DNA of 64,000 nucleotides from Candidatus Latescibacterota bacterium (GCA_965219995.1 CBDCOX010000002.1:4864001-4928000), one strand, 5' to 3'; positions 1-64,000 are shown, numbered from the stretch's first letter. Translations and numbers: made by a program. The notes: generated by a model from the sequence alone, not told the origin.

Positions 1-204
1 CTTCTGAATACCGACGAATATCCCATTTTGAGCACGAGCGGGTACGGCTACACGCGGCCCGTTACCCGCAACCCGGAGCGGGCTCGCGACAACCGCCGCA
101 TTGACCTGAGATTCCTGCTCGAACCTCCGGCGGGTGCGCTACACCAGAAGGAACCGGAGGTCCAGACCGACGTCCGCGAAAGGTATGATGAGGAACCACC
201 GTGA
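1..204 (+). CDS. zorB: 3' end of OmpA/MotB-family peptidoglycan-binding protein, Zorya ZorB (partial)
   Basis: Frame 1 reads LLNTDEYPILSTSGYGYTRPVTRNPERARDNRRIDLRF...PP*, with the OmpA-C motifs GYG..RP and NRRI. Its TGA overlaps the GTG of the next gene (GTGA, 201-204). Confidence 0.8.
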   Translation, partial: LLNTDEYPILSTSGYGYTRPVTRNPERARDNRRIDLRFLLEPPAGALHQKEPEVQTDVRERYDEEPP

Positions 205-1988
205 ATACGCCATCCTTGAAGGAGTCGCTCGGCCACTGGATCCGCCCGAAAAGGCTCCCACAGCCATTCGATCCGCAGAGAACGCGAAAGGCAGCAGTAG
301 AAGCAGCATCCGTGCTTGGCGACGTCGAGTCGAGGAAACCATCGCATTACGATTTGGCGACCCTGCATTCGCGAATCAGGCAATCGTGGCGCCAATCCCG
401 CACTCTTTCGAGGATCGAGCCCCGCGATCTTCGGCGACTGCCCTGGGTTCTGTTTTACCCGCCAAAACACAAGCGTACCACCTGGTTGGGCGCCGAACCA
501 CGCGTCCTTGAGGCATACGGTCGCTGGTTGTTCGATGGGCGCCGGACTCGCTCCGTGCTGGCATTGCTGCACGAGTTTCTGCGGGTATACCCTGTCGGCC
601 TTCGGACCTTTGGCGACTTGAGAAGAGTGTTGTATAGGTCCGTCAATGACGGTTCATCGCCGCCTCCGTCTCTACAGAAATGGCGAAATAGGTGCAAGGA
701 TTGGAAACTTCTAACTATGGGTGGCGATCGGTTGTTCGTGCAAGACCTGGTCTCCGCCTCCGATGCCGTTGACGACATCCTCTGCCGTGCGGGGCTCAAT
801 GGCGGACTCGCGCAATGCGGGTTCCTGAATTTCGGCATCCGGGCCTACCTCCGGCACGCAGAATCGCTATTAAATCAGAAGCGCCTCAACGCCACGCGTC
901 TCGACCGGTTGCTCACTCTGCTCGAATTCGAGGGCAAACTGCGATTCGACGACACGGCCATGCGCACAGAAGTCGCTGCGGCTATGCTCCGCCCCTTTGT
1001 CGAACGAACTCCCGAACAGGCGACGAAGGAACGCTTGCAACCATTCTTTCTGCGTCACTTCCGTGATCCTCGCTTGGGAGCGGGTAAACACAGGTGGTCA
1101 GGGGTTCCAGACGAGATCCGCCGCGTCGTGATCCGGTGGCTTGTAGAACGAACACTCGAACAGTTCTTCCTGCTCGTCAAAGAGACGGCACTCGACAGAC
1201 ACTGGCGATACCGGGAAGCTTTCTGGCGGGCTTTTCACGAACACGGTCTGATTGATGACATCTGGTTCATTCTGGGTCGGAATGCGAAAGACATGCTCCG
1301 GAAGATGAATACGACGAAGGACGAGACCGAAACGACGGCCGACCTTCGAGGCGGTCAGGGCGACCAGTCGGTTCTGCTTCTACGAATGCCCGGCGTGACG
1401 ATCGCCGAATGGAGCCATAACGGTAGTTGCAGGATATGGCTTGATGGCAATAGGTACGCACCCGAATTGTATCAAGAGAATGCCTACTCTGGTGACGACC
1501 TTAGAAATGGATCGGATTTTTCTCAACCGCACGTCCGCAGTGAGGATGGCCGCTGGCAGGACAAAATAGCACAATGGTTGCGTGACAATACCGGCGTGGA
1601 GATCGCTCGTTCCGAGTATTTCCCGGACCGATTGCGAAAACGCGAGACCCATCGCTACCGTCCTGCCACACCGTCGACACGGAGTTCACGAAGTCAGCCC
1701 GCAGCGGCGAGCCGCGGTGGTCGCCAGCCACAAACCAATCGAAGACAATCAGCCGCAGCAGCGCTTAGTGAGTTGCATAGGGTTCAAGCCGCTGTCAGGG
1801 CCTCCCGCAAGAGTCGAGTGGATCTACGTGCATTTATGAAGCCGACGTCACCAGCCTGGGCCGCTTACGTAGAGGACCACGGGGTGCCGGGCTATGGGAC
1901 GCGGTGGAGAACGGTGCTCCGTCAACTTAACTCGACGATCGCACGTCTGAATGAACGTCCAGGAATTTCGAGCAACTGGTCGACATGA
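201..1988 (+). CDS. zorC: Zorya ZorC, EH-signature domain protein
   Basis: GDPR-like RDPRL, R.AFW and IAEWSHNGSCRIW motifs of the EH_Signature domain; lies between a MotB-like gene and an SNF2 helicase. Confidence 0.85.
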   Translation: MNTPSLKESLGHWIRPKRLPQPFDPQRTRKAAVEAASVLGDVESRKPSHYDLATLHSRIRQSWRQSRTLSRIEPRDLRRLPWVLFYPPKHKRTTWLGAEPRVLEAYGRWLFDGRRTRSVLALLHEFLRVYPVGLRTFGDLRRVLYRSVNDGSSPPPSLQKWRNRCKDWKLLTMGGDRLFVQDLVSASDAVDDILCRAGLNGGLAQCGFLNFGIRAYLRHAESLLNQKRLNATRLDRLLTLLEFEGKLRFDDTAMRTEVAAAMLRPFVERTPEQATKERLQPFFLRHFRDPRLGAGKHRWSGVPDEIRRVVIRWLVERTLEQFFLLVKETALDRHWRYREAFWRAFHEHGLIDDIWFILGRNAKDMLRKMNTTKDETETTADLRGGQGDQSVLLLRMPGVTIAEWSHNGSCRIWLDGNRYAPELYQENAYSGDDLRNGSDFSQPHVRSEDGRWQDKIAQWLRDNTGVEIARSEYFPDRLRKRETHRYRPATPSTRSSRSQPAAASRGGRQPQTNRRQSAAAALSELHRVQAAVRASRKSRVDLRAFMKPTSPAWAAYVEDHGVPGYGTRWRTVLRQLNSTIARLNERPGISSNWST

Positions 1989-2108
1989 GTCGCACCACAA
2001 TACCGTTGTTCCGTTCGATCACGCGACCGGAAACCCGGCCAATATAATTCAGGAGATCCCTGATCTGGACTGGTGCGGTGCATTTCCCGGTGCCGTGGAG
2101 CGTGTTCC

Positions 2109-5057
2109 ATGCCGAACCACTTTGTGAATAAGCCGACGCCTGCCGGCCTGATTGTTAGGATGGCCGAGGGTCCTCCGTTTCCGGTGACGGAGTGGACCGC
2201 ACATGCCTACGCAACCCCAGGTGTCGGTGCCCTTATCAGATTGCGCGACGACGGGGGTGCGACTGAATGCGACAACGGGACGGCCCTCTGCGTCTCCTGG
2301 AAAACGGTCGCCGGACTGACGTCAGACGAATTGCGGTACACCGGTCTTCCCGATGCTGCACCCTTTGCGCTCGATGTGTCGGCGAACGGCGCCATTCACG
2401 ATCCCGATTTCGAAATTCGCTGCGGCTACGTTCGGCTCGGTCGCCGCGTCCTCGGGGTTCAGCGCGAAGGCGCCTGGCTTCGTGTTGGCGGTGACGACTT
2501 CGTACTGCTGGATCCCCTGTACTCCATCGCCGACGCCATTGACTGTTTCAACCGGGCCGAAAAGAAGGATCTCGAAACACGAATGCTCCGGTGGGGACAG
2601 GTCGCGGAGTTGCTGCCTGACGACACCGTTGTCAGCGATGAAAACCTGATGTCACTGAAAATCTCCGTGGCGTCAAGCTTTGAACTCGATCCGTTCGTGA
2701 ACGACGACGGCGAGCCCGACTTCGACCCGATTGTCGGCAGGCGGGAGACTTACGTGAATGACGTGGGCGACGAGGAGCAAGTGTTCGCTCGTGCTTTACC
2801 GCTCGCCCGTCAGAAGGAGTTTGCAAGGAGATTTCGTGGCCTGTCAAGCGTAAAGCAACGGTACGTCACAGGGGGCGGCAGCTACGTCGTGCTGACACCG
2901 GAGGTGGAACGGGCTCTGGGCGTGGTACGGCGCGCGCAGGAAGGGAGTACCGACGAGCGCCGCGATTTCCTGCGTAACGTCAGCGGGTACCTTCGAGGAG
3001 CATTCGATGAAGACGACGGCGACGAGATCGAACTCGATAGCGTCTTCAGCGACGACGGTCTGAGCGAACGCGTGAGGGGCGTCGGTATCTGGGTCGACAA
3101 GGTGCTCCCCTGGATAAAGCTGGCTAAAGAACCCTGGTTGCCGCCCGACGAATTGGGGATTCTTATCGACGGAAGGCGTGTGGTTATACCGGCAGAAGCG
3201 CTAGCTGGAGTCTACGATCGGCTTGAGAAAGCGATCGAGTGCGGCAGATCGACCGTTGGAATCGCGATCGATAATGAGCCTATCGAAATCCCCGCGAATA
3301 AGGCTACTCTCAGTGCCCTTGATGAATTGCTCTCTCGGATAGACCAGAAGCCGAAACCAAAGCAAACAGCCAGCGTCGAACCGGTAGAACCCGCAGGCTC
3401 CAATCAGGTTCTGGAGATCATCGACAACCTGGATGAAGTCCAGTTCCGTCGTGAGCGCAGGCCATGCAGGCCCGGCATTTTCGCCGCCGACCCCGCCTTG
3501 CAGACTGAGCTTCTACCACACCAGAAAAAGGCTCTCTCGTGGCTGCGTTGTCACTGGGAAGCCGGAAACTGGGGCGCCCTGCTCGCTGACGATATGGGCC
3601 TCGGCAAGACGCTTGAAGCGCTGGCGTTTCTCTCAAGTCTGAAAGCTCACTCCGAAACAGGGGGCTTGCCGCACCTGCCTGTCCTTGTCGTCGCCCCGAC
3701 GGGCTTGCTCCGGAACTGGATGGACGAACACGATAAGCATCTTTCCGGTGCCGGACTGGGGAATGTCGTCGAAGCGTATGGCATTGGATTGAGGGATCTC
3801 AGAGAGGGTGCCTACAGACGTGGCGGCGAGCTCGCCGGTGGAGAACCGATGCTGAACCTCCATCCCCTGAAGACCGCCGACTGGGTGATCACCACCTATG
3901 AGACCCTGCGTGACTATCAGCATAGCTTCGGCCGTGTACACTGGCGCGCGGGCGTCTTTGACGAAGCTCAGAAGATCAAGAATCCCGGTGCACGCCTCAC
4001 CGATGCGGCGCTGGCAATGAACATCGATTTCACCTTGTTGTTGACTGGTACCCCGGTTGAAAATCGACCAGGAGACATCTGGTCGATGGTTGACCGTGCG
4101 GAACCGGGGATGTTCGGGACCCTGAAGGAATTCAGCCAGCGCTATGAAGCAGCCGGCGAGGAGGGCGCCGCGGCGCTCGCGGAGTTGCATGACAGGCTGA
4201 CGGCCGAGTCCGAGGCGCCGGCGCTAATGCTGCGGCGGCTCAAGGAGGACCACGTTCCGGAATTGCCGAAAAAAGAGGTGTACCGGCGCACCGTGCTGAT
4301 GCCGCCGTTCCAGGCTGAAGCGTACGAAAGTGTCGTACGGAACGGTAGTGGAGGCAACATGCTTCAGACGCTTCATCAACTTCGAAACATCTCGCTCCAC
4401 CCCGCGGCTCCGGATGAGTTCGACCTCGACGGTTTTATCCAGGCGTCGGCACGGTTGTCCGAGACGTTCCGGATTCTGGATGAGATTGAGAACTGCGGGC
4501 AGAAAGCGCTACTCTTCGTCGAGACGCGGTGGATGCAAGATTTCCTCGTAGGAGCACTGAGACGTCGTTTTTCGTTGTCCGAGGATGTGCTCGTCATAAA
4601 CGGTGCAGTGGCTGGCAGGATCCGCAAGACTCGCGTCGACGAGTTCCAGGAACGGACAGGGTTCGACGTGATGATACTGTCGCCACGCGCCGGCGGCGTC
4701 GGACTGACTTTGACGGCGGCAAACCATGTAATTCACCTCTCACGCTGGTGGAACCCCGCGGTCGAGGACCAGTGTACTGACAGGGTATTTCGTATCGGCC
4801 AGCGGCAAATGGTGTACGTATACCTACCGATCGCTCGTCATCCGGAGTTCGGAGATTACAGCTTCGATATTCGGCTCGACAGCCTGATGGAGGGCAAGCG
4901 GGATATGAACCGTCGTGTACTCGCGCCGACCGCGACGTCGAAAGAAGACTTGAGTGGCCTCTATCGAAGTACCGTTACGGAGGCCCGAGGCGGCGTTGCT
5001 GAGGATGATGAACGGAGTCGGCTTCAGGTCGGCGGCGAAGCGTCTGACGGGCTGTAA
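2109..5057 (+). CDS. zorD: Zorya ZorD-like SNF2/SWI2 helicase-ATPase
   Basis: LLADDMGLGKT (Walker A), DEAQKIKN, LTGTPVEN, GGVGLTL, WWNPAVEDQCTDRVFRIGQ; ATG 2109 preceded by GGAG; follows zorC. Confidence 0.85.
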   Translation: MPNHFVNKPTPAGLIVRMAEGPPFPVTEWTAHAYATPGVGALIRLRDDGGATECDNGTALCVSWKTVAGLTSDELRYTGLPDAAPFALDVSANGAIHDPDFEIRCGYVRLGRRVLGVQREGAWLRVGGDDFVLLDPLYSIADAIDCFNRAEKKDLETRMLRWGQVAELLPDDTVVSDENLMSLKISVASSFELDPFVNDDGEPDFDPIVGRRETYVNDVGDEEQVFARALPLARQKEFARRFRGLSSVKQRYVTGGGSYVVLTPEVERALGVVRRAQEGSTDERRDFLRNVSGYLRGAFDEDDGDEIELDSVFSDDGLSERVRGVGIWVDKVLPWIKLAKEPWLPPDELGILIDGRRVVIPAEALAGVYDRLEKAIECGRSTVGIAIDNEPIEIPANKATLSALDELLSRIDQKPKPKQTASVEPVEPAGSNQVLEIIDNLDEVQFRRERRPCRPGIFAADPALQTELLPHQKKALSWLRCHWEAGNWGALLADDMGLGKTLEALAFLSSLKAHSETGGLPHLPVLVVAPTGLLRNWMDEHDKHLSGAGLGNVVEAYGIGLRDLREGAYRRGGELAGGEPMLNLHPLKTADWVITTYETLRDYQHSFGRVHWRAGVFDEAQKIKNPGARLTDAALAMNIDFTLLLTGTPVENRPGDIWSMVDRAEPGMFGTLKEFSQRYEAAGEEGAAALAELHDRLTAESEAPALMLRRLKEDHVPELPKKEVYRRTVLMPPFQAEAYESVVRNGSGGNMLQTLHQLRNISLHPAAPDEFDLDGFIQASARLSETFRILDEIENCGQKALLFVETRWMQDFLVGALRRRFSLSEDVLVINGAVAGRIRKTRVDEFQERTGFDVMILSPRAGGVGLTLTAANHVIHLSRWWNPAVEDQCTDRVFRIGQRQMVYVYLPIARHPEFGDYSFDIRLDSLMEGKRDMNRRVLAPTATSKEDLSGLYRSTVTEARGGVAEDDERSRLQVGGEASDGL

Positions 5058-5142
5058 CAATCTGCCACGACTTCGATTTGACGGGAACTATTACGGGGAG
5101 CACCCGACAGTCTACCTTTTTTCCAAGTCATTGACCGGCCAA

Positions 5143-5244
5143 CCTGAGCCGCTCCCTGAGCACGTGCCCTGAGCTTGTCGAAGGGTGTCGAAGGGGCGGC
5201 GAAGGAAACAGGGTGTCGAAACGCGGGCGCTTCGACAAGCTCAG
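5143..5244. repeat. REP-like palindromic element (CTGAGCTTGTCGAAG / CTTCGACAAGCTCAG) with nested copies
   Basis: Perfect 15-bp inverted repeat, 5169-5183 vs 5230-5244; same family at 56657-56831. Confidence 0.85.
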
Positions 5245-5433
5245 CGTCCCCGTACGGGCAGGTTTCTCTCCACTGTAACAGGCACAATGGATGTCAGCTA
5301 TTTACTGCTCCCGGTAATAAGTTTAGAGTTGACGGAGATTCGGAAGCAGTAGAAACACGGATTGTGACAGTGTACCAGACACCAAGAAAAGTCCAACGAT
5401 GCGAACTGCATCCAAATTAGAAGGGCAAACGAG

Positions 5434-7647
5434 ATGAGAAAAATACTCGGTGATGCCAAGAACATCCGCTCTCTGCTTGGAGGAGCGAAATTCGCTATCG
5501 ACTATTATCAAAGGGAATACAGATGGGGAGAGAAACACATTAATGAGCTACTCAATGACTTATGCGAAAGATTCCTGGAAAGCCACGAGCAAGGCAACGA
5601 GCGCGACGACGTTATTAAAAAATACGGCCACTACTTCCTCGGTTCCATCATTATCAGCGCCAAAGGGAGCCGCAACTATATCATCGACGGTCAGCAACGT
5701 CTGACTTCACTAACACTGCTACTCATTTACATTTATCGCCAACTTGAAGACGATGATCAAAAGAAAGAGATCGCGAACCTCATCTTCTCCTACAGCGTCG
5801 GTAGACGTTCATTCAACCTCGATGAGGACGAGCGTTCCGCCTGCATGGAAGCCCTCTTCACCGGACAACCCGTCGAGGAAAACAATCAACCGGAGTCAGT
5901 CGTCAATATCCTCAAACGTTACGAGGAAATCGAGAGTCACTTTCCAGACGACCTTGCCGGCAACGCCTTGCCCTACTTCGCAGATTGGCTGATGGAAAAC
6001 GTCTATCTGGTCGAGATAACCGCCAGTTCTGATGCCGACGCCTATACAATTTTCGAGACTATGAATGATCGTGGACTGTCCCTGACACCGGCCGAAATGC
6101 TCAAGGGATATCTGCTTTCCAAAATTACAGACCCCGACCGTCGTAACAAATCCAGCGACGTCTGGCGTGAACGCATATCTGGTTTACAAGAGATCGGCAA
6201 AGACGAGGACGCCGATGCAATCAAGGCGTGGTTGCGCAGTCAGCATGCAAAGACTATCCGCGAACGTAGCCGAGGTGCCAAACCCCTCGACTTTGACATA
6301 ATTGGCACTGAGTTCCACCGCTGGGTACGTGACCGAGAGAGAAATTTGAATCTTCGCACCAGTACTGATTTTGTAAGTCTTATCGACAACGAGTTCAAGT
6401 TCTATGCGCAATGGTACGAGCGTGTCCGCAAAGCGGCGAGGACGTTGACAAAGGGACTTGAGGGGATTTTTTATAATGCGCAGAACAACTTCACACTCCA
6501 ACATCCGGCTTTGCTGGCTCCGCTAACACTTACCGACAGTGAGGAGGAAATCAACCGCAAACTGCGCATTGTTGCAACTTACCTTGACATTCTAATTGCT
6601 CGCCGCGTCTGGAACTGGAAGGCCATCAGTTACTCTACAATGCAATACAGCATCTTTCAGTTGATCTTGAGAATTCGGGGTAGGTCCGCTGACGAACTGG
6701 TGAGCATACTAACCCAACGCCTCGAATCACAAGAAGAATCTTTCGACTCTGAAGAGAGCTTTTCTCTACATGGTAGGAACCGCCGTCTGATCCATCTGCT
6801 GCTCGCTAGAATGACCGATTTTGTCGAAGTCCAGTCTGGTCGTCGGTCGCGGTTTACCGAGTACATCGAGAGCGGTTACGAGGTAGAGCACATCTGGGCC
6901 GATCACCCGGAACGTCACGAGGACGAGTTCAGTCATCCGACGGAATTTCATCACTATCGCAGTCACATTGGCGGCCTCCTTCTCCTTCTCAAGAGCTTCA
7001 ACGCTAGCTACGGTGACAAACCCTACGCGGTCAAACGTGAGCACTACTTCAGTCAGAATCTACTTGCTCAGAGCCTTCACGAAAACGCATATCGACTTGA
7101 CCCCGGTTTTAAGCGCTTCAGAGAAAAAACGGCGCTGGACTTTCGGTCGCATGCCGAATTCAAAAAATCGGACCTGGAAGAAAGACAGGCACTCTATCTG
7201 AAGCTCGCCGAGCAGATTTGGAACCCGGAGACGCTGCAGCTGCAGGTTGAACCACATCAAGACTTTCCACTCGAGGAAATAACCAAGCAGAACGACGATT
7301 GCTCAGTATTCCTGACTCTTGTCCGTTCTAACATAAAAGGAGTGATTATGCCCGAAGACACGATTGCGAATGAAGACTTAAATTGGGTGGAGGCTTATGT
7401 AAAAAACAACATAGGGCTCCGTTGTTCTCTTAAAGAAATCACAGCATTGAGGATGGAGGCTGAGAGGAAAAGATCCGCAGAACGGGGAGTTGTAACTATC
7501 TATGAGAATCTGGTACGGGCGGAAGGCGTTGAATCAATCGAGCGGCTTGACGAAAGACTGTTTCTGGAAAACACCAGCAACACAGTGGTTTTATTGGAAA
7601 TTCTGGAAGTTCTAAGGAGGATTGAGTCGGAAATAGGTCTTCAGTAG
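5434..7647 (+). CDS. DUF262-DUF1524 GmrSD/SspE-like restriction nuclease with C-terminal extension
   Basis: YQREYRW, IIDGQQRLTSL, FETMNDRG (DUF262); EHIW and GGLLLL..SFNAS (DUF1524 HNH-like). Confidence 0.88.
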   Translation: MRKILGDAKNIRSLLGGAKFAIDYYQREYRWGEKHINELLNDLCERFLESHEQGNERDDVIKKYGHYFLGSIIISAKGSRNYIIDGQQRLTSLTLLLIYIYRQLEDDDQKKEIANLIFSYSVGRRSFNLDEDERSACMEALFTGQPVEENNQPESVVNILKRYEEIESHFPDDLAGNALPYFADWLMENVYLVEITASSDADAYTIFETMNDRGLSLTPAEMLKGYLLSKITDPDRRNKSSDVWRERISGLQEIGKDEDADAIKAWLRSQHAKTIRERSRGAKPLDFDIIGTEFHRWVRDRERNLNLRTSTDFVSLIDNEFKFYAQWYERVRKAARTLTKGLEGIFYNAQNNFTLQHPALLAPLTLTDSEEEINRKLRIVATYLDILIARRVWNWKAISYSTMQYSIFQLILRIRGRSADELVSILTQRLESQEESFDSEESFSLHGRNRRLIHLLLARMTDFVEVQSGRRSRFTEYIESGYEVEHIWADHPERHEDEFSHPTEFHHYRSHIGGLLLLLKSFNASYGDKPYAVKREHYFSQNLLAQSLHENAYRLDPGFKRFREKTALDFRSHAEFKKSDLEERQALYLKLAEQIWNPETLQLQVEPHQDFPLEEITKQNDDCSVFLTLVRSNIKGVIMPEDTIANEDLNWVEAYVKNNIGLRCSLKEITALRMEAERKRSAERGVVTIYENLVRAEGVESIERLDERLFLENTSNTVVLLEILEVLRRIESEIGLQ

Positions 7648-7684
7648 CTTTCAAACGTCATGATGGAGACAACCAATGAGCCTT

Positions 7685-7956
7685 CCCTACGTGCCAATAT
7701 AGCGTGAGTCAACTCCCCTCCGAGTTTGATGACGTAAATTGGGCGGAGAGGAGAGTACGAAATGAGGTCAAGAATCGATGTAGGAGACAACGGCAGCAAG
7801 GTGTCTCTGGTTGTGGAGGTTCCGCGCGGAACCTCCACAACCACGAGGCCGGATCCGGAGGTGCCGGCGCTTGCGAAGCGTCGCCAGTTCACCGCTCGGT
7901 ACAAGCTTCGCATCCTGGAAGAGGCGGACGCTTGCCGGGTGCCTGATGAAGTTGGT
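7685..7956 (+). mobile_element. IS3-family left-end remnant (copy 1), truncated orfA
   Basis: CCCTACG-TGCCAATATAG.GTGAG.CA end; truncated orfA peptide RPDPEVPALAKRRQFTARYKLRILEEADAC, homologous to 11759-12030. Confidence 0.8.
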
Positions 7957-8028
7957 CGGGCTTCATCTGTTTTAGTCTGCCGGCAAGCAATATGCTGAAA
8001 CGCGGTTAATCAGGTAGTACTAGAGATA

Positions 8029-9021
8029 GTGAAAGATATGCTAGGTGCCAGCGACACGCAAATCACGAGTGAGTCTACAACCGGCCTTATCCAGGTAGGT
8101 TGGCCCGGCGGTATGTTAACGCTTAGGTATACAGGGATTCCAAACGTCAACAAAGAAGCGAGAGATGAAATCAAGAACATAATGCAGCAATTCTCAGCAG
8201 ACTGTCAGATGATGTTAGTTTGGTTTGTTGGGACTCTGAACAGCCGAGGGCCTATACGCCAGCATCTAGGCGGTATCGCCCAACGGGATGAACCCCTCAC
8301 AATTAACAGCCTGCGGCCGGACGGTAGGGTAGAATCTGTATTTGCCCAGGTGCCGATAGAGAAGGTCATTGACGCTTTTTCAGACGCTGGCGAGTATGAG
8401 CGGCTATACGCCAAGACCTCTGTGGTCTTTACGTTCCAGATTTGGGAGGAGGTTGCTCGTCCAATGATTGCCGGCGCATTAAATGTAAAACCCAAGCATA
8501 TCGAGGCCACCTTGATGGGTGATTGGCGTCGCCTTCGGAATTGGCTAGTACACCGAACAGCGGCCGCGGAGCGAGATTACTTCAATAACGCCGGTCGGCT
8601 GGTTCATTTGTTGGAATCGCAACCAAACGAACCCAGCCTTACTGCCGACAAAGTCCTCGTTCTGATGCAACAACTGAACCGAATGAGTATGGACGTTAAC
8701 CCTAATTCGGCGGCGTTTGGGCTTGAGCTTGTATCGTTAAATCCGCAAATGATAGCTGAAGCAGCAAAGACGCTGGAACCGCGTGCTGGAATAATCATAC
8801 CTCCGGAGGCGGCAATGTTCCCGTCGTCTGTATTCATCATTTTGAACTCGGAGGCAGCCACTATCCACGAGCTCGATTGCAGTCAAAAGGACATCGAATT
8901 CAAGAATGATGACGACGCTCGTTGGCTACGGGTCAGTTCCTTCGGAGTTGCCCGTGAGGTGATTAAGCATTTGGGTAGACAGGAATATCGTTGCGAGCAT
9001 TGCAGACCCAGCGAGGAATAA
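8029..9021 (+). CDS. Hypothetical protein with HEPN-like RxxxxH motif and C-terminal H-x3-C...CxxC module
   Basis: 330-aa ORF; LRNWLVH; IHELDC...RCEHC. Confidence 0.6.
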   Translation: MKDMLGASDTQITSESTTGLIQVGWPGGMLTLRYTGIPNVNKEARDEIKNIMQQFSADCQMMLVWFVGTLNSRGPIRQHLGGIAQRDEPLTINSLRPDGRVESVFAQVPIEKVIDAFSDAGEYERLYAKTSVVFTFQIWEEVARPMIAGALNVKPKHIEATLMGDWRRLRNWLVHRTAAAERDYFNNAGRLVHLLESQPNEPSLTADKVLVLMQQLNRMSMDVNPNSAAFGLELVSLNPQMIAEAAKTLEPRAGIIIPPEAAMFPSSVFIILNSEAATIHELDCSQKDIEFKNDDDARWLRVSSFGVAREVIKHLGRQEYRCEHCRPSEE

Positions 9022-9188
9022 CAACGGAGGGACTTGCGCGATTATTGCACCGAGTCTGGCCCGTCTCATAGATCGCCGATATGTGAACCTGAAATGCAGG
9101 TTCCGGTTGTTTGTGACTTTTCCGATTGACTGATAGTTCGTACCTTGTTATCCTGTGAATGGATACTTCACTCGGAAAGGGGTAGAAT

Positions 9189-9680
9189 ATGGCAAGTGCC
9201 ACTCTTAATTTTCCGAAAGCCGGGAAGGTTGAGGAGATGATGCGCTCGTATCAAACTACCTCTGGTGTTGGATCGGAAAGCCCTCATTCAACGGAGGAGA
9301 AGATCCAACGCCAAAGCGGTATCAATAGACTTCGGAGAGAAACAGACATTTGGCTGCGGTTTTATCGGGAGAGGTGTAAGGAGGTGAAGGAAAAGCCGTC
9401 CATAATCGACACCTACTTTAATGACAGAGATGTGGCAATAGGCGGAACTGAGGAGTTTATAAAGGTGACGAAGGCTTGTATTTCCAGCTATCGAAGCTAT
9501 GGTCGGGTGGGGGGTATCGAGGCAGAGGATGTCGAAAGTATAATTTCTTCTTTGAGCGACCTCGTGGCTGTTTGTGAGGAGTTCCTCTGGCACGTTGGTG
9601 TTTATGATGCACTGCAGGAACCGAGAACCGGCAAGGTATGTAGGTCTGCCGACGAGTTTATCCAGGAATTGGGGTTCTAG
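9189..9680 (+). CDS. Putative antitoxin
   Basis: 163 aa, 2 nt upstream of the RelE-like gene; C-terminus GKVCRSADEFIQELGF resembles antitoxin tails. Confidence 0.55.
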   Translation: MASATLNFPKAGKVEEMMRSYQTTSGVGSESPHSTEEKIQRQSGINRLRRETDIWLRFYRERCKEVKEKPSIIDTYFNDRDVAIGGTEEFIKVTKACISSYRSYGRVGGIEAEDVESIISSLSDLVAVCEEFLWHVGVYDALQEPRTGKVCRSADEFIQELGF

Positions 9681-9682
9681 AT

Positions 9683-9976
9683 GTGTTGAAGCTACCGCTT
9701 TTGCTCGAAGCACCAAGCAAGAGGTTCAAGAAGCGCGCCAGCAAATTACCTCCCCAAGTTCAAGAGAACATTATGGAGATTGCGAAAGAGCTCGAGAGCG
9801 GAGAGGTTCCAATTGGCAGAGATCTAAAGTTAGTGTCTGGTTATGATAACGTCTATTCGATGAGGCTAACAGGCAGTTTTCGAGTTGCAATTGAACAGAT
9901 TTCCGAGGGAATTGGCCGCATGTTTTATGTGGATAGTCGAGAGGGTTTTTACGATTGGCTGAATCGTCGGAGATGA
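9683..9976 (+). CDS. RelE/ParE-superfamily toxin
   Basis: 97 aa, basic; SKRFKKRASKLPPQVQ...LKLVSGYDNVYSMRLTGSFRV. Confidence 0.7.
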   Translation: MLKLPLLLEAPSKRFKKRASKLPPQVQENIMEIAKELESGEVPIGRDLKLVSGYDNVYSMRLTGSFRVAIEQISEGIGRMFYVDSREGFYDWLNRRR

Positions 9977-10003
9977 AGGATGTCTCTATCCCCAGACAGA
10001 AAG

Positions 10004-10042
10004 AAAAACCCAGGATGACTTTACAATCCTGGGCTCTTTTTT
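10004..10042 (+). terminator. Intrinsic terminator, possibly bidirectional
   Basis: CCCAGGAT (10009-16) / ATCCTGGG (10026-33) stem with flanking A- and T-tracts. Confidence 0.65.
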
Positions 10043-10240
10043 AAAGGGGATTATATACAATAGTGACGATCCGTAAATAAGCAAATTACAGGCCATTAAC
10101 CAAGCCCAGCAACCCCCTGGGCTTTTGTACTTATCCCTTGGTTGTCTTTTAACTGCCATTTACAAATTCTCCCTTGATTTGTGACCTTGCTAAGTTAGAT
10201 TATAGCCATAGCGGGGGCAATGTCATTCAGGGGGTCGGTC

Positions 10241-10540
10241 ATGGAAATTGGGGTTTTTAGTTTACTTCTATCCAGCTTAGGAACAATCATAGCCGTTGTT
10301 GGTATTGGCTGGTTTGGCCTGGATAGAATGGAACAAAGAATCAAGGCCGATGCTCAAAAAGCCCACGACCTTATTGGCGAAAATATCAAAAACCTGCGAT
10401 CTGAAATAGGCAGTGTTCGGGCTGATATAAATGGGGTGCGGTCTGAAGTGAGTGACATGCGAAAAGAGGTCACAGACCTAACAGGCCGCGTTGGGCGTAT
10501 CGAGGGAATACTTGAAATGATGCAGAGCAACGCAAAATAA
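10241..10540 (+). CDS. Small membrane-anchored coiled-coil protein
   Basis: N-terminal hydrophobic helix, heptad repeats, C-terminal RVGRIEG. Confidence 0.7.
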   Translation: MEIGVFSLLLSSLGTIIAVVGIGWFGLDRMEQRIKADAQKAHDLIGENIKNLRSEIGSVRADINGVRSEVSDMRKEVTDLTGRVGRIEGILEMMQSNAK

Positions 10541-10563
10541 CATATAGATTCAGAACCATGTTT

Positions 10564-10598
10564 AAAGGCCCAGGGAGTAGCTCAATCTCTGGGCCTTT
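10564..10598. terminator. Hairpin/terminator between convergent genes
   Basis: AAAGGCCCAG (10564-73) / CTGGGCCTTT (10589-98). Confidence 0.6.
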
Positions 10599-10713
10599 GG
10601 TGTTTAGTTCAGTGTTTCAGCAATTGTGGTTCATTTAACTGAGCGGCTTTTTGATTCAAACGTGATTCTCAGCTTTATTTTTGTGCGGATTACGACGTGC
10701 CTGAATCGAAGGC

Positions 10714-10990
10714 TTATTTGCGAGGAATAGCAGGTTCAGCACTCATCGCCCTTTCTATCAAACATCTTCTAAATCAACGAAGAGATATTGTCAAATGTTG
10801 TGGATGGAGGCGAGCGCATCCTGATGGATTAAGCGGCGGCTTTAACGTCTCCGTCCTGAAATTCACATTTACCAAAATCACCCTGTCATCCAACCCGACA
10901 GGTTCGCAAAGGACAATGTTAAGGTGACCTCCACTCTTCGATCCATCTGGCAAAATCGCAGTATCTCCAGGCCCTACAGGCCCAACAACC
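10714..10990 (-). pseudogene. Decayed putative toxin (PemK/MazF-like N-terminus) downstream of the Panacea gene
   Basis: GPGDTAILPDG...HLNIVLCEP...RVILVNV, then early TGA, then in-frame FRRCLIERAMSAEPAIPRK*. Confidence 0.4.
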
Positions 10991-11525
10991 GCTCCCTGTA
11001 CCCCGTGCATCGAATGTCCTCAAGAATTATCTCGATATCCTCCGGACAGTAATCCACAGCCTTCAAAATGTCTCCAAGATTGATAGGCACCCTGCCCTTC
11101 TTTACTTCCGTATACTCAGGAAATCCATGCGTATAATCCTTCAATTCTTGAAATGACCAACTCCCAAACTCCCCGAAGAGTCCATCCATGATCTCCCTAT
11201 CCGACCGAGAAAGACGACCGAAATACGGCGGCTCTCCAGATAAAGAGACACCATTTCCATGGGTCACAAAATGAGAATCCCACTCCGTTTCTCTCTTCTT
11301 CCCATTTGTCAAATCCAACGTATTGCTCAGTATAGGACCATTCGCCATCGAAAAATAGTTGTCATAGGTAACAGCATAACCGCGCTGACGAAGTGACTCC
11401 CGATCCAACATGTACAAGAACTTCATAAGCCTGAACTTATCCCAAACACCCCCTGCTAAATAGAGATAATACGCTGTAGCCTGAACCGTTCTGTCTAAAC
11501 GAAATCTCGGCGGCGTCCAGTTCAT
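10974..11525 (-). CDS. Panacea-domain (DUF4065/SocA-like) antitoxin
   Basis: KFRLMKFLYMLDRESL...TYDNYFSMANGPILS...YTHGFPEY; RBS GGAGAGG. Confidence 0.85.
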   Translation of the reverse strand: MNWTPPRFRLDRTVQATAYYLYLAGGVWDKFRLMKFLYMLDRESLRQRGYAVTYDNYFSMANGPILSNTLDLTNGKKRETEWDSHFVTHGNGVSLSGEPPYFGRLSRSDREIMDGLFGEFGSWSFQELKDYTHGFPEYTEVKKGRVPINLGDILKAVDYCPEDIEIILEDIRCTGYRERLLGL

Positions 11526-11758
11526 GGATCCTCTCCTGTTGGTAGGATCGCTGAGGGGATAGAATGCTTTGAGGGTACGTTTCGGGCTCTTGGGTGGAGC
11601 CTGGTCTCAATGAACCTGGTGACGTTTTCGTAGATTACAACTTCAAGCTCCGGTGGCTTCTCGGGTTCTTCTTCTGCCGGTGGCTTTTGCGGTTTTGTAC
11701 TGTATGACCTGTTGAGACGTTCTGACCTCCAGAAAAAGAAGAAATAATCCTCGCCTTT

Positions 11759-12485
11759 CCCTACGTGCCAATATAGAGTGAGACAACTCGCCCTCCGAGA
11801 TTAATGTCGTATAATGGGCGGAGAGGAGAGCACGAGATGAGGTCAAGAACCGATGTTGGAGACAACGGCAGCAAGGGGTCTCTGGTTGTGGAGGTCCCGC
11901 GCGGGATCTCCACAACCACGAGGCCGGATCCGGAGGTGCCGGCGCGTGCGAAGCGTCGCCGGTTCACCCCCCGGTACAAGCTTCGCATTCTGGAAGAGGC
12001 GGACGCTTGCCGGGCCCCTGGTGAAGTCGGTGCGCTACTGCGTCGCGAGGGGTTGTATTCCTCGCAGTTGACCCAATGGCGTCGTGCGCGTCGTGAGGGG
12101 ACGCTCAAGGCGCTATCCAAGCCGCGGGGACCCAAGGGACGTCGTCGCGACGAGGTCGCCGTCGAGAACGAGCAACTGCGCAAGGAAAACGCGCGGCTGC
12201 GGCGACGACTGGAACAGGCGCAGACCATCCTTGAGATCCAAAAAAAAGCCTCCGAGATCCTGGGGATCCCCCTGAACCCGCCGCCGGCCGACGACGACGT
12301 ATGATACGTGCTGCCGAACACCTCGCTCCGAGTGTGGGGTTGGCTTCAGCATGCCGGGCATTGGGTGTGGCGCGCGCGTCCGTATGCCGTCATCGCAAGC
12401 CAAATCCAACGTGTCCGGGTCGGTCGCGCCGTTTCCTGTCAATGATCGCCCATATGCGGCCACAGCAAGATCGGCATAATCAGGC
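11759..12485 (+). mobile_element. IS3-family remnant (copy 2): left end, intact orfA, truncated orfB
   Basis: TGCCAATATAGAGTGAGACA end, internal TATAAT, orfA 11837-12304, orfB starts 12301 and breaks off after about 40 codons. Confidence 0.85.
11837..12304 (+). CDS. IS3-family transposase OrfA (HTH + leucine zipper)
   Basis: RRRFTPRYKLRILEEADAC...GALLRREGLYSSQLTQWRR...LEIQKKASEILG. Confidence 0.88.
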   Translation: MRSRTDVGDNGSKGSLVVEVPRGISTTTRPDPEVPARAKRRRFTPRYKLRILEEADACRAPGEVGALLRREGLYSSQLTQWRRARREGTLKALSKPRGPKGRRRDEVAVENEQLRKENARLRRRLEQAQTILEIQKKASEILGIPLNPPPADDDV

Positions 12486-12504
12486 GACTCCAGGATCGCC
12501 TTAA
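12301..12504 (+). pseudogene. IS3-family OrfB, N-terminal fragment only
   Basis: LAPSVGLASACRALGVARAS motif; no DDE domain follows. Confidence 0.75.
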
Positions 12505-12733
12505 TCGGGCCACCGGACCTTATTGGCAAGACTCCATGCCCTCCGCTTTTAAAAATCACCTGAATAATCGATCTGAAGACCTGACATTGTAAAGGCCCAG
12601 GGGGTGAAGTCCTCTTGGATTTCTTGCATAAGGCTTGTGTGAACAGACCAAGCCGATTGCCTTTGGAGACTTTGATGAAGCGCGAAACGAAATGTAGCAG
12701 GTCAAGGTAAAATTCAGAAAATGAAACTAACAC

Positions 12734-12774
12734 AAAAAACCACCGGCCTCGCGCAGAGACAGGTGGTTCCTTTT
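12734..12774 (-). terminator. Intrinsic terminator of the 12813-13355 gene
   Basis: AAAAAA-CCACC...GGTGGTT stem. Confidence 0.55.
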
Positions 12775-12812
12775 GCTATCCGCCCCGGGGCGACACCCTG
12801 TGCTCCGGCGGT

Positions 12813-13355
12813 CTAACAACCAAAGTCGCTTCGATTGTAATAAAGGTAGATACCTCCGTTTAGCCAGGCTTCGGGTTTGGCGAATTGATATCGAATGAGA
12901 GTTTGTTTTGGATACATCCCGTTTTCAATAGCTTTTCCTATATACCAAATATGGGTGATATAACCGTGGCTCTCTCCTCTTTCTCCAGAACCATATGCCT
13001 GGCGTAATTGCTCAAGAATAAACTTGAAAGTCTCACGAACTTTAGGGTCTGGTGATGGGAAAATGTATTCCATTCCAACCAACATATCATTAAAAAACTG
13101 ATATTTGATCGAATTTGTAATCCCCAGTGATTGTCCCGTGTATTTATGCCATTCATAGATATCTGGTTCTGTCTCCCAAGGTTGTTTATCCTCCTCGCGT
13201 TTCTTATCGACGAATTTCCAATTTCTACTTTCTTCAATAACCCGCACCTGTTTCAATGACATGTCCCAAAACACACCACGTTCCACAAAGGGTTTGTCTA
13301 TTGCAAAGGCTGAAGAAGAAAGGCAAATCGCTATTGCTGTGATAAACGCACGCAT
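12813..13355 (-). CDS. Secreted hypothetical protein
   Basis: Signal peptide MRAFITAIAICLSSSAFA; 180 aa; AT-rich codons. Confidence 0.75.
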   Translation of the reverse strand: MRAFITAIAICLSSSAFAIDKPFVERGVFWDMSLKQVRVIEESRNWKFVDKKREEDKQPWETEPDIYEWHKYTGQSLGITNSIKYQFFNDMLVGMEYIFPSPDPKVRETFKFILEQLRQAYGSGERGESHGYITHIWYIGKAIENGMYPKQTLIRYQFAKPEAWLNGGIYLYYNRSDFGC

Positions 13356-13593
13356 GGTTGATTCTCATTCCTACATTATTGACGGAGCCGGCGGAATTCG
13401 AATCCACAAACCTCTATCTGCAGACCTGCCCCTCCACGAGATTTACGACCTTGGATCTGTGATCTGCTGTCGCGTACACTCTCGTCCCACCACGAGAGAC
13501 TTGCAGGCGCAATGTAGGGAAACTAATTTCCAGCTACAAGGAAATTATCCAACAATCTTCTGTATTGTCCTACAAATAAAGGAACCGCTGACA

Positions 13594-13711
13594 CCCTACG
13601 TGCCAATATAGAGTGAGACAACTCCCCCTCCGCGTATAATGGGCGGAGAGGAGAGGACGAGATGAGGTCAAGAATTGATGTTGGAGATGTCAATGATCGG
13701 CATAATCAGGC
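13594..13711 (+). mobile_element. IS3-family left-end remnant (copy 3), internally deleted
   Basis: CCCTACGTGCCAATATAGAGTGAGACA...ATGAGGTCAAGAA..GATGTTGGAGA joined to TGTCAATGATCGGCATAATCAGGC. Confidence 0.8.
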
Positions 13712-14112
13712 CACCTGGGATAGGATTGACGTTTCGGACTTTCCCGCAACGGTACTTCCTTCTTTGCGTCTCCCAGCAGTGTTGATTTCGATTAAGAAAC
13801 AAGACGGAAGTTTCGCGAAGCATTACAAGCATTCCTTGGAGCAGGTTTAATGACGACAGGGTTTGAATTACAATACCTCAGTCCGAGATATTGTCAAACT
13901 GTGTTGTTACGAGGACAGTATTCGGATCCTGCAGTAGACCACCAGAGTAAATAGGGACATATATACAATGTTAGCCATAGACGAGACAAGCCCCGCGCGC
14001 CAGGAATTGCATAAATTCACTTGACAAGGCGTATTTTTCCTTGACATCTGCGCCAGTTACGTTAGGTTTCTACCGTAACTTGCCACGAGGAGTTTTTCTG
14101 CGGAGGTACACA

Positions 14113-14292
14113 ATGAAGAACATCCCCGTTCCCGACTGGAAATACATATCGCTATTTCCTTCCAGGGCAAAAAACGCGAAAGAAGCCCTGCGCCAAGACG
14201 CAGATGCTGTTCTCTCAGACAAGGCCAACGCACAAACGGCAGAACCCCTCGAAACACTTCCGGAAGCGGCAGACGGAGCCGAAGTTAGTTGA
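14113..14292 (+). CDS. Small hypothetical protein
   Basis: GGAGG RBS before ATG; TTGACA at 14021 and 14041 upstream; stop overlaps the next start. Confidence 0.45.
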   Translation: MKNIPVPDWKYISLFPSRAKNAKEALRQDADAVLSDKANAQTAEPLETLPEAADGAEVS

Positions 14293-14495
14293 CAGACCCT
14301 CCGCTCACAATGGAGCAACTTGAGCAGGCGCACCGCCATGCTCTTGAGCGGCGCGGACAATGGATGGCCTTTGTGCTAACCGTCCTCGCTATTGCAGCAA
14401 CGATATACAGCATTCATCAGCAACAGGAAGTTGTGGCCGTCCTTCTCGGAGGCTTCTCCTTAGCCAGCATTCTAAGGACCTTCTTGCGCCGATAG
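14289..14495 (+). CDS. Small 2-TM membrane protein (DUF2335-like C-terminal part)
   Basis: EQAHRH..ERRGQWMAFVLTVLAI, two hydrophobic helices. Confidence 0.5.
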   Translation: MTDPPLTMEQLEQAHRHALERRGQWMAFVLTVLAIAATIYSIHQQQEVVAVLLGGFSLASILRTFLRR

Positions 14496-14521
14496 ACTCC
14501 CGGAAAACCAAATCACCAAGA

Positions 14522-14558
14522 ACCTGCCAGCGTAGCAAACTGGCGGGTCTTTTTATTT
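14522..14558 (+). terminator. Intrinsic terminator
   Basis: ACCTGCCAG / CTGGCGGGT stem followed by CTTTTTATTT. Confidence 0.7.
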
Positions 14559-14569
14559 CCACGATCGCC

Positions 14570-14599
14570 TTGCCTCTTGCCAAGTGAAAACGTTATAAT
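14570..14599 (+). promoter_or_regulatory. Candidate sigma70 promoter
   Basis: TTGCCT-N18-TATAAT. Confidence 0.4.
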
Positions 14600-14834
14600 A
14601 TGGAGTCCAGAAGCCGACCTTGCCGTCACAAAGTGCTTGGACACTTGAGACCACTGGACGTGAACGAAAATTTCATCCATTTGAACGACCTCGATACCCC
14701 GCTTTCGCGCTGAAACCTTTTGTGCTTTTTGTGGTAAATTTAACGACTGTCTTTTTTCGAATTGAGGTTAGACGGATAACCGAGTAAAAACCGGGAGAGT
14801 TTCAATCCAACTCGAAGTCGGGGAGGATATTCGC

Positions 14835-15125
14835 ATGTCATTTACGGACTATACGGCCGAGGAGATAGAATCACGCGGTCGGGCAATTTATGCGGAGCAG
14901 ATCCGTGACCGGTTGGATACAGATCATCGAGGCAAGTTCCTGGTCATCGACGTCGAAACAGGTGCATACAAAGTCGACGCGGACGATCTGTCAGCAACGA
15001 AACAGTTGCTTGCTGCGCGACCCAACGCCGTCATCTATGGCTTGCGAATCGGGTTTCCGACTGGCTATCGAATCGGTAGCATTGACGACGTTACGAAAGC
15101 CAACCTAACTGAATATGCATATTGA
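14835..15125 (+). CDS. Small DUF5678-like protein
   Basis: RGRAIYAEQIR...GKFLVIDVETGAY...RIG pattern; GGAGG RBS. Confidence 0.65.
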   Translation: MSFTDYTAEEIESRGRAIYAEQIRDRLDTDHRGKFLVIDVETGAYKVDADDLSATKQLLAARPNAVIYGLRIGFPTGYRIGSIDDVTKANLTEYAY

Positions 15126-15148
15126 CAGAGCCGAAAGGGAGTCCACGA

Positions 15149-17017
15149 ATGAAACCATTCTCTGAAGATCTGCTCGCGAAGTTGGCGAATGCGACGGTGG
15201 CGCCGGACGAGACACGGCCGAGGGTCCTGCTGGGGGCCGAGGAGGTGGATGGGGCCCGGGAACGGGCGAGGGCGGCCCCGGGATTTGTGGACAAACTTGC
15301 GGAGTCGGCGAGAGAAGCATCCGACAGTGAGGACCTGTTCGGACCGGCCCCGGCGATTCCGTATTTCTGCCAGACGCCGCTGCGGTCCCTGGCGAATGCC
15401 GCTTTCATCCTGGAGGACGAGGCGTTCGCGGCCAGGGCGCTCGAAGGCGTGGAGGTGATGTTCTCGTTTCCGCCGGAGGAGTGGGTGGCGCGGCCGCACC
15501 GCCCCATGCGGTGCGATCACGCCATGCTGAACGTGGCGTCGGCGATCGGTATTTCGACGGATCTCTGCGCGTCGCTCTGGCCGCCCGGCGCTGTCGCGTC
15601 GGTCTCCGGGCGAATCAACGCGTATACCGTCGCGCGGTTTCTGGAGACGTGGGAAAAACAGGACGCGCACTGGTCCAGTCCGGACTACCACTGGAACTGG
15701 AAAATCATGTGCTGCGGGGAAATGGGTACCGCGGCCCTCGCGTGCGCCGAGGAGATCTCGGACCTGGACGCGGTCCTGCCGGCGGCGCTGGCGGGATGTC
15801 TGGATATCCTGGATTTCGTGCCGCCCGAAGGCGATTGGGCCGAGGGGCCCGGATACTGGCTCGGCACCCTGGGACACGGCGTCAAGTTCGGTGTCGGACT
15901 GAAGCGGGCGACCGGCGGCGCGGTGGACCTGTTCGAGCATCCGGCGTTGCGCATAACGGGCGACTACATTGTACACGTTACCGAACCGGACGGACAGGTC
16001 TACAATTTCAATGACAATGGAATCTCCCTCGGCGCGAGTCTGGATACTCTGCTGCTGATGGCCAGGCTGCGCCGGCGCGGAGACTGGGCCAGGACCGCGC
16101 GCGCGAGCGACCACGCGACCGTCGAGCGCCTGATCTGGGACGATCCGTCGCTGGAAGACGCGATTCCGGAGGAGACTTCACGAAGTTACCCCACAACAGG
16201 CGTCGTGACCATGCGCAGCGGTTGGGATGCGGGTGCGACGTTTGTGGGTTTGAAATCCGGTTCGAGCGCGGTCGGCCATTCGCAGCTGGACGCGAACTCA
16301 TTCGTCGTCTCCTCGCGCGGGGAACGGCTGCTGATCGACGAGGGGATCTGGCCCTACGGCCATGACCTTGGATTTTTCGACAGCGGCGGAGGGAAGCGGT
16401 GGAATTTCGACGGCAACGGGACGATCGGTCACAATACGCTGATGGTGGACGGCGAGGGCCAGCGATACGGCGCCGGGTTTCCGGGCAGGATCGTCTCTTT
16501 CGATGCGGGCGGGGAGGTGGATGTGGCCGTCGGCGACGCAACGGCGGCATACGGTGGGAAATTGAAACGTTTTCTGCGCACACTGGCCTTTGTGAAGCCC
16601 GACGTCGTGCTGGTGTACGACCGGGTCTCGTCGGAGGAACCCCGTCTCCTGGAGTGGCTGTTTCATCACCGGGCGGAGGTATCCGGCGACGAGCGGCTGA
16701 CTGAATTCCGGCGGAACGGTGTGACGTTGTCTCTTTCAAGAGTGATTCCGGAACACATGGAGTGCTGGCGGCTGAGCGACGTGAAACGGACCAGCGTGTA
16801 CACGGAATCCAACCAGTACCGCCGGCATCGAGTCGGCGTTGAATATCGGGGTTTCGGGCCGTTTCATCCGTGCCGGGAAATCGAGGTGTTGTGGGCGATT
16901 CACGTGGGGAACGCTTCCGATCGGCCGGAGGTCGAGGCGTCGGCGGGGGATGGCGGGGTGACAGCGCGCGTTGTGTTCGGGGACGGGAACGAACAAATCG
17001 TGACGTTTCCGAAATAG
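15149..17017 (+). CDS. Heparinase II/III-family polysaccharide lyase
   Basis: NW, EGPGYW, NFND, MRSGW, HSQLDANSF and HNTLMVDG motifs. Confidence 0.85.
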   Translation: MKPFSEDLLAKLANATVAPDETRPRVLLGAEEVDGARERARAAPGFVDKLAESAREASDSEDLFGPAPAIPYFCQTPLRSLANAAFILEDEAFAARALEGVEVMFSFPPEEWVARPHRPMRCDHAMLNVASAIGISTDLCASLWPPGAVASVSGRINAYTVARFLETWEKQDAHWSSPDYHWNWKIMCCGEMGTAALACAEEISDLDAVLPAALAGCLDILDFVPPEGDWAEGPGYWLGTLGHGVKFGVGLKRATGGAVDLFEHPALRITGDYIVHVTEPDGQVYNFNDNGISLGASLDTLLLMARLRRRGDWARTARASDHATVERLIWDDPSLEDAIPEETSRSYPTTGVVTMRSGWDAGATFVGLKSGSSAVGHSQLDANSFVVSSRGERLLIDEGIWPYGHDLGFFDSGGGKRWNFDGNGTIGHNTLMVDGEGQRYGAGFPGRIVSFDAGGEVDVAVGDATAAYGGKLKRFLRTLAFVKPDVVLVYDRVSSEEPRLLEWLFHHRAEVSGDERLTEFRRNGVTLSLSRVIPEHMECWRLSDVKRTSVYTESNQYRRHRVGVEYRGFGPFHPCREIEVLWAIHVGNASDRPEVEASAGDGGVTARVVFGDGNEQIVTFPK

Positions 17018-17032
17018 GCCGTCGCGCCACGT

Positions 17033-19291
17033 TCAGTTCGACTTCGGCGCCTTGCTTTCCGGCGTCTTTACCGGTTTATCGCGACCGGCCCTCCGTTCCG
17101 CGTTGATCTTGTGGATCAGCCAGCCGTATTGCTGCAGGACGGGATCGTCCGATTGTTTGACTTTTGAAAGTTCGAGATACTTGTTCAGATACATCGCGCC
17201 TCTTGCCACAAGACCCACCCGAACCATGCCCACATAGGCGCCGGCCGACAGCCCGGAATCGGCAAGTCTGCGAAGTTCCTTCTTTGCGTCCGCCAGCCTG
17301 CCCTGTGCGAGATAAACCTCTCGTAACAGCAGTCGTCCCAGCGCAAACTCCGGTTTTGCTCTCAGGCTGCGCTCGAAAGCCCTTTCTGCCTCCTTCCAGT
17401 CTTTGCGGCGGAAGGCGTCCACGCCGTCGATGACGTATTTGTCCGGGAGCGCCGGATCCGTCCGGATGTCCGCCTTCCACCGATCGAGCAGTTCCTGCAC
17501 GTTCGCGCCGGTACGCCGGTATACGACAACACGGGGATGGTCGAATCCCGTGACTGTGGGTTCGGCGTCGGCTTCGGAATAGGTGAACCCCAGGATTTCG
17601 GGGGAGATCTTGAACTGTGCGGCCCGTTCGAAACCCAGGGCCTGTTCGGCCAGGCGGCGGTAGTAAGTGTGGGCGACCGGGAATCGCTGCGGCACGTTCC
17701 TGAACGGTATCGTCCGGTTTTCTTCGATCACGACGATCCAGTCGACGCCGGCCAGCCGGTTCTCAATGAATTCGACGTGCGCCTCGTAAGCCAGGTTGCC
17801 GTCGGCGGACAGAAACCAGGCGGCCTCGTCGAGCTTGCGCTTGTACAAGTCTCTCGGCGCCATCCAGGACGTTGGGTACCCGCCCCTCTCGGTCAGCACA
17901 CCGGCCCCTTTCGGGATATTCCTCTCAATCCATCCTGCCGCCTCGAACCGGCTGCTGGAACGGTAGACGCGCGCCGTCGCGATGCCGTAGGCGGCCGTGG
18001 GAATCACCACCAGCGCCACGGGCAGGGAATAAACCCAGACCTGGTTCCAGTGCCGGCGCATCCAAACGGCTGCCTCCATGCATGCCCATGCGCCCATCAC
18101 GGCCATAATGGGTTGCATTGGTACGGTATACCGAAGGGGTTTTGTATGGAGTCCGCCCACCATATAGAAGTACGGCCCAAGCCAGGCCAGCAGTACCCAC
18201 CATCCTCTCTGCCGCTTCCATAACGCCAGTGCGATCCCGCACAGGGCCGCAATTTCCAGGGGCGTTCCCAGCGCATACCGGAACAGGTGGGTGATGAAAA
18301 ACAGATAAGGCGTAGTGGCGTAATCGTAGAGCGCCCAGATGCGGACCGTCTCGCCTTTCGCGATCTTCAGGCTGGGCAGGAAATTCCTCATGTCTTTCGA
18401 ACTGAAGAACTCGCCGGGCTTGAGCAAGAGGGGTTCGCAGGCCACCGCAACCGCAACCACGACCGCGGCGCAACACAGCGTTCGCGGCGTAAACGCCCGT
18501 TTCAGACGGTCCCGGACGAATAAGACCCCGGCTGCCATCCAATGCGGTCTCCGTTTCCGCTTCCCACGTTGATCTACCCCGGTCTCCAACGGCGCCTGCG
18601 CGGGCCATACGTGCGCCAGCAGAAACGGCAGGCATAGCATGCCCGCCATCAGCCGTGTGCCCGCCGCCGTGCCGCAGACCAGCCCGCACACCAGGTAGGG
18701 TCGGGTACGGTCGGACGGCAGTTTCAGGATCAGATAGACGCCGAGGGTCGTCCAGAACGCGAGGGACACGTCCACGGTATAGAAATGGCACTGCTGGATG
18801 TGCCCGGCGCAGAACGCCAGAAAGGCCGCGCCAAGCACGCCCGTCCAGATGCCCGCCAGATGGCGGCCGATGGCAAATACGACCCACACCGTCAGGACGC
18901 CCAGCGCCGCGGAGATTCCCCGACCCATGAGGTGTGTGAATTTCATGGACCGGTTGTCGTCTTTGACGAACGGTTGAATTCCGACGACGAAGCCAGCGCC
19001 GTTGGCGAGGGTCCACAGGACGTAGGCAGGGCCCTTGGCATAGGCCGTCACGGCCCTCGTCACTTCCACGCCCACCAGTCCGGCACTCTCCACAACCGTG
19101 CGTTCATCGGGATGGAAGGCGTGAAACCTGCCGGTTTCCGGATCGGTTCCCCAGCCTATCCCGTAGAACCGGAGCGCTGCCGATGCAACCAGGATCAAAA
19201 TAAGAAGGCCGTACGCGCCCCGATTTTCTTTGATCGCGGAAATAGTGTCGATACAAACCTCGGACCTATCGATATCTGCGAAGGATTTCAA
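17033..19291 (-). CDS. GT-C (GT39/ArnT-PMT-like) membrane glycosyltransferase with C-terminal TPR
   Basis: FHPDE motif after the first TM, many TM helices, HFYTVD, DHPRV, TPR-like tail. Confidence 0.8.
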   Translation of the reverse strand: MKSFADIDRSEVCIDTISAIKENRGAYGLLILILVASAALRFYGIGWGTDPETGRFHAFHPDERTVVESAGLVGVEVTRAVTAYAKGPAYVLWTLANGAGFVVGIQPFVKDDNRSMKFTHLMGRGISAALGVLTVWVVFAIGRHLAGIWTGVLGAAFLAFCAGHIQQCHFYTVDVSLAFWTTLGVYLILKLPSDRTRPYLVCGLVCGTAAGTRLMAGMLCLPFLLAHVWPAQAPLETGVDQRGKRKRRPHWMAAGVLFVRDRLKRAFTPRTLCCAAVVVAVAVACEPLLLKPGEFFSSKDMRNFLPSLKIAKGETVRIWALYDYATTPYLFFITHLFRYALGTPLEIAALCGIALALWKRQRGWWVLLAWLGPYFYMVGGLHTKPLRYTVPMQPIMAVMGAWACMEAAVWMRRHWNQVWVYSLPVALVVIPTAAYGIATARVYRSSSRFEAAGWIERNIPKGAGVLTERGGYPTSWMAPRDLYKRKLDEAAWFLSADGNLAYEAHVEFIENRLAGVDWIVVIEENRTIPFRNVPQRFPVAHTYYRRLAEQALGFERAAQFKISPEILGFTYSEADAEPTVTGFDHPRVVVYRRTGANVQELLDRWKADIRTDPALPDKYVIDGVDAFRRKDWKEAERAFERSLRAKPEFALGRLLLREVYLAQGRLADAKKELRRLADSGLSAGAYVGMVRVGLVARGAMYLNKYLELSKVKQSDDPVLQQYGWLIHKINAERRAGRDKPVKTPESKAPKSN

Positions 19292-20009
19292 TCATCCCGA
19301 AAATCGCGATGACGAAGTCGCGAACCCTGATTTTCGATCCCGCCGCGTCCCGCCATTCCGAAAGGGGGATTTCGTACACGATGTCCCGAACCTGCGGTCG
19401 CTGCGTACCCGTTCTGGCGCGCATCAGCCTGGCGATGATTTCGACGTCGAAAATCCATCGGGTGGCGAAGGGTTCCCGAAACAGCGCGGGCAGCCCCGGC
19501 GTTGCCCGGAACAGTTTCGCCCCGCATTGCGTGTCATAGATGTCTACGCGAAGGAACACGGAGGCGGCAATCGCGAACAGCCGGCTCAGGGAGTGCCTCA
19601 ACCGGTTGCGCATGATTGCCCGTCCCAGAAGGCGCACCCGCGCGCCGAAGGCCATCTCGATCTCCGGCCTGTCGTCAAGGACGGCGCGGAATTCCCGGAT
19701 GGCTTCCAGCGGCGTGGCGAGGTCCGCGTCCCAGAACCCCACGTAGTCCGGGTCGGATTCGAATGCCTTGAGGAATCCCTGCCGTACCGCCTCGCCCTTG
19801 CCTGAGTTCTCCGTAAGGGTATGTACGTCGAATGAATCGATGTCCGAGTCCCGCAGGGATCGAAGGGCCTCGGCAGTGGCGTCAGTGCTGCCGTCGTCGA
19901 CGAACAGGAACCTGATGCCGGGCGTCCTTCTGACGAATCCACGAAACGACTCAACGGGAAGGCGGCCTGCTTCGTTATAACACGGGACGACGATTATCGT
20001 TTCCGACAT
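19266..20009 (-). CDS. GT2 polyprenyl-phosphate glycosyltransferase
   Basis: VVPCYNEA, VDDGSTD, GKGEAVR, DADLATP, DTQCGAKLF, FDVE. Confidence 0.9.
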   Translation of the reverse strand: MSETIIVVPCYNEAGRLPVESFRGFVRRTPGIRFLFVDDGSTDATAEALRSLRDSDIDSFDVHTLTENSGKGEAVRQGFLKAFESDPDYVGFWDADLATPLEAIREFRAVLDDRPEIEMAFGARVRLLGRAIMRNRLRHSLSRLFAIAASVFLRVDIYDTQCGAKLFRATPGLPALFREPFATRWIFDVEIIARLMRARTGTQRPQVRDIVYEIPLSEWRDAAGSKIRVRDFVIAIFGMIEILRRYR

Positions 20010-20319
20010 GCGAATTGACTCGCGGCGACGTCATGTGAGGCGGTAACGGCGCGGTGGATTTCGAGGAATATAGCGTATGCCGTTTCGTGTGTCAACGCAA
20101 TCACCGGGCGCGAAAGCCCGTCGGGAAATGCCCGCGCACGCGTTTCCCCGAATACGATTCGGTCTGCCCGGCGTTGCATTGGCAGGCTGGTCGCGCCGCG
20201 TCCGGAATGGTTTCGAGACAACCTGCCGTGCTTGACAAAGGAGGGCATAGGCCGTAGATTTCGCTGGCGACGGGAGGCGCCGGGTTCCGGACGCGGCGCC
20301 GTCGAAATCGGAGACCTTC

Positions 20320-21603
20320 ATGCTCAGCGATGAACATCGGGTCGAGGTCGCGTTCGGGCGCGGCAGCGTGAGCATCAATGCGGACCCAGACCTGGCGGAA
20401 TGGGAGGTGATTCGCCCTTCCATCGGGGAGGCGATTCCGGATCCGCAACCTCGTTTTCGGGAAGCGATCGAGAATCCGTTCGCCTCGGACCCTCTCGGCG
20501 AACTGGTTTCGCCCGGGGACAACGTGGTCATCGTGACGTCCGACGGCACCCGCCCCGTGCCCAACCGGCAGTTGATTCCCTGGATTCTGGAGGCCCTGCC
20601 GGTGCCCGGGGACCAGGTCACGGTGTTGCTGGGAAACGGGACGCATCGGGCAAATTCGGATGCGGAAATCGCCGGGATGTTCGGCAGCGCTGTGGCCAGC
20701 CGGCTGAGGATCCGGAATCATGACGCGTACGACCGATCGAACAACGTACACCTGGGAAGGTCCGCGTGTGGTACGGACGTATGGCTGGACAGGGCGTACG
20801 TGGAGGCGGACAAGCGGATTGTGTTGGGATTCATCGAGCCCCATTTCTTCGCCGGTTTTTCGGGTGGACCGAAGGGCGTCGCGCCGGGCGTGGCGGGCAT
20901 CGAGACGATCTATCGGCTGCATCGGTCCGACCTGATCGCGAATCCCATGAGTACCTGGGGGGTGCTCGACGGGAACCCCCTTCAACAGGAGGTCCGCGAA
21001 GCCGTTGCGCTCTGTCCGCCGGACTTTCTTGTCAACGTGACATTGAACGGGGAAAAAGCGATTTCGGGGTATTACGTCGGCGACTACCTGGAAGCCCATC
21101 GACGGGGGTGCGACGCCGCGAGGTCGGCCTCGATGGCGCCGGTCGACAGGCCGTTCCACGTCGCGCTGACGTCGAACAGCGGATACCCGCTGGACCAGAA
21201 CCTCTATCAGGCCGTCAAGGGCATGTCTGCGGCGGCCCGCATCGTGGAGGACGGCGGGACCGTGCTCGTTGCCAGCGAGTGCAGCGACGGCGTGCCGGAT
21301 CATGGAAACTTCGCCGACTTGATGCGGGCAGGAGCGGGGCCCCGGGACGTCCTGGAGGCGGTGCACGACCGGGAACCCGTTCCGGACCAGTGGCAGGCGC
21401 AGACCCTGGCCGCCATCCTCGAGCGGGTTGAAGTCGGGGTCTATTCCAGGATGGGTCGGGCCGAAATCGAGGCATGCAAGCTGGCCGCCGTGCAAGATCT
21501 GGATGCGACCCTTCGCGAAGAGATCCGGGCGGTCGGCGGCCGCGCGCGCGTGGCGGTGCTGCCGGATGGCCCGTTGACGATTCCATACCTGGCGGATCAA
21601 TAG
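20320..21603 (+). CDS. larA: LarA-family nickel-pincer 2-hydroxy-acid racemase/epimerase
   Basis: SDGTRPVP, GTHR, EPHFFAGFSGGPK, GYPLDQNLYQAVKG. Confidence 0.88.
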   Translation: MLSDEHRVEVAFGRGSVSINADPDLAEWEVIRPSIGEAIPDPQPRFREAIENPFASDPLGELVSPGDNVVIVTSDGTRPVPNRQLIPWILEALPVPGDQVTVLLGNGTHRANSDAEIAGMFGSAVASRLRIRNHDAYDRSNNVHLGRSACGTDVWLDRAYVEADKRIVLGFIEPHFFAGFSGGPKGVAPGVAGIETIYRLHRSDLIANPMSTWGVLDGNPLQQEVREAVALCPPDFLVNVTLNGEKAISGYYVGDYLEAHRRGCDAARSASMAPVDRPFHVALTSNSGYPLDQNLYQAVKGMSAAARIVEDGGTVLVASECSDGVPDHGNFADLMRAGAGPRDVLEAVHDREPVPDQWQAQTLAAILERVEVGVYSRMGRAEIEACKLAAVQDLDATLREEIRAVGGRARVAVLPDGPLTIPYLADQ

Positions 21604-21621
21604 AACCGAAGCAATCAGCTA

Positions 21622-22006
21622 AAAGCGGGTAGACGGGAGACGTAAGACGGGAGATGATATGAGTGCCATAAAGGCGGGGAGACGTAAGAGGTGAGACGGG
21701 AGATGGTCACCTCGCGTCCACTGGGTATCGATATGGCCTGGCGTCGTTAATTCATCAATTTGCGAAAGCAAGTCTCTTACAGGAATGATATTGTCGAATG
21801 TTCGTCTGCCGACAGGCGACCTGTCCGGCCGCGATGGATTAACCGCAGGCGGACCAACTCGTCTACCTTCTCACGTCTTGCGTCTCACCGCTTTTATTGC
21901 CTACTCCGTGTGGTTTCATTCCTTGCCGGAGGCATAAAGGAATAGCCAAACGGGCAATGACGTCATCTACCGTCTACCGTCTAACGTCTTGCGTCTCACC
22001 GCTTTT
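21622..22006. repeat. Inverted arrays of AGACG-NN heptamers
   Basis: Purine arrays 21622-21706 face complementary CGTCT arrays at 21860-21895 and 21961-22006. Confidence 0.8.
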
Positions 22007-22027
22007 TATGATCTGGAGATGTCAATC

Positions 22028-24565
22028 ATGCCGGAACGTGTGGCAGTCGGGTTGCAGATGGCTGAATCTGCCGGCGTCGAACGTTGTAAATGGCCGGTGA
22101 CACGGGGGGTCCCGTTTCCCAGCGGCGCGGTTCAGGATCCGGCCCTGTTGGGCGTGGAAGACGCGGACGGCCGCCCGGTGTCCGCGCAGTTCCGCGTGTT
22201 GAGTCATTGGCCGGACGGGAGTCTGAAGTGGGTCCTCGCGGACTTTCAGGCGGATGTGCCGCCCGGCGGCACATCCGCCTACACTGTATGTCAGAGCGGT
22301 GAACGGGCTGACCCCGGCGAGGAGGTCCGTATTCGGGAGGACGACGAGAGACTGGTCGTGTGTACGGGTCCCCTCCGTTTCGCCGTGAACCGCAACCGGT
22401 TTTCCCTCGTGGAGGCTGCGGCGCTTGGCCGGACGGACGCGGACGGCAGGTTCGTCCCGGAAGAGGAAGTCGCAAGCTCCGGAGGTGACGCCTGGGTGCG
22501 GATCAGCGAGTCGTTTCTGGACGACGAAGGGAAACGGTATATATACGGCATGGGCGGCGACTGCCTGGCGTCGCTCGCGGAGGCCTCATACGACGTGAGC
22601 GTCGAGGAGGCCGGTCCGCTCCGGGCCGTGATCCGGTGTGAAGGCGCTTTCGAAGCCGATCTGCCGATGCACCATTACTCGGGGTATCGGCCGTTTCGAT
22701 TCGTGACCCGAATCTACGCGTACGCCGGCCGGTCCGAGTTGCGTGTGCTGCACACCGTGGTTGCGGCGTGCAACCCGAGAGAGACGGAAGTGGAGGAAAT
22801 CGGGCTGCGCGTGCCGGCCTCGCTGTCCGGCTCCGTGAATTACAGGGTTGCCGCAAGCCGGGAGATCGCGGGCGCGGCGGACGCCGGTGAATCGCTGCTG
22901 CTCTCCCAGCGGCTCCACAATCACTTTCGCCTGGAGCGGCGTCAGGGCCGGCGCACGGGAACGCTTGCCGAAGGCGACCGCACCGAGGGCTGGATCACCT
23001 GCGAAGACGGCCGGGTCGGCCTTGGCGTCGGCCTGCGCCACATGCCCGAGGAATGCCCGAAAGCGCTGGGCCTATCGGGCATCGGCGACGGCATCGACGT
23101 GTACTGCTGGAAGGATCCCGACGGGAAACGCCTCTCGCTCAAACGGTATTCGGAGGCCGTGGCGTGGGATGACGGCGAGGGGGTTTACGCGGATGGCACC
23201 GGTACGTCCAAGACAACCGAGTTCTTCGTCTGTTTCTACCGGGCATCGGAAAGCGACGGCGTCCCCGATCGTTTGAGAGGCTGGCTCGATTCGCCGCACG
23301 TGTCTGTGGATCCGGCCTCGATGGCGGCCGGCGGAGCGACGGGGGGGTTTCAGCCCCTTGACGCAGGCCGCTTCCCGAAATCCGAGCGGATGATGTCGGC
23401 CTTCCTCGACTGGCTGCAGCGGAATATCGAACTGGGCGCCTGGTACGGCTTTTTCGACTGGGGCGATGCGCTGGTGGCCTGGGACCAGGGTACCGACGAC
23501 TGGCGGTTTTACGGCCGCTGGGGGTGGTGCAACAGCGAGTGGGATCCGCGCCACGGTGTCTGGATCCAGTACATGCGGACGGGCGAGCCGCGGCATTTTC
23601 TGCTCGGTGAAGCCATGACCCGGCATTCGGTGGACGTGGATACCTGCCACTACCACCCGTTCAGACCCTATATGGTGGGCGGTTGTTTCCGCCACAGCGT
23701 GGACCACTTCGGAGACGAAAGTTGCGCGTCCCATACCTTTCTCGACGGCTGGATGGACTATTACTACCTGACGGGCGACCTGCGGACGCTGGAGGTGATT
23801 CGCGAGGCCGGCGAGTTTCTGTCGCGATACCGGTGGACGGAAGACCCTGCGTTCAGCTTCAGCCTGCGCAGTATATCGAACGCGCTGCGCGGTCTGCTTT
23901 ACGTATACGAGGTTACGGGCGACGCGCGTTTCAAGTCGCGGGCGCTGGAGGTGTACGAAGCGATTGCGCGGGGTCAGAACGACGATGGAAGCTGGCACAA
24001 ACGGTTTCAGATTTCCACCGCAAACCGGTTGTCCGACCAGAGGCCGTACGGCATGGCCACCGAGGGCACCACGCTCGCCGTGGAGTTGGGCACGGCGTCC
24101 CCGTTTACCGATGCCGAGTTTCGCAAGCTGAGAGGGGATGCGAAGTCGGTTCACAGGGTCCTGCCGGTTTCGGAACAGAAGGGCTATCAGACCCATTACC
24201 TCCTGGTGGGCCTGGAATTGCTGCACCGGCTCACCGGAAGGGAAGACGTCGAGGCGGTCTACCGCCGGGCCGTGGACTGGTTCTGCGGCTATCCCGACGC
24301 CTTGAACGCGGAAAGAGCCATCCAGGAGCGATACGGCGGCGTCCTGTGCCGGCACCTGGGCTACGCCTACCGGCTGACGGGAAACGTGAAATACCTGGAG
24401 ATCGGCCGGGCGGTTCTGCAGGTCCTGATCGAAAGCCAGGACTGGGGAGACGATCCGAAACGCCGCGGGGCGGTCGAAATGAGTCCGATGCACATCAGCC
24501 TGTTGTTCTTCGGCGTGCCCTACCTTCTCGGCGCGCTTTCGGACGCGGACCTGGGCGAAGAATAA
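22028..24565 (+). CDS. PcRGLX/YetA-like exo-rhamnogalacturonan lyase family protein
   Basis: TRGVPFPSG, WPDGSLKW, WYGFFDWGD, WCNSE, RHSVDVD motifs. Confidence 0.75.
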   Translation: MPERVAVGLQMAESAGVERCKWPVTRGVPFPSGAVQDPALLGVEDADGRPVSAQFRVLSHWPDGSLKWVLADFQADVPPGGTSAYTVCQSGERADPGEEVRIREDDERLVVCTGPLRFAVNRNRFSLVEAAALGRTDADGRFVPEEEVASSGGDAWVRISESFLDDEGKRYIYGMGGDCLASLAEASYDVSVEEAGPLRAVIRCEGAFEADLPMHHYSGYRPFRFVTRIYAYAGRSELRVLHTVVAACNPRETEVEEIGLRVPASLSGSVNYRVAASREIAGAADAGESLLLSQRLHNHFRLERRQGRRTGTLAEGDRTEGWITCEDGRVGLGVGLRHMPEECPKALGLSGIGDGIDVYCWKDPDGKRLSLKRYSEAVAWDDGEGVYADGTGTSKTTEFFVCFYRASESDGVPDRLRGWLDSPHVSVDPASMAAGGATGGFQPLDAGRFPKSERMMSAFLDWLQRNIELGAWYGFFDWGDALVAWDQGTDDWRFYGRWGWCNSEWDPRHGVWIQYMRTGEPRHFLLGEAMTRHSVDVDTCHYHPFRPYMVGGCFRHSVDHFGDESCASHTFLDGWMDYYYLTGDLRTLEVIREAGEFLSRYRWTEDPAFSFSLRSISNALRGLLYVYEVTGDARFKSRALEVYEAIARGQNDDGSWHKRFQISTANRLSDQRPYGMATEGTTLAVELGTASPFTDAEFRKLRGDAKSVHRVLPVSEQKGYQTHYLLVGLELLHRLTGREDVEAVYRRAVDWFCGYPDALNAERAIQERYGGVLCRHLGYAYRLTGNVKYLEIGRAVLQVLIESQDWGDDPKRRGAVEMSPMHISLLFFGVPYLLGALSDADLGEE

Positions 24566-24592
24566 TGTTCACTATTTTTGGAGGTCGATAAG

Positions 24593-25681
24593 ATGGAAGG
24601 CAGCGGGTGTGTGCGGGTCGGCATTCTGGGCCAGGGACGCAGCGGTCGGGATATTCACGCGGAGTGGCTGGTCCGGTCGCCGGAGAAATACCGGATTGTG
24701 GCCGTGTCGGACCTGCTGCGGGACCGTCGCGACCGCGCTGTGCGTGAGTTCGAATGCGACGCGTACGCGGACTACAGGGACGTGCTGGCGCGGAATGATC
24801 TTGAACTGGTGGTCAACGCGTTGCCCAGCCATCTGCATGCGCGGACCACGGAGGAAGCGTTCGACGCGGGTCATCATGTCGTGTGTGAAAAGCCCCTGGC
24901 GCCCAGTACTGAAGACTTCCGGCGCATGGTGGCGGCGTCCGAGCGGTCGGACCGGATCTTCGCGCCGTTCCAGCAGTCGAGATACGCGCCGCATTTTCAA
25001 CAGATACAGCGGGTGATCGAATCCGGCGTCATGGGCCGCATCGTGCAGATCCGCATTGCATTCAACGGCTTCGCCCGCCGATGGGACTGGCAGACGCTGC
25101 AGGAGTTCAAAGGCGGCAACCTGCTGAATACCGGGCCCCATCCCATGGACCAGGCCCTCTGTCTCCTGGATTGGAAGATGCCGTCGGTGCACTGCATCAT
25201 GGACCGGGCGAATACGTACGGAGACGCTGAAGACCACGTGAAGGTGCTGCTGCGGCGCGAGGGATCTCCCACGATCGATCTGGAGATCTCTTCGTGCGAT
25301 CCGTACTCCGACGACATGTATCGCGTATACGGCACACGGGGCGGGCTGGCGGGCGGCGCCGGCGGGATCAGGTGGCGGTATTTCGATCCCGCGGATGCGC
25401 CCGAACAGAGGTTGCTGCGGTCCCCGCTGCCGGGGCCGAGCTATTGCCGCGAGGAACTGCCGTGGACGGAGGAGTCGTGGGCGCCGGATGAAGCGGAAAA
25501 GCAGGCGTTTACGTATATGTCCAGGGCGTTTTACGACCACATATACGACGTACTGCGCGAGGACGCGCCGTTGTTCATTACGCCGGAGCAGGTCGCGGTG
25601 CAGGTGGCGGTGATGGAAGAATGCCACCGCCAGAATCCCCTGTCCAGGCTGACGCCGGAGGGCTGGGAACAGGGAAATTGA
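24593..25681 (+). CDS. Gfo/Idh/MocA oxidoreductase
   Basis: GQGRSG, VCEKP, GGNLLNTGPHPMD. Confidence 0.9.
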   Translation: MEGSGCVRVGILGQGRSGRDIHAEWLVRSPEKYRIVAVSDLLRDRRDRAVREFECDAYADYRDVLARNDLELVVNALPSHLHARTTEEAFDAGHHVVCEKPLAPSTEDFRRMVAASERSDRIFAPFQQSRYAPHFQQIQRVIESGVMGRIVQIRIAFNGFARRWDWQTLQEFKGGNLLNTGPHPMDQALCLLDWKMPSVHCIMDRANTYGDAEDHVKVLLRREGSPTIDLEISSCDPYSDDMYRVYGTRGGLAGGAGGIRWRYFDPADAPEQRLLRSPLPGPSYCREELPWTEESWAPDEAEKQAFTYMSRAFYDHIYDVLREDAPLFITPEQVAVQVAVMEECHRQNPLSRLTPEGWEQGN

Positions 25682-25692
25682 AAGGAGCCGCA

Positions 25693-26793
25693 ATGGGGAA
25701 GACGGTTCGGGTTGTTCTGGTCGGTTGCGGGGGGATGGGCCGCCAGCATCTGAGCGTCATTGGAGGGCTGCCCGGCTTCGAGGTTGCGGGGATCTGCGAC
25801 GTGTTTGCCGAGACCCTCAGGGAGACCGGAGACACGCACGGCGTGCCGGCGCGTTACCTGGATTTCGAGCGGATGTACGATGAGGTGCGGCCCGATATCG
25901 TCGTGGTGGCCACCCAGACCAGGGGGCATCACGCGCCCGCCGTGGCGGCGCTGAAGCGCGGCCTGTCCGTACTCTGCGAGAAGCCGATCGCCATCGACCC
26001 CGCCGAGGCGGACGAGATGGTCGCGGCGGCAGCGGCGTCGGGCGCGCGGCTGGCCGTCAACCAGCAAAGTCACGTGAGTTCCGCGATCCTGAAGGCGCGG
26101 GAAATGGTACGCGACGGGGACATCGGAGAGGTCGTGCTGGTGCGCGGCCGGAACAAGTCCGGGCGCCGGAGCGGAAACGAGTTTACGGAAATGGGCACCC
26201 ACGTGGCCGATATGATGATGCGCTTCGGCGGCCGGCCCGTGTGGTGCGCCGGCAGCGTTTATTTTCAGGGACGCCTGGCGGACGTCAATGACATCATGGA
26301 AGCAAAGGAGATGTCGCCGAAGGACAGGGATTCCGGGCTGGTGATGGGCGATCGCGCGGTGGCTCAGTACGGATTCGAGGGGGGTGTTCTGGGGGAAATC
26401 CATTTCCTGGAATTCGCGTCTGCCAACAGCGCAAACTACGGCGTGGACGTCATCGGAACCGATGGGCAATTGTCGGTCCGTGCTTCCGGCAGCGTTGGAC
26501 AGGCGCTCTGGTGTCTGCCAAGGCCAATGGAAGGTCTGCCGGGCGGCCAGGGGGACTGGAAGCCCGTTGAGACGGTAGGATCGGAGGCCCGGGACGCCAT
26601 TGCCAGGATGTACCGCCGCCTGGCCGCGGCGATCGAGGAAGGGACGGAGCCGCCGTCGAGCGGTGAATCGGCCCGGACGGCTTTCGAGATGATTCTGGGC
26701 ATCTACCAGTCCCACAGAGAAGGCGGACGCCGGATTTCACTCCCGCTTGCGGACCGCCGGCATCCGCTGGAGGCGTGGCGGGCGGAAAACTGA
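25693..26793 (+). CDS. Gfo/Idh/MocA oxidoreductase
   Basis: GCGGMG, LCEKP, MGTHVAD. Confidence 0.9.
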   Translation: MGKTVRVVLVGCGGMGRQHLSVIGGLPGFEVAGICDVFAETLRETGDTHGVPARYLDFERMYDEVRPDIVVVATQTRGHHAPAVAALKRGLSVLCEKPIAIDPAEADEMVAAAAASGARLAVNQQSHVSSAILKAREMVRDGDIGEVVLVRGRNKSGRRSGNEFTEMGTHVADMMMRFGGRPVWCAGSVYFQGRLADVNDIMEAKEMSPKDRDSGLVMGDRAVAQYGFEGGVLGEIHFLEFASANSANYGVDVIGTDGQLSVRASGSVGQALWCLPRPMEGLPGGQGDWKPVETVGSEARDAIARMYRRLAAAIEEGTEPPSSGESARTAFEMILGIYQSHREGGRRISLPLADRRHPLEAWRAEN

Positions 26794-26812
26794 GGATCGG
26801 GACGGGAAAGAC

Positions 26813-27886
26813 ATGGCGAATGCCGATAAAATCAAGGAGGCGCGAGACGCCCTGGATGCCCACGTTCGGGAGACGGTGGCCTGGCACTTCAATCCCGAAA
26901 CCGGCTGCCCGTTCTGGCTGGAGTTCGCGGACGGACTGGATTTCGATCCGTGCAGGGAGATCGGCGGTTTCTCGGATCTGAAGATCCTGGGCCATTTTCA
27001 GGACGACTGGCTCCGCGGCGGCCCGGTGCGCCGCTGGATTCCCAGGGGAAGCGCCGGGAAACGGACGTACGTCTTCGAAACGGGAGGGTCCACGGGCGTC
27101 CCGAAATATCGGATCAGCCAGGACGATTTTCAGATCGACTACGAGACGTTCAGCAGGCACCTTTCAGACAAGAGTTTTCCGAAGGACGCCGACTGGCTGA
27201 TGCTGGGTCCCACGGGTCCGAGGCGGCTGCGCCTGGCGGTGGAGTACCTCTGCCAGATCCGGGGCGGGATCTGTTTCCTGGTGGACCTGGATCCAAGGTG
27301 GGTGAACAAGCTGATTGCGCGCGGCGCCCTCCAGGAACTGGATCTCTACAAGGCGCACGTGATCGACCAGGCGCTGACCATTCTGCGGGCGAACGATAAC
27401 GTGAGGTGCATGTTCACGACTCCGAAGCTTCTCGAAGCGATCTGCGAGAAGATCTCGCTGAAGAAAGCCGGGATAACCGGAATCTTCTGCGGCGGGACCG
27501 AGATGGACGCACAGTTCAACCGGTTCGCCAGGGAGGAGCTCGTTCCCGGTATCGATTTCGTGCCGACGTATGGAAATACGCTCATGGGATTGGCGTATTC
27601 CAAGCCGCTGGAGCCTTCGGACAATTACGCCATCACCTATTATCCGCCGGTTCCCAGGGCGGTGATCGAACTGGTGGACCCCGATCGCCCGGACCGGCTC
27701 GTGGATTACAACACCGTTGGCCGCGTGATGTTGACCACGCTGACCCGCGAGTTCTTCATGCCGCGGTTTCTGGAACGGGACGAAGGAGAACGGGCCGAAC
27801 CGAGCGGGGCGTTTCCGTGGGACGGGGTGAGGAATCTGGGACTGTTCTCCGAATTGCAGGAGTCGGTCGTGGTGGGCGTTTACTGA
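26813..27886 (+). CDS. EhpF/GriC-like atypical adenylating enzyme (arylcarboxylate reductase component)
   Basis: WHFNPETGCPFW, FETGGSTGVPK (ANL P-loop variant), DLDPRWV, YGNT, LERD; short ANL-like protein. Confidence 0.72.
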   Translation: MANADKIKEARDALDAHVRETVAWHFNPETGCPFWLEFADGLDFDPCREIGGFSDLKILGHFQDDWLRGGPVRRWIPRGSAGKRTYVFETGGSTGVPKYRISQDDFQIDYETFSRHLSDKSFPKDADWLMLGPTGPRRLRLAVEYLCQIRGGICFLVDLDPRWVNKLIARGALQELDLYKAHVIDQALTILRANDNVRCMFTTPKLLEAICEKISLKKAGITGIFCGGTEMDAQFNRFAREELVPGIDFVPTYGNTLMGLAYSKPLEPSDNYAITYYPPVPRAVIELVDPDRPDRLVDYNTVGRVMLTTLTREFFMPRFLERDEGERAEPSGAFPWDGVRNLGLFSELQESVVVGVY

Positions 27887-27946
27887 CCCGTTGTCGACTT
27901 CTCCAGACTGAAGGCAATGGTTGAATTGACGGCCCAGGAGGTTGGT

Positions 27947-29371
27947 GTGACCCATATCCCGGTATTGCGGGCGGGAGAGCCATACGCAAGTCTGGACGTC
28001 CGGGAAGTTCCGCACGTTCAGACCGGGGAGCCCCTCGTCCGCGTGAGCCACGCAAACCCGGGTCTGATCGTGCGGGACCTGAACGCCGCCAAAGCGAATA
28101 GACGGGCGCTGGAGGCGTTCAGCGTGTCCGATCTTGCAGCCGTGACGCGCAGGGCCGGCCGGCTGTTCGCCGATGCGGACCTGCCACTGGATCGCCAGTC
28201 GCAATCGCCGGGGGACTACGTCCGCCAGGTATCGGGCACCACGGGGATTCCGGAGACCCTCTGCCGGGAGAATATGGAAAAGATCCGGCTGGCCTGTACC
28301 CAGATCGACGAGGTGCTCGCCGGCCTGACGCGCGAGCTGGATCTGCCGGTGCTGGACCGGGGGTGGGGTCCGCAAAACGGCCGCCCGCTGAGCTACGTCT
28401 GCCAGACCGACGCGCTTGGCGCCGTGTTGCCGAGCAATTCACCCGGCGTACATTCGCTCTGGGTTCCCTCGCCGTCGCTGAAGGTGCCCCTGGTGCTGAA
28501 GCCCGGCCGTGAGGACCCCTGGACCCCGTTTCGGATCGCACAGGCGTTTATTGCCGCGGGATGTCCGCGCGAGGCGTTCGGGATCTATCCGACCGGGCAC
28601 GCCGGCGCCAACGAAATCCTCTTGAGGTGCGGGCGTTCCCTTTTGTTCGGCGGCGGCCCTACCGTCGCACCGTGGCTGCACGATCCGCGGGTTTCGGTCC
28701 ACGGTCCGGGCCGCAGCAAGGTGATTCTGGGTGAAGACCTGGTCCACCGCTGGGAGGATTTTCTGGACGTGATCCTGGTTTCGATCGCGGCCAACGGCGG
28801 ACGATCCTGCATCAACGCGTCGAGTGTGTGGACGCCCGCGCACGGCCGCGAGATCGCCGAGGCGATTGCGCGCCGGCTCGCGCGGATCGAGCCCCGGCCG
28901 CTGGACGACCCGGAAGCGCGGATTGCCGCCTTTTCCAACCCGGCTGCCGCCGCCGGGATTTCAAATGTTATCGACGTCCATTTGAAAAGCGGGGGCGCGG
29001 AGGACCTGACCGCGGGCCTGCGCGGCGGCCGGCTTGCCGAACTCGACGGCCTGACGTTCCTGAATCCGACGCTGGTGTGGTGCGAGTCTCCGGAACACCC
29101 CCTCGCGAATACGGAATACCTCTTCCCGTACTCGAGCGTGGTTGAAGCGCCCCGGGCGGGTCTGGCGGACCGGATCGGGCCCAGCCTGGTCGTCACGGCG
29201 TTGACGGAGGATGAAGGCCTCGTGGGCGAGTTGCTGAATTCACCTCACGTGGATCGGCTGAACGCGGGGCCGATTCCCACGAACCGGATTTCGTGGGACC
29301 AGCCCCACGAAGGCAACCTGTTCGAACATCTCTACCGTCAACGCGCCTTTCAGTACGCGAGGAGAGCTTAG
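27947..29371 (+). CDS. Aldehyde dehydrogenase-fold reductase (GriD/EhpG/LuxC-like)
   Basis: LPSNSPGVH, LKPG, HGPGRSK, NGGRSCINAS (catalytic Cys), EYLFP, PHEG; AGGAGG RBS before GTG. Confidence 0.78.
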   Translation: MTHIPVLRAGEPYASLDVREVPHVQTGEPLVRVSHANPGLIVRDLNAAKANRRALEAFSVSDLAAVTRRAGRLFADADLPLDRQSQSPGDYVRQVSGTTGIPETLCRENMEKIRLACTQIDEVLAGLTRELDLPVLDRGWGPQNGRPLSYVCQTDALGAVLPSNSPGVHSLWVPSPSLKVPLVLKPGREDPWTPFRIAQAFIAAGCPREAFGIYPTGHAGANEILLRCGRSLLFGGGPTVAPWLHDPRVSVHGPGRSKVILGEDLVHRWEDFLDVILVSIAANGGRSCINASSVWTPAHGREIAEAIARRLARIEPRPLDDPEARIAAFSNPAAAAGISNVIDVHLKSGGAEDLTAGLRGGRLAELDGLTFLNPTLVWCESPEHPLANTEYLFPYSSVVEAPRAGLADRIGPSLVVTALTEDEGLVGELLNSPHVDRLNAGPIPTNRISWDQPHEGNLFEHLYRQRAFQYARRA

Positions 29372-29385
29372 AACCCCACCGACCG

Positions 29386-30484
<1,099 letters not shown>

Positions 30485-30501
<17 letters not shown>

Positions 30502-31642
30502 AATTCAGGCGCGGCGAAAAGTGGGTCGCGGATGGAACATTTTCCTCATATTGTGTATCTTGTACATACCGGTTCCCGTCCGTGTGGCCGCCGAGACGTC
30601 CTGGCCGCTGTTCCGTGGCGACGCGCAATCCACGGGGTTCGCGCGGGAATCGCTTCCCGAGAGCCTTGTTGTCGCGTGGACGGCCCGCGTACCCGAGGGC
30701 ATCGAGTCCACGGCGGCGATCCGCAAGGGTGCGGTTTTCGTCGGCGGGCTGGACGGCCATCTCTACGCGTTCGATTTCGACACCGGCGCGTTGAAATGGA
30801 AGTACCCGGCCGGGGGGGAGATCAAGGCCTCCCCGCTGGTGGCGGATCATGCGGTTTTCTTCGGAGACGGGGACGGCGGTTTTCACGCCGTGGATGCGTC
30901 ATCGGGCAAGGGGTTGTGGACGTATCGGACCGGGGGAGAGATCATCTCTTCCGCCACGTCGTATGAAGGCCGGGTGATCTTCGGGTCCTACGATCAGTTC
31001 CTGTACTGTCTCAACGCGGAGGACGGGTCGCTGGTCTGGAAGCTGGAGACGGAGGGATACGTTCACGGAACCCCGGCCGTCTGGGGCGAACGCGTGCTCG
31101 TCGCCGGTTGCGACGGTCTGCTGCGGATGGTGCACGCGGATGGCGGAGAAGAAGTATCGAGGGTGGAACTGTTCGACTACGTGGCGGCAAGTGTTGCCGT
31201 GCGCAATGGCAGGGCTTACGCGGGTACTTTCGGCAACCAGGTCCTGGGCCTGGATCTGCGGGCGGCGAAGGTCCTGTGGCGTTACCAACACCCCAGCCGG
31301 AAGTTTCCGTTTTACGCGTCGCCGGCGGTTGCGCAAGGTCACGTGATTGTCGCCGGGCGCGACAGGATGGTGCGCGCGCTTCGTCCGGACAACGGCGACC
31401 TGCTGTGGATTCGGGCGTTCCGTTCTCGCGTCGACTCCTCACCGGTTGTCGCGGGTAAACGGGTGTACGTGGGCACGAACGGCGGGAGAATCGTGGCGCT
31501 GGACCTGGACTCGGGCGAACCGGGGTGGGAATTCGTGACCGGTTCGGGAGTCCTGGCGTCGCCGAGCGTGGCCGGCGGGAGGCTGGTGATCGGCACCGCA
31601 GACGGGACGCTTTACTGTTTTGGCGGCGAGGTAAGCGAATGA
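30485..31642 (+). CDS. Secreted PQQ-like/BamB-like beta-propeller protein
   Basis: Signal-like N-terminus, WPLFRGD, repeated SSP...YAFD..TG..KW blades. Confidence 0.85.
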
Positions 31643-32985
31643 CCTCTCAGGTTCACATTCCGGAACCCGCGACTTCCAGGAAGGAATGGAAGGAAACCGC
31701 GGTCGGAAGCGTCTTCGTGTCCAACTATCCCCCTTATTCGTTCTGGCGGGATGAGCACAACGCGCAGGTCGAATCGATGTTGCAGGATTCGGACCCTTCG
31801 GCAGGGGATGTGCCGCTCGGACTGTATCTGCATATTCCGTTTTGCAGGAAGCGATGCAAGTTCTGCTATTTTCGCGTGTATACGGATCGCAACAGTTCCG
31901 AAATTCAGCTCTATCTGGATGCGCTGGCCCGAGAGGTGGAGAATTTCGCCGGGCTGCCGAGAATCGCCGGACGCAGCTTGCAATTCGTCTACTTCGGCGG
32001 GGGAACGCCGTCGTACATCAGCGTGAAGCACCTGAACGCGCTGGTGGACCGGCTGAAGGCCGTATTGCCGTGGGACGACGCCGAAGAGGTGGCGTTCGAG
32101 TGCGAGCCGGGCACCCTTTCGCAGCCGAAGGTAGAGGCCATTCGAGAGATCGGCGTGACCCGGCTCAGCCTGGGCCTGGAGAACCTGAATGACGGGATAC
32201 TTAAGGAGAACGGCCGGGCGCACGTCGGCAAAGAGATCCACCGGTCGATGGGCTGGGTGAAGGCACAGGCGTTCGAACAGGTGAACGTGGACCTGATTTC
32301 GGGAATGGTGGGCGAGACCTGGCAGACCTGGAAGGAAACCGTTCAGGGTACGATCGATCTGGACCCCGACAGTGTCACGATCTATCAGATGGAGCTGCCA
32401 TTCAACACCACGTATTCCCGTACGCTATTGGATGGAAACGGGTTGACGGTTGCCGACTGGGACACGAAGCGCGCCTGGCATGCCCATGCGATCGACGCGT
32501 TCGGTGAAGCGGGCTACGAGATTTCGAGTGCTTATACGATGGTCAAGAAAGGGCGACCGAAGCGGTTTGTCTATCGGGACGCGCTCTGGCGCAGCGCGGA
32601 CCTGATCGGCGCGGGCGTCGCGTCGTTTTCACACGTGGGCGGGATACACTTTCAGAATCACACGCAGTGGGACCCCTACGTCGAAGCTTGCATGCAGGAG
32701 CGGCTGCCGCTGAACCGGTCCTTCCTGCCCACCGACGAGGAGCGCCTGGTACGCGAGATGATCCTGCAACTCAAGCTCGGACGTATCGAGACAGCGTATT
32801 TTCAGGATAAATTCGGTGTGGATATCCTCGAACGGTTTGGCGAAGCCTACGGGAAGCTGAGAGATTACGGCATGCTGGAATTCGATGCAACGGAGGTCAG
32901 GATGACGCGCGACGGGTTGTTGCGTGTGGATCAATTGCTGCCGGAATTCTATCACGAGGTCTATCGGGATTCGAGGTATACGTGA
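31639..32985 (+). CDS. HemN-like (class C) radical SAM enzyme
   Basis: NYPP, LYLHIPFCRKRCKFCYF (CxxxCxxC), YFGGGTPS. Confidence 0.9.
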   Translation: MTSQVHIPEPATSRKEWKETAVGSVFVSNYPPYSFWRDEHNAQVESMLQDSDPSAGDVPLGLYLHIPFCRKRCKFCYFRVYTDRNSSEIQLYLDALAREVENFAGLPRIAGRSLQFVYFGGGTPSYISVKHLNALVDRLKAVLPWDDAEEVAFECEPGTLSQPKVEAIREIGVTRLSLGLENLNDGILKENGRAHVGKEIHRSMGWVKAQAFEQVNVDLISGMVGETWQTWKETVQGTIDLDPDSVTIYQMELPFNTTYSRTLLDGNGLTVADWDTKRAWHAHAIDAFGEAGYEISSAYTMVKKGRPKRFVYRDALWRSADLIGAGVASFSHVGGIHFQNHTQWDPYVEACMQERLPLNRSFLPTDEERLVREMILQLKLGRIETAYFQDKFGVDILERFGEAYGKLRDYGMLEFDATEVRMTRDGLLRVDQLLPEFYHEVYRDSRYT

Positions 32986-33035
32986 AGCCCTACGAAGACT
33001 TGCCGTCCTGAAAGGTCAGAAAGGAAGAACGCAAG

Positions 33036-34256
33036 ATGCATCGAATATCGTTATTGATTGTCGCGTTCCTGTGGATTGACGTCCCATCGGTTCGAGCGGA
33101 TTGGCCCCAATGGCTGGGTCCGAACCGGACCGGCATTTCGCGCGAGACCGGATTCCTGAAGTCCTGGCCGAAGGGCGGTCCGCCGGTAGTGTGGAAGAAG
33201 AACCTCGGCGAGGGGTTTTCGGGGATTTCGGTCGCGAACGGCCGCGTCTTCACCATGTTCGCCGAGGGTGACGATGAGTTCGTCATTTGTCTGAAAGAGG
33301 AATCGGGAGGCGAGATCTGGCGGTTCAGGACAGGGGGCGCCTTCGAGGAATGGCAGGGCGGCAACGGACCCCGTTCGCAGCCGACGGTCGACGGCGATCG
33401 GGTCTACGTCCTGGGCGCGGAAGGCTGGTTGTACGCACTGAACGTGGTGAACGGTGAAAGGATCTGGGCCGTGGACCTGGTCGACGGGCTGGGCGGGCGT
33501 TTTCCCCGGTTCGGCTTTTCGAATTCGGCTCTGGTGGAAGGCGATCTGTTATTCGTGGAGGCCGCCACCCGCAAGGGTACGTTTCTGGCATTGCGCAGGA
33601 CGGACGGCAAAGTCGTCTGGGCTTCCCAGAACGACGTGGCTTCCTATTCTTCGCCCATTGCGGTGGATCTCGCCGGCGCGCGGCAGGTGGTCTATTTTTC
33701 GGGTGACGCCGCGGTCGGACTTTCGCCGGTGGACGGGTCCCTGTACTGGCGGTACCCGTGGAAGACGTCGTACGATTTGAATATCGCAACGCCCATCTTC
33801 GTGCCGCCGGATCAGATCTTCATTTCCTCGGGCTACGACCACGGCGCGGCCCTGCTGCGAATCGAGGCGGGGAATAACGGGATGGCGGTGACCAGGGTCT
33901 GGGAGAGCCGGCGGATGAAGAACCACTTCGGCACCTCCGTGCTTGTCGGGGACTATCTCTACGGATTCGATAACGCCATCCTGAAGTGTATCGAAGCCCG
34001 GACGGGAAAGGAGCAGTGGAAACACCGCGGGTACGGCAAGGGGGCGTTGATCTATGCGGACGGGCATCTTCTCCTGTTGAGCGACAACGGAAGGCTGGCC
34101 CTGGCGCGGGCAACGCCGGAAGGATTCAAGGAAAAAGCCGGCGCGCAGGTGCTTACGGGCAAAAGCTGGACCGTGCCGACGCTGGCCAACGGCCGCGTGT
34201 TCGTCAGGGATATGCGTAAGATCGTCTGTCTGGATCTCAGGGAGGGCGGGGAGTGA
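33036..34256 (+). CDS. Secreted PQQ-like beta-propeller protein
   Basis: Signal peptide, DWPQWLGPNRTG, GPRSQPTV, YSSP. Confidence 0.85.
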   Translation: MHRISLLIVAFLWIDVPSVRADWPQWLGPNRTGISRETGFLKSWPKGGPPVVWKKNLGEGFSGISVANGRVFTMFAEGDDEFVICLKEESGGEIWRFRTGGAFEEWQGGNGPRSQPTVDGDRVYVLGAEGWLYALNVVNGERIWAVDLVDGLGGRFPRFGFSNSALVEGDLLFVEAATRKGTFLALRRTDGKVVWASQNDVASYSSPIAVDLAGARQVVYFSGDAAVGLSPVDGSLYWRYPWKTSYDLNIATPIFVPPDQIFISSGYDHGAALLRIEAGNNGMAVTRVWESRRMKNHFGTSVLVGDYLYGFDNAILKCIEARTGKEQWKHRGYGKGALIYADGHLLLLSDNGRLALARATPEGFKEKAGAQVLTGKSWTVPTLANGRVFVRDMRKIVCLDLREGGE

Positions 34257-34281
34257 TCCGGCTAAATCATGAACTGAGATT

Positions 34282-34686
34282 TAACATGGATATACAGGAT
34301 GGACAGGATAAAAACCAAAGGCGGGCAACCACACGGGTTGCCCCTACGAATACAACGTGAACGCTGTCGGATAGGATGAGTCGAATGTGAAACGGTAAAG
34401 ATGAAGTGGAAAGGACTCCAGCTCGATTCCACGGTAGATCATCCATAAGAAAGGTGCTTGCATGGAACATGTGATTGTTTTTCAGTACCGTTAACGTCGA
34501 AGAACCGCATCTGCGTGTTTCGATGCCGGCTCGTGCAGGCTCGTATTTTTGGATTTCTCAAATTTACTTTAATGAAATAAAGAAGAGACTTATAAAACGA
34601 AAAATCGTGTCAATTAAGTTGCGATTGAATTGGTTCAAGCCGTCTGTTTTTTGTTTTTATCCTGTTCATCCTGTCCATCCATGTAA
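34282..34686. repeat. Inverted pair of 9-mer (ACAGGAT-NN) arrays
   Basis: ACATGGATATACAGGATGGACAGGATAAAA (34284-34313) vs TTTTATCCTGTTCATCCTGTCCATCCATGT (34655-34684). Confidence 0.8.
34322..34348 (-). repeat. GTAG-family REP
   Basis: Reverse complement is CGTAGGGGCAACCCGTGTGGTTGCCCG. Confidence 0.75.
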
Positions 34687-34710
34687 GTTTATGTTGAGAG
34701 AGGGAATCGC

Positions 34711-36828
34711 ATGTCGCGTATGTGCCGAACGGGTTTGGTGGCTGTCACTCTTCTGGGTCTGCTGGTAAACGCCTCGTTTGCCGCGGATGACAAGGCCGAT
34801 GAGGACGCCGGGGACGACCTTCCGGTCTATGCCGGTGAAGAGATCGTGGTGACGGAGAGCAAGGAAAAGGTTGCCACGATCGGTTCCGTTGCCAGCAAGA
34901 TTCCGGTACCCCTCAGCGAAACGCCCGCGAGCGTCAGTGTGGTCAATCGCGGACTGATCGAACATCAGAGCGGCGTGGTTCTCGGCGACGCGCTGCGAAA
35001 CGTCAGCGGCGTAAACGTGCAGACGGTGTTCGGCGTGACGGATTTCTTCGTGATTCGCGGATTCGACTCGCTATCGAGCGGGCTGGTGCTCACGGACGGC
35101 GCGTCCGAGCCGGAGGCCACGTTCTACAACCTTTACAACCTGGACCGGGTGGAGGTGCTGAAAGGCCCGGGCGCGTTTCTCTATGGCGCCAATCCGCTGT
35201 CCGGATCGGTCAATCTGAACCGGAAGCAACCCGTCTTCGAGCCCATGTTCCAGGCCAGCGGCGCTTACGGGCCATTCGGGAGTCTGCGCGGAACCGTCGA
35301 TGCGGGCTGGGCGGATCCCGCGCAGGGGTTGGCCGCGCGTTTCAACGGCCTCCGACAGGTCTCGGACAACTACCGTGACGACAAGCACAGCGGGATCTGG
35401 GCGTTGAACCCCGCCGTCACCCTTCGAAATGAAAAGACGACGGCGACGGCGAATCTCGAATACGTGACGAGCGAGTACAAGTCGGATTCGGGGCTGCCCG
35501 TGGCCGGCGGACAGCTGGCCGATGTGCCCCGTACCCGTTCCTACCAGTCACCGTTCGACGTTTCAGACCAGGAAATTATCCGGGTGCGGATGGATCTGCA
35601 GACCCGGTTGTCTCCCCGGGTCACGTTGCGCAATAAACTGTATTACACCGATTTTTCCTGGATCTCCAACGGCACGCTGTTCAACGGTGTGTTTCCCAAT
35701 GCCGCGGGAAGCCTGGATCTGATCCGGACGCTGCTGCTCCTCGACGACAGGCAGAAGGTGCTGGGCAATCAGCTTGAGTTCGTGTTTTCCTTTTCCACCG
35801 GACGGGTCAGGCATACGCTCCTGGCGGGTCTGGAACTGATGCGGTGGACGGACCGGTTTACGCTCGACGTCGCGGTCCTGCCGACTATCGATCTGTACCA
35901 ACCCGTCGAGACGGCCGCGCTCCCGCATTTCGTGGTACCGGACCAGTCGCGAGCGGCCGATGCGACGAGCGGCGTTGTTGCGCCCTTTGTCGTCGACCGC
36001 ATTGTGTTTTCAGATTTCTTCCACGCGTTCGTGGGCGGCCGCTTCGATCGGATACGGTACGACGACCCGGTCACGTCCACGTCGAGGGCGTTCAACGAAT
36101 TGAGTCCGATGGCAGGCGTGTCACTCAATCCCGCCGAGGACCTGACCCTCTATGCCAGCGCGGGCAAGGCCTTTGCGCCGCCATCGAGCCTCGTGGCGGG
36201 ACCCCGCGACGTCGAATCCGCCACGCAGTTCGAGGCGGGCGCGAAAAAGTACCTTGTCGACAACCGCCTGCACGCGTCTCTGGCCGTCTTCGATCTGCGG
36301 AAGTACGGCATCGGCATTCCGGATGAGACCGGCGTGACGAAACAGGACGGCGACCAGCGGTCGCGGGGCATGGAACTGGAAATGATGGCGCGACCCGGAG
36401 GCGGTTGCCACGTTTTCCTGACGTATGCGTTTTCCAATGCGGAGCTGACGCGCTTTACGGAGATGCTGGCCGTACCCACGCCCACCGGGATGCAGTTCCG
36501 GCACCTGGACCGGTCCGGCAACCAACCGGCCTGGTCGCCGCGTCATATTCTCAATATCTGGAGCGCGCTGGGCTTCGATAACGGGTTCGAACTGGGCATG
36601 GGCGCCAGGTACGTCGGGAGCCAGTTCATTGCCGAGGACAATCAGTTCGGCATCGGCGGGGTGCTGACGCTCGACGCTTCGGCGTCGTATACCTTTAAGC
36701 AGACGACGATCAGACTCAATGCCAGGAATCTGACCGATCGAGTATATGAGACACGCGGGTTCGGCGCGATGTCGGTGATCCCTGCGCCCCCGTTCGGTCT
36801 GTACAGCGCGATCCAGGTCGAGCTATGA
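34711..36828 (+). CDS. TonB-dependent receptor (siderophore-type)
   Basis: Signal peptide, EEIVVT TonB box, ETPASVSVV, IRGF, RVEVLKGP, NLTDRVY. Confidence 0.92.
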   Translation: MSRMCRTGLVAVTLLGLLVNASFAADDKADEDAGDDLPVYAGEEIVVTESKEKVATIGSVASKIPVPLSETPASVSVVNRGLIEHQSGVVLGDALRNVSGVNVQTVFGVTDFFVIRGFDSLSSGLVLTDGASEPEATFYNLYNLDRVEVLKGPGAFLYGANPLSGSVNLNRKQPVFEPMFQASGAYGPFGSLRGTVDAGWADPAQGLAARFNGLRQVSDNYRDDKHSGIWALNPAVTLRNEKTTATANLEYVTSEYKSDSGLPVAGGQLADVPRTRSYQSPFDVSDQEIIRVRMDLQTRLSPRVTLRNKLYYTDFSWISNGTLFNGVFPNAAGSLDLIRTLLLLDDRQKVLGNQLEFVFSFSTGRVRHTLLAGLELMRWTDRFTLDVAVLPTIDLYQPVETAALPHFVVPDQSRAADATSGVVAPFVVDRIVFSDFFHAFVGGRFDRIRYDDPVTSTSRAFNELSPMAGVSLNPAEDLTLYASAGKAFAPPSSLVAGPRDVESATQFEAGAKKYLVDNRLHASLAVFDLRKYGIGIPDETGVTKQDGDQRSRGMELEMMARPGGGCHVFLTYAFSNAELTRFTEMLAVPTPTGMQFRHLDRSGNQPAWSPRHILNIWSALGFDNGFELGMGARYVGSQFIAEDNQFGIGGVLTLDASASYTFKQTTIRLNARNLTDRVYETRGFGAMSVIPAPPFGLYSAIQVEL

Positions 36829-38102
36829 GTTCCGTCAACCCGGAACCGGAACCGGACGTACAGGTTGAATCTCAGCTCGCGCGCCTGCGGGACATGCTTG
36901 TCCCGGTCATGCGGGACAACGCGTTTTATGGAAAGAAGCTGGCGGGCGCGGGGCTGTCCGGTCCCGGCGACGTCCGGACCCTCGAAGACTACCGGCGGCT
37001 GCCCTTTACCACCAAGGCCGAACTGTCGGCCGACCAGGACGCACACCCGCCGTACGGGTCCAATCTGACATTTGAACTGGCGGACTACGTCCGGGTGCAT
37101 CAGACGTCGGGCACGACGGGCAGGCCCCTGCGCTGGCTGGACACGCGGCGAAGCTGGGACTGGTTCGCACGCTGCTGGCGCCGGGTTTTCGATGGCGCCT
37201 CGGTAACGGCTGAGGACCGTCTGTTCTTCGCCTTCTCGTTCGGCCCGTTTATCGGGTTCTGGACGGCCCACGAAGCCGCGCGGATGATCGGGGCGATGGC
37301 TGTCACGGGCGGTTCGATGTCGTCCGTCCAGCGGCTTCAGGCCATAGACGAACACCGGGCGACGGTCCTGATCTGCACGCCGACGTACGCGCTGCACCTG
37401 GCGGAGGTGGCCGAAGCCGAGGGGATCGATATCGCGGCGTCCAGCATCCGCGCCACGATCCACGCCGGGGAGCCGGGGGCCGGTCTGCCGGCGACGCGGC
37501 GGCGGATCGAGGAAGCCTGGGGCGCAACGTGCTATGATCACGCCGGCGCCACCGAGGTGGGGGCCTGGGGGTTCGAGTGTCGCGCCCGGAACGGCATGCA
37601 CGTGAACGAAGCCGAGTTCATCTGCGAAGTGATCGATCCGGATTCCGGCGAGCAGGCCGATGAAGGGGAACTGGTCCTGACGAACCTGGGGCGCGAAGGG
37701 ATGCCGGTGATCCGTTACCGCACCGGCGACCGCGTATCGCGCGCGAAGGGGACATGCCCTTGCGGGTCCGGGTTCCTCCGGTTGGAAAACGGCGTGGTCG
37801 GCCGTATCGACGGCGGGATCATCATACGCGGAATCGTCATCTACCCAAGCGCCGTTGAGAACGTCGTCAGGACCTTTCCCGAAGTGACGGAGTTCGCTGT
37901 CGACGTGTACCGCCGCCGCTCCCTGGATGAAATGGAGATTCGCCTGGAAGTGAAGGGCGCGGCGCCGGATTCCGTTGTCGATGCCGTGGCGCGGGAGGCG
38001 AGACGAAAGCTTGGGTTGCGTCTCGGCGTTCGTACGGTTGAGATGAACACGCTGCCCAGGTACGAACTGAAGGCCAGGCGGTTTACGGACCATCGTGACT
38101 GA
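36825..38102 (+). CDS. PaaK-like (phenylacetate-CoA ligase family) aryl-CoA ligase
   Basis: LPFTTK, HQTSGTTG, AGEPG, GATE, IRYRTGD, GRID, YPSAVE. Confidence 0.9.
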   Translation: MSSVNPEPEPDVQVESQLARLRDMLVPVMRDNAFYGKKLAGAGLSGPGDVRTLEDYRRLPFTTKAELSADQDAHPPYGSNLTFELADYVRVHQTSGTTGRPLRWLDTRRSWDWFARCWRRVFDGASVTAEDRLFFAFSFGPFIGFWTAHEAARMIGAMAVTGGSMSSVQRLQAIDEHRATVLICTPTYALHLAEVAEAEGIDIAASSIRATIHAGEPGAGLPATRRRIEEAWGATCYDHAGATEVGAWGFECRARNGMHVNEAEFICEVIDPDSGEQADEGELVLTNLGREGMPVIRYRTGDRVSRAKGTCPCGSGFLRLENGVVGRIDGGIIIRGIVIYPSAVENVVRTFPEVTEFAVDVYRRRSLDEMEIRLEVKGAAPDSVVDAVAREARRKLGLRLGVRTVEMNTLPRYELKARRFTDHRD

Positions 38103-39390
38103 ATTTGCTCGGGAAGATCAGATGGGTTCAGATCCCTACGATGTCATTGTGATCGGCGGCGGCCCTGCAGGAAGTACGGTCGCGGCGCTGGTCGCCGTGC
38201 ATGGTCATCGGGTCCTGCTGTTGGAACGCGAGCGATTTCCGAGATTTCAGATCGGCGAGTCGCTGATGCCGGGGACCTACTGGTCGTTCAAACGCCTGGG
38301 CGTCCTCGAAAAATTGAAGAAGAGCGCATTTGTCAGGAAGTACAGCGTGCAGTTCTTCGGCGCTTCGGGCCGCGGGTCGGCGCCATTCTACTTCCATCGG
38401 CACGATCCGCACGAGAGTTCGGTCACGTGGCAGGTGCTGCGGAGCGAGTTCGACCGGATGATGCTGGAGAACGCCCGCGAAAAAGGGGCGTGCGTGAGGC
38501 AGGGGGCCGCCGTTCAGGAGGTCCTCTTCGACGGTGGCCGGGCCGTCGGGGTCAGGGCCAGATACGGCGACGGCAGCCTGAACGACCTCCCGGCCCGCGT
38601 GGTGGTGGATGCGACGGGCCGCAGCGCCCTGATTTCCCGCAAGCTCAATATCAAGACCGAAGAGCCCACGTTGAGGAAGGCGTCTCTGTTTACGCATTTT
38701 GAGAGCGCGTCCAGAGACGAGGGGATCGACGAGGGGGCGACCCTGATCCTGCACACGAACACAAAGGACGCGTGGTTCTGGTACATCCCGCTGGCCGGCG
38801 ACGTTGTCAGCGTCGGGGTGGTTGGAGACCTGGACTATCTCCTGCGGCATCGGGCGGGAACGCACCAGGAGATCTTCCGGGAGGAGCTGGAGAGATGCCG
38901 GCCGATGCAGGAGCGGCTGAAAGGCGCCCGGCAGTTGTTTCCCATGAAGGTGACCAGCGATTTCTCGTATCGGGCCCATTCGGTTTCGGGTGACGGCTGG
39001 GTGCTGGTTGGCGATGCCTACGGCTTTCTGGATCCGGTGTATTCCTCCGGCGTGTTCCTGGCGCTCAAATCGGGCGAGATGGCCGCCGACGCGATTCACG
39101 AGGCCGTTGTGAACGACGACTTCTCAGCCGAACGGCTGGGAAGCTGGGGCGCCGCGTTCATTCCCGGGATGGAAGCCATACGAAAGCTGGTATACGCATT
39201 CTACACCAAGGAATTCAGCTTCAGCCGATTCCTGGACGCCCATCCGGAGTGTCTGGACGGCATCGTGGATATCCTGAGCGGGAAGATCTACATGAACGAC
39301 GTCACCCCCATCTTCGGACCGATGGGGAAGATGTGCGATCTGCCCGAAGACGTTGCACACTATGAAAAAGCAACGGAAATTACGAATTAA
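38095..39390 (+). CDS. Flavin-dependent halogenase-family protein
   Basis: GGGPAG, IGESL, FVRK, WFWYIP (WxWxIP), GDA.GFLDPVYSSG. Confidence 0.82.
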   Translation: MTEFAREDQMGSDPYDVIVIGGGPAGSTVAALVAVHGHRVLLLERERFPRFQIGESLMPGTYWSFKRLGVLEKLKKSAFVRKYSVQFFGASGRGSAPFYFHRHDPHESSVTWQVLRSEFDRMMLENAREKGACVRQGAAVQEVLFDGGRAVGVRARYGDGSLNDLPARVVVDATGRSALISRKLNIKTEEPTLRKASLFTHFESASRDEGIDEGATLILHTNTKDAWFWYIPLAGDVVSVGVVGDLDYLLRHRAGTHQEIFREELERCRPMQERLKGARQLFPMKVTSDFSYRAHSVSGDGWVLVGDAYGFLDPVYSSGVFLALKSGEMAADAIHEAVVNDDFSAERLGSWGAAFIPGMEAIRKLVYAFYTKEFSFSRFLDAHPECLDGIVDILSGKIYMNDVTPIFGPMGKMCDLPEDVAHYEKATEITN

Positions 39391-40031
39391 GAATTGAGAA
39401 TTCAGAATTTAAAGCAGCTATTGGTTGCGTTTACTGAAAGATACCGGCTGTCTGTCCGAAGACGAGTTTGTTAGCATCCACTCACATGCTGAAGAACTTT
39501 GTCGGCTTCTCGCAGCGATTCAGAAGACCGCGAAGGACAAACGCAACGCCAAATCCTGATTCTTAATTTGTAATTCTCAATTCCTAATTCTAAGAGGGAT
39601 TATGGAGACGAAATGAAGGATGATAACATTGTTCAGGGTAAAGGCTATGGATTTGCAGTTCGAGTAGTAAGGCTCTATCAACACTTGTCAACGGTAAAGA
39701 GAGAATTCGTGCTTTCAAAGCAATTGTTGCGCTCTGGAACAGGTATTGGAGCCAACATAGAAGAGGCGATTGGCGGCCAGTCGCGTGCAGACTTTGTCAG
39801 CAAGATTGCCATTGCCTATAAAGAAGCTCGTGAAAGCAGCTATTGGTTGCGTTTACTGAAAGATACCGGCTATCTGTCCGAAGACGAGTTCGTTGGCATC
39901 CACTCCGATGCTGAAGAACTATGTCGGCTTCTCGCAGCGATTCAGAAGACCGCGAAGGACAAACGCAACGCCAATCCCGATTCTTAATTCTTAATTCTTA
40001 ATTCTTAATTCCTAATTCTTAATTCTTAATT
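39374..40031. repeat. GAATT-NN / AATTC-NN heptamer arrays and a ~157-bp direct repeat around the four-helix-bundle gene
   Basis: GAATTAA GAATTGA GAATTCA GAATTTA (39384-39411); AATTC arrays at 39558-39591 and 39980-40031; 39411-39568 duplicates 39833-39989. Confidence 0.88.
39613..39987 (+). CDS. Four-helix-bundle protein (23S rRNA IVP / Avd-like family)
   Basis: LSKQLLRSGTGIGANIEEA...SRADFVSK..IAYKEARESSYWLRLL. Confidence 0.92.
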   Translation: MKDDNIVQGKGYGFAVRVVRLYQHLSTVKREFVLSKQLLRSGTGIGANIEEAIGGQSRADFVSKIAIAYKEARESSYWLRLLKDTGYLSEDEFVGIHSDAEELCRLLAAIQKTAKDKRNANPDS

Positions 40032-40041
40032 GTCATTTCCC

Positions 40042-41334
40042 ATGCGCGTTGCTTACATAGCCGCGGGCGCCGCGGGGATGGTTTGCGGGAGTTGCATCAA
40101 CGACAATACGCTGGCACTGGCGCTCAGGCTCAGAGGAGTGGACCTGACGCTGATTCCAACGTACACGCCGTTAAGGACCGATGGGCCCGACGCGAGTATC
40201 GACCGGGTGTTCTACGGCGGAATCAACGTCTATCTGCAGCAGAAGATGGCTTTTTTTCGCCGCACCCCGGAATTCGTGGACCGGCTGATGAACGGGCGAC
40301 CGCTGCTGAAATCGCTTTCATGGTTCAGCGGATCGACCCGTGCCGGCGAGCTGGGCGCGCTCACGGTCTCGATGCTGAAAGGGGAGCTGGGTTCACAGAG
40401 GAAGGAACTGAAAAAGCTGGTTCGATGGCTGAAGGACGACCTTCGTCCGGACCTCGTGCACCTGACGAATTCCATGTTTCTGGGCGTGGCGCGTGAGATG
40501 AAGCGGGAAATGGGCGTTCCCGTTCTGTGTTCCGTACAGGGAGAGGACGTCTTCCTCGAAAGTTTGATCGAACCCTATCGAAACGAGGCGATAGACCTGA
40601 TTCAGGACCGGGCGCGCGACGTCGACGCGTTTGTGGCCACGTGCGACTGGTACGCGGATGCCATGGCAAGGTATCTGAATGCGCCCCGGGAACGCTTCCG
40701 CGTGGTCCGTCTTGGGATCGGTCTGGAAGGCCACGGCCCCGGCGACCGGGCGCTGCCTGAGACCCCGTTTACCGTCGGATATATGGCCCGCATCGCGCCC
40801 GAGAAAGGACTGCATCTTCTGGCCGACGCCGTGGGGCGTCTGGCGGAACAGGTTGGATCGGAGAATATCAGGCTGCTGGCGGCGGGTTATCTGGGCGGAC
40901 GCGAAAAGTCCTATTACCGGGAGGTCGTCTCGCTGATAGAGTCCCGCGGGCTTACCGATGCCTTCGAGTACCTGGGCGAGGTGGACCGGCGGCGGAAGAT
41001 CGAATTCCTGAACAGCGTCCACGTCCTGTCCGTGCCCACGCCGTACCGGGAGCCGAAAGGATTGTTCGTGCTGGAGGCGCTGGCCAACGGCACGCCCGTG
41101 GTCCAGCCGCGCCACGGCGCGTTTCCGGAGCTTGTCGAGTCTACCGGAGGAGGGATCCTTGTCGATCCCGGCTCGCCGGCGGCGCTCGCGGAAGGCCTGT
41201 CTCGCATGATGAAGGACGGGGAGGCCCGGGAAGCCATGGGCAGAAAGGGCCGTGCGGTCGTCCGCCGGACGTACACCGACGAGTGCATGGCCGGCGCCAT
41301 GCAGGACGTCTATCGACAATTCGTCGCGGGTTGA
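40042..41334 (+). CDS. GT4 family glycosyltransferase
   Basis: AGAAGMVCGSC N-terminus, RIAPEKG, EPKGLFVLEALANG. Confidence 0.88.
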   Translation: MRVAYIAAGAAGMVCGSCINDNTLALALRLRGVDLTLIPTYTPLRTDGPDASIDRVFYGGINVYLQQKMAFFRRTPEFVDRLMNGRPLLKSLSWFSGSTRAGELGALTVSMLKGELGSQRKELKKLVRWLKDDLRPDLVHLTNSMFLGVAREMKREMGVPVLCSVQGEDVFLESLIEPYRNEAIDLIQDRARDVDAFVATCDWYADAMARYLNAPRERFRVVRLGIGLEGHGPGDRALPETPFTVGYMARIAPEKGLHLLADAVGRLAEQVGSENIRLLAAGYLGGREKSYYREVVSLIESRGLTDAFEYLGEVDRRRKIEFLNSVHVLSVPTPYREPKGLFVLEALANGTPVVQPRHGAFPELVESTGGGILVDPGSPAALAEGLSRMMKDGEAREAMGRKGRAVVRRTYTDECMAGAMQDVYRQFVAG

Positions 41335-41406
41335 TCCGGCCGGGACCGGCGAACCCGCCGACGATTCACCACCGCAGTTCCAACGGGCTGCAAAGGGAGA
41401 GACGCT

Positions 41407-41907
41407 ATGCCGGCCGAACAGGCAACGACGTCGGGATTCACGTGGTTGATTTTCGCGGCCATGACCGTGGGGTCGTGGGGATTGTACGGGATTTTTCTGC
41501 ATACCGGGCAGGTCGCGATGGCCGATCCCGTGAACGGACGCTACAAGGCGTTCCTCCTGGTGGGCGTGGCCTATCTGTTGACCGCCGTCATCGGATCGAT
41601 GGTCGTTCTCTGGGTGAACGGCGCGGACTGGTCGTTCCCCGCGCGCGGATTCACATGGTCTCTGCTCGCCGGCACCGTGGGTGCGATCGGTGCGTTCGGC
41701 GTCCTTCTCGCGTTTGGCGCGAGGGGCACCCCTGCCGTGGTGATGTCGATCGTATTCGCCGGCGCTCCCGTCGTAAACGCGGTGGTGTCGATGGCCATGC
41801 ACCCGCCCGCCGGCGGTTGGGGCGGGCTGAGCTGGCAGTTTGTGCTGGGCGTCGTGCTGGCGGCGCTGGGCGGGTGCATGGTGACACTCTACAAGCCTGC
41901 GTCGTAA
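41407..41907 (+). CDS. Small 5-TM DMT/EamA-like membrane protein
   Basis: SWGLYG, five hydrophobic helices, VFAGAPVVN. Confidence 0.7.
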   Translation: MPAEQATTSGFTWLIFAAMTVGSWGLYGIFLHTGQVAMADPVNGRYKAFLLVGVAYLLTAVIGSMVVLWVNGADWSFPARGFTWSLLAGTVGAIGAFGVLLAFGARGTPAVVMSIVFAGAPVVNAVVSMAMHPPAGGWGGLSWQFVLGVVLAALGGCMVTLYKPAS

Positions 41908-41920
41908 AGCTGCAGAGACA

Positions 41921-41956
41921 GCTATCAGCGGTCAGCTCTCAGCCGTCAGCCAGAAG
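41921..41956 (+). repeat. TCAGC-NN heptamer array
   Basis: TCAGCGG TCAGCTC TCAGCCG TCAGCCA. Confidence 0.7.
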
Positions 41957-42014
41957 CGGTTTCTGTTAAGGATAGGCGTCGGGAATTACCGATATCTCCA
42001 CAAGAGGAAGGCCT

Positions 42015-42452
42015 GTGCCAAGCGAATTCCGCACCACGCGACGCGTCGAGTTTTCGGATACGGACATGGCCGGGATCGTGCACTTTTCCCGGTTTTTCGT
42101 TTTCATGGAGGCGGCCGAACACGCGTTCCTGCGTTCGCTCGGCACCAGCGTTCATACCCGATGGGAAGGGCGCAGGGTCGGGTGGCCCCGGGTTGGCGCG
42201 TCTTGCGACTATCTGGAACCGGCGCGGTTCGAAGACGTGCTGGACGTCCATATGAAGGTCGTCAGAAAGGGGACGAGCTCGCTGACGTTTGGGTTCGAGT
42301 TCCGCCGCGGCGACCGCCCGATCGCGCGGGGCCGGTTGAGTACGGTGTTCTGTGAATGCGCGCCGGGGCAGCCGTTCCGGGCCATTCCCATCCCGGGCGC
42401 CATCGCGGAACGGATCCAGGAAGCAGAGGACAAGGATGACGCTGCGGGCTGA
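42015..42452 (+). CDS. 4HBT/YbgC-like hotdog acyl-CoA thioesterase
   Basis: RVEFSDTDMAGIVHF..F...E. Confidence 0.9.
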   Translation: MPSEFRTTRRVEFSDTDMAGIVHFSRFFVFMEAAEHAFLRSLGTSVHTRWEGRRVGWPRVGASCDYLEPARFEDVLDVHMKVVRKGTSSLTFGFEFRRGDRPIARGRLSTVFCECAPGQPFRAIPIPGAIAERIQEAEDKDDAAG

Positions 42453-43095
42453 GCGGGTATCGAAACAGTACGGCGACGTGTCCGTTCTGCGGGAGGTTTC
42501 GTTCGAGACGGGACGCGGGCAGTCCGTGGCGGTCGTCGGGCCGTCGGGATCGGGAAAGAGTACGCTCCTGCACGTACTGGGCACCCTGGACAGACCGTCG
42601 TCGGGCCGCGTGGAGATCGACGGCCGGGACCCCTACGCCCTTTCCGACAAGGAGCTGGCGCGCTTTCGGAATCGCGGGATCGGATTCGTGTTCCAGGACC
42701 ACCATCTGCTGCCGCAGTATTCGGTACTGGAGAACGTCCTGATTCCCACGCTGGCATCCGGAGACGCCGGATCCGGCGCCGGGGACCGGGCCCGGGACCT
42801 GATCGAACGCGTCGGGCTCGCGCATCGGGCCGACCACCGCCCGGCCGCTCTGTCCGGGGGCGAACGCCAACGGGCGGCCGTGGCTCGAGCGCTGGTCAAC
42901 AGGCCGGCGCTCCTCCTGTGCGATGAGCCGACGGGCAGCCTGGACCGGGCGCGTGCCGACGAGATTGGAGACCTGATTTTTGACCTGCACGCCCGGGAGG
43001 ACACGATCCTGATCGGGGTCACGCACAGCCCGGAAATGGCCGCACGGTTCGAACGCACCCTTGAGCTGCGGGAGGGGACTTGCGTCGAAGCCTGA
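42436..43095 (+). CDS. ABC ATP-binding protein (LolD/MacB-like)
   Basis: GPSGSGKST, LSGGERQR, CDEPTG. Confidence 0.93.
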   Translation: MTLRAERVSKQYGDVSVLREVSFETGRGQSVAVVGPSGSGKSTLLHVLGTLDRPSSGRVEIDGRDPYALSDKELARFRNRGIGFVFQDHHLLPQYSVLENVLIPTLASGDAGSGAGDRARDLIERVGLAHRADHRPAALSGGERQRAAVARALVNRPALLLCDEPTGSLDRARADEIGDLIFDLHAREDTILIGVTHSPEMAARFERTLELREGTCVEA

Positions 43096-46000
43096 CCTTC
43101 TTCTGGCGAATTCATCTTTCCGTGCTGATGGGCGTGGCCGTGGCCACCGCCGTGCTCACCGGGGCCCTGCTGGTGGGCGACTCGGTACGCGACAGCCTGA
43201 GAGACCTGACCCTCGACCGCCTGGGAGCTATCGGCCACGCCCTCGTTTCGGATCGCTTCTTTCGCACGGACCTCGCGCGGGACATCGAGGCGGAGAGCGA
43301 CGGATTGACCGTTGTGCCGGCGGTGACGCTCAGCGGATCGGCGGTGCACGCCGGCGCGGGGACCCGCGCCTCCCGCGTCGCCATTCTGGGTGTGGATTCC
43401 CGGTTCGGCGGCCTGTTCGATGTTTACGCACCCGACCTCGTCCGCCGCGGGGCCGCGACGCCGTTTGTCGCCAACGAGTCTCTGCGGAGCGAACTGAACG
43501 CCGGGGTGGGCGACGCGGTCCTGCTTTCGTTCGAATTGCCGGGGGACGTCCACCGGGAGTCTTTGTTCGGACGGGACGGGATCTCGGAGTCGATACAGAC
43601 CGTACGCGTCAGACTCGCGGGTGTCGTGCCCGACCGGGGAATCGGTCGATTCGGTTTGCGCCCGCGCCAGCGGACGCCGCTCAATGCGTTCGTGTCCCTG
43701 CCCCTGTTGCAGGAAGCGCTAGGACTGCCGGGCCGGGTGAATATGCTCCTGGTTTCGCGGGATACGCGGGCCGCCGGCGATCCGGCGCCCGCGCTCGCCC
43801 GCGCCGCAACGCTGGATGATCTCGGGCTTTCGATGCGGGTGAATGCCGATTATCTCGCGGTTGAAAGCACGGGGTTTCTCCTGAAGTCCCACGTGGCGAA
43901 CCCGATACTTGAACTCGCGGATGAACTGGGGATGCCGCGAATGGCGATCCTCACGTACCTGGCCAAAACGATCCGGGTCGGGGATCGCGTACTGCCCTAT
44001 TCGACGGTTGCCGCGATGGACGTGGGGAGCGTCGGCAAGCTGCGACTGGCAGACGGGCGCCCCGCGCCGGTCCCCGGCGATGGGGAAGTGCTGCTGAATG
44101 CCTGGGCGGCGCAGGACCTTCGCGCCGGGACCGGCGACACCGTCGAGCTGGCTTTTTTCGAAGCCGGACCGAAGGCGGCGCTGAACGCGCGGCACGTCAC
44201 GTTACGCCTGGCGGGTGTCGTCGCCATGGAAGGGTTGGGCGCCGATTCCCTGTTGACGCCGGCATTGCCGGGTCTCCACGACGCGGAAGACATGCACGCC
44301 TGGGACCCGCCCTTCCCGGTGGACCTGACGCGCATACGGCCCGTGGACGAAGCCTATTGGGACGCCTACCGCGCCGCGCCCAAAGCCATCGTGTCGTACG
44401 CCACGGGACAACGTCTCTGGCGAAGCCGATTCGGAAGCCTGACGTCCGTCAGGATGGGTCCCGCGCCCGGATTGGACGTCGCCCAATCCGCCGAGCGGTT
44501 ACGGTCCGGACTCCGGGAGGCGCTCCCGCCCGAATCCGCCGGCATGGTCTTTCAGCCGGTGAGAAAACAGGGTCTGGCGGCTTCGTCGGGGTCCACGGAC
44601 TTCGGCGGGCTGTTCGCCGGATTCAGTCTGTTCCTGATTGTCTCGGCGGCGCTGCTCGTGGGTCTCCTCTTCCGGCTTGGCGTGGAGCAGCGCGCCGATG
44701 AGGTGGGCGTGCTGATGGCGTCGGGTTTTACCGCGGGCGCGATCAGACGCCGGTTCATGGGCGAGGCGGTCTGGCTGACCGGGTTGGGGGGACTTCTCGG
44801 ACTCGCGGGAGGACTGGCGTACGGATGGGTCATGATCGCGGGTCTGCGCACCTGGTGGGCTCCGGCCGTCGGGACCGGTGAACTCGCGCTGCACGTGCAC
44901 GGGACCAGTCTGGCGGCCGGGTACCTGATTTCACAGGTTGTGGTTCTGTTCACGATTCTGACGACGGTCCGGCGATTGGGCGGTATGCCCGTTCGGGCCC
45001 TGCTTTCCGGTGCCGTTCACCACGCGGCCGCCGGCAGCGGGCGCCGTTTGAAGGTGGTTGCGATCGCGAGCCTGGGACTGGCCTCGGCCTGCCTTGCCGG
45101 TGTGCCGCGAGCGGGGCGCGAAGCCGCGATCGCGCTGTTTTTCGGATGCGGGACATTTCTTCTGATTTCGGGCCTGTGCGCGCTCGCCGTCTGGTTTCAG
45201 CGCGGTCGGCGCAACCTGGTGACTGGAATCTGGAGGATGGGTGTGCGGAACAGCGCGCGAAATCCGGGCCGGAGTCTGCTGTGCGCATCGCTGATCGCCT
45301 GCGCGTGCTTCGTGGTTGTGGCGGTTGGCGCCCATCGCCGCATCGATGCCGGCCGCGATGCGTTGAACAGCCGGACGTCGGGCGGGGGTGGATTTCAGCT
45401 CATCGCGGAAACGGATGCGCCGCTCTACCACGATCCCGGTTCGGCGGACGGGCGCTTCGAGCTGGGGTTTTCCGCGGAGGATGCCCGGATTCTGGACGGG
45501 GCGCAAATCATGCCGTTTCGCGTGTTGCCGGGTGAAGACGTGAGTTGTCTGAATCTCTACAGACCGCGTCATCCCCGGGTTCTGGGCGCCCCCGAAACGT
45601 TGATTCGACGGGGCGGCTTCGCGTTCGATCGGTTGCTGTACGAAACCGGGGCGCCCTGGACGTTGTTGACGCGGCGTGAGGAGCCCGGTGTGATTCCCGC
45701 ATTCGGCGACGCGAACTCGGTAACCTGGATTCTCCACAAGAAGCTGGGCGACGAAATTCCGATACAGACGGAAGCGGGCGAGACCGTCAGGCTGCGACTT
45801 GTGGGACTGCTGAAGCACAGTATCTTCCAGAGTGAACTGCTGGTATCGGAGGAGAATTTCACCGCGCATTTCCCCGATCGGGGCGGCTACGGCTACTTTC
45901 TCGTGCAGACCGACCGGCCCGGTGAAACGGGCGTCCTCCTGGAGCGGCGGTTGCAGGACGCAGGTCTCGATGCGACGCCGACGACGGCCAGGCTCGCGCA

Positions 46001-46397
46001 TTTCCGGACCGTGGAGAATACGTACCTTTCGACGTTTCAGACGCTTGGCGGGCTGGGGGTGCTCCTTGGGACGATCGGACTGGGGATCGTGATGGTGCGC
46101 AACGTCATCGAACGGCGTACCGAGCTGGCGGCGCTGCGGGCGCTGGGGTTTCGCCGGGCGCTGTTGAGCGGACTCCTGTGCGTGGAGAACGGATTCCTGA
46201 TGGCGACGGGCATGGCAATCGGCGTTGCGGCGGCGATCGTGACAACCGTGCCCCATGCCTCCGGCGGGCTGCCGTGGGCGTCGTTACTGGCCACGCTGTG
46301 CCTAATCTTTGGCGCGGGCCTGGCTGCCGGTACCGCGGGGGTTCTCGTTGCGCTGAGGACGCCGCTGTTGCCGGCGTTGAAACGCGAAGGCGCCTGA
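43080..46397 (+). CDS. ABC permease with duplicated FtsX/MacB domains
   Basis: 1105 aa; two TM blocks (EQRADEVGVL, ERRTELAALRALGF) and two periplasmic domains. Confidence 0.88.
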   Translation: MRRSLTFFWRIHLSVLMGVAVATAVLTGALLVGDSVRDSLRDLTLDRLGAIGHALVSDRFFRTDLARDIEAESDGLTVVPAVTLSGSAVHAGAGTRASRVAILGVDSRFGGLFDVYAPDLVRRGAATPFVANESLRSELNAGVGDAVLLSFELPGDVHRESLFGRDGISESIQTVRVRLAGVVPDRGIGRFGLRPRQRTPLNAFVSLPLLQEALGLPGRVNMLLVSRDTRAAGDPAPALARAATLDDLGLSMRVNADYLAVESTGFLLKSHVANPILELADELGMPRMAILTYLAKTIRVGDRVLPYSTVAAMDVGSVGKLRLADGRPAPVPGDGEVLLNAWAAQDLRAGTGDTVELAFFEAGPKAALNARHVTLRLAGVVAMEGLGADSLLTPALPGLHDAEDMHAWDPPFPVDLTRIRPVDEAYWDAYRAAPKAIVSYATGQRLWRSRFGSLTSVRMGPAPGLDVAQSAERLRSGLREALPPESAGMVFQPVRKQGLAASSGSTDFGGLFAGFSLFLIVSAALLVGLLFRLGVEQRADEVGVLMASGFTAGAIRRRFMGEAVWLTGLGGLLGLAGGLAYGWVMIAGLRTWWAPAVGTGELALHVHGTSLAAGYLISQVVVLFTILTTVRRLGGMPVRALLSGAVHHAAAGSGRRLKVVAIASLGLASACLAGVPRAGREAAIALFFGCGTFLLISGLCALAVWFQRGRRNLVTGIWRMGVRNSARNPGRSLLCASLIACACFVVVAVGAHRRIDAGRDALNSRTSGGGGFQLIAETDAPLYHDPGSADGRFELGFSAEDARILDGAQIMPFRVLPGEDVSCLNLYRPRHPRVLGAPETLIRRGGFAFDRLLYETGAPWTLLTRREEPGVIPAFGDANSVTWILHKKLGDEIPIQTEAGETVRLRLVGLLKHSIFQSELLVSEENFTAHFPDRGGYGYFLVQTDRPGETGVLLERRLQDAGLDATPTTARLAHFRTVENTYLSTFQTLGGLGVLLGTIGLGIVMVRNVIERRTELAALRALGFRRALLSGLLCVENGFLMATGMAIGVAAAIVTTVPHASGGLPWASLLATLCLIFGAGLAAGTAGVLVALRTPLLPALKREGA

Positions 46398-46505
46398 GGG
46401 CCTGGCAGCCAAAATAGGAGTTCAATTTCGGAGTCGCAGAGCGTATCTTCAGTTGAAGGCGCGAAGTCGGCCTTCTCCGGCCCTATGTCGTGAAAGGAGC
46501 GCGAT

Positions 46506-47804
46506 ATGAATCGGATGACGCTGGCCTTGACGGTTTTCTGTATACTGGTCGCAACCGGACCGGCTGCGTCGGACTGGCCGCATTGGCGCGGCCCGAACCG
46601 CAACGGGCTCGTGGACGGGGCGAATCCTCCCGTTGAGTGGAGCGAAGGGAAGAATATCAGATGGAAAGCGCCCATTCCCGGCATGGGCCACGCAACGCCG
46701 GTCGTCTGGGGCGAGCGGATTTTCGTGCAGACAGCCGTCATGACCGACAAGGTAGTGGAGAACACCGGAGGGGGAAGGCGCCAACCCCCGCCCAATCTGT
46801 ATCAATACAGGGTCCTGGCCCTGAATCGTCAGACCGGAGAAATAGTCTGGGAGAAGACGGTCAAGGAAGCCCGGCCGCACGAGGGAATGCACCGGACCGC
46901 GTCGTTCGCGTCACCATCGGGCATTACGGACGGTGAACATCTCTATGCGTATTTCGGGTCGCAAGGGCTCTATTGCCTCGATATGGACGGCAATCTGAAG
47001 TGGGAGAAGGACCTGGGCAAATACTGGAGCAGGGCCGCTTTCGGCGAGGGGGCTTCGCCGATGATCCACGGCAGCACCCTGGTGATCAACTGGGACCACG
47101 AAGGGGACTCCTTCATTGTCGCGCTGGACAAGGCGTCGGGCAGGGAGCTCTGGCGCAAGGCGCGGGATGAGGTGACGTCCTGGTCCACGCCCCTTCCTGT
47201 CGAGCACGGCGGCCGGACCCAGGTGATCGTCAGCGCGTCGCGCCGCACCCGTAGCTACGACCTGAAGACCGGGGCGTTGATCTGGGAATGCGGTGGATTG
47301 GGGACGAACGTGATTCCGACGCCGCTGTACGAAAACGGGGTGGTGTACGTGGCCAGCGGCCACAGGGACCCCGCCATGCAGGCAATTGATCTGGCCGGGG
47401 CGAAGGGCGACGTCTCGGGTTCGGACTCGGTGTTATGGTCGATCGCCCGGAACACACCCTATGTGTCGTCACCCCTGCTCTACGGCGGCCGGCTGTTTCT
47501 CATGAAGGGCAGGGGAGCGATCCTGTCCTGCTATGACGCCGGCACCGGGAAGCCCGTTTTCGGGCCCGAACGCATTGACGGGATGGGCTTCGTCTACGCG
47601 TCGCTGGTCGGCGCGGGCGGCCGCGTGTACATTTCCGACCTCGAGGGTACCACGCTCGTTGTCGGGAACGGCCCTGAATTCGAGGTTCTGGCGAAGAACA
47701 CCCTGGACGAAGGGAGCGGGGCGTCGCCGGTGGTTGTGGGAGACGACCTCTATCTGCGGGGGCGCAGTCACCTCTATTGTATTGCGGAAGACAAGCGGAA
47801 CTGA
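46506..47804 (+). CDS. Secreted PQQ-like beta-propeller protein
   Basis: Signal peptide, DWPHWRGPNRNG, ASP, SWSTP, YVSSP. Confidence 0.87.
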   Translation: MNRMTLALTVFCILVATGPAASDWPHWRGPNRNGLVDGANPPVEWSEGKNIRWKAPIPGMGHATPVVWGERIFVQTAVMTDKVVENTGGGRRQPPPNLYQYRVLALNRQTGEIVWEKTVKEARPHEGMHRTASFASPSGITDGEHLYAYFGSQGLYCLDMDGNLKWEKDLGKYWSRAAFGEGASPMIHGSTLVINWDHEGDSFIVALDKASGRELWRKARDEVTSWSTPLPVEHGGRTQVIVSASRRTRSYDLKTGALIWECGGLGTNVIPTPLYENGVVYVASGHRDPAMQAIDLAGAKGDVSGSDSVLWSIARNTPYVSSPLLYGGRLFLMKGRGAILSCYDAGTGKPVFGPERIDGMGFVYASLVGAGGRVYISDLEGTTLVVGNGPEFEVLAKNTLDEGSGASPVVVGDDLYLRGRSHLYCIAEDKRN

Positions 47805-47844
47805 TCGATCGGAGACACGGAACCGAATGGAGAGAGGAGTCTCG

Positions 47845-48843
47845 ATGGACCGGTTTGAGGGCACGACACGCGTGGTCGGCGCAGCGATCGTAATCCTCCT
47901 GGTTGCGTTCGGATGCGAGGCGCCGGACAGCGGGCGGGAAACGACCGAGCCCCAGCGCCGCTTCCTGAGCATCGGCACGGCTCCGCCCGGGGGCGCGTTC
48001 TTTGTGGTCGGCGGCGCGATCGCGCAGGTCGTGGACGACCGCGCCGGCGACCTGTCGTGGGACGTATCCGCGGAGGCGACCAAGGGGACGCAGGAGAACA
48101 TCCGCCGGCTCGTGCGCGGGGAGCTGGATTTCGCGCTGGCCAATGCCGCGATATCGTACTTTGCGGTGCGGGGCGAGGGCGCCTGGGGCGAAAAGCAGGC
48201 CATCAACGCCGTGATGACGCTGGCCCCGAATATCGCCCTCTTCGTGGCGCCGGAAGGCACGGGAATCCGCGCCATCGGCGATCTCAGGGGCAAGCGGGTC
48301 GTCGTTGGTCCCGCGGGCGCCGGGTTCGAGTATTTCCTCGCGCCGATCCTCGAGGCTCACGGCGTCACCTACGAGGACTTCAGCCCGCTGCACAATACGC
48401 AGGCCGGCGCCGTGGACATGCTTGCGGACGGGTCCGCCGCCGCGGCCTTTCTGGGCGGCGCCGTGCCGACGGCGTCCATCACCCAGGCGAGCGCTTCACA
48501 GGACATCCGCTTCATCCCCTTTGGCGTCACCGAAAAAGAACGTCTGTTCCGGGACTATCCGTTCTTCAATGCGGCGAGTATTCCCGCAGATACCTATCGC
48601 GGCCAGGCAGAGCCCTTCGACGGCATGAACGTGGGTTCGATGCACCTGGTGACGCCTGCCGCCCTGGACGAGGAGACGGTCTACCGGTTTACCAGGATCC
48701 TCTACGAGAACCGCGCGGACGTGGTAAAGAAACACCCCGCGGGCAGAGCCATCCAGCCAAAGAACGTGATCCGGGATACCGGTACTCCCTTCCATCCCGG
48801 GGCGATCCGGTATTACAGGGAAATCGGAATCTGGCCCAACTGA
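47845..48843 (+). CDS. TAXI-family TRAP substrate-binding lipoprotein
   Basis: Lipobox-like VAFGC, IGTAPPGGAF, ATKGTQEN, PFHPGAIRYY. Confidence 0.9.
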   Translation: MDRFEGTTRVVGAAIVILLVAFGCEAPDSGRETTEPQRRFLSIGTAPPGGAFFVVGGAIAQVVDDRAGDLSWDVSAEATKGTQENIRRLVRGELDFALANAAISYFAVRGEGAWGEKQAINAVMTLAPNIALFVAPEGTGIRAIGDLRGKRVVVGPAGAGFEYFLAPILEAHGVTYEDFSPLHNTQAGAVDMLADGSAAAAFLGGAVPTASITQASASQDIRFIPFGVTEKERLFRDYPFFNAASIPADTYRGQAEPFDGMNVGSMHLVTPAALDEETVYRFTRILYENRADVVKKHPAGRAIQPKNVIRDTGTPFHPGAIRYYREIGIWPN

Positions 48844-48844
48844 C

Positions 48845-50743
48845 ATGCTCGAGCCATTGCTTTTTCGCATCCTGGCGGTCCTGCTGAGTATCTTCGTCCT
48901 GGCTGAGGTCAACTATCCGGGACTGACGCCTCAAGCCCAACTGGCTTTCTTTGCCATGTTGGGCTTGAGTCTTGTATTCCTGAAACACCCGGTCCGCGCA
49001 GGCGCACGCGGGCTCCGCCGGACGCTGGAACCCTTCCTCGTTGCGGCGGTTTTCTTCTGCTTCGGCTACGTGCTGATCCAGACCGAACCGGTCTTCGAAG
49101 CCTTCTGGCTGGGGGGCCGCAGTCTGGGCAACCGCGCGGGACTGGAACATCCGCTGGATTGGGCGGTCGGTCTGGCCGGCCTGATTCTCATCCTGGAAGC
49201 GACCCGACGCGCCATCGGGCTCACGCTGCCGCTGCTGTCTCTCGCGTTCCTGGCGTATGCCGCCTTCGGTCACGTCATGCCCGACTGGCTCTTCCCTCAC
49301 AGGGGGTACGGCTGGGAGCGTATTGTCTCCCAGACCTTTCTCCATACGCAGGGCGCATTCGGCATCGCGCTGAAAGTGATGTTTACTTACGTGTTTCTCT
49401 TCGTGCTGTTCGGCACGACGCTGGAAGGGACGGGCGCGACCGGGTACGTACTGGACGCCGCGCGCAGGTTTTTCGGAAGGCGTACCGGCGGACCCGCGAA
49501 GGTTGCCGTTGTCTCGTCGGGGATTATGGGATCACTGTCGGGGAGCGCGGTCGCGAACACGGCCACCACGGGTACGTTCACGATCCCGATGATGCGATCG
49601 GCAGGATTCCGGCCCGTGACGGCGGGGGGGATCGAAGCGGCCGCCAGTTCGGGCGGGGCGCTGGTGCCGCCGATCATGGGCGCCGGCGCCTACATGATGC
49701 TGGAGATGGTGGATCCGGCGGTAACTTACCTGGAGATCGTCAGGGCGGCGCTCATTCCCGCGGTTTTCTACTATACCGCGCTTCTGCTGATCGTCCACTT
49801 CCACGCCCGTCGCATCCGGGTTGCGGCAGGGGATGAAGGAACCCCGGGCCGCCCGCCGGGCGCCCCCGGCGTTGTCTTCCTCGTGGCGCTGGTGAGCCTG
49901 ATCGTGCTGATCGTCCTCGGGTATACGCCGTTCCGGGCGGTCAGCATCGCCCTGGTCTGCACGCTGCTGGCGGCCGCATTGAAGCCGTCGACGCGCATGG
50001 GGCCCCGTTCACTGCTGCGTGCCGTGGAAGGCGCGGCCCACGGCGGCGTGTCTCTCATCGCGGCGGCTGCCTGCGTGGGCATCATCATCGGGGTGGTCAC
50101 CCTCACGGGGATCGGCGCGAGGCTGCCCGGGGCCATACTGCCGCTGGCTCAGGACAATCTGGTACTCGCGCTGATTCTGCTGATGGGTTCCACCATCATT
50201 CTGGGAATGGGCCTGCCGTCGGCCGTTTGTTATCTGCTGATGGCCACGCTCGTCGGCCCCGTCCTGGGCGAACTGGGCGTTGTGCCCCTGGCGGCGCATA
50301 TGTTCATCTTCTATTTCGGGATGATGTCGATGGTGACGCCGCCCGTGGCGCTGGCCGCCTACACCGCCGCCGCGATCGCGAAGGCGGACATCATGCGCAC
50401 GGGTCTTGCGTCATTTCGTTTCGCCCTGGTCGGTTTCGCCCTGCCCTACGCCTTCGTACTGCATCCCGAACTGCTTCTCGTCTCCCCGGACCTTGCGTCG
50501 ACCGTCGTCAACGTCCTCATCGTCTTCGCCGGGATTCTTCCACTGGCCGCGGCAATCTCCGGCTATGGCTTCGCCCCTCTGAATGCCTGGCAGCGCGCGG
50601 TGCTTCTCGTTGCGGCGCTTGTCCTCTTTCTCACTCCGTCAGGAAGTCTTCGGCTCTGGATTCAGGGTTCCGCCGTCCTCGTTGCCGGAATCGTCGCGTT
50701 GATGAACCGGCGGTCCGCCGACCGGGCGTCTTCGTCTCAGTAG
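48845..50743 (+). CDS. TRAP fused permease (4TM/12TM)
   Basis: GGPAKVAV, SGSAVAN, PPIMGAGA, ILGMGLP, TPPVALAAY. Confidence 0.92.
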   Translation: MLEPLLFRILAVLLSIFVLAEVNYPGLTPQAQLAFFAMLGLSLVFLKHPVRAGARGLRRTLEPFLVAAVFFCFGYVLIQTEPVFEAFWLGGRSLGNRAGLEHPLDWAVGLAGLILILEATRRAIGLTLPLLSLAFLAYAAFGHVMPDWLFPHRGYGWERIVSQTFLHTQGAFGIALKVMFTYVFLFVLFGTTLEGTGATGYVLDAARRFFGRRTGGPAKVAVVSSGIMGSLSGSAVANTATTGTFTIPMMRSAGFRPVTAGGIEAAASSGGALVPPIMGAGAYMMLEMVDPAVTYLEIVRAALIPAVFYYTALLLIVHFHARRIRVAAGDEGTPGRPPGAPGVVFLVALVSLIVLIVLGYTPFRAVSIALVCTLLAAALKPSTRMGPRSLLRAVEGAAHGGVSLIAAAACVGIIIGVVTLTGIGARLPGAILPLAQDNLVLALILLMGSTIILGMGLPSAVCYLLMATLVGPVLGELGVVPLAAHMFIFYFGMMSMVTPPVALAAYTAAAIAKADIMRTGLASFRFALVGFALPYAFVLHPELLLVSPDLASTVVNVLIVFAGILPLAAAISGYGFAPLNAWQRAVLLVAALVLFLTPSGSLRLWIQGSAVLVAGIVALMNRRSADRASSSQ

Positions 50744-51027
50744 GCGTTGCGCTGTGGAATGCCGTGTTCGTTCAGCCAGGACCTCAGCTGCAATACGTGC
50801 ATGCCCATTTCCCTGGCGAGTTTCCCGAGGCTGATGTACCCGCCCCGATAGGCGGCGAGCGCCTGGCTCTGCCGGAGCGGCAACTCGGCGAACGCGGTCT
50901 GATAACACGCCGAAATCGCGTCCCGCACAAGCTGTCCCCTGCTCTTCCGGCGGATCTCCGCCAGTCTTCTGAGCATTGAGTCCGTCTCTTCATCGAGCTT
51001 GATGTGTAACGTCCTGTCACGCGGCAT
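50737..51027 (-). CDS. RHH + UPF0175-like putative antitoxin (orphan)
   Basis: LHIKLDEE...RGQLVRDAI (RHH) and YRGGYISLGKLAREMG. Confidence 0.7.
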   Translation of the reverse strand: MPRDRTLHIKLDEETDSMLRRLAEIRRKSRGQLVRDAISACYQTAFAELPLRQSQALAAYRGGYISLGKLAREMGMHVLQLRSWLNEHGIPQRNAY

Positions 51028-51135
51028 ATGAGTCTCCTGAAATGGTATCCAATTTATGTATAAATATACAATTTTTCATACAATATTTCAACATCGGGTA
51101 CATCACTAAACGGTGTTCGGCGACATGGGTAACAC

Positions 51136-51318
51136 GAAGGCGGTGAGACGTGAGACGGTAGTTAAAGGCGGTGAGACGTAAGACGGTAGACGGTAGAGGA
51201 AGTCATTTACAGTAGTGTTTCTGCAGTAACCGTGCCTGTTTATTTGCCGTTATCGTAACGACAAGAAAAACCATAGAGCACTCAAATCATCTCCCGTCTT
51301 ACGTCTAACGTCTCCCCG
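51136..51318. repeat. Inverted AGACG-NN heptamer arrays
   Basis: AAGGCGGTGAGACGT occurs twice, then AGACGGT units; complementary CATCTCCCGTCTTACGTCTAACGTCTCCCC at 51288-51318. Confidence 0.8.
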
Positions 51319-51350
51319 AGGGTGAGGGGCAACGGGGCGGAGTAGATTTT

Positions 51351-52916
51351 CTACGGCGAAACGCCTCTTTTGTCGGTGGGTCCGAGCAGGCTTTTGAGGC
51401 GGTTGCGGGTGAGGGATATGAAATTGCAGAGAAAGGGGCGGGTTTCGCGGGGGTCGATGATTTCCTCCACCGCGAAGGCTTCCGCGGAGCGGAATGGAGA
51501 CGCGAATTGTCGAAGTTCCTCTTCAAGTTCCTTCTCGCGGGCCTGCGGATCCTCGGAATTTGCGATATCCCGGCGGTAGGCGGCGGCAACGCCACCTTCG
51601 ATGGGCAGGGAGCCCCACTCTCCGGAAGGCCAGGCGATCTTGAAATCCAGTTCGTCCATGTCGCCGGCGGCCATTCCGGCCATGCCGTAACACTTCCGGA
51701 TCACCAGGGTGAGGATGGGTACCCGGACCCGGTGTATCGCGAAGACCGCCTTCATCCCTTCGCGCAGGGTGGCCTCCTGTTCGGCGGCGGTGCCGATCAT
51801 GAAACCGGGGATGTCCACAAAGAAGATCAGCGGGATGTGGAAGCAGTCGCAGAGCTCGATGAAATGCGTCTGTTTCCTGGCCTCGCCGGCGCCCATCGCG
51901 CCGCCCGATACCATGGGGTTATTGGCGACGATCCCCACCGGATGGCCGTTCAGCCGTGCGAGACACGTGATGAGCGCGCGTCCGAACGTCGGCTGGATTT
52001 CAAAGACGGAGCCCTTGTCCGCGACCAGTTCGACCAGGCGGTGCATCGAATAGGGGGAGGTGCGTTCTCGAGGCACAATGGACAGCAGTTCCTCTTCGCG
52101 CCGGTCGACCGGGTCGTCGCTCGCTTCCGCCGGAGGCAGTTCCCATACGTTCTGGGGCATGTAGGACAGAAATCGCCGGATCATGTAAAAGCACTCGCGT
52201 TCCGTATCTACCGCGTTGTCCACCGTGCCGGCCATGTCCACCGCGATGTCGTGTCCGCCAAGGTCTTCCTTTGAAACCTCTACGCCGAGCGCCCGCTTGA
52301 CGAGGGGCGGTCCGCCGGAAAAGATCTGGCTGGTGTGGCGTACCATAACGGACCAGTGCGAGAGGATTGCCCGTCCGGCGGGCCCGCCGGCCGCACTGCC
52401 GAGTACGGCGGAGACAACAGGGACTTCGCCCAGGAGCTGGACGGACCGGCCGAAACTGCTGACGCCGGGGAATACGGTGTACCCCCTCTTTACCGCCCCG
52501 CGGACCGAACCGCCGGCCCCGTCGGCGAGGTTGATGAGCGGAATGAGATACTTGGATGCGAGGTCCTCGATAAAGCCGCCCTGACCCCCCTTTCGTCGGT
52601 GCGTACCGGGACTGCTGCCGCCACGGACGGTGAAATCCTCTCCGCCGATGGCCACGGGCCTGCCGTTGATGCGGGCCACGCCCATGATGTAGGGGGCGGG
52701 CTGCACGTTGATGACGTTGCCGGCCTCGTCGTACTCGCCTGTGCCGCTGAGGCTCCCGACTTCCGTGAACGAACCGCCGTCCACCAGGGCATCGATGCGT
52801 TCGCGAATGGTGAGCTTTCCCTGTCCGTGGTGGCGTTCGACGTTCTCGGTCCCGCCCATCTTTCTGGACCAGGACCGGCGCGCGTCGAGTTCATCGGTTT
52901 CTTTCCGCCAGTTCAT
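51351..52916 (-). CDS. Acyl-CoA carboxyltransferase (PccB/MmdA-like)
   Basis: GKLTIRERI, DFTVRGGS, GIVANNP, VDIPGFMIG, RKCYG, IIDPRETR. Confidence 0.9.
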   Translation of the reverse strand: MNWRKETDELDARRSWSRKMGGTENVERHHGQGKLTIRERIDALVDGGSFTEVGSLSGTGEYDEAGNVINVQPAPYIMGVARINGRPVAIGGEDFTVRGGSSPGTHRRKGGQGGFIEDLASKYLIPLINLADGAGGSVRGAVKRGYTVFPGVSSFGRSVQLLGEVPVVSAVLGSAAGGPAGRAILSHWSVMVRHTSQIFSGGPPLVKRALGVEVSKEDLGGHDIAVDMAGTVDNAVDTERECFYMIRRFLSYMPQNVWELPPAEASDDPVDRREEELLSIVPRERTSPYSMHRLVELVADKGSVFEIQPTFGRALITCLARLNGHPVGIVANNPMVSGGAMGAGEARKQTHFIELCDCFHIPLIFFVDIPGFMIGTAAEQEATLREGMKAVFAIHRVRVPILTLVIRKCYGMAGMAAGDMDELDFKIAWPSGEWGSLPIEGGVAAAYRRDIANSEDPQAREKELEEELRQFASPFRSAEAFAVEEIIDPRETRPFLCNFISLTRNRLKSLLGPTDKRGVSP

Positions 52917-52980
52917 CCGTACCTCCTGTAGGTCGGGTGTCGGGCCACCCGCTGCATCCGGTTACTGCATTTCCCGGCGG

Positions 52981-54192
52981 TTACGTCGCGTAAACGGTCT
53001 TCTGCCGTGCCAGCGCGTCAATTTCATCGGCTTCGTATCCTGCGACCCGTGTCAGTACGTCCCGGGTGTCGACCCCCACTTCCCGCCCGGCCCAACGCAC
53101 GTCGCCCGGCGTTTCCGAAAGTCCGGGCACGACGCCCGGCAACGTGACGGACCCGAGGACGTCATCCGGCATCTCCAGCAGCATATCTCGCGCGCGGTAG
53201 TGTTCATCGGCGAAAATGTCCCGCAGCGTGAATATCCTGGCGGCGGGTACGGCATTCGCGTCCAGCTTGCGCTCCAGTTCCGTGAGCGGACGCCCCGACG
53301 TCCAGTCGGCGATGATACCGTCGATGTCGTCCTCGTGTCGCGACCGGGCCGTGGGTGTCTTGAAGCGTTCGTCTTCGGCAAGATGCGGGGCGCCCATGCA
53401 CGCGGCCAGGCGTTCGAAGGTGGCGTCGTTGCCTGCGGTGATGTGGATGAAGTCCCCGTCCGCCGTGGGATAGAGGTTGTTGGGCGTGCTGTTCGGCAAC
53501 CTGGACCCCGTGCGGGTGGGAACGGCCCCCAGCGCGGCGAATGCCGGGACGTGGGGTTCCATAAAGCTGAACGCCCCCTCGTACAGCGCCGCGTCGACCA
53601 CCTGCCCGCGACCCGTCCGGGTCCTGGAGAAGAGCGCCATGACCGCGCCGAACGCCGCATACAACCCCGTGATGCAATCCGTGAGGGAGATGCTCACGCG
53701 GCTGGGCGGCCGGTCGGGCTCGCCCGTGATTTCTCTGAGTCCGCCCACCGCCTCGCTGGTCACGCCGTATCCCGGTCGGTGGCGGTAGGGGCCCGTCTGC
53801 CCGTACCCGCTGATCCGGACGAGGATGATGCCGGGGTTGACCCCGGAGAGGGTGTCGTAACCCAGGTTCCACGCCTCCAGCGTTCCGGGCCGGAAATTCT
53901 CGACAACCACGTCTGATGCCTTCACCAGCCGCTTGACGACGTCCTGCCCGTCGGGTGTTCTGAGGTCCACCGAGATGAGATGTTTGTTGCGCAGGATGCT
54001 GGCCGCGTACAGCGAGCGGCCCCGGCTGCGTCTGCCCATCTGGCGCACCGGGTCTCCGGACGGCGGCTCCACTTTGATGACTTCCGCGCCGAAGTCCGCC
54101 AGGAGGCGGCCGCAGAACGGGCCGGAAACGGTGCTGCCCATCTCCAGTACGCGACATCCGGCGAGGGGCCCGTCGTTGGTGGATTGCGCCAT
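52981..54192 (-). CDS. Family III CoA-transferase (CaiB/BaiF)
   Basis: GPFCGRLLADFGAEVIKVE, RNK, DVVVENFRPG, SGYGQTGP. Confidence 0.92.
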   Translation of the reverse strand: MAQSTNDGPLAGCRVLEMGSTVSGPFCGRLLADFGAEVIKVEPPSGDPVRQMGRRSRGRSLYAASILRNKHLISVDLRTPDGQDVVKRLVKASDVVVENFRPGTLEAWNLGYDTLSGVNPGIILVRISGYGQTGPYRHRPGYGVTSEAVGGLREITGEPDRPPSRVSISLTDCITGLYAAFGAVMALFSRTRTGRGQVVDAALYEGAFSFMEPHVPAFAALGAVPTRTGSRLPNSTPNNLYPTADGDFIHITAGNDATFERLAACMGAPHLAEDERFKTPTARSRHEDDIDGIIADWTSGRPLTELERKLDANAVPAARIFTLRDIFADEHYRARDMLLEMPDDVLGSVTLPGVVPGLSETPGDVRWAGREVGVDTRDVLTRVAGYEADEIDALARQKTVYAT

Positions 54193-54193
54193 G

Positions 54194-55294
54194 TTATCGA
54201 ACGGCCGGGGGTGGAATTTCGACACAGACCGCGCCCGGTACTTCAACGGGACTGCCGACGGGCTCGAGGGCGCCGGTGTCGGGGACGATCCGGAAACAGG
54301 TGACCGCGTTGCCGCGCTGGTTGGCGGCGAGGAGGTATCTGCCCGCGGGGTCGAATTCAAGGTTCCAGGGCCACGCGCCGCGGGACGGCTCGTGGCCGAG
54401 CGGCGAGAGTTCGCCCGTTGCGCCGTCAATCGACATCACCGCGATGCTGTCGTGTCCGCGGTTGGAGCCGTAGAGGAACCGGCCCGACGGATGGACCCGG
54501 ACGTCCGCGCAGAAGTTCTCGGCGTCGTAGTCATCGGGCAGGGCGGAAAGTGTCTGGCGTTCCGCAAGAGATCCGGTTTCCGCATCGTAGTCGAAGACGG
54601 CGATGGTGCTGTCGAGCTCGTTGATCACGTACGCCCTGCTGCCGTCGGGATGGAATGAGATGTGCCTGGGCCCCGCGCCCGCGCGCGTCGAAACGAACTC
54701 CTGCGCGGCGGGTTCGATGGTGGCCGACGATGCGTCGAGACCGTAGGCCATGACTTTGTCGATACCCAGGTCGGCGGCAAACGCGAACCGGTGGTCGGGC
54801 GAGAGCACGACCGAATGAACGTGAGGCGCTTCCTGGCGCCCGGAATCGACGCTGGATCCTTCGTGCAGGACGACCTGAGAAACCGGTTCGAGATGACCGT
54901 TTTCGTCAATTGGAAGCGCGCTCAGGCTGCCCGATCCGTAGTTTCCGGACAACAGACAGCGGCCGGAGCGGTCAACGCTGAGATAGCAGGGCAGGTCGCC
55001 TCCGGCATGTTCTTCGTTGAGCAGCGTGATGACGCCGGAGTCCGGGTCGATGGAGAACGCCTTGATGCTGCCTCCGGGTCTGCCGTCGAACTCTTCGACG
55101 GCGCAGGCGGCATACAGAAAACGCGCGCCGGCATCGGTGGTCAGAAAGAAGGGATTGTGGACGTCGGGCACCTTTGAGACGGCCTCGAGTTCGCCGGTCG
55201 ATGTATCGAGTTGAAGAATGTGGAGGCCTTCGGTCCGATCGTCTGTATAGGTGCCGACGTAGACCCTGACGTGACCGCCGGTCTGATCTGACAT
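54194..55294 (-). CDS. Lactonase family beta-propeller (Pgl/YbhE-like)
   Basis: YVGTYT, RQEAPHVH, DLGID, GPRH, SNRGHDS. Confidence 0.9.
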   Translation of the reverse strand: MSDQTGGHVRVYVGTYTDDRTEGLHILQLDTSTGELEAVSKVPDVHNPFFLTTDAGARFLYAACAVEEFDGRPGGSIKAFSIDPDSGVITLLNEEHAGGDLPCYLSVDRSGRCLLSGNYGSGSLSALPIDENGHLEPVSQVVLHEGSSVDSGRQEAPHVHSVVLSPDHRFAFAADLGIDKVMAYGLDASSATIEPAAQEFVSTRAGAGPRHISFHPDGSRAYVINELDSTIAVFDYDAETGSLAERQTLSALPDDYDAENFCADVRVHPSGRFLYGSNRGHDSIAVMSIDGATGELSPLGHEPSRGAWPWNLEFDPAGRYLLAANQRGNAVTCFRIVPDTGALEPVGSPVEVPGAVCVEIPPPAVR

Positions 55295-55734
55295 GTGCCC
55301 GCCTCCTGCGTTGGAGAGGATCGTTTGTGGTGTGACGACTGTGTGACGTTCGAAGTCTTGGCAAAAGGCCCCGGTTTGTTGTCGATATGTCTGAAATATA
55401 GACGGAAAAGGTGCGAGATCAAAATTTTTTCGCTGCTTCGCGTGCAGAAATTCGAAATCCGGCCTGGGGCTGTGGTCTGCCCCGGTAGTGCGACGCAACC
55501 GCATGCGCCGCGCGTCTTGGATTTTCACCGCCGCGGGAGTATCTTGGAACGGCTTGATGCGGAACCCGCTGTGAAGGCGGGCCAGATATTCCTGTCTGCC
55601 CGCGTCGCCGATTGACATCGCGAGGGCATATCGCGAACGGTTTTTCCTCTACCGTCTCCCGTCTCCCCTCTCACCGCTTCCAGGGGACCGGACGCGACAG
55701 CCAGCGCAATCCCTATCAACCCGCGAGGACATGT

Positions 55735-56580
55735 ATGGATACCGAGCTTCTCCCCACAACCAACGCGGACGGTCTCCCGGTTGTACCGATGACCGACGCG
55801 CAGAAGTACACCTTCGACCTGAAGGGCTGGATCTGTCTGCCCGGTCTGTTCGACGAGGATCAGCTCGACGGGATCCGGCGGCACCAGATGGACTTTCTCT
55901 ACAGCCGCGACTCGCTTCCCCCGGAGGAACGCGACAACCACGGGGGACCGTCGCAGGCGCTTCTGGACCATCCCGCGGTGGTCGGCGTGCTCAACGAAAT
56001 CCTCTCGCATCGCCCGCTCGCAACCGAAGACTGCTACGGGTTCCGCTACGACCACACGTACACCAGCCATCGAAGGGCCGGCCACGACAACTTCCGGCCC
56101 CACGGCGGCGGCGCGTATTTTTCTTTCTCCGGCAATTCCCACATCTACCAGATGCTGCCCGGGAAGGTCCATTCGGGCCTGACCCGCGTGGTGTGGGAAC
56201 TCAACGAGGTGGGCTCCGGAGACGGGGGGACGATGTTTCTCACCGGGAGCCACAAGGCGGCCTTTCCGCGACCCGAGGAAGTCAGCGGCCGGGACAGTTC
56301 GCTGTGGGAGACGTACACCTGCCCGGCGGGTTCGGCGGTGATCTTTACCGAGGCGATCTGCCACACGGGAACCCGCTGGAACAACGAGACCCGCGACCGG
56401 CTGAGTCTGTTCACCTGTTACAATACGGTCAACGCCAAGTGGGGCAAGGGGTGCCCGCCCGCGGAGGTGATCGCCGCGCTGCCGCCCAAACGCCAGTCGC
56501 TGTTCAGAGGCGTCTGGCACGGGATGAGGGAAGTACCCGGCATCAATCAGTACTACGACGACGCCAACCGGGCGGTGTGA
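55735..56580 (+). CDS. PhyH-like Fe(II)/2-oxoglutarate oxygenase
   Basis: FDLKGW, LLDHP, PHGG, DGGTMFLTGSHK, AGSAVIFTEAICH, R. Confidence 0.85.
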   Translation: MDTELLPTTNADGLPVVPMTDAQKYTFDLKGWICLPGLFDEDQLDGIRRHQMDFLYSRDSLPPEERDNHGGPSQALLDHPAVVGVLNEILSHRPLATEDCYGFRYDHTYTSHRRAGHDNFRPHGGGAYFSFSGNSHIYQMLPGKVHSGLTRVVWELNEVGSGDGGTMFLTGSHKAAFPRPEEVSGRDSSLWETYTCPAGSAVIFTEAICHTGTRWNNETRDRLSLFTCYNTVNAKWGKGCPPAEVIAALPPKRQSLFRGVWHGMREVPGINQYYDDANRAV

Positions 56581-56656
56581 ATCAAAACCTCTCCTCCCGG
56601 CCCCACACCCCCGGGGGAGACGTGAGACGGAAGCGTGGCGTGTACGGCGTCTGCGA

Positions 56657-56831
56657 CCTGAGCCGCTCCCTGAGCTTGTCGAAGGGTCGGCGAAGGTCGT
56701 GAAGAAGCGCTGTAAGGGTTGGGTAACACGGGCATTTCGACAAGCTCAATGACCACGTATCGAAAGGGCATTTCGAATGGATAAACAAAAGCGGCGCTTT
56801 TGTTTCGACATGCTTGCTTCGACAAGCTCAG
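56657..56831. repeat. CTGAGCTTGTCGAAG-family palindromic repeat cluster
   Basis: Nested unit 56657-56696; complementary halves at 56736-56748 and 56817-56831; hairpin AAACAAAAGCG/CGCTTTTGTTT at 56783-56805. Confidence 0.85.
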
Positions 56832-56922
56832 CACAAACGGTGCAGGCAAGACCGGCAAATCGAGTGCTACGGTGGTTCAATGGTGAAGTATTTTTGTGCC
56901 GGACTAAATAGGAGGTCTTGTG

Positions 56923-57723
56923 ATGAAAGTTGGCGTGTATGCTTCGTATTTCGGCAAGGAAGTGCCCAAGGCATTTCCGGACGTGGAGTCGTTCATCGAC
57001 CTCGCGTACGATTTGAAACTGGACGTCATCGACTTCCGGGTGGACGTGGGTTTCGGCTCCCTGGACCGCGGCTATCTGCGGGACCTGAAGATAAAGTGCC
57101 TGAAAGCCGGGCTTCCCATCGGCTATCTGGCGTCCGGCGGCCATTTCGTGGGGGCGGATGAGGAATTGCGACAGAAGGTGGAGCAGGCGAAGGCCGACGT
57201 GGAAGTGGCCGCTTTCCTGGGCGCGCCGATGATCCGGCTCTTTTGCGGGGCGCCGGGTGACGGTGACCCTGAAAGTGAGATTCGATGTTTCCAGGAAGTG
57301 TGCGATTTCGCGGCCGAGTCCGGGATTATCGTCGGCCTGCAGAATCACCCGAGCACGGGCGACAACGTCCTGCGGATTCTGCGGGAGACCGACCGCGAGA
57401 ATTTTACGTTTATCCTGGACACGGGCCAGTGGGTGGGGTCGCCTGCGCAGAACCGCGGTGTGGGCGATCCGGACGTCGATATCTACCACTTCATGGAACA
57501 GACCGCGCCCTTCGCGTCGTACGTCCGCGCCAAGATCTACAAGATCGACAGCGGCCGGGAGGAGTGGCTGGATTACCCGCGCATCATCGGGATTCTCAAG
57601 TCAGCGGGCTTCAACGGCGTCGTTTCCATCACCTTCGAGGGGCAGGAAGTCAACGAATGTGACGACCGCGAGACATTCAGGCTTGCGGCACAGCACCTGC
57701 GCGAAACCATCGCCTCGGCGTAA
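56923..57723 (+). CDS. Sugar-phosphate isomerase/epimerase (xylose isomerase-like TIM barrel)
   Basis: GAPMIRLF, QNH, LDTGQW, LDYPRI, SITFEG; AGGAGG RBS. Confidence 0.85.
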   Translation: MKVGVYASYFGKEVPKAFPDVESFIDLAYDLKLDVIDFRVDVGFGSLDRGYLRDLKIKCLKAGLPIGYLASGGHFVGADEELRQKVEQAKADVEVAAFLGAPMIRLFCGAPGDGDPESEIRCFQEVCDFAAESGIIVGLQNHPSTGDNVLRILRETDRENFTFILDTGQWVGSPAQNRGVGDPDVDIYHFMEQTAPFASYVRAKIYKIDSGREEWLDYPRIIGILKSAGFNGVVSITFEGQEVNECDDRETFRLAAQHLRETIASA

Positions 57724-57851
57724 TTCCACAACGGAACCGCGGCGGTCGGTCTGACGAGGTGCGGCCAACGGTGAATCGACTCTCTTCCGTTCCTCGTTTT
57801 CTCGTGCCTTGCGGTTCCTCGTTTCCTCGTGTATTTGTCCTGGTTTTTGGC

Positions 57852-57882
57852 TTTTATCCTGTTCATCCTGTCCATCCATGTG
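57852..57882. repeat. 9-mer array, copy of 34655-34684
   Basis: TTTTATCCTGTTCATCCTGTCCATCCATGT is identical over 30 nt. Confidence 0.8.
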
Positions 57883-57918
57883 AATTCATGTTTTCGAAGT
57901 ATTCAGGCTAACGAGCGA

Positions 57919-58647
57919 ATGCGACGACTGACGGACTACCGTGTCCTGACGTTCGACTGCTACGGCACCCTGATCGACTGGGAGTGCGGCATCTGGGACG
58001 CGTTGCAGCCGCTATTGATGCGCAATCCTGGGTGTGCGATCGAGCGTGCCGACGCGCTCCAGGCCTTCGCCCGATGCGAGTGCGCACAGGAGCGGGCCAC
58101 GCCGGGCATGCGCTATCCCGAGGTGCTGGCGCGGGTGCACCTATCAATCGCGGAGCATCTGGGATTGCGGACGGACAACGAGCTCAACGCGGCGTTCGGC
58201 GGTTCCGTGCCGCACTGGCCGGCGTTTCCAGACACCGCCGATGGGTTGCGCATCCTCAAGCAGCACTACAGTCTCGTCATCCTTTCCAACGTCCACCGCG
58301 ACGGCATCGCCGCCTCGGTCCGCAAGCTGGGCGTCGCGTTCGACGCCATCTATACCGCCGAGGACATCGGCTCGTACAAACCGGCCGACGCCAATTTCGA
58401 GTACCTGCTTTCCCATCTGAAGTCGGATCTGGGGCTCGAGCGATCGGACGTGCTGCACACCGCGCAAAGCCTGCATCACGACCATGTGCCGGCCAGGAAG
58501 TTCGGACTGGCCAACGTGTGGATCGACCGGCAGCGGCTGTCGGAAGGCGGAAGTTTGGGCGCGACCGAACGGGTGGAGACGATGCCCGAAACCGACTACG
58601 TCTTCTTCTCGATGGGAGAAATGGCCGAAGCGGTGGCGGCGGGGTGA
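57919..58647 (+). CDS. HAD hydrolase, type II haloacid dehalogenase-like
   Basis: TFDCYGTLIDWE, ILSN, SYKP, AQSLHHD. Confidence 0.88.
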   Translation: MRRLTDYRVLTFDCYGTLIDWECGIWDALQPLLMRNPGCAIERADALQAFARCECAQERATPGMRYPEVLARVHLSIAEHLGLRTDNELNAAFGGSVPHWPAFPDTADGLRILKQHYSLVILSNVHRDGIAASVRKLGVAFDAIYTAEDIGSYKPADANFEYLLSHLKSDLGLERSDVLHTAQSLHHDHVPARKFGLANVWIDRQRLSEGGSLGATERVETMPETDYVFFSMGEMAEAVAAG

Positions 58648-59132
58648 TCGGCTGCATCGTCCTGGCGCAACGGAGTTGCTTTTTTGACGTGGCAATCCCT
58701 TCCGGTAGTACTTATTTCCCTCCAGATCTGGCACACCCGACGTTTCACTTTCCGGGCGACTCGCGGGTCAGGGTCTCGACTGCGATTCCGATTGTCGCGT
58801 TTCCTCGCGATTTACACGAAAGTTCAGCAATAAATCATAAAAAATATGTAAGATATCATTATAATTTCATATAACAGATGTTATATTACAATAGCCGTAT
58901 TTTTGCTTTAAGCTTCCGGATCCGGATGCAAAACAACAGGACCGAAGATACGTAGCGACAGATCTGAGACAACGCAAGTTTGTACAAGTTGCTGCACTTT
59001 GAGGCGAATTCCACTTCGCTGGCGCCACGCGGCGAAATCGACTCCCGGACGTCCGGTTTTTCAGGGTCGGCTCGCGAAGTGCACGGCCGTCGCCGGAGAT
59101 ATTTGATTGAACATGAACAGGGAGGTAGTCCG

Positions 59133-62100
59133 ATGCGAAGTCTCAAACATCGTATCGATTCTCCGAGCGTTTTCAAGACGTCGTTCTTTGCGACTATCGC
59201 AATGATCCTTTGCCTGATCCTGGCCGGGTCCGCCTATCCGCAGGAAACAGGCCATGTACCGTTCTGCGAGCATATTGATTTCTCGAAGGTTCAGCCCGAG
59301 GGCTTCGACGCCGCGGGGAAGCGGGCATTCAGCCTGAACAAGGGCGAACCCCGGACGGTGCGTGTGATCCATTTCGTACCCAGCGACCGCCCGTTTCGCG
59401 CCGTCGTGGAGGACTCTATAAAGCGAGCGGTCCGGCGCGTCCAGGCTTTCTTCAAGGACCAGATGCGGGCACACGGCTATGGTACCGGTTCCCTCAGCAT
59501 AGAGACCGACGACGACGGCGACCCGCAGATCCATCGCTTTACCGGCCGGCATCCCGATGATCACTACTCAAGAGACGCGCACTCGATTGTGTACCGTGAG
59601 ATCCGCGAGGAATTCGATACGCATAAGAACGTTTATCTCACGTTTATCGACAACAGTCGCGGTGTGATTGCAAGCGGGGGCAGAAGGGGGAAGGTTGGCG
59701 GGGAGGCTTCGGTGGGTGGTGATTTCAAATGGAACACGGTGGCTCACGAGCTGGGGCACACGTTCGGGCTGCACCACGATTTTCGGGACGACAGGTACGT
59801 GATGTCGTATGGCGAAGCGCAGGACAGTTTGGCGGTTGTTGCTGCGCGGTTCCTTTCAGTGCATCCGTACTTCAATTCACAGATATCGATCGATCAGGGG
59901 GCGAGTCCGATCGTCGAACTTCTTTCATCGCCTAAATATCCACCGAACGTAGAGAATATAAACGTCCAATTCAACGTGACGGATCCAGACGGGCTCCACC
60001 AGTTGATCCTGTTTACCACGACGCCACCCCTGAATTTCGGCAGCGGATTCCCTGAAGTGAAAGCATGGCGCGGTTTGGGGAAGAAACAGAATTCTGAGGT
60101 CGAGCTTGAGTACAGACGAGACGTTGTTTCAACCACTGCGACTCCCGCCAACCCGGCCCCGGAGGAGATTCATGTCAACGCCGTTGACGTGGATGGAAAT
60201 GTCCGACGGATATCGTACAATCTCGTGAGTATTTCGCCGTACAGTTACGCCACGCTTGAGGGGCATACGGCCGGTGTCCTTTCAGTGGCGTTTTCACCCG
60301 ACGCGAAGGTTCTGGCTTCTGCATCAGATGACCATACGGTGAGACTGTGGGATGTGGCCACAGTCACGACTGCCTCCACGCTTGTTCATACGAGGGACAT
60401 CACTTCGGTGTCGTTCTCGCCGAGTGCGGCGACCCTCGCTTCCGGGTCATCCGATGGGAATGTCCACTTATGGGCGGTCGCGACCGGCGTACACGCCACC
60501 ACACTTGAAGGGCACACGGATCAAGTTTCTGCGGTGGCATTTTCGCCCGACGGATCCATCCTCGCTTCAGGATCCTTCGACAACACCATCAAACTATGGA
60601 AATTTGGCACGGGAAATTCAACGTCCACACTCGTGGGCCATACGGGTGGGGTCTTGTCGGTGTCGTTCGCACCTGGCGGGAACGTTATCGCTTCCAGGTC
60701 ATGGGACAATACGGTGAGGCTATGGGACGTTGCTACCGGCGCGAATCTTGCCGCCCTTCCGCACTCACACCGCGTCTCTTCAATGTCGTTTTCGACCGAT
60801 GGATCCACTCTCGCTACCGGGTCATTGGATAACAACATTCGGTTGTGGGACGTTGCGTCAGGAGAACGCGTCGACACCCTCGAGGGACACGTACGGGAAG
60901 TTTCTTCGGTGTCGTATTCACCCGACGGGACGATCATTGCTTCCGGGTCAGGGGACAAAACGGTCCGGCTATGGCGAGTGGAAACTGGACAGGTTGTCGC
61001 CACACTCGTTGGCCATACTCGAGGAGTTCGGAAGTTGATGTTTTCGCCTGATGGGACCCTCCTGGCGTCCACGTCGTGGGACAATTCGGTGAGGGTATGG
61101 GACGTAGCGATCGGCGAAAGCCTTGCCACCCTTCTTCATTCACGTTCCGTCAATTCGGTCTCTTTTTCTTCGAATGGGAGGTTCCTCGCTTCAGGGTCGG
61201 ATGACAAGACGGTCGAGTTGTGGGATATGTCCGCGTGGGTGCGGCCCCGTGCACGAACCGTGACGAAGATTTCCGGTGACAACCAGGAGGGTGTTGCCGG
61301 AGGCGCATTGACCGATCCACTGATCGTGGAAGTGCGAGATCAATACGGCGAACCGCTGTCCGGCGCGCAAGTCACCTTCTCGATTATTGCAGGGCAAGGA
61401 AGCTTCGACAGTGGTTTCACAACCGAGAACGTCACAACCGGTCCCGACGGACGGGCGCAGGTCGAACTCACGCTCGGTCCCAATCCCGGACCGAATACCA
61501 TCAGGGCATCCATCGCCGAACTCGAAGTGAAGACGTTTAACGCAGTGGGCCTCGGGTCACCTGTCGTAACGGATAAAGCCCTCGATTATTCCACGTGGTA
61601 TCTGCCAAAAGGAGCCACTGCGCGTCTGGGTAAGGGCACTATTGGCGAAAGCCACGCAGCAGCCGCTTTTTCTCCCGGAGGTAAGGTTCTCGCCGTAGCG
61701 AGCGCCATTGGCGTCTGGCTCTACACGCTCGAAGAACCCGAGAGAGTTACTCTGCTGCCCTCAGGCATCGTCCATTCGGTGTACTTTACTCCGGACGGAA
61801 GAAAGCTTGTCTCAGCGGGCGAGTGGTGGGAAGGGGCGGCGGTCAGGCTGTGGGACGTGGAAACACAAACCTATACGCCCGTTGTTGAGAGAAAGGAAAT
61901 CTTCCGCTATGTATCACTATCACCAGACGGTAGAGCCCTCGCCTACAGTGTCTATGAGGGACACTATACCTGGACCTTGAATCTATGGGATGTGACCTCG
62001 GGCACTCTTGTGTCGACCCTGGCCACGTATGACGGCACCATCCGACCCCGGAGTCTGACGTTTTCCCCTGACGGTGCCACCATCGCTTCGGGGCACCAGG

Positions 62101-63872
62101 ACGGAAGGATAAAGCTGTGGGACGTGAATACACGCACTGTTACCGGCACCCTGGAGGGACATCATCGTTACGTGGATGCCGTGGACTTTTCCCCGGACGG
62201 GAAAACCCTCGCCTCAGTTTCCGTTGATCGGACAGTAAGGCTTTGGGACGTCGCGTCGGGCACACAATCCGCCGTCCTCCCGGATCACTATTGCGGCGTC
62301 TCCAGCGTCGCGTTTTCTCCGGATGGCACCAAACTCGTATCCGGGGGATGGAACGGCAAAGCGATACTTTGGGATGCGACGACGGGGCGAAATCTCGCCG
62401 AATTCAATCGCCATACGGATCTGGTTCGCGCCGTTTCGTTCTCTCCGGATGGGACGACGCTCGCCTCCGCGTCTGAGGACGGTGACGTGAATGTATGGGA
62501 CGTGGCCACTGGAAATGCCACCACAATTTCAGGCCATCCGAGCCACGTTTGGAGAATTGTATATTCCCCGGACGGCGCGAGGCTGGCTTCCCATTCCCTG
62601 GGTAACGTGGTGTATATTTGGGATGCCGCAACCGGAAGACTGTGGGCAACACTCCGTGGACACGCCGAGAGCGTAAGGTCGATATCCGTTTCATCCGACG
62701 GGAGGACCCTTGCTTCCGCATCGCACGACAGAACGGTAAGAATGTGGGACCTGAACACGCGCAGCACCGTCGCCACGTTGCCACATACGTTTGAACTCGA
62801 ATCGGTAACCTTTTCACCCGACGGGACTACACTCGCTTCGGGTGATTATAAGGGAATGGTCCACCTCTGGGACGTGGTCACGGATGAGAAGATCAACACG
62901 CTGACCGGCCTCAATGGATATGTTCGGACGCTGCTCTTTTCGCCCGATGGCGCCACCCTGGCCGCCGGGACAGACGACGGCAAGGTCAGGCTGTGGAACG
63001 TTGAGACGGGCGCCACCATCCGCGACCTCAAAGGACACAAAGGGTCGGTCCAAGCCATGGCCTTTTCACGGGACGGGGCAACACTGGCTACCGGCACATT
63101 CCAGGGCGCCGTGAAGCTGTGGGACCTCACGACGGGCGAGTTGAGTGCCACCCTGTTGGACGAGGCGTTCGAAAGTGTAGCATTTTCACCTGACGGTACC
63201 ATGTTCGCGACGGGCTGGCAGGATAGACATGTCAGGCTCTACGACCTGTCCACGGGCGACCTTGTCTCTACCTTCGAAGGGCACAATCATGTCGTCAAGA
63301 GCGTGATGTTTTCGCCCGACGGTAAGACGCTTGCATCCGGATCCAGCGATGGCACGATCCTGCTGTGGGATCTCCAACGCCTCCATTCTGTGCCTCATAC
63401 ATTAAAGGAGGTCTCCGGCGTAGAGCAGAAGGCTCCAGCAGGGACGGTGTTAGCTCAGCCGCTTGTGGTCTCGGTGCGGGATGAGAATGGGGAGCCGTAC
63501 GCCGGCGCTACCGTTACCTTTGTCGTTTCCGCGGGCGACGGCACCCTGTCTGCTACCACCGTCACAACTGATGCGAACGGACGCGCCGCCACGACTTTGA
63601 CTCTGGGAACCCAGCCAGGGTCCAACAGCGTTGTCGCAACGGTCGCTGATCTCGAGCCTGTGATCTTTATCGCCATCGGACAGCGCAACACCGACTTCGA
63701 CGGGGATGGCGCCGTTGGCTTTGCCGACTTCATTCAGTTCGCTTCGAAATTCGGGCTAAGCCGGGGCGATGCAGGATACGATGTGCGATACGATCTGGAT
63801 GGCAACGGCGCCGTGGGATTCTCGGACTTTGTGATTTTTGCAGGGGACTTCGGAAGGACCGCAGGGAAATAA
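59133..63872 (+). CDS. Secreted multidomain protein: metzincin protease, WD40 propellers, Ig-like domains, dockerin/EF-hand-like tail
   Basis: HELGHTFGLHH with VMSY Met-turn; about 20 GH...SVAFSPDG..LASGS.D..VRLWD repeats in two blocks; two SGDNQ/VTF Ig-like units; DFDGDGAVGFADF twice; GGAGG RBS. Confidence 0.9.
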   Translation: MRSLKHRIDSPSVFKTSFFATIAMILCLILAGSAYPQETGHVPFCEHIDFSKVQPEGFDAAGKRAFSLNKGEPRTVRVIHFVPSDRPFRAVVEDSIKRAVRRVQAFFKDQMRAHGYGTGSLSIETDDDGDPQIHRFTGRHPDDHYSRDAHSIVYREIREEFDTHKNVYLTFIDNSRGVIASGGRRGKVGGEASVGGDFKWNTVAHELGHTFGLHHDFRDDRYVMSYGEAQDSLAVVAARFLSVHPYFNSQISIDQGASPIVELLSSPKYPPNVENINVQFNVTDPDGLHQLILFTTTPPLNFGSGFPEVKAWRGLGKKQNSEVELEYRRDVVSTTATPANPAPEEIHVNAVDVDGNVRRISYNLVSISPYSYATLEGHTAGVLSVAFSPDAKVLASASDDHTVRLWDVATVTTASTLVHTRDITSVSFSPSAATLASGSSDGNVHLWAVATGVHATTLEGHTDQVSAVAFSPDGSILASGSFDNTIKLWKFGTGNSTSTLVGHTGGVLSVSFAPGGNVIASRSWDNTVRLWDVATGANLAALPHSHRVSSMSFSTDGSTLATGSLDNNIRLWDVASGERVDTLEGHVREVSSVSYSPDGTIIASGSGDKTVRLWRVETGQVVATLVGHTRGVRKLMFSPDGTLLASTSWDNSVRVWDVAIGESLATLLHSRSVNSVSFSSNGRFLASGSDDKTVELWDMSAWVRPRARTVTKISGDNQEGVAGGALTDPLIVEVRDQYGEPLSGAQVTFSIIAGQGSFDSGFTTENVTTGPDGRAQVELTLGPNPGPNTIRASIAELEVKTFNAVGLGSPVVTDKALDYSTWYLPKGATARLGKGTIGESHAAAAFSPGGKVLAVASAIGVWLYTLEEPERVTLLPSGIVHSVYFTPDGRKLVSAGEWWEGAAVRLWDVETQTYTPVVERKEIFRYVSLSPDGRALAYSVYEGHYTWTLNLWDVTSGTLVSTLATYDGTIRPRSLTFSPDGATIASGHQDGRIKLWDVNTRTVTGTLEGHHRYVDAVDFSPDGKTLASVSVDRTVRLWDVASGTQSAVLPDHYCGVSSVAFSPDGTKLVSGGWNGKAILWDATTGRNLAEFNRHTDLVRAVSFSPDGTTLASASEDGDVNVWDVATGNATTISGHPSHVWRIVYSPDGARLASHSLGNVVYIWDAATGRLWATLRGHAESVRSISVSSDGRTLASASHDRTVRMWDLNTRSTVATLPHTFELESVTFSPDGTTLASGDYKGMVHLWDVVTDEKINTLTGLNGYVRTLLFSPDGATLAAGTDDGKVRLWNVETGATIRDLKGHKGSVQAMAFSRDGATLATGTFQGAVKLWDLTTGELSATLLDEAFESVAFSPDGTMFATGWQDRHVRLYDLSTGDLVSTFEGHNHVVKSVMFSPDGKTLASGSSDGTILLWDLQRLHSVPHTLKEVSGVEQKAPAGTVLAQPLVVSVRDENGEPYAGATVTFVVSAGDGTLSATTVTTDANGRAATTLTLGTQPGSNSVVATVADLEPVIFIAIGQRNTDFDGDGAVGFADFIQFASKFGLSRGDAGYDVRYDLDGNGAVGFSDFVIFAGDFGRTAGK

Positions 63873-64000
63873 GCTGTGTATAGGTTGGATATCGCGATAT
63901 AGGCGGAGGCGGGTTACTGATAGCCACATGAATTGACGATCTCAATCTACGGATCTCCGAATTGTCAGGTTCGGTTCGCGAAGCGCACGGCCGTCGACAG

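Follow-up and report, generated by a model that had tools for sequence, protein, structure and literature searches.

A conserved gene cluster without carrier proteins and its probable product, a reduced, halogenated and sugar-tagged derivative of a carboxylic acid

The window analysed here is a 64,000-nt stretch of a Latescibacterota genome. Pfam and NCBIfam searches, together with an analysis of small open reading frames (ORFs), resolved a run of 18 tightly packed genes between positions 26747 and 50743 (∼24 kb), all on the + strand. Neighbouring genes overlap or lie < 110 nt apart, the exceptions being the junction ahead of G and those around J. The genes, termed A to R, and one intergenic element are as follows.

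26810..27886 (ORF opens at 26747), + strand: A, EhpF/GriC-type adenylase, an ANL core of ∼358 aa without the C-terminal subdomain
27917..29371, + strand: B, ALDH-fold partner, EhpG/GriD-like (Pfam Aldedh, 1.3e-9)
29386..30501 (approximate; ORF opens at 29293), + strand: C, iron-containing alcohol dehydrogenase (Pfam Fe-ADH, 5.4e-45)
30485..31642, + strand: D, exported 8-bladed BamB-type propeller 1 (signal peptide, structure model, fold matches)
31636..32985, + strand: E, HemN-like (class C type) radical SAM enzyme (Radical_SAM and HemN_C)
33036..34256, + strand: F, exported BamB-type propeller 2 (PQQ_2, 2.4e-34; signal peptide)
34287..34686, no strand: AT-rich spacer ahead of G, with a dispersed 28-nt repeat at either end in inverted orientation
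34711..36828, + strand: G, TonB-dependent receptor of siderophore type (Pfam plug and barrel)
36825..38102, + strand: H, PaaK-family aryl/acyl-CoA ligase (AMP-binding_C_2)
38095..39390, + strand: I, flavin-dependent halogenase of phenol/pyrrole type without C-terminal lid (PDB matches, motifs)
39613..39987, + strand: J, '23S rRNA IVP' four-helix bundle (PF05635, 1.3e-25)
40030..41334, + strand: K, GT4 glycosyltransferase (Glycos_transf_1, 5.2e-30)
41407..41907, + strand: L, orphan membrane protein with five predicted helices (no family)
42015..42452, + strand: M, hotdog thioesterase, 4HBT/YbgC type (4HBT_2, 1.2e-11)
42433..43095 (ORF opens at 42352), + strand: N, ABC ATPase, putatively of LolD/MacB/DevA type (ABC_tran, 1.6e-34)
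43080..46397, + strand: O, 1105-aa permease with two FtsX domains (two FtsX stretches) and a putative MacB-like periplasmic domain
46506..47804, + strand: P, exported BamB-type propeller 3 (PQQ_2, 7.1e-27; signal peptide)
47824..48843 (ORF opens at 47533), + strand: Q, TAXI-family TRAP solute-binding protein (TIGR02122)
48845..50743, + strand: R, fused TRAP permease (TIGR02123, 543.7 against a cut-off of 320.65)

The gene families listed in the initial annotation are all present at this place, with two labels in error ('PQQ-like' for the propellers and 'DMT' for L; see below). Its description of the cluster as carrier-free was borne out: NRPS, PKS and carrier-protein genes are absent from the cluster, and a six-frame search with PF00550 found no PP-binding domain in the window and four matches in the whole genome, the nearest 117 kb off. 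The cluster likewise contains no ring-cleavage or β-oxidation genes (Pfam), no NIS or NRPS synthetase, and no catechol-, hydroxamate- or carboxylate-building enzymes (Pfam, NCBIfam). Rfam returned no match in the whole window, neither a riboswitch nor another known RNA element, and hence no riboswitch clue to a ligand. All cluster enzymes score below the curated NCBIfam cut-offs of characterized families, so that the specificities of those families are not transferable. Sugar-acid and CoA-transferase genes flank the cluster (Pfam), and conservation of these flanking genes is restricted to close relatives.

The only PDB matches of A are to EhpF (E = 6.7e-42, aligned to EhpF residues 25-354); Protein Atlas gave generic AMP-binding clusters only, and Pfam and PDB searches yielded no match to LuxE. 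The P-loop of A, FETGGSTGVPK, is invariant in 33 orthologues, with a mean column identity of 77%. In B, Cys298 (NGGRSCINAS) is invariant in 33 sequences, and the position of the ALDH general-base Glu reads HGPGRSK. Replacement of the hydrolytic Glu together with an invariant Cys298 is as expected of a reductase, not a dehydrogenase, and B is probably an acyl-enzyme reductase. The pair shows the marks of the EhpF/EhpG type, namely an ANL core that keeps its P-loop and lacks the C-terminal subdomain, adjacent to an ALDH-fold protein with its Cys. In our reading, A and B would constitute a two-protein reductase for carboxylic acids, akin to EhpF/EhpG (GriC/GriD), reduction being their predicted activity. 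The alcohol dehydrogenase C scores under all NCBIfam equivalog cut-offs.

EhpF/EhpG of Pantoea agglomerans (D-alanylgriseoluteic acid) and GriC/GriD of Streptomyces griseus (grixazone) resemble A-B in pairing a short adenylase with an ALDH-fold protein, and the EhpF structure paper and the work on GriC/GriD reportedly propose acid-to-aldehyde chemistry. A phenazine operon table lists ehpF (1062 bp) and ehpG (1371 bp, ALDH family) as adjacent genes (PMC11278526). Unlike these pairs, A-B is accompanied by propellers, a radical SAM enzyme, a halogenase, a GT4 enzyme and transporters, with no phenazine or 3,4-AHBA genes, and A is far more conserved (66-95% identity across phyla).

A second set of enzymes, H, I and M, would use CoA. 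The likeness of H to PaaK is at the family level only, with scores of 202.3 against 646.3 and 236.2 against 700 for PaaK, and of 168 for FlxY and 112 for BagE, all under the NCBIfam cut-offs. I matches PDB entry 8zop (2e-67), PltA (5e-60) and CndH (3.5e-58); literature searches found no paper under '8ZOP'. Flavin halogenases carry a GxGxxG motif, a catalytic Lys and a WxWxIP motif, and I retains GGGPAG, WFWYIP and, in VRKY, a Lys that aligns with that of PltA and CndH. By these motifs I is a flavin-dependent halogenase, halogenation being predicted; its score against the CmlS equivalog is 212 (cut-off, 900). The alignment to PltA, Mpy16, Bmp2 and CndH covers the full core (E = 5e-60 to 8.6e-49), with the same motifs. 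PltA, Mpy16 and similar solved relatives of I act on carrier-protein thioesters, which makes a CoA-bound substrate for I a guess; in contrast to these carrier-dependent enzymes, I has no carrier within 117 kb and is accompanied by a PaaK-type ligase and a hotdog thioesterase instead. The latter, M, reaches 55 bits in the YbgC subfamily (cut-off, 68.7). No halogenase orthologue was found in three Vicinamibacteria/Blastocatellia genomes with A-B-K-N-O, so that the A-B system can do without halogenation. As for the origin of the acid, a search of the window's genome (98.6% complete) gave no chorismate lyase of the UbiC type (PF04345), a weak argument that the acid is imported.

The radical SAM protein E possesses the CxxxCxxC motif and matches HemN (9e-30) and the methyltransferase NocN (2e-24) in the PDB. 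It scores 173.6 against the hemN cut-off of 324.95 and stays under the HutW, HemW and HemZ cut-offs as well; methylation is only one of its possible reactions. K reaches no NCBIfam equivalog cut-off and is 46-59% conserved. L is 64-71% identical across phyla; its representative relatives number 1100, and many of these are duplicated forms. Neither Pfam nor NCBIfam gave a match to L at E ≤ 1, EamA/DMT included, and EamA was absent from the 14 L relatives tested, which removes the 'DMT protein' label. Five helices and duplicated relatives may nevertheless fit a DMT-like layout. A structure model of L (pLDDT 61) was too poor for a fold search.

The model of propeller D (pLDDT 91.9) finds BamB, YxaL and tetrathionate hydrolase as best folds, with a TM-score of ∼0.75 for BamB. 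The three propellers score 169.6, 61.3 and 39.7 against the BamB equivalog, all under its cut-off of 285.2, and 82.7, 29 and 21 against TIGR03075 (methanol/ethanol family; cut-off, 480). With TIGR03075 this far off and the best folds of D not quinoproteins, the propellers are better described as BamB-type than as PQQ-like. Two further (upstream) propellers lie 450 kb away in the same genome, where the neighbourhood of the relocated pair holds no more cluster genes. D shares the 8-bladed fold of BamB (YfgL), but the window's propellers fall under the BamB cut-off, number up to five per system and are fixed in a metabolic cluster.

Import and export genes make up much of the remainder. G passes the siderophore-receptor cut-off (TIGR01783, 250.5 bits against 223.5). 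N scores 248 as LolD (cut-off, 308) and 141 bits as DevA, and its partner O scores 51 for FtsX (cut-off, 25.5) and 23.6 for MacB_PCD (cut-off, 27). O orthologues (43-54% identity) stand beside the cluster in all five distant genomes inspected. Q exceeds the TIGR02122 cut-off (252.6 against 84.35), and its matches to PDB TAXI proteins (∼1e-38) are at family level and carry no ligand inference. In four Acidobacteriota loci the cluster is adjoined by Q-R orthologues with 60-70% identity. The importer is swapped elsewhere: four other genomes have DUF3311 and an SSF symporter between I and K, whereas the window has TAXI-TRAP at the cluster end.

Two elements interrupt the series. The 28-nt repeat bounding the AT-rich spacer has five matches in the window (0.12 expected) and 78 copies in the genome (none for a control), and the spacer looks like a MITE insertion. 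J is an insertion outside the pathway, at the position that DUF3311 and SSF hold in other genomes. Separately, open frames of 833-879 aa, considered as A-B or H-I gene fusions, were stop-to-stop frames over separate genes in different frames, and no fusion exists.

To follow the cluster across phyla, relatives of A were located in 494 of 520 matched genome stretches. The 80 of these that were analysed bear at least five phylum labels and usually have the ALDH-fold partner next door. Among 51 loci with full flanks (9 kb either side), B adjoins A in 46 and is absent within 10 kb of A in the other five; C is found in 36, D in 34 and E in 33, and for genes further along the cluster the counts are minima, as the flanks stop at 10 kb. 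G orthologues lie inside the cluster in 24 of the 51 loci (Latescibacterota, Gemmatimonadota and Acidobacteriota) and are absent from many versions. The blocks A-B, C-D-E, H-I and K-L-M-N-O recur joined or apart. K-L-M-N-O is contiguous downstream in five of five distant genomes; a Poribacteria genome keeps C-D-E-H-I-Q on a separate contig; a Calditrichia genome has a block of an I-like gene (44% identity), M, L and H away from A-B; and in four Latescibacterota genomes A and I are 0.3-2 Mb apart. The minimal version, A-B-K-N-O with propellers, occurs in Vicinamibacteria/Blastocatellia, and in one Poribacteria locus A-B is followed by GT9 and GT28 genes. Hosts comprise Latescibacterota, Acidobacteriota, Poribacteria and MAGs labelled Gemmatimonadota, Calditrichia and KSB1; many of these hosts live in sponges or sediments and have so far resisted cultivation.

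Within the window's own phylum, 35 of 81 genomes have A, the same 35 have L, and 34 of these have I, the exception being a genome that is 84% complete. The remaining 46 genomes, including sister genomes within genera g6 and g13, have none of the three. The tree of A broadly follows the phyla. The cluster is single-copy, slowly evolving and gained or lost as a unit. It is a real conserved unit, common to hundreds of mostly uncultured bacteria of several phyla; the genes co-occur elsewhere, joined or split, and the occurrence in Acidobacteria that the initial annotation had mentioned was confirmed for Acidobacteriota.

Literature searches found no characterized pathway that matches the cluster, in agreement with its earlier description as a candidate undescribed pathway. 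The closest description in print is that of the 'Halo_AMP' pseudoclass of sponge symbionts, for which no product is given in the passages compared (bioRxiv 10.64898/2026.08.03.742642). In these passages the pseudoclass combines a flavin halogenase with an AMP-binding enzyme in the absence of NRPS/PKS; its clusters frequently have PQQ-like domains, TonB transporters and rSAM, GT, TE and ABC genes; its hosts include Acidobacteriota, Latescibacterota and Poribacteria; and 0 of 267 gene-cluster families contain a MIBiG reference BGC. The window's A, H and I, without canonical cores, fall under this definition. Its authors needed a custom rule, which fits the expectation that rule-based finders could miss such a cluster. 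As far as those passages go, the preprint is purely bioinformatic, covers sponges and seawater with a focus on a P450-containing subtype (CC A), and describes neither an EhpF/EhpG-type reductase core nor a spread beyond sponges. The part of another preprint that was compared reports the baa locus of Planctomycetales strain 10988, which makes 3,5-dibromo-p-anisic acid with a chorismate lyase and a flavoprotein brominase likened by its authors to Bmp5 (bioRxiv 10.1101/723874). That locus is similar in being a small, antiSMASH-invisible route of stand-alone enzymes to a halogenated hydroxybenzoate in an under-studied phylum; by the same account it differs from the window's cluster in having no reductase, ligase, GT or exporter.

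Collectively, the gene content suggests that the cluster probably reduces and halogenates a carboxylic acid and tags it with sugar, giving a compound that is handled in the cell envelope. We favour, at slightly better than even confidence, a single functional system of five recombining modules that would make an envelope-directed halogenated glycoside. This model builds on gene families, motifs, conserved synteny and co-occurrence, from which we infer all chemical steps, their order and the aromatic nature of the acid. A would adenylate the acid and pass the acyl group to the invariant Cys of B, which would release the aldehyde with NAD(P)H, and C could then take the aldehyde to the alcohol. 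CoA would replace the carrier protein in H/I/M: H may make an aryl- or acyl-CoA, I would chlorinate or brominate it, and M would free the acid. E might add a C-methyl group or carry out a HemN-type oxidative decarboxylation, and K may glycosylate the alcohol or phenol. L and the putative MacB/Lol-type ABC machine N/O would move the product out of the cytoplasmic membrane, where D, F, P and the two propellers elsewhere in the genome might bind, carry or process it. G and the inner-membrane importer (TAXI-TRAP here, DUF3311 and SSF elsewhere) would take up the acid precursor or recover the product; with one exporter and two importers, the model is unparsimonious unless the product is recycled. 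The interpretation in the initial annotation is thereby supported in part: the unit is conserved, carrier-free and without a matching pathway, and the putative conversion of an imported aryl carboxylate into an exported reduced, halogenated and methylated glycoside draws on family-level resemblance. A more specific idea, that a halogenated aryl-alcohol glycoside serves as dedicated ligand or prosthetic cofactor of the exported BamB-type propellers, is a long shot. If true, mostly uncultured bacteria of at least five phylum labels would make, export and salvage a periplasmic cofactor by dedicated routes, in a system comparable to PQQ.

A rival reading is a metallophore cycle, in which N/O would export a metal chelator (e.g. 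a halogenated phenolic glycoside), G would recapture it and TRAP or SSF would re-import it. The presence of an exporter and two importers in one cluster, the siderophore-receptor score of G and its retention in the cluster in three phyla all favour such a cycle, but many versions lack G, Rfam revealed no riboswitch or known RNA element, and none of the synthetases or catechol-, hydroxamate- or carboxylate-building enzymes are present. The preprint authors, in the passages compared, also find TonB genes surprising without other metallophore features (bioRxiv 10.64898/2026.08.03.742642). We consider this cycle unlikely, though deserving of some weight. Distinctly doubtful is an envelope glycolipid, for which A-B-C would turn a fatty or lipid acid into a fatty alcohol and K would make an alkyl glycoside; L and the Lol/Dev-like N/O would then carry this to the outer membrane, and the propellers would serve as its carriers in the periplasm. 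The analogy is with the glycolipids of heterocysts, which involve HglT and DevBCA. It is in keeping with the LolD and DevA scores of N, the YbgC-like M, the minimal version A-B-K-N-O with propellers, and the GT9 and GT28 genes in Poribacteria. The substrate of EhpF, however, is phenazine-1,6-dicarboxylate, H and I fall in aryl-acid and phenol/pyrrole families, and flavin halogenases modify electron-rich sp2 carbons and are not known to act on alkyl chains, which counts against a glycolipid. EhpF, the one solved relative of A, belongs to a phenazine pathway (PMC11278526), and A has no LuxE match.

That the cluster takes up an environmental aromatic acid for catabolism or detoxification is more improbable still. 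Catabolic pathways typically contain a CoA ligase, thioesterase, ALDH and ADH, which are combined here with importers for both membranes and with sugar-acid and CoA-transferase genes at the flanks; yet those flanking genes are kept in close relatives only, ring-cleavage and β-oxidation genes are missing, and the GT4 enzyme, the ABC exporter, a motif-intact halogenase and up to five exported propellers fit poorly. Chance juxtaposition of unrelated operons in this genome is hardly credible and largely refuted: the modules are apart in some genomes and the two upstream propellers are 450 kb away, but the modules co-occur joined or split, are lost together and keep the same order across phyla.

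The favoured halogenated glycoside would belong to a cluster that falls outside all standard cluster-finder rules and whose product is absent from current inventories of microbial chemistry. Finding the product would give functions to the orphan membrane family of L, which comprises 1100 representative clusters, show what a large set of exported propellers is for, provide the EhpF/EhpG-type acid reductase with its first role beyond antibiotic pathways and possibly reveal a source of some halogenated aromatics in marine sponges. Metatranscriptome contigs from two runs of one study are 93-98% identical to parts of A, B, H, I, L and O, stretches without coverage being uninformative; RNA libraries may hold DNA, and with such carry-over possible these contigs are a weak hint that the cluster is expressed.

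The initial annotation had described a 24-kb co-directional cluster of named enzyme and transport families, and ORF calling combined with Pfam, NCBIfam and small-ORF searches bore this out: 18 genes, all on the + strand, occupy positions 26747-50743. With gene starts reset using N-terminal sequences, the junctions between cluster genes are mostly overlaps or gaps of < 110 nt. The genes, labelled A to R, are as follows.

26810-27886, + strand: A, short ANL adenylase
27917-29371, + strand: B, ALDH-fold protein
about 29386-30501, + strand: C, Fe-ADH
30485-31642, + strand: D, exported propeller with signal peptide
about 31636-32985, + strand: E, HemN-like radical SAM enzyme
33036-34256, + strand: F, exported propeller with signal peptide
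34711-36828, + strand: G, TonB receptor
36825-38102, + strand: H, PaaK-family ligase
38095-39390, + strand: I, flavin halogenase
39613-39987, + strand: J, four-helix-bundle '23S IVP' protein
40030-41334, + strand: K, GT4
41407-41907, + strand: L, 166-aa membrane protein
42015-42452, + strand: M, hotdog thioesterase
ORF opening at 42352, + strand: N, ABC ATPase
ending at 46397, + strand: O, 1105-aa double-FtsX permease
46506-47804, + strand: P, exported propeller with signal peptide
47824-50743, + strand: Q and R, TAXI-TRAP

The accompanying claim that carrier, NRPS, PKS and terpene genes are missing also held. A Pfam search of the window returned no NRPS, PKS or terpene family, and a six-frame search located four PP-binding domains in the whole genome, the nearest being 117 kb away from the cluster, which is therefore carrier-free.

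This gene arrangement is shared well beyond the window's phylum, as had been anticipated. Adenylase A has > 8000 relatives, the best 120 listed being 70-95% identical, and in a collection holding one genome per species an A relative was encoded in 494 of 520 matched stretches. The best 80 of these 494 were labelled as Latescibacterota, Gemmatimonadota, Poribacteria, Acidobacteriota (Thermoanaerobaculia, Vicinamibacteria, Blastocatellia and Polarisedimenticolia), Calditrichia and KSB1, plus one labelled Patescibacteria. Loci with 9 kb or more on each side of A numbered 51. Of these, 46 contain B, 36 C, 34 D, 33 E, 24 G and 18 H, the counts for later cluster genes being underestimates owing to the 10-kb flank limit. 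The usual order was propeller-propeller-A-B-C-D-E-(F)-(G)-(H)-I-...-K, and the K-L-M-N-O block followed downstream in all five distant genomes that were extended (42-71% identity). A chance juxtaposition of genes is unlikely.

The layout varies between lineages. Vicinamibacteria and Blastocatellia carry a shorter form, A-B-K-N-O plus propellers, and a search of three genomes with this form detected no orthologue of the halogenase; in Poribacteria and Calditrichia the system sits at two genomic places, with its parts retained. In other phyla a pair of large propellers stands ahead of A. Their orthologues in the window's own genome lie outside the window (C2:4438445-4442110), 450 kb from the cluster, and are 58% and 67% identical to their counterparts; aminotransferase, HEAT-repeat and GFO/IDH/MocA genes neighbour them. 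In four of the five extended genomes, genes for DUF3311 and a sodium:solute symporter separate I from K. J, a '23S rRNA intervening sequence' gene (39613-39987), stands alone there in the window, where the TAXI-TRAP pair at the cluster end serves as importer. Because other genomes hold the DUF3311-symporter pair at this spot, J seems to have replaced it or to have been inserted between the halogenase and GT4 genes.

The A tree broadly tracks phyla, with Gemmatimonadota-labelled MAGs interleaved with Latescibacterota. Five such loci (L012-L014, L065 and L067) encode adenylases 90% identical to that of the window and nest within Latescibacterota, reflecting either mislabelling or a recent transfer. 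Of 81 genomes sampled within the window's phylum, 35 have A. All 35 also have L and 34 of them have I, which, as related genomes are non-independent, is a pattern rather than a statistic. The single genome that has A and L and lacks I is 84% complete, and A, L and I are all absent from the remaining 46. In genus g6, and again in g13, a single genome carries A, I and L and its sister genomes carry none of them. In five related genomes (G077, G085, G044, G076 and G018) one or two in-frame stops interrupt the match to the halogenase, which could reflect long-read MAG assembly errors or gene decay.

The only solved relatives of A in a PDB comparison were the two EhpF entries (E = 6.7e-42). Across 33 orthologues its P-loop, FETGGSTGVPK, is invariant and mean column identity is 77%, unusually high for a cross-phylum set. 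B has an invariant Cys in NGGRSCINAS and reads HGPGRSK where the ALDH general-base Glu would stand; these two features would fit an enzyme that reduces the acyl-enzyme rather than hydrolysing it. In a phenazine operon table, ehpF and ehpG adjoin, with sizes and adjacency matching those of A and B (PMC11278526).

Halogenase I aligns to PltA, CndH, Mpy16, Bmp2 and CmlS, and retains GGGPAG, the Lys and WFWYIP. E scores under the NCBIfam cut-offs for HemN, HutW, HemW and HemZ; among proteins of solved structure it is related to HemN and to NocN, a methyltransferase. The D model, of high confidence (pLDDT 91.9), is an 8-bladed propeller that most resembles BamB, YxaL and tetrathionate hydrolase in fold, quinoproteins not being among the best matches; the proposed 'PQQ-like' label was not confirmed. 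A profile search gave 1100 representative relatives of L, many with the domain in two copies. L itself matched no Pfam or NCBIfam family, and Pfam placed none of 14 relatives checked, except one with a propeller fragment, so the 'DMT' label is unconfirmed. The observation stands, and the original interpretation is supported in part, in that the genes form a conserved multi-phylum unit without a carrier and the searches matched no characterised pathway.

Most likely, A, B and C would activate and then reduce a carboxylic acid. H, I and M may tailor an aryl- or acyl-CoA by halogenation, E may modify carbon through radical SAM chemistry, and K would glycosylate. L, N and O would export the product to the envelope, where the exported propellers may carry it or act on it; the importers G and Q/R (SSF in other genomes) would serve precursor supply or salvage. 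As judged from sequence, we favour an aromatic acid as substrate, because A (EhpF), H (PaaK/BagE/FlxY) and I (phenol/pyrrole halogenases) point there independently, none of the three affinities being decisive. The product may be a metallophore or an envelope glycolipid, or may serve as a propeller cofactor; a role of the cluster in catabolism is unlikely.

A literature search for this gene combination found no match. Literature on halogenases in Poribacteria and Latescibacterota led to a preprint defining 'Halo_AMP' clusters from sponge metagenomes (bioRxiv 10.64898/2026.08.03.742642). It notes PQQ-like, TonB, rSAM, GT, TE and ABC genes in the same host phyla as here, reports no gene-cluster family with a MIBiG reference BGC and names no product. 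The window cluster is likely of the same architecture. The planctomycete baa locus is a different, simpler route (10.1101/723874). The system is uncharacterised but had been noticed before, and it brings familiar types of enzyme together in a new way. Sponge metagenome runs contain at least half of the stretch's sampled words. One study contributed two metatranscriptome runs whose contigs are 93-98% identical to segments of A, B, H, I, L and O. The indication that a close relative expresses these genes is weak, as RNA-library contigs may reflect DNA carry-over.

Upstream, 21989-26793 encodes a PcRGLX-like glycoside hydrolase/lyase and two GFO/IDH/MocA oxidoreductases. These are kept in close relatives only (A identity ≥ 87%), and therefore probably form a separate sugar-acid operon. 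Downstream, 51351-55618 (- strand) encodes a carboxyl transferase, a family III CoA-transferase and a 7-bladed lactonase, not conserved together with the cluster. From about 6000 to 14000 GC is 0.48-0.50, versus about 0.62 in the rest of the window, and this stretch may be a foreign island. A 28-nt repeat of tandem GGAYRGGAT-like 9-mers with an AAAAC end has 78 copies in the genome, versus 0 for the reversed control. Copies occur in the window within 34287-34686 and also at 57856-57877; directly upstream of G, an inverted pair flanks a MITE-like, AT-rich spacer of ∼340 nt.
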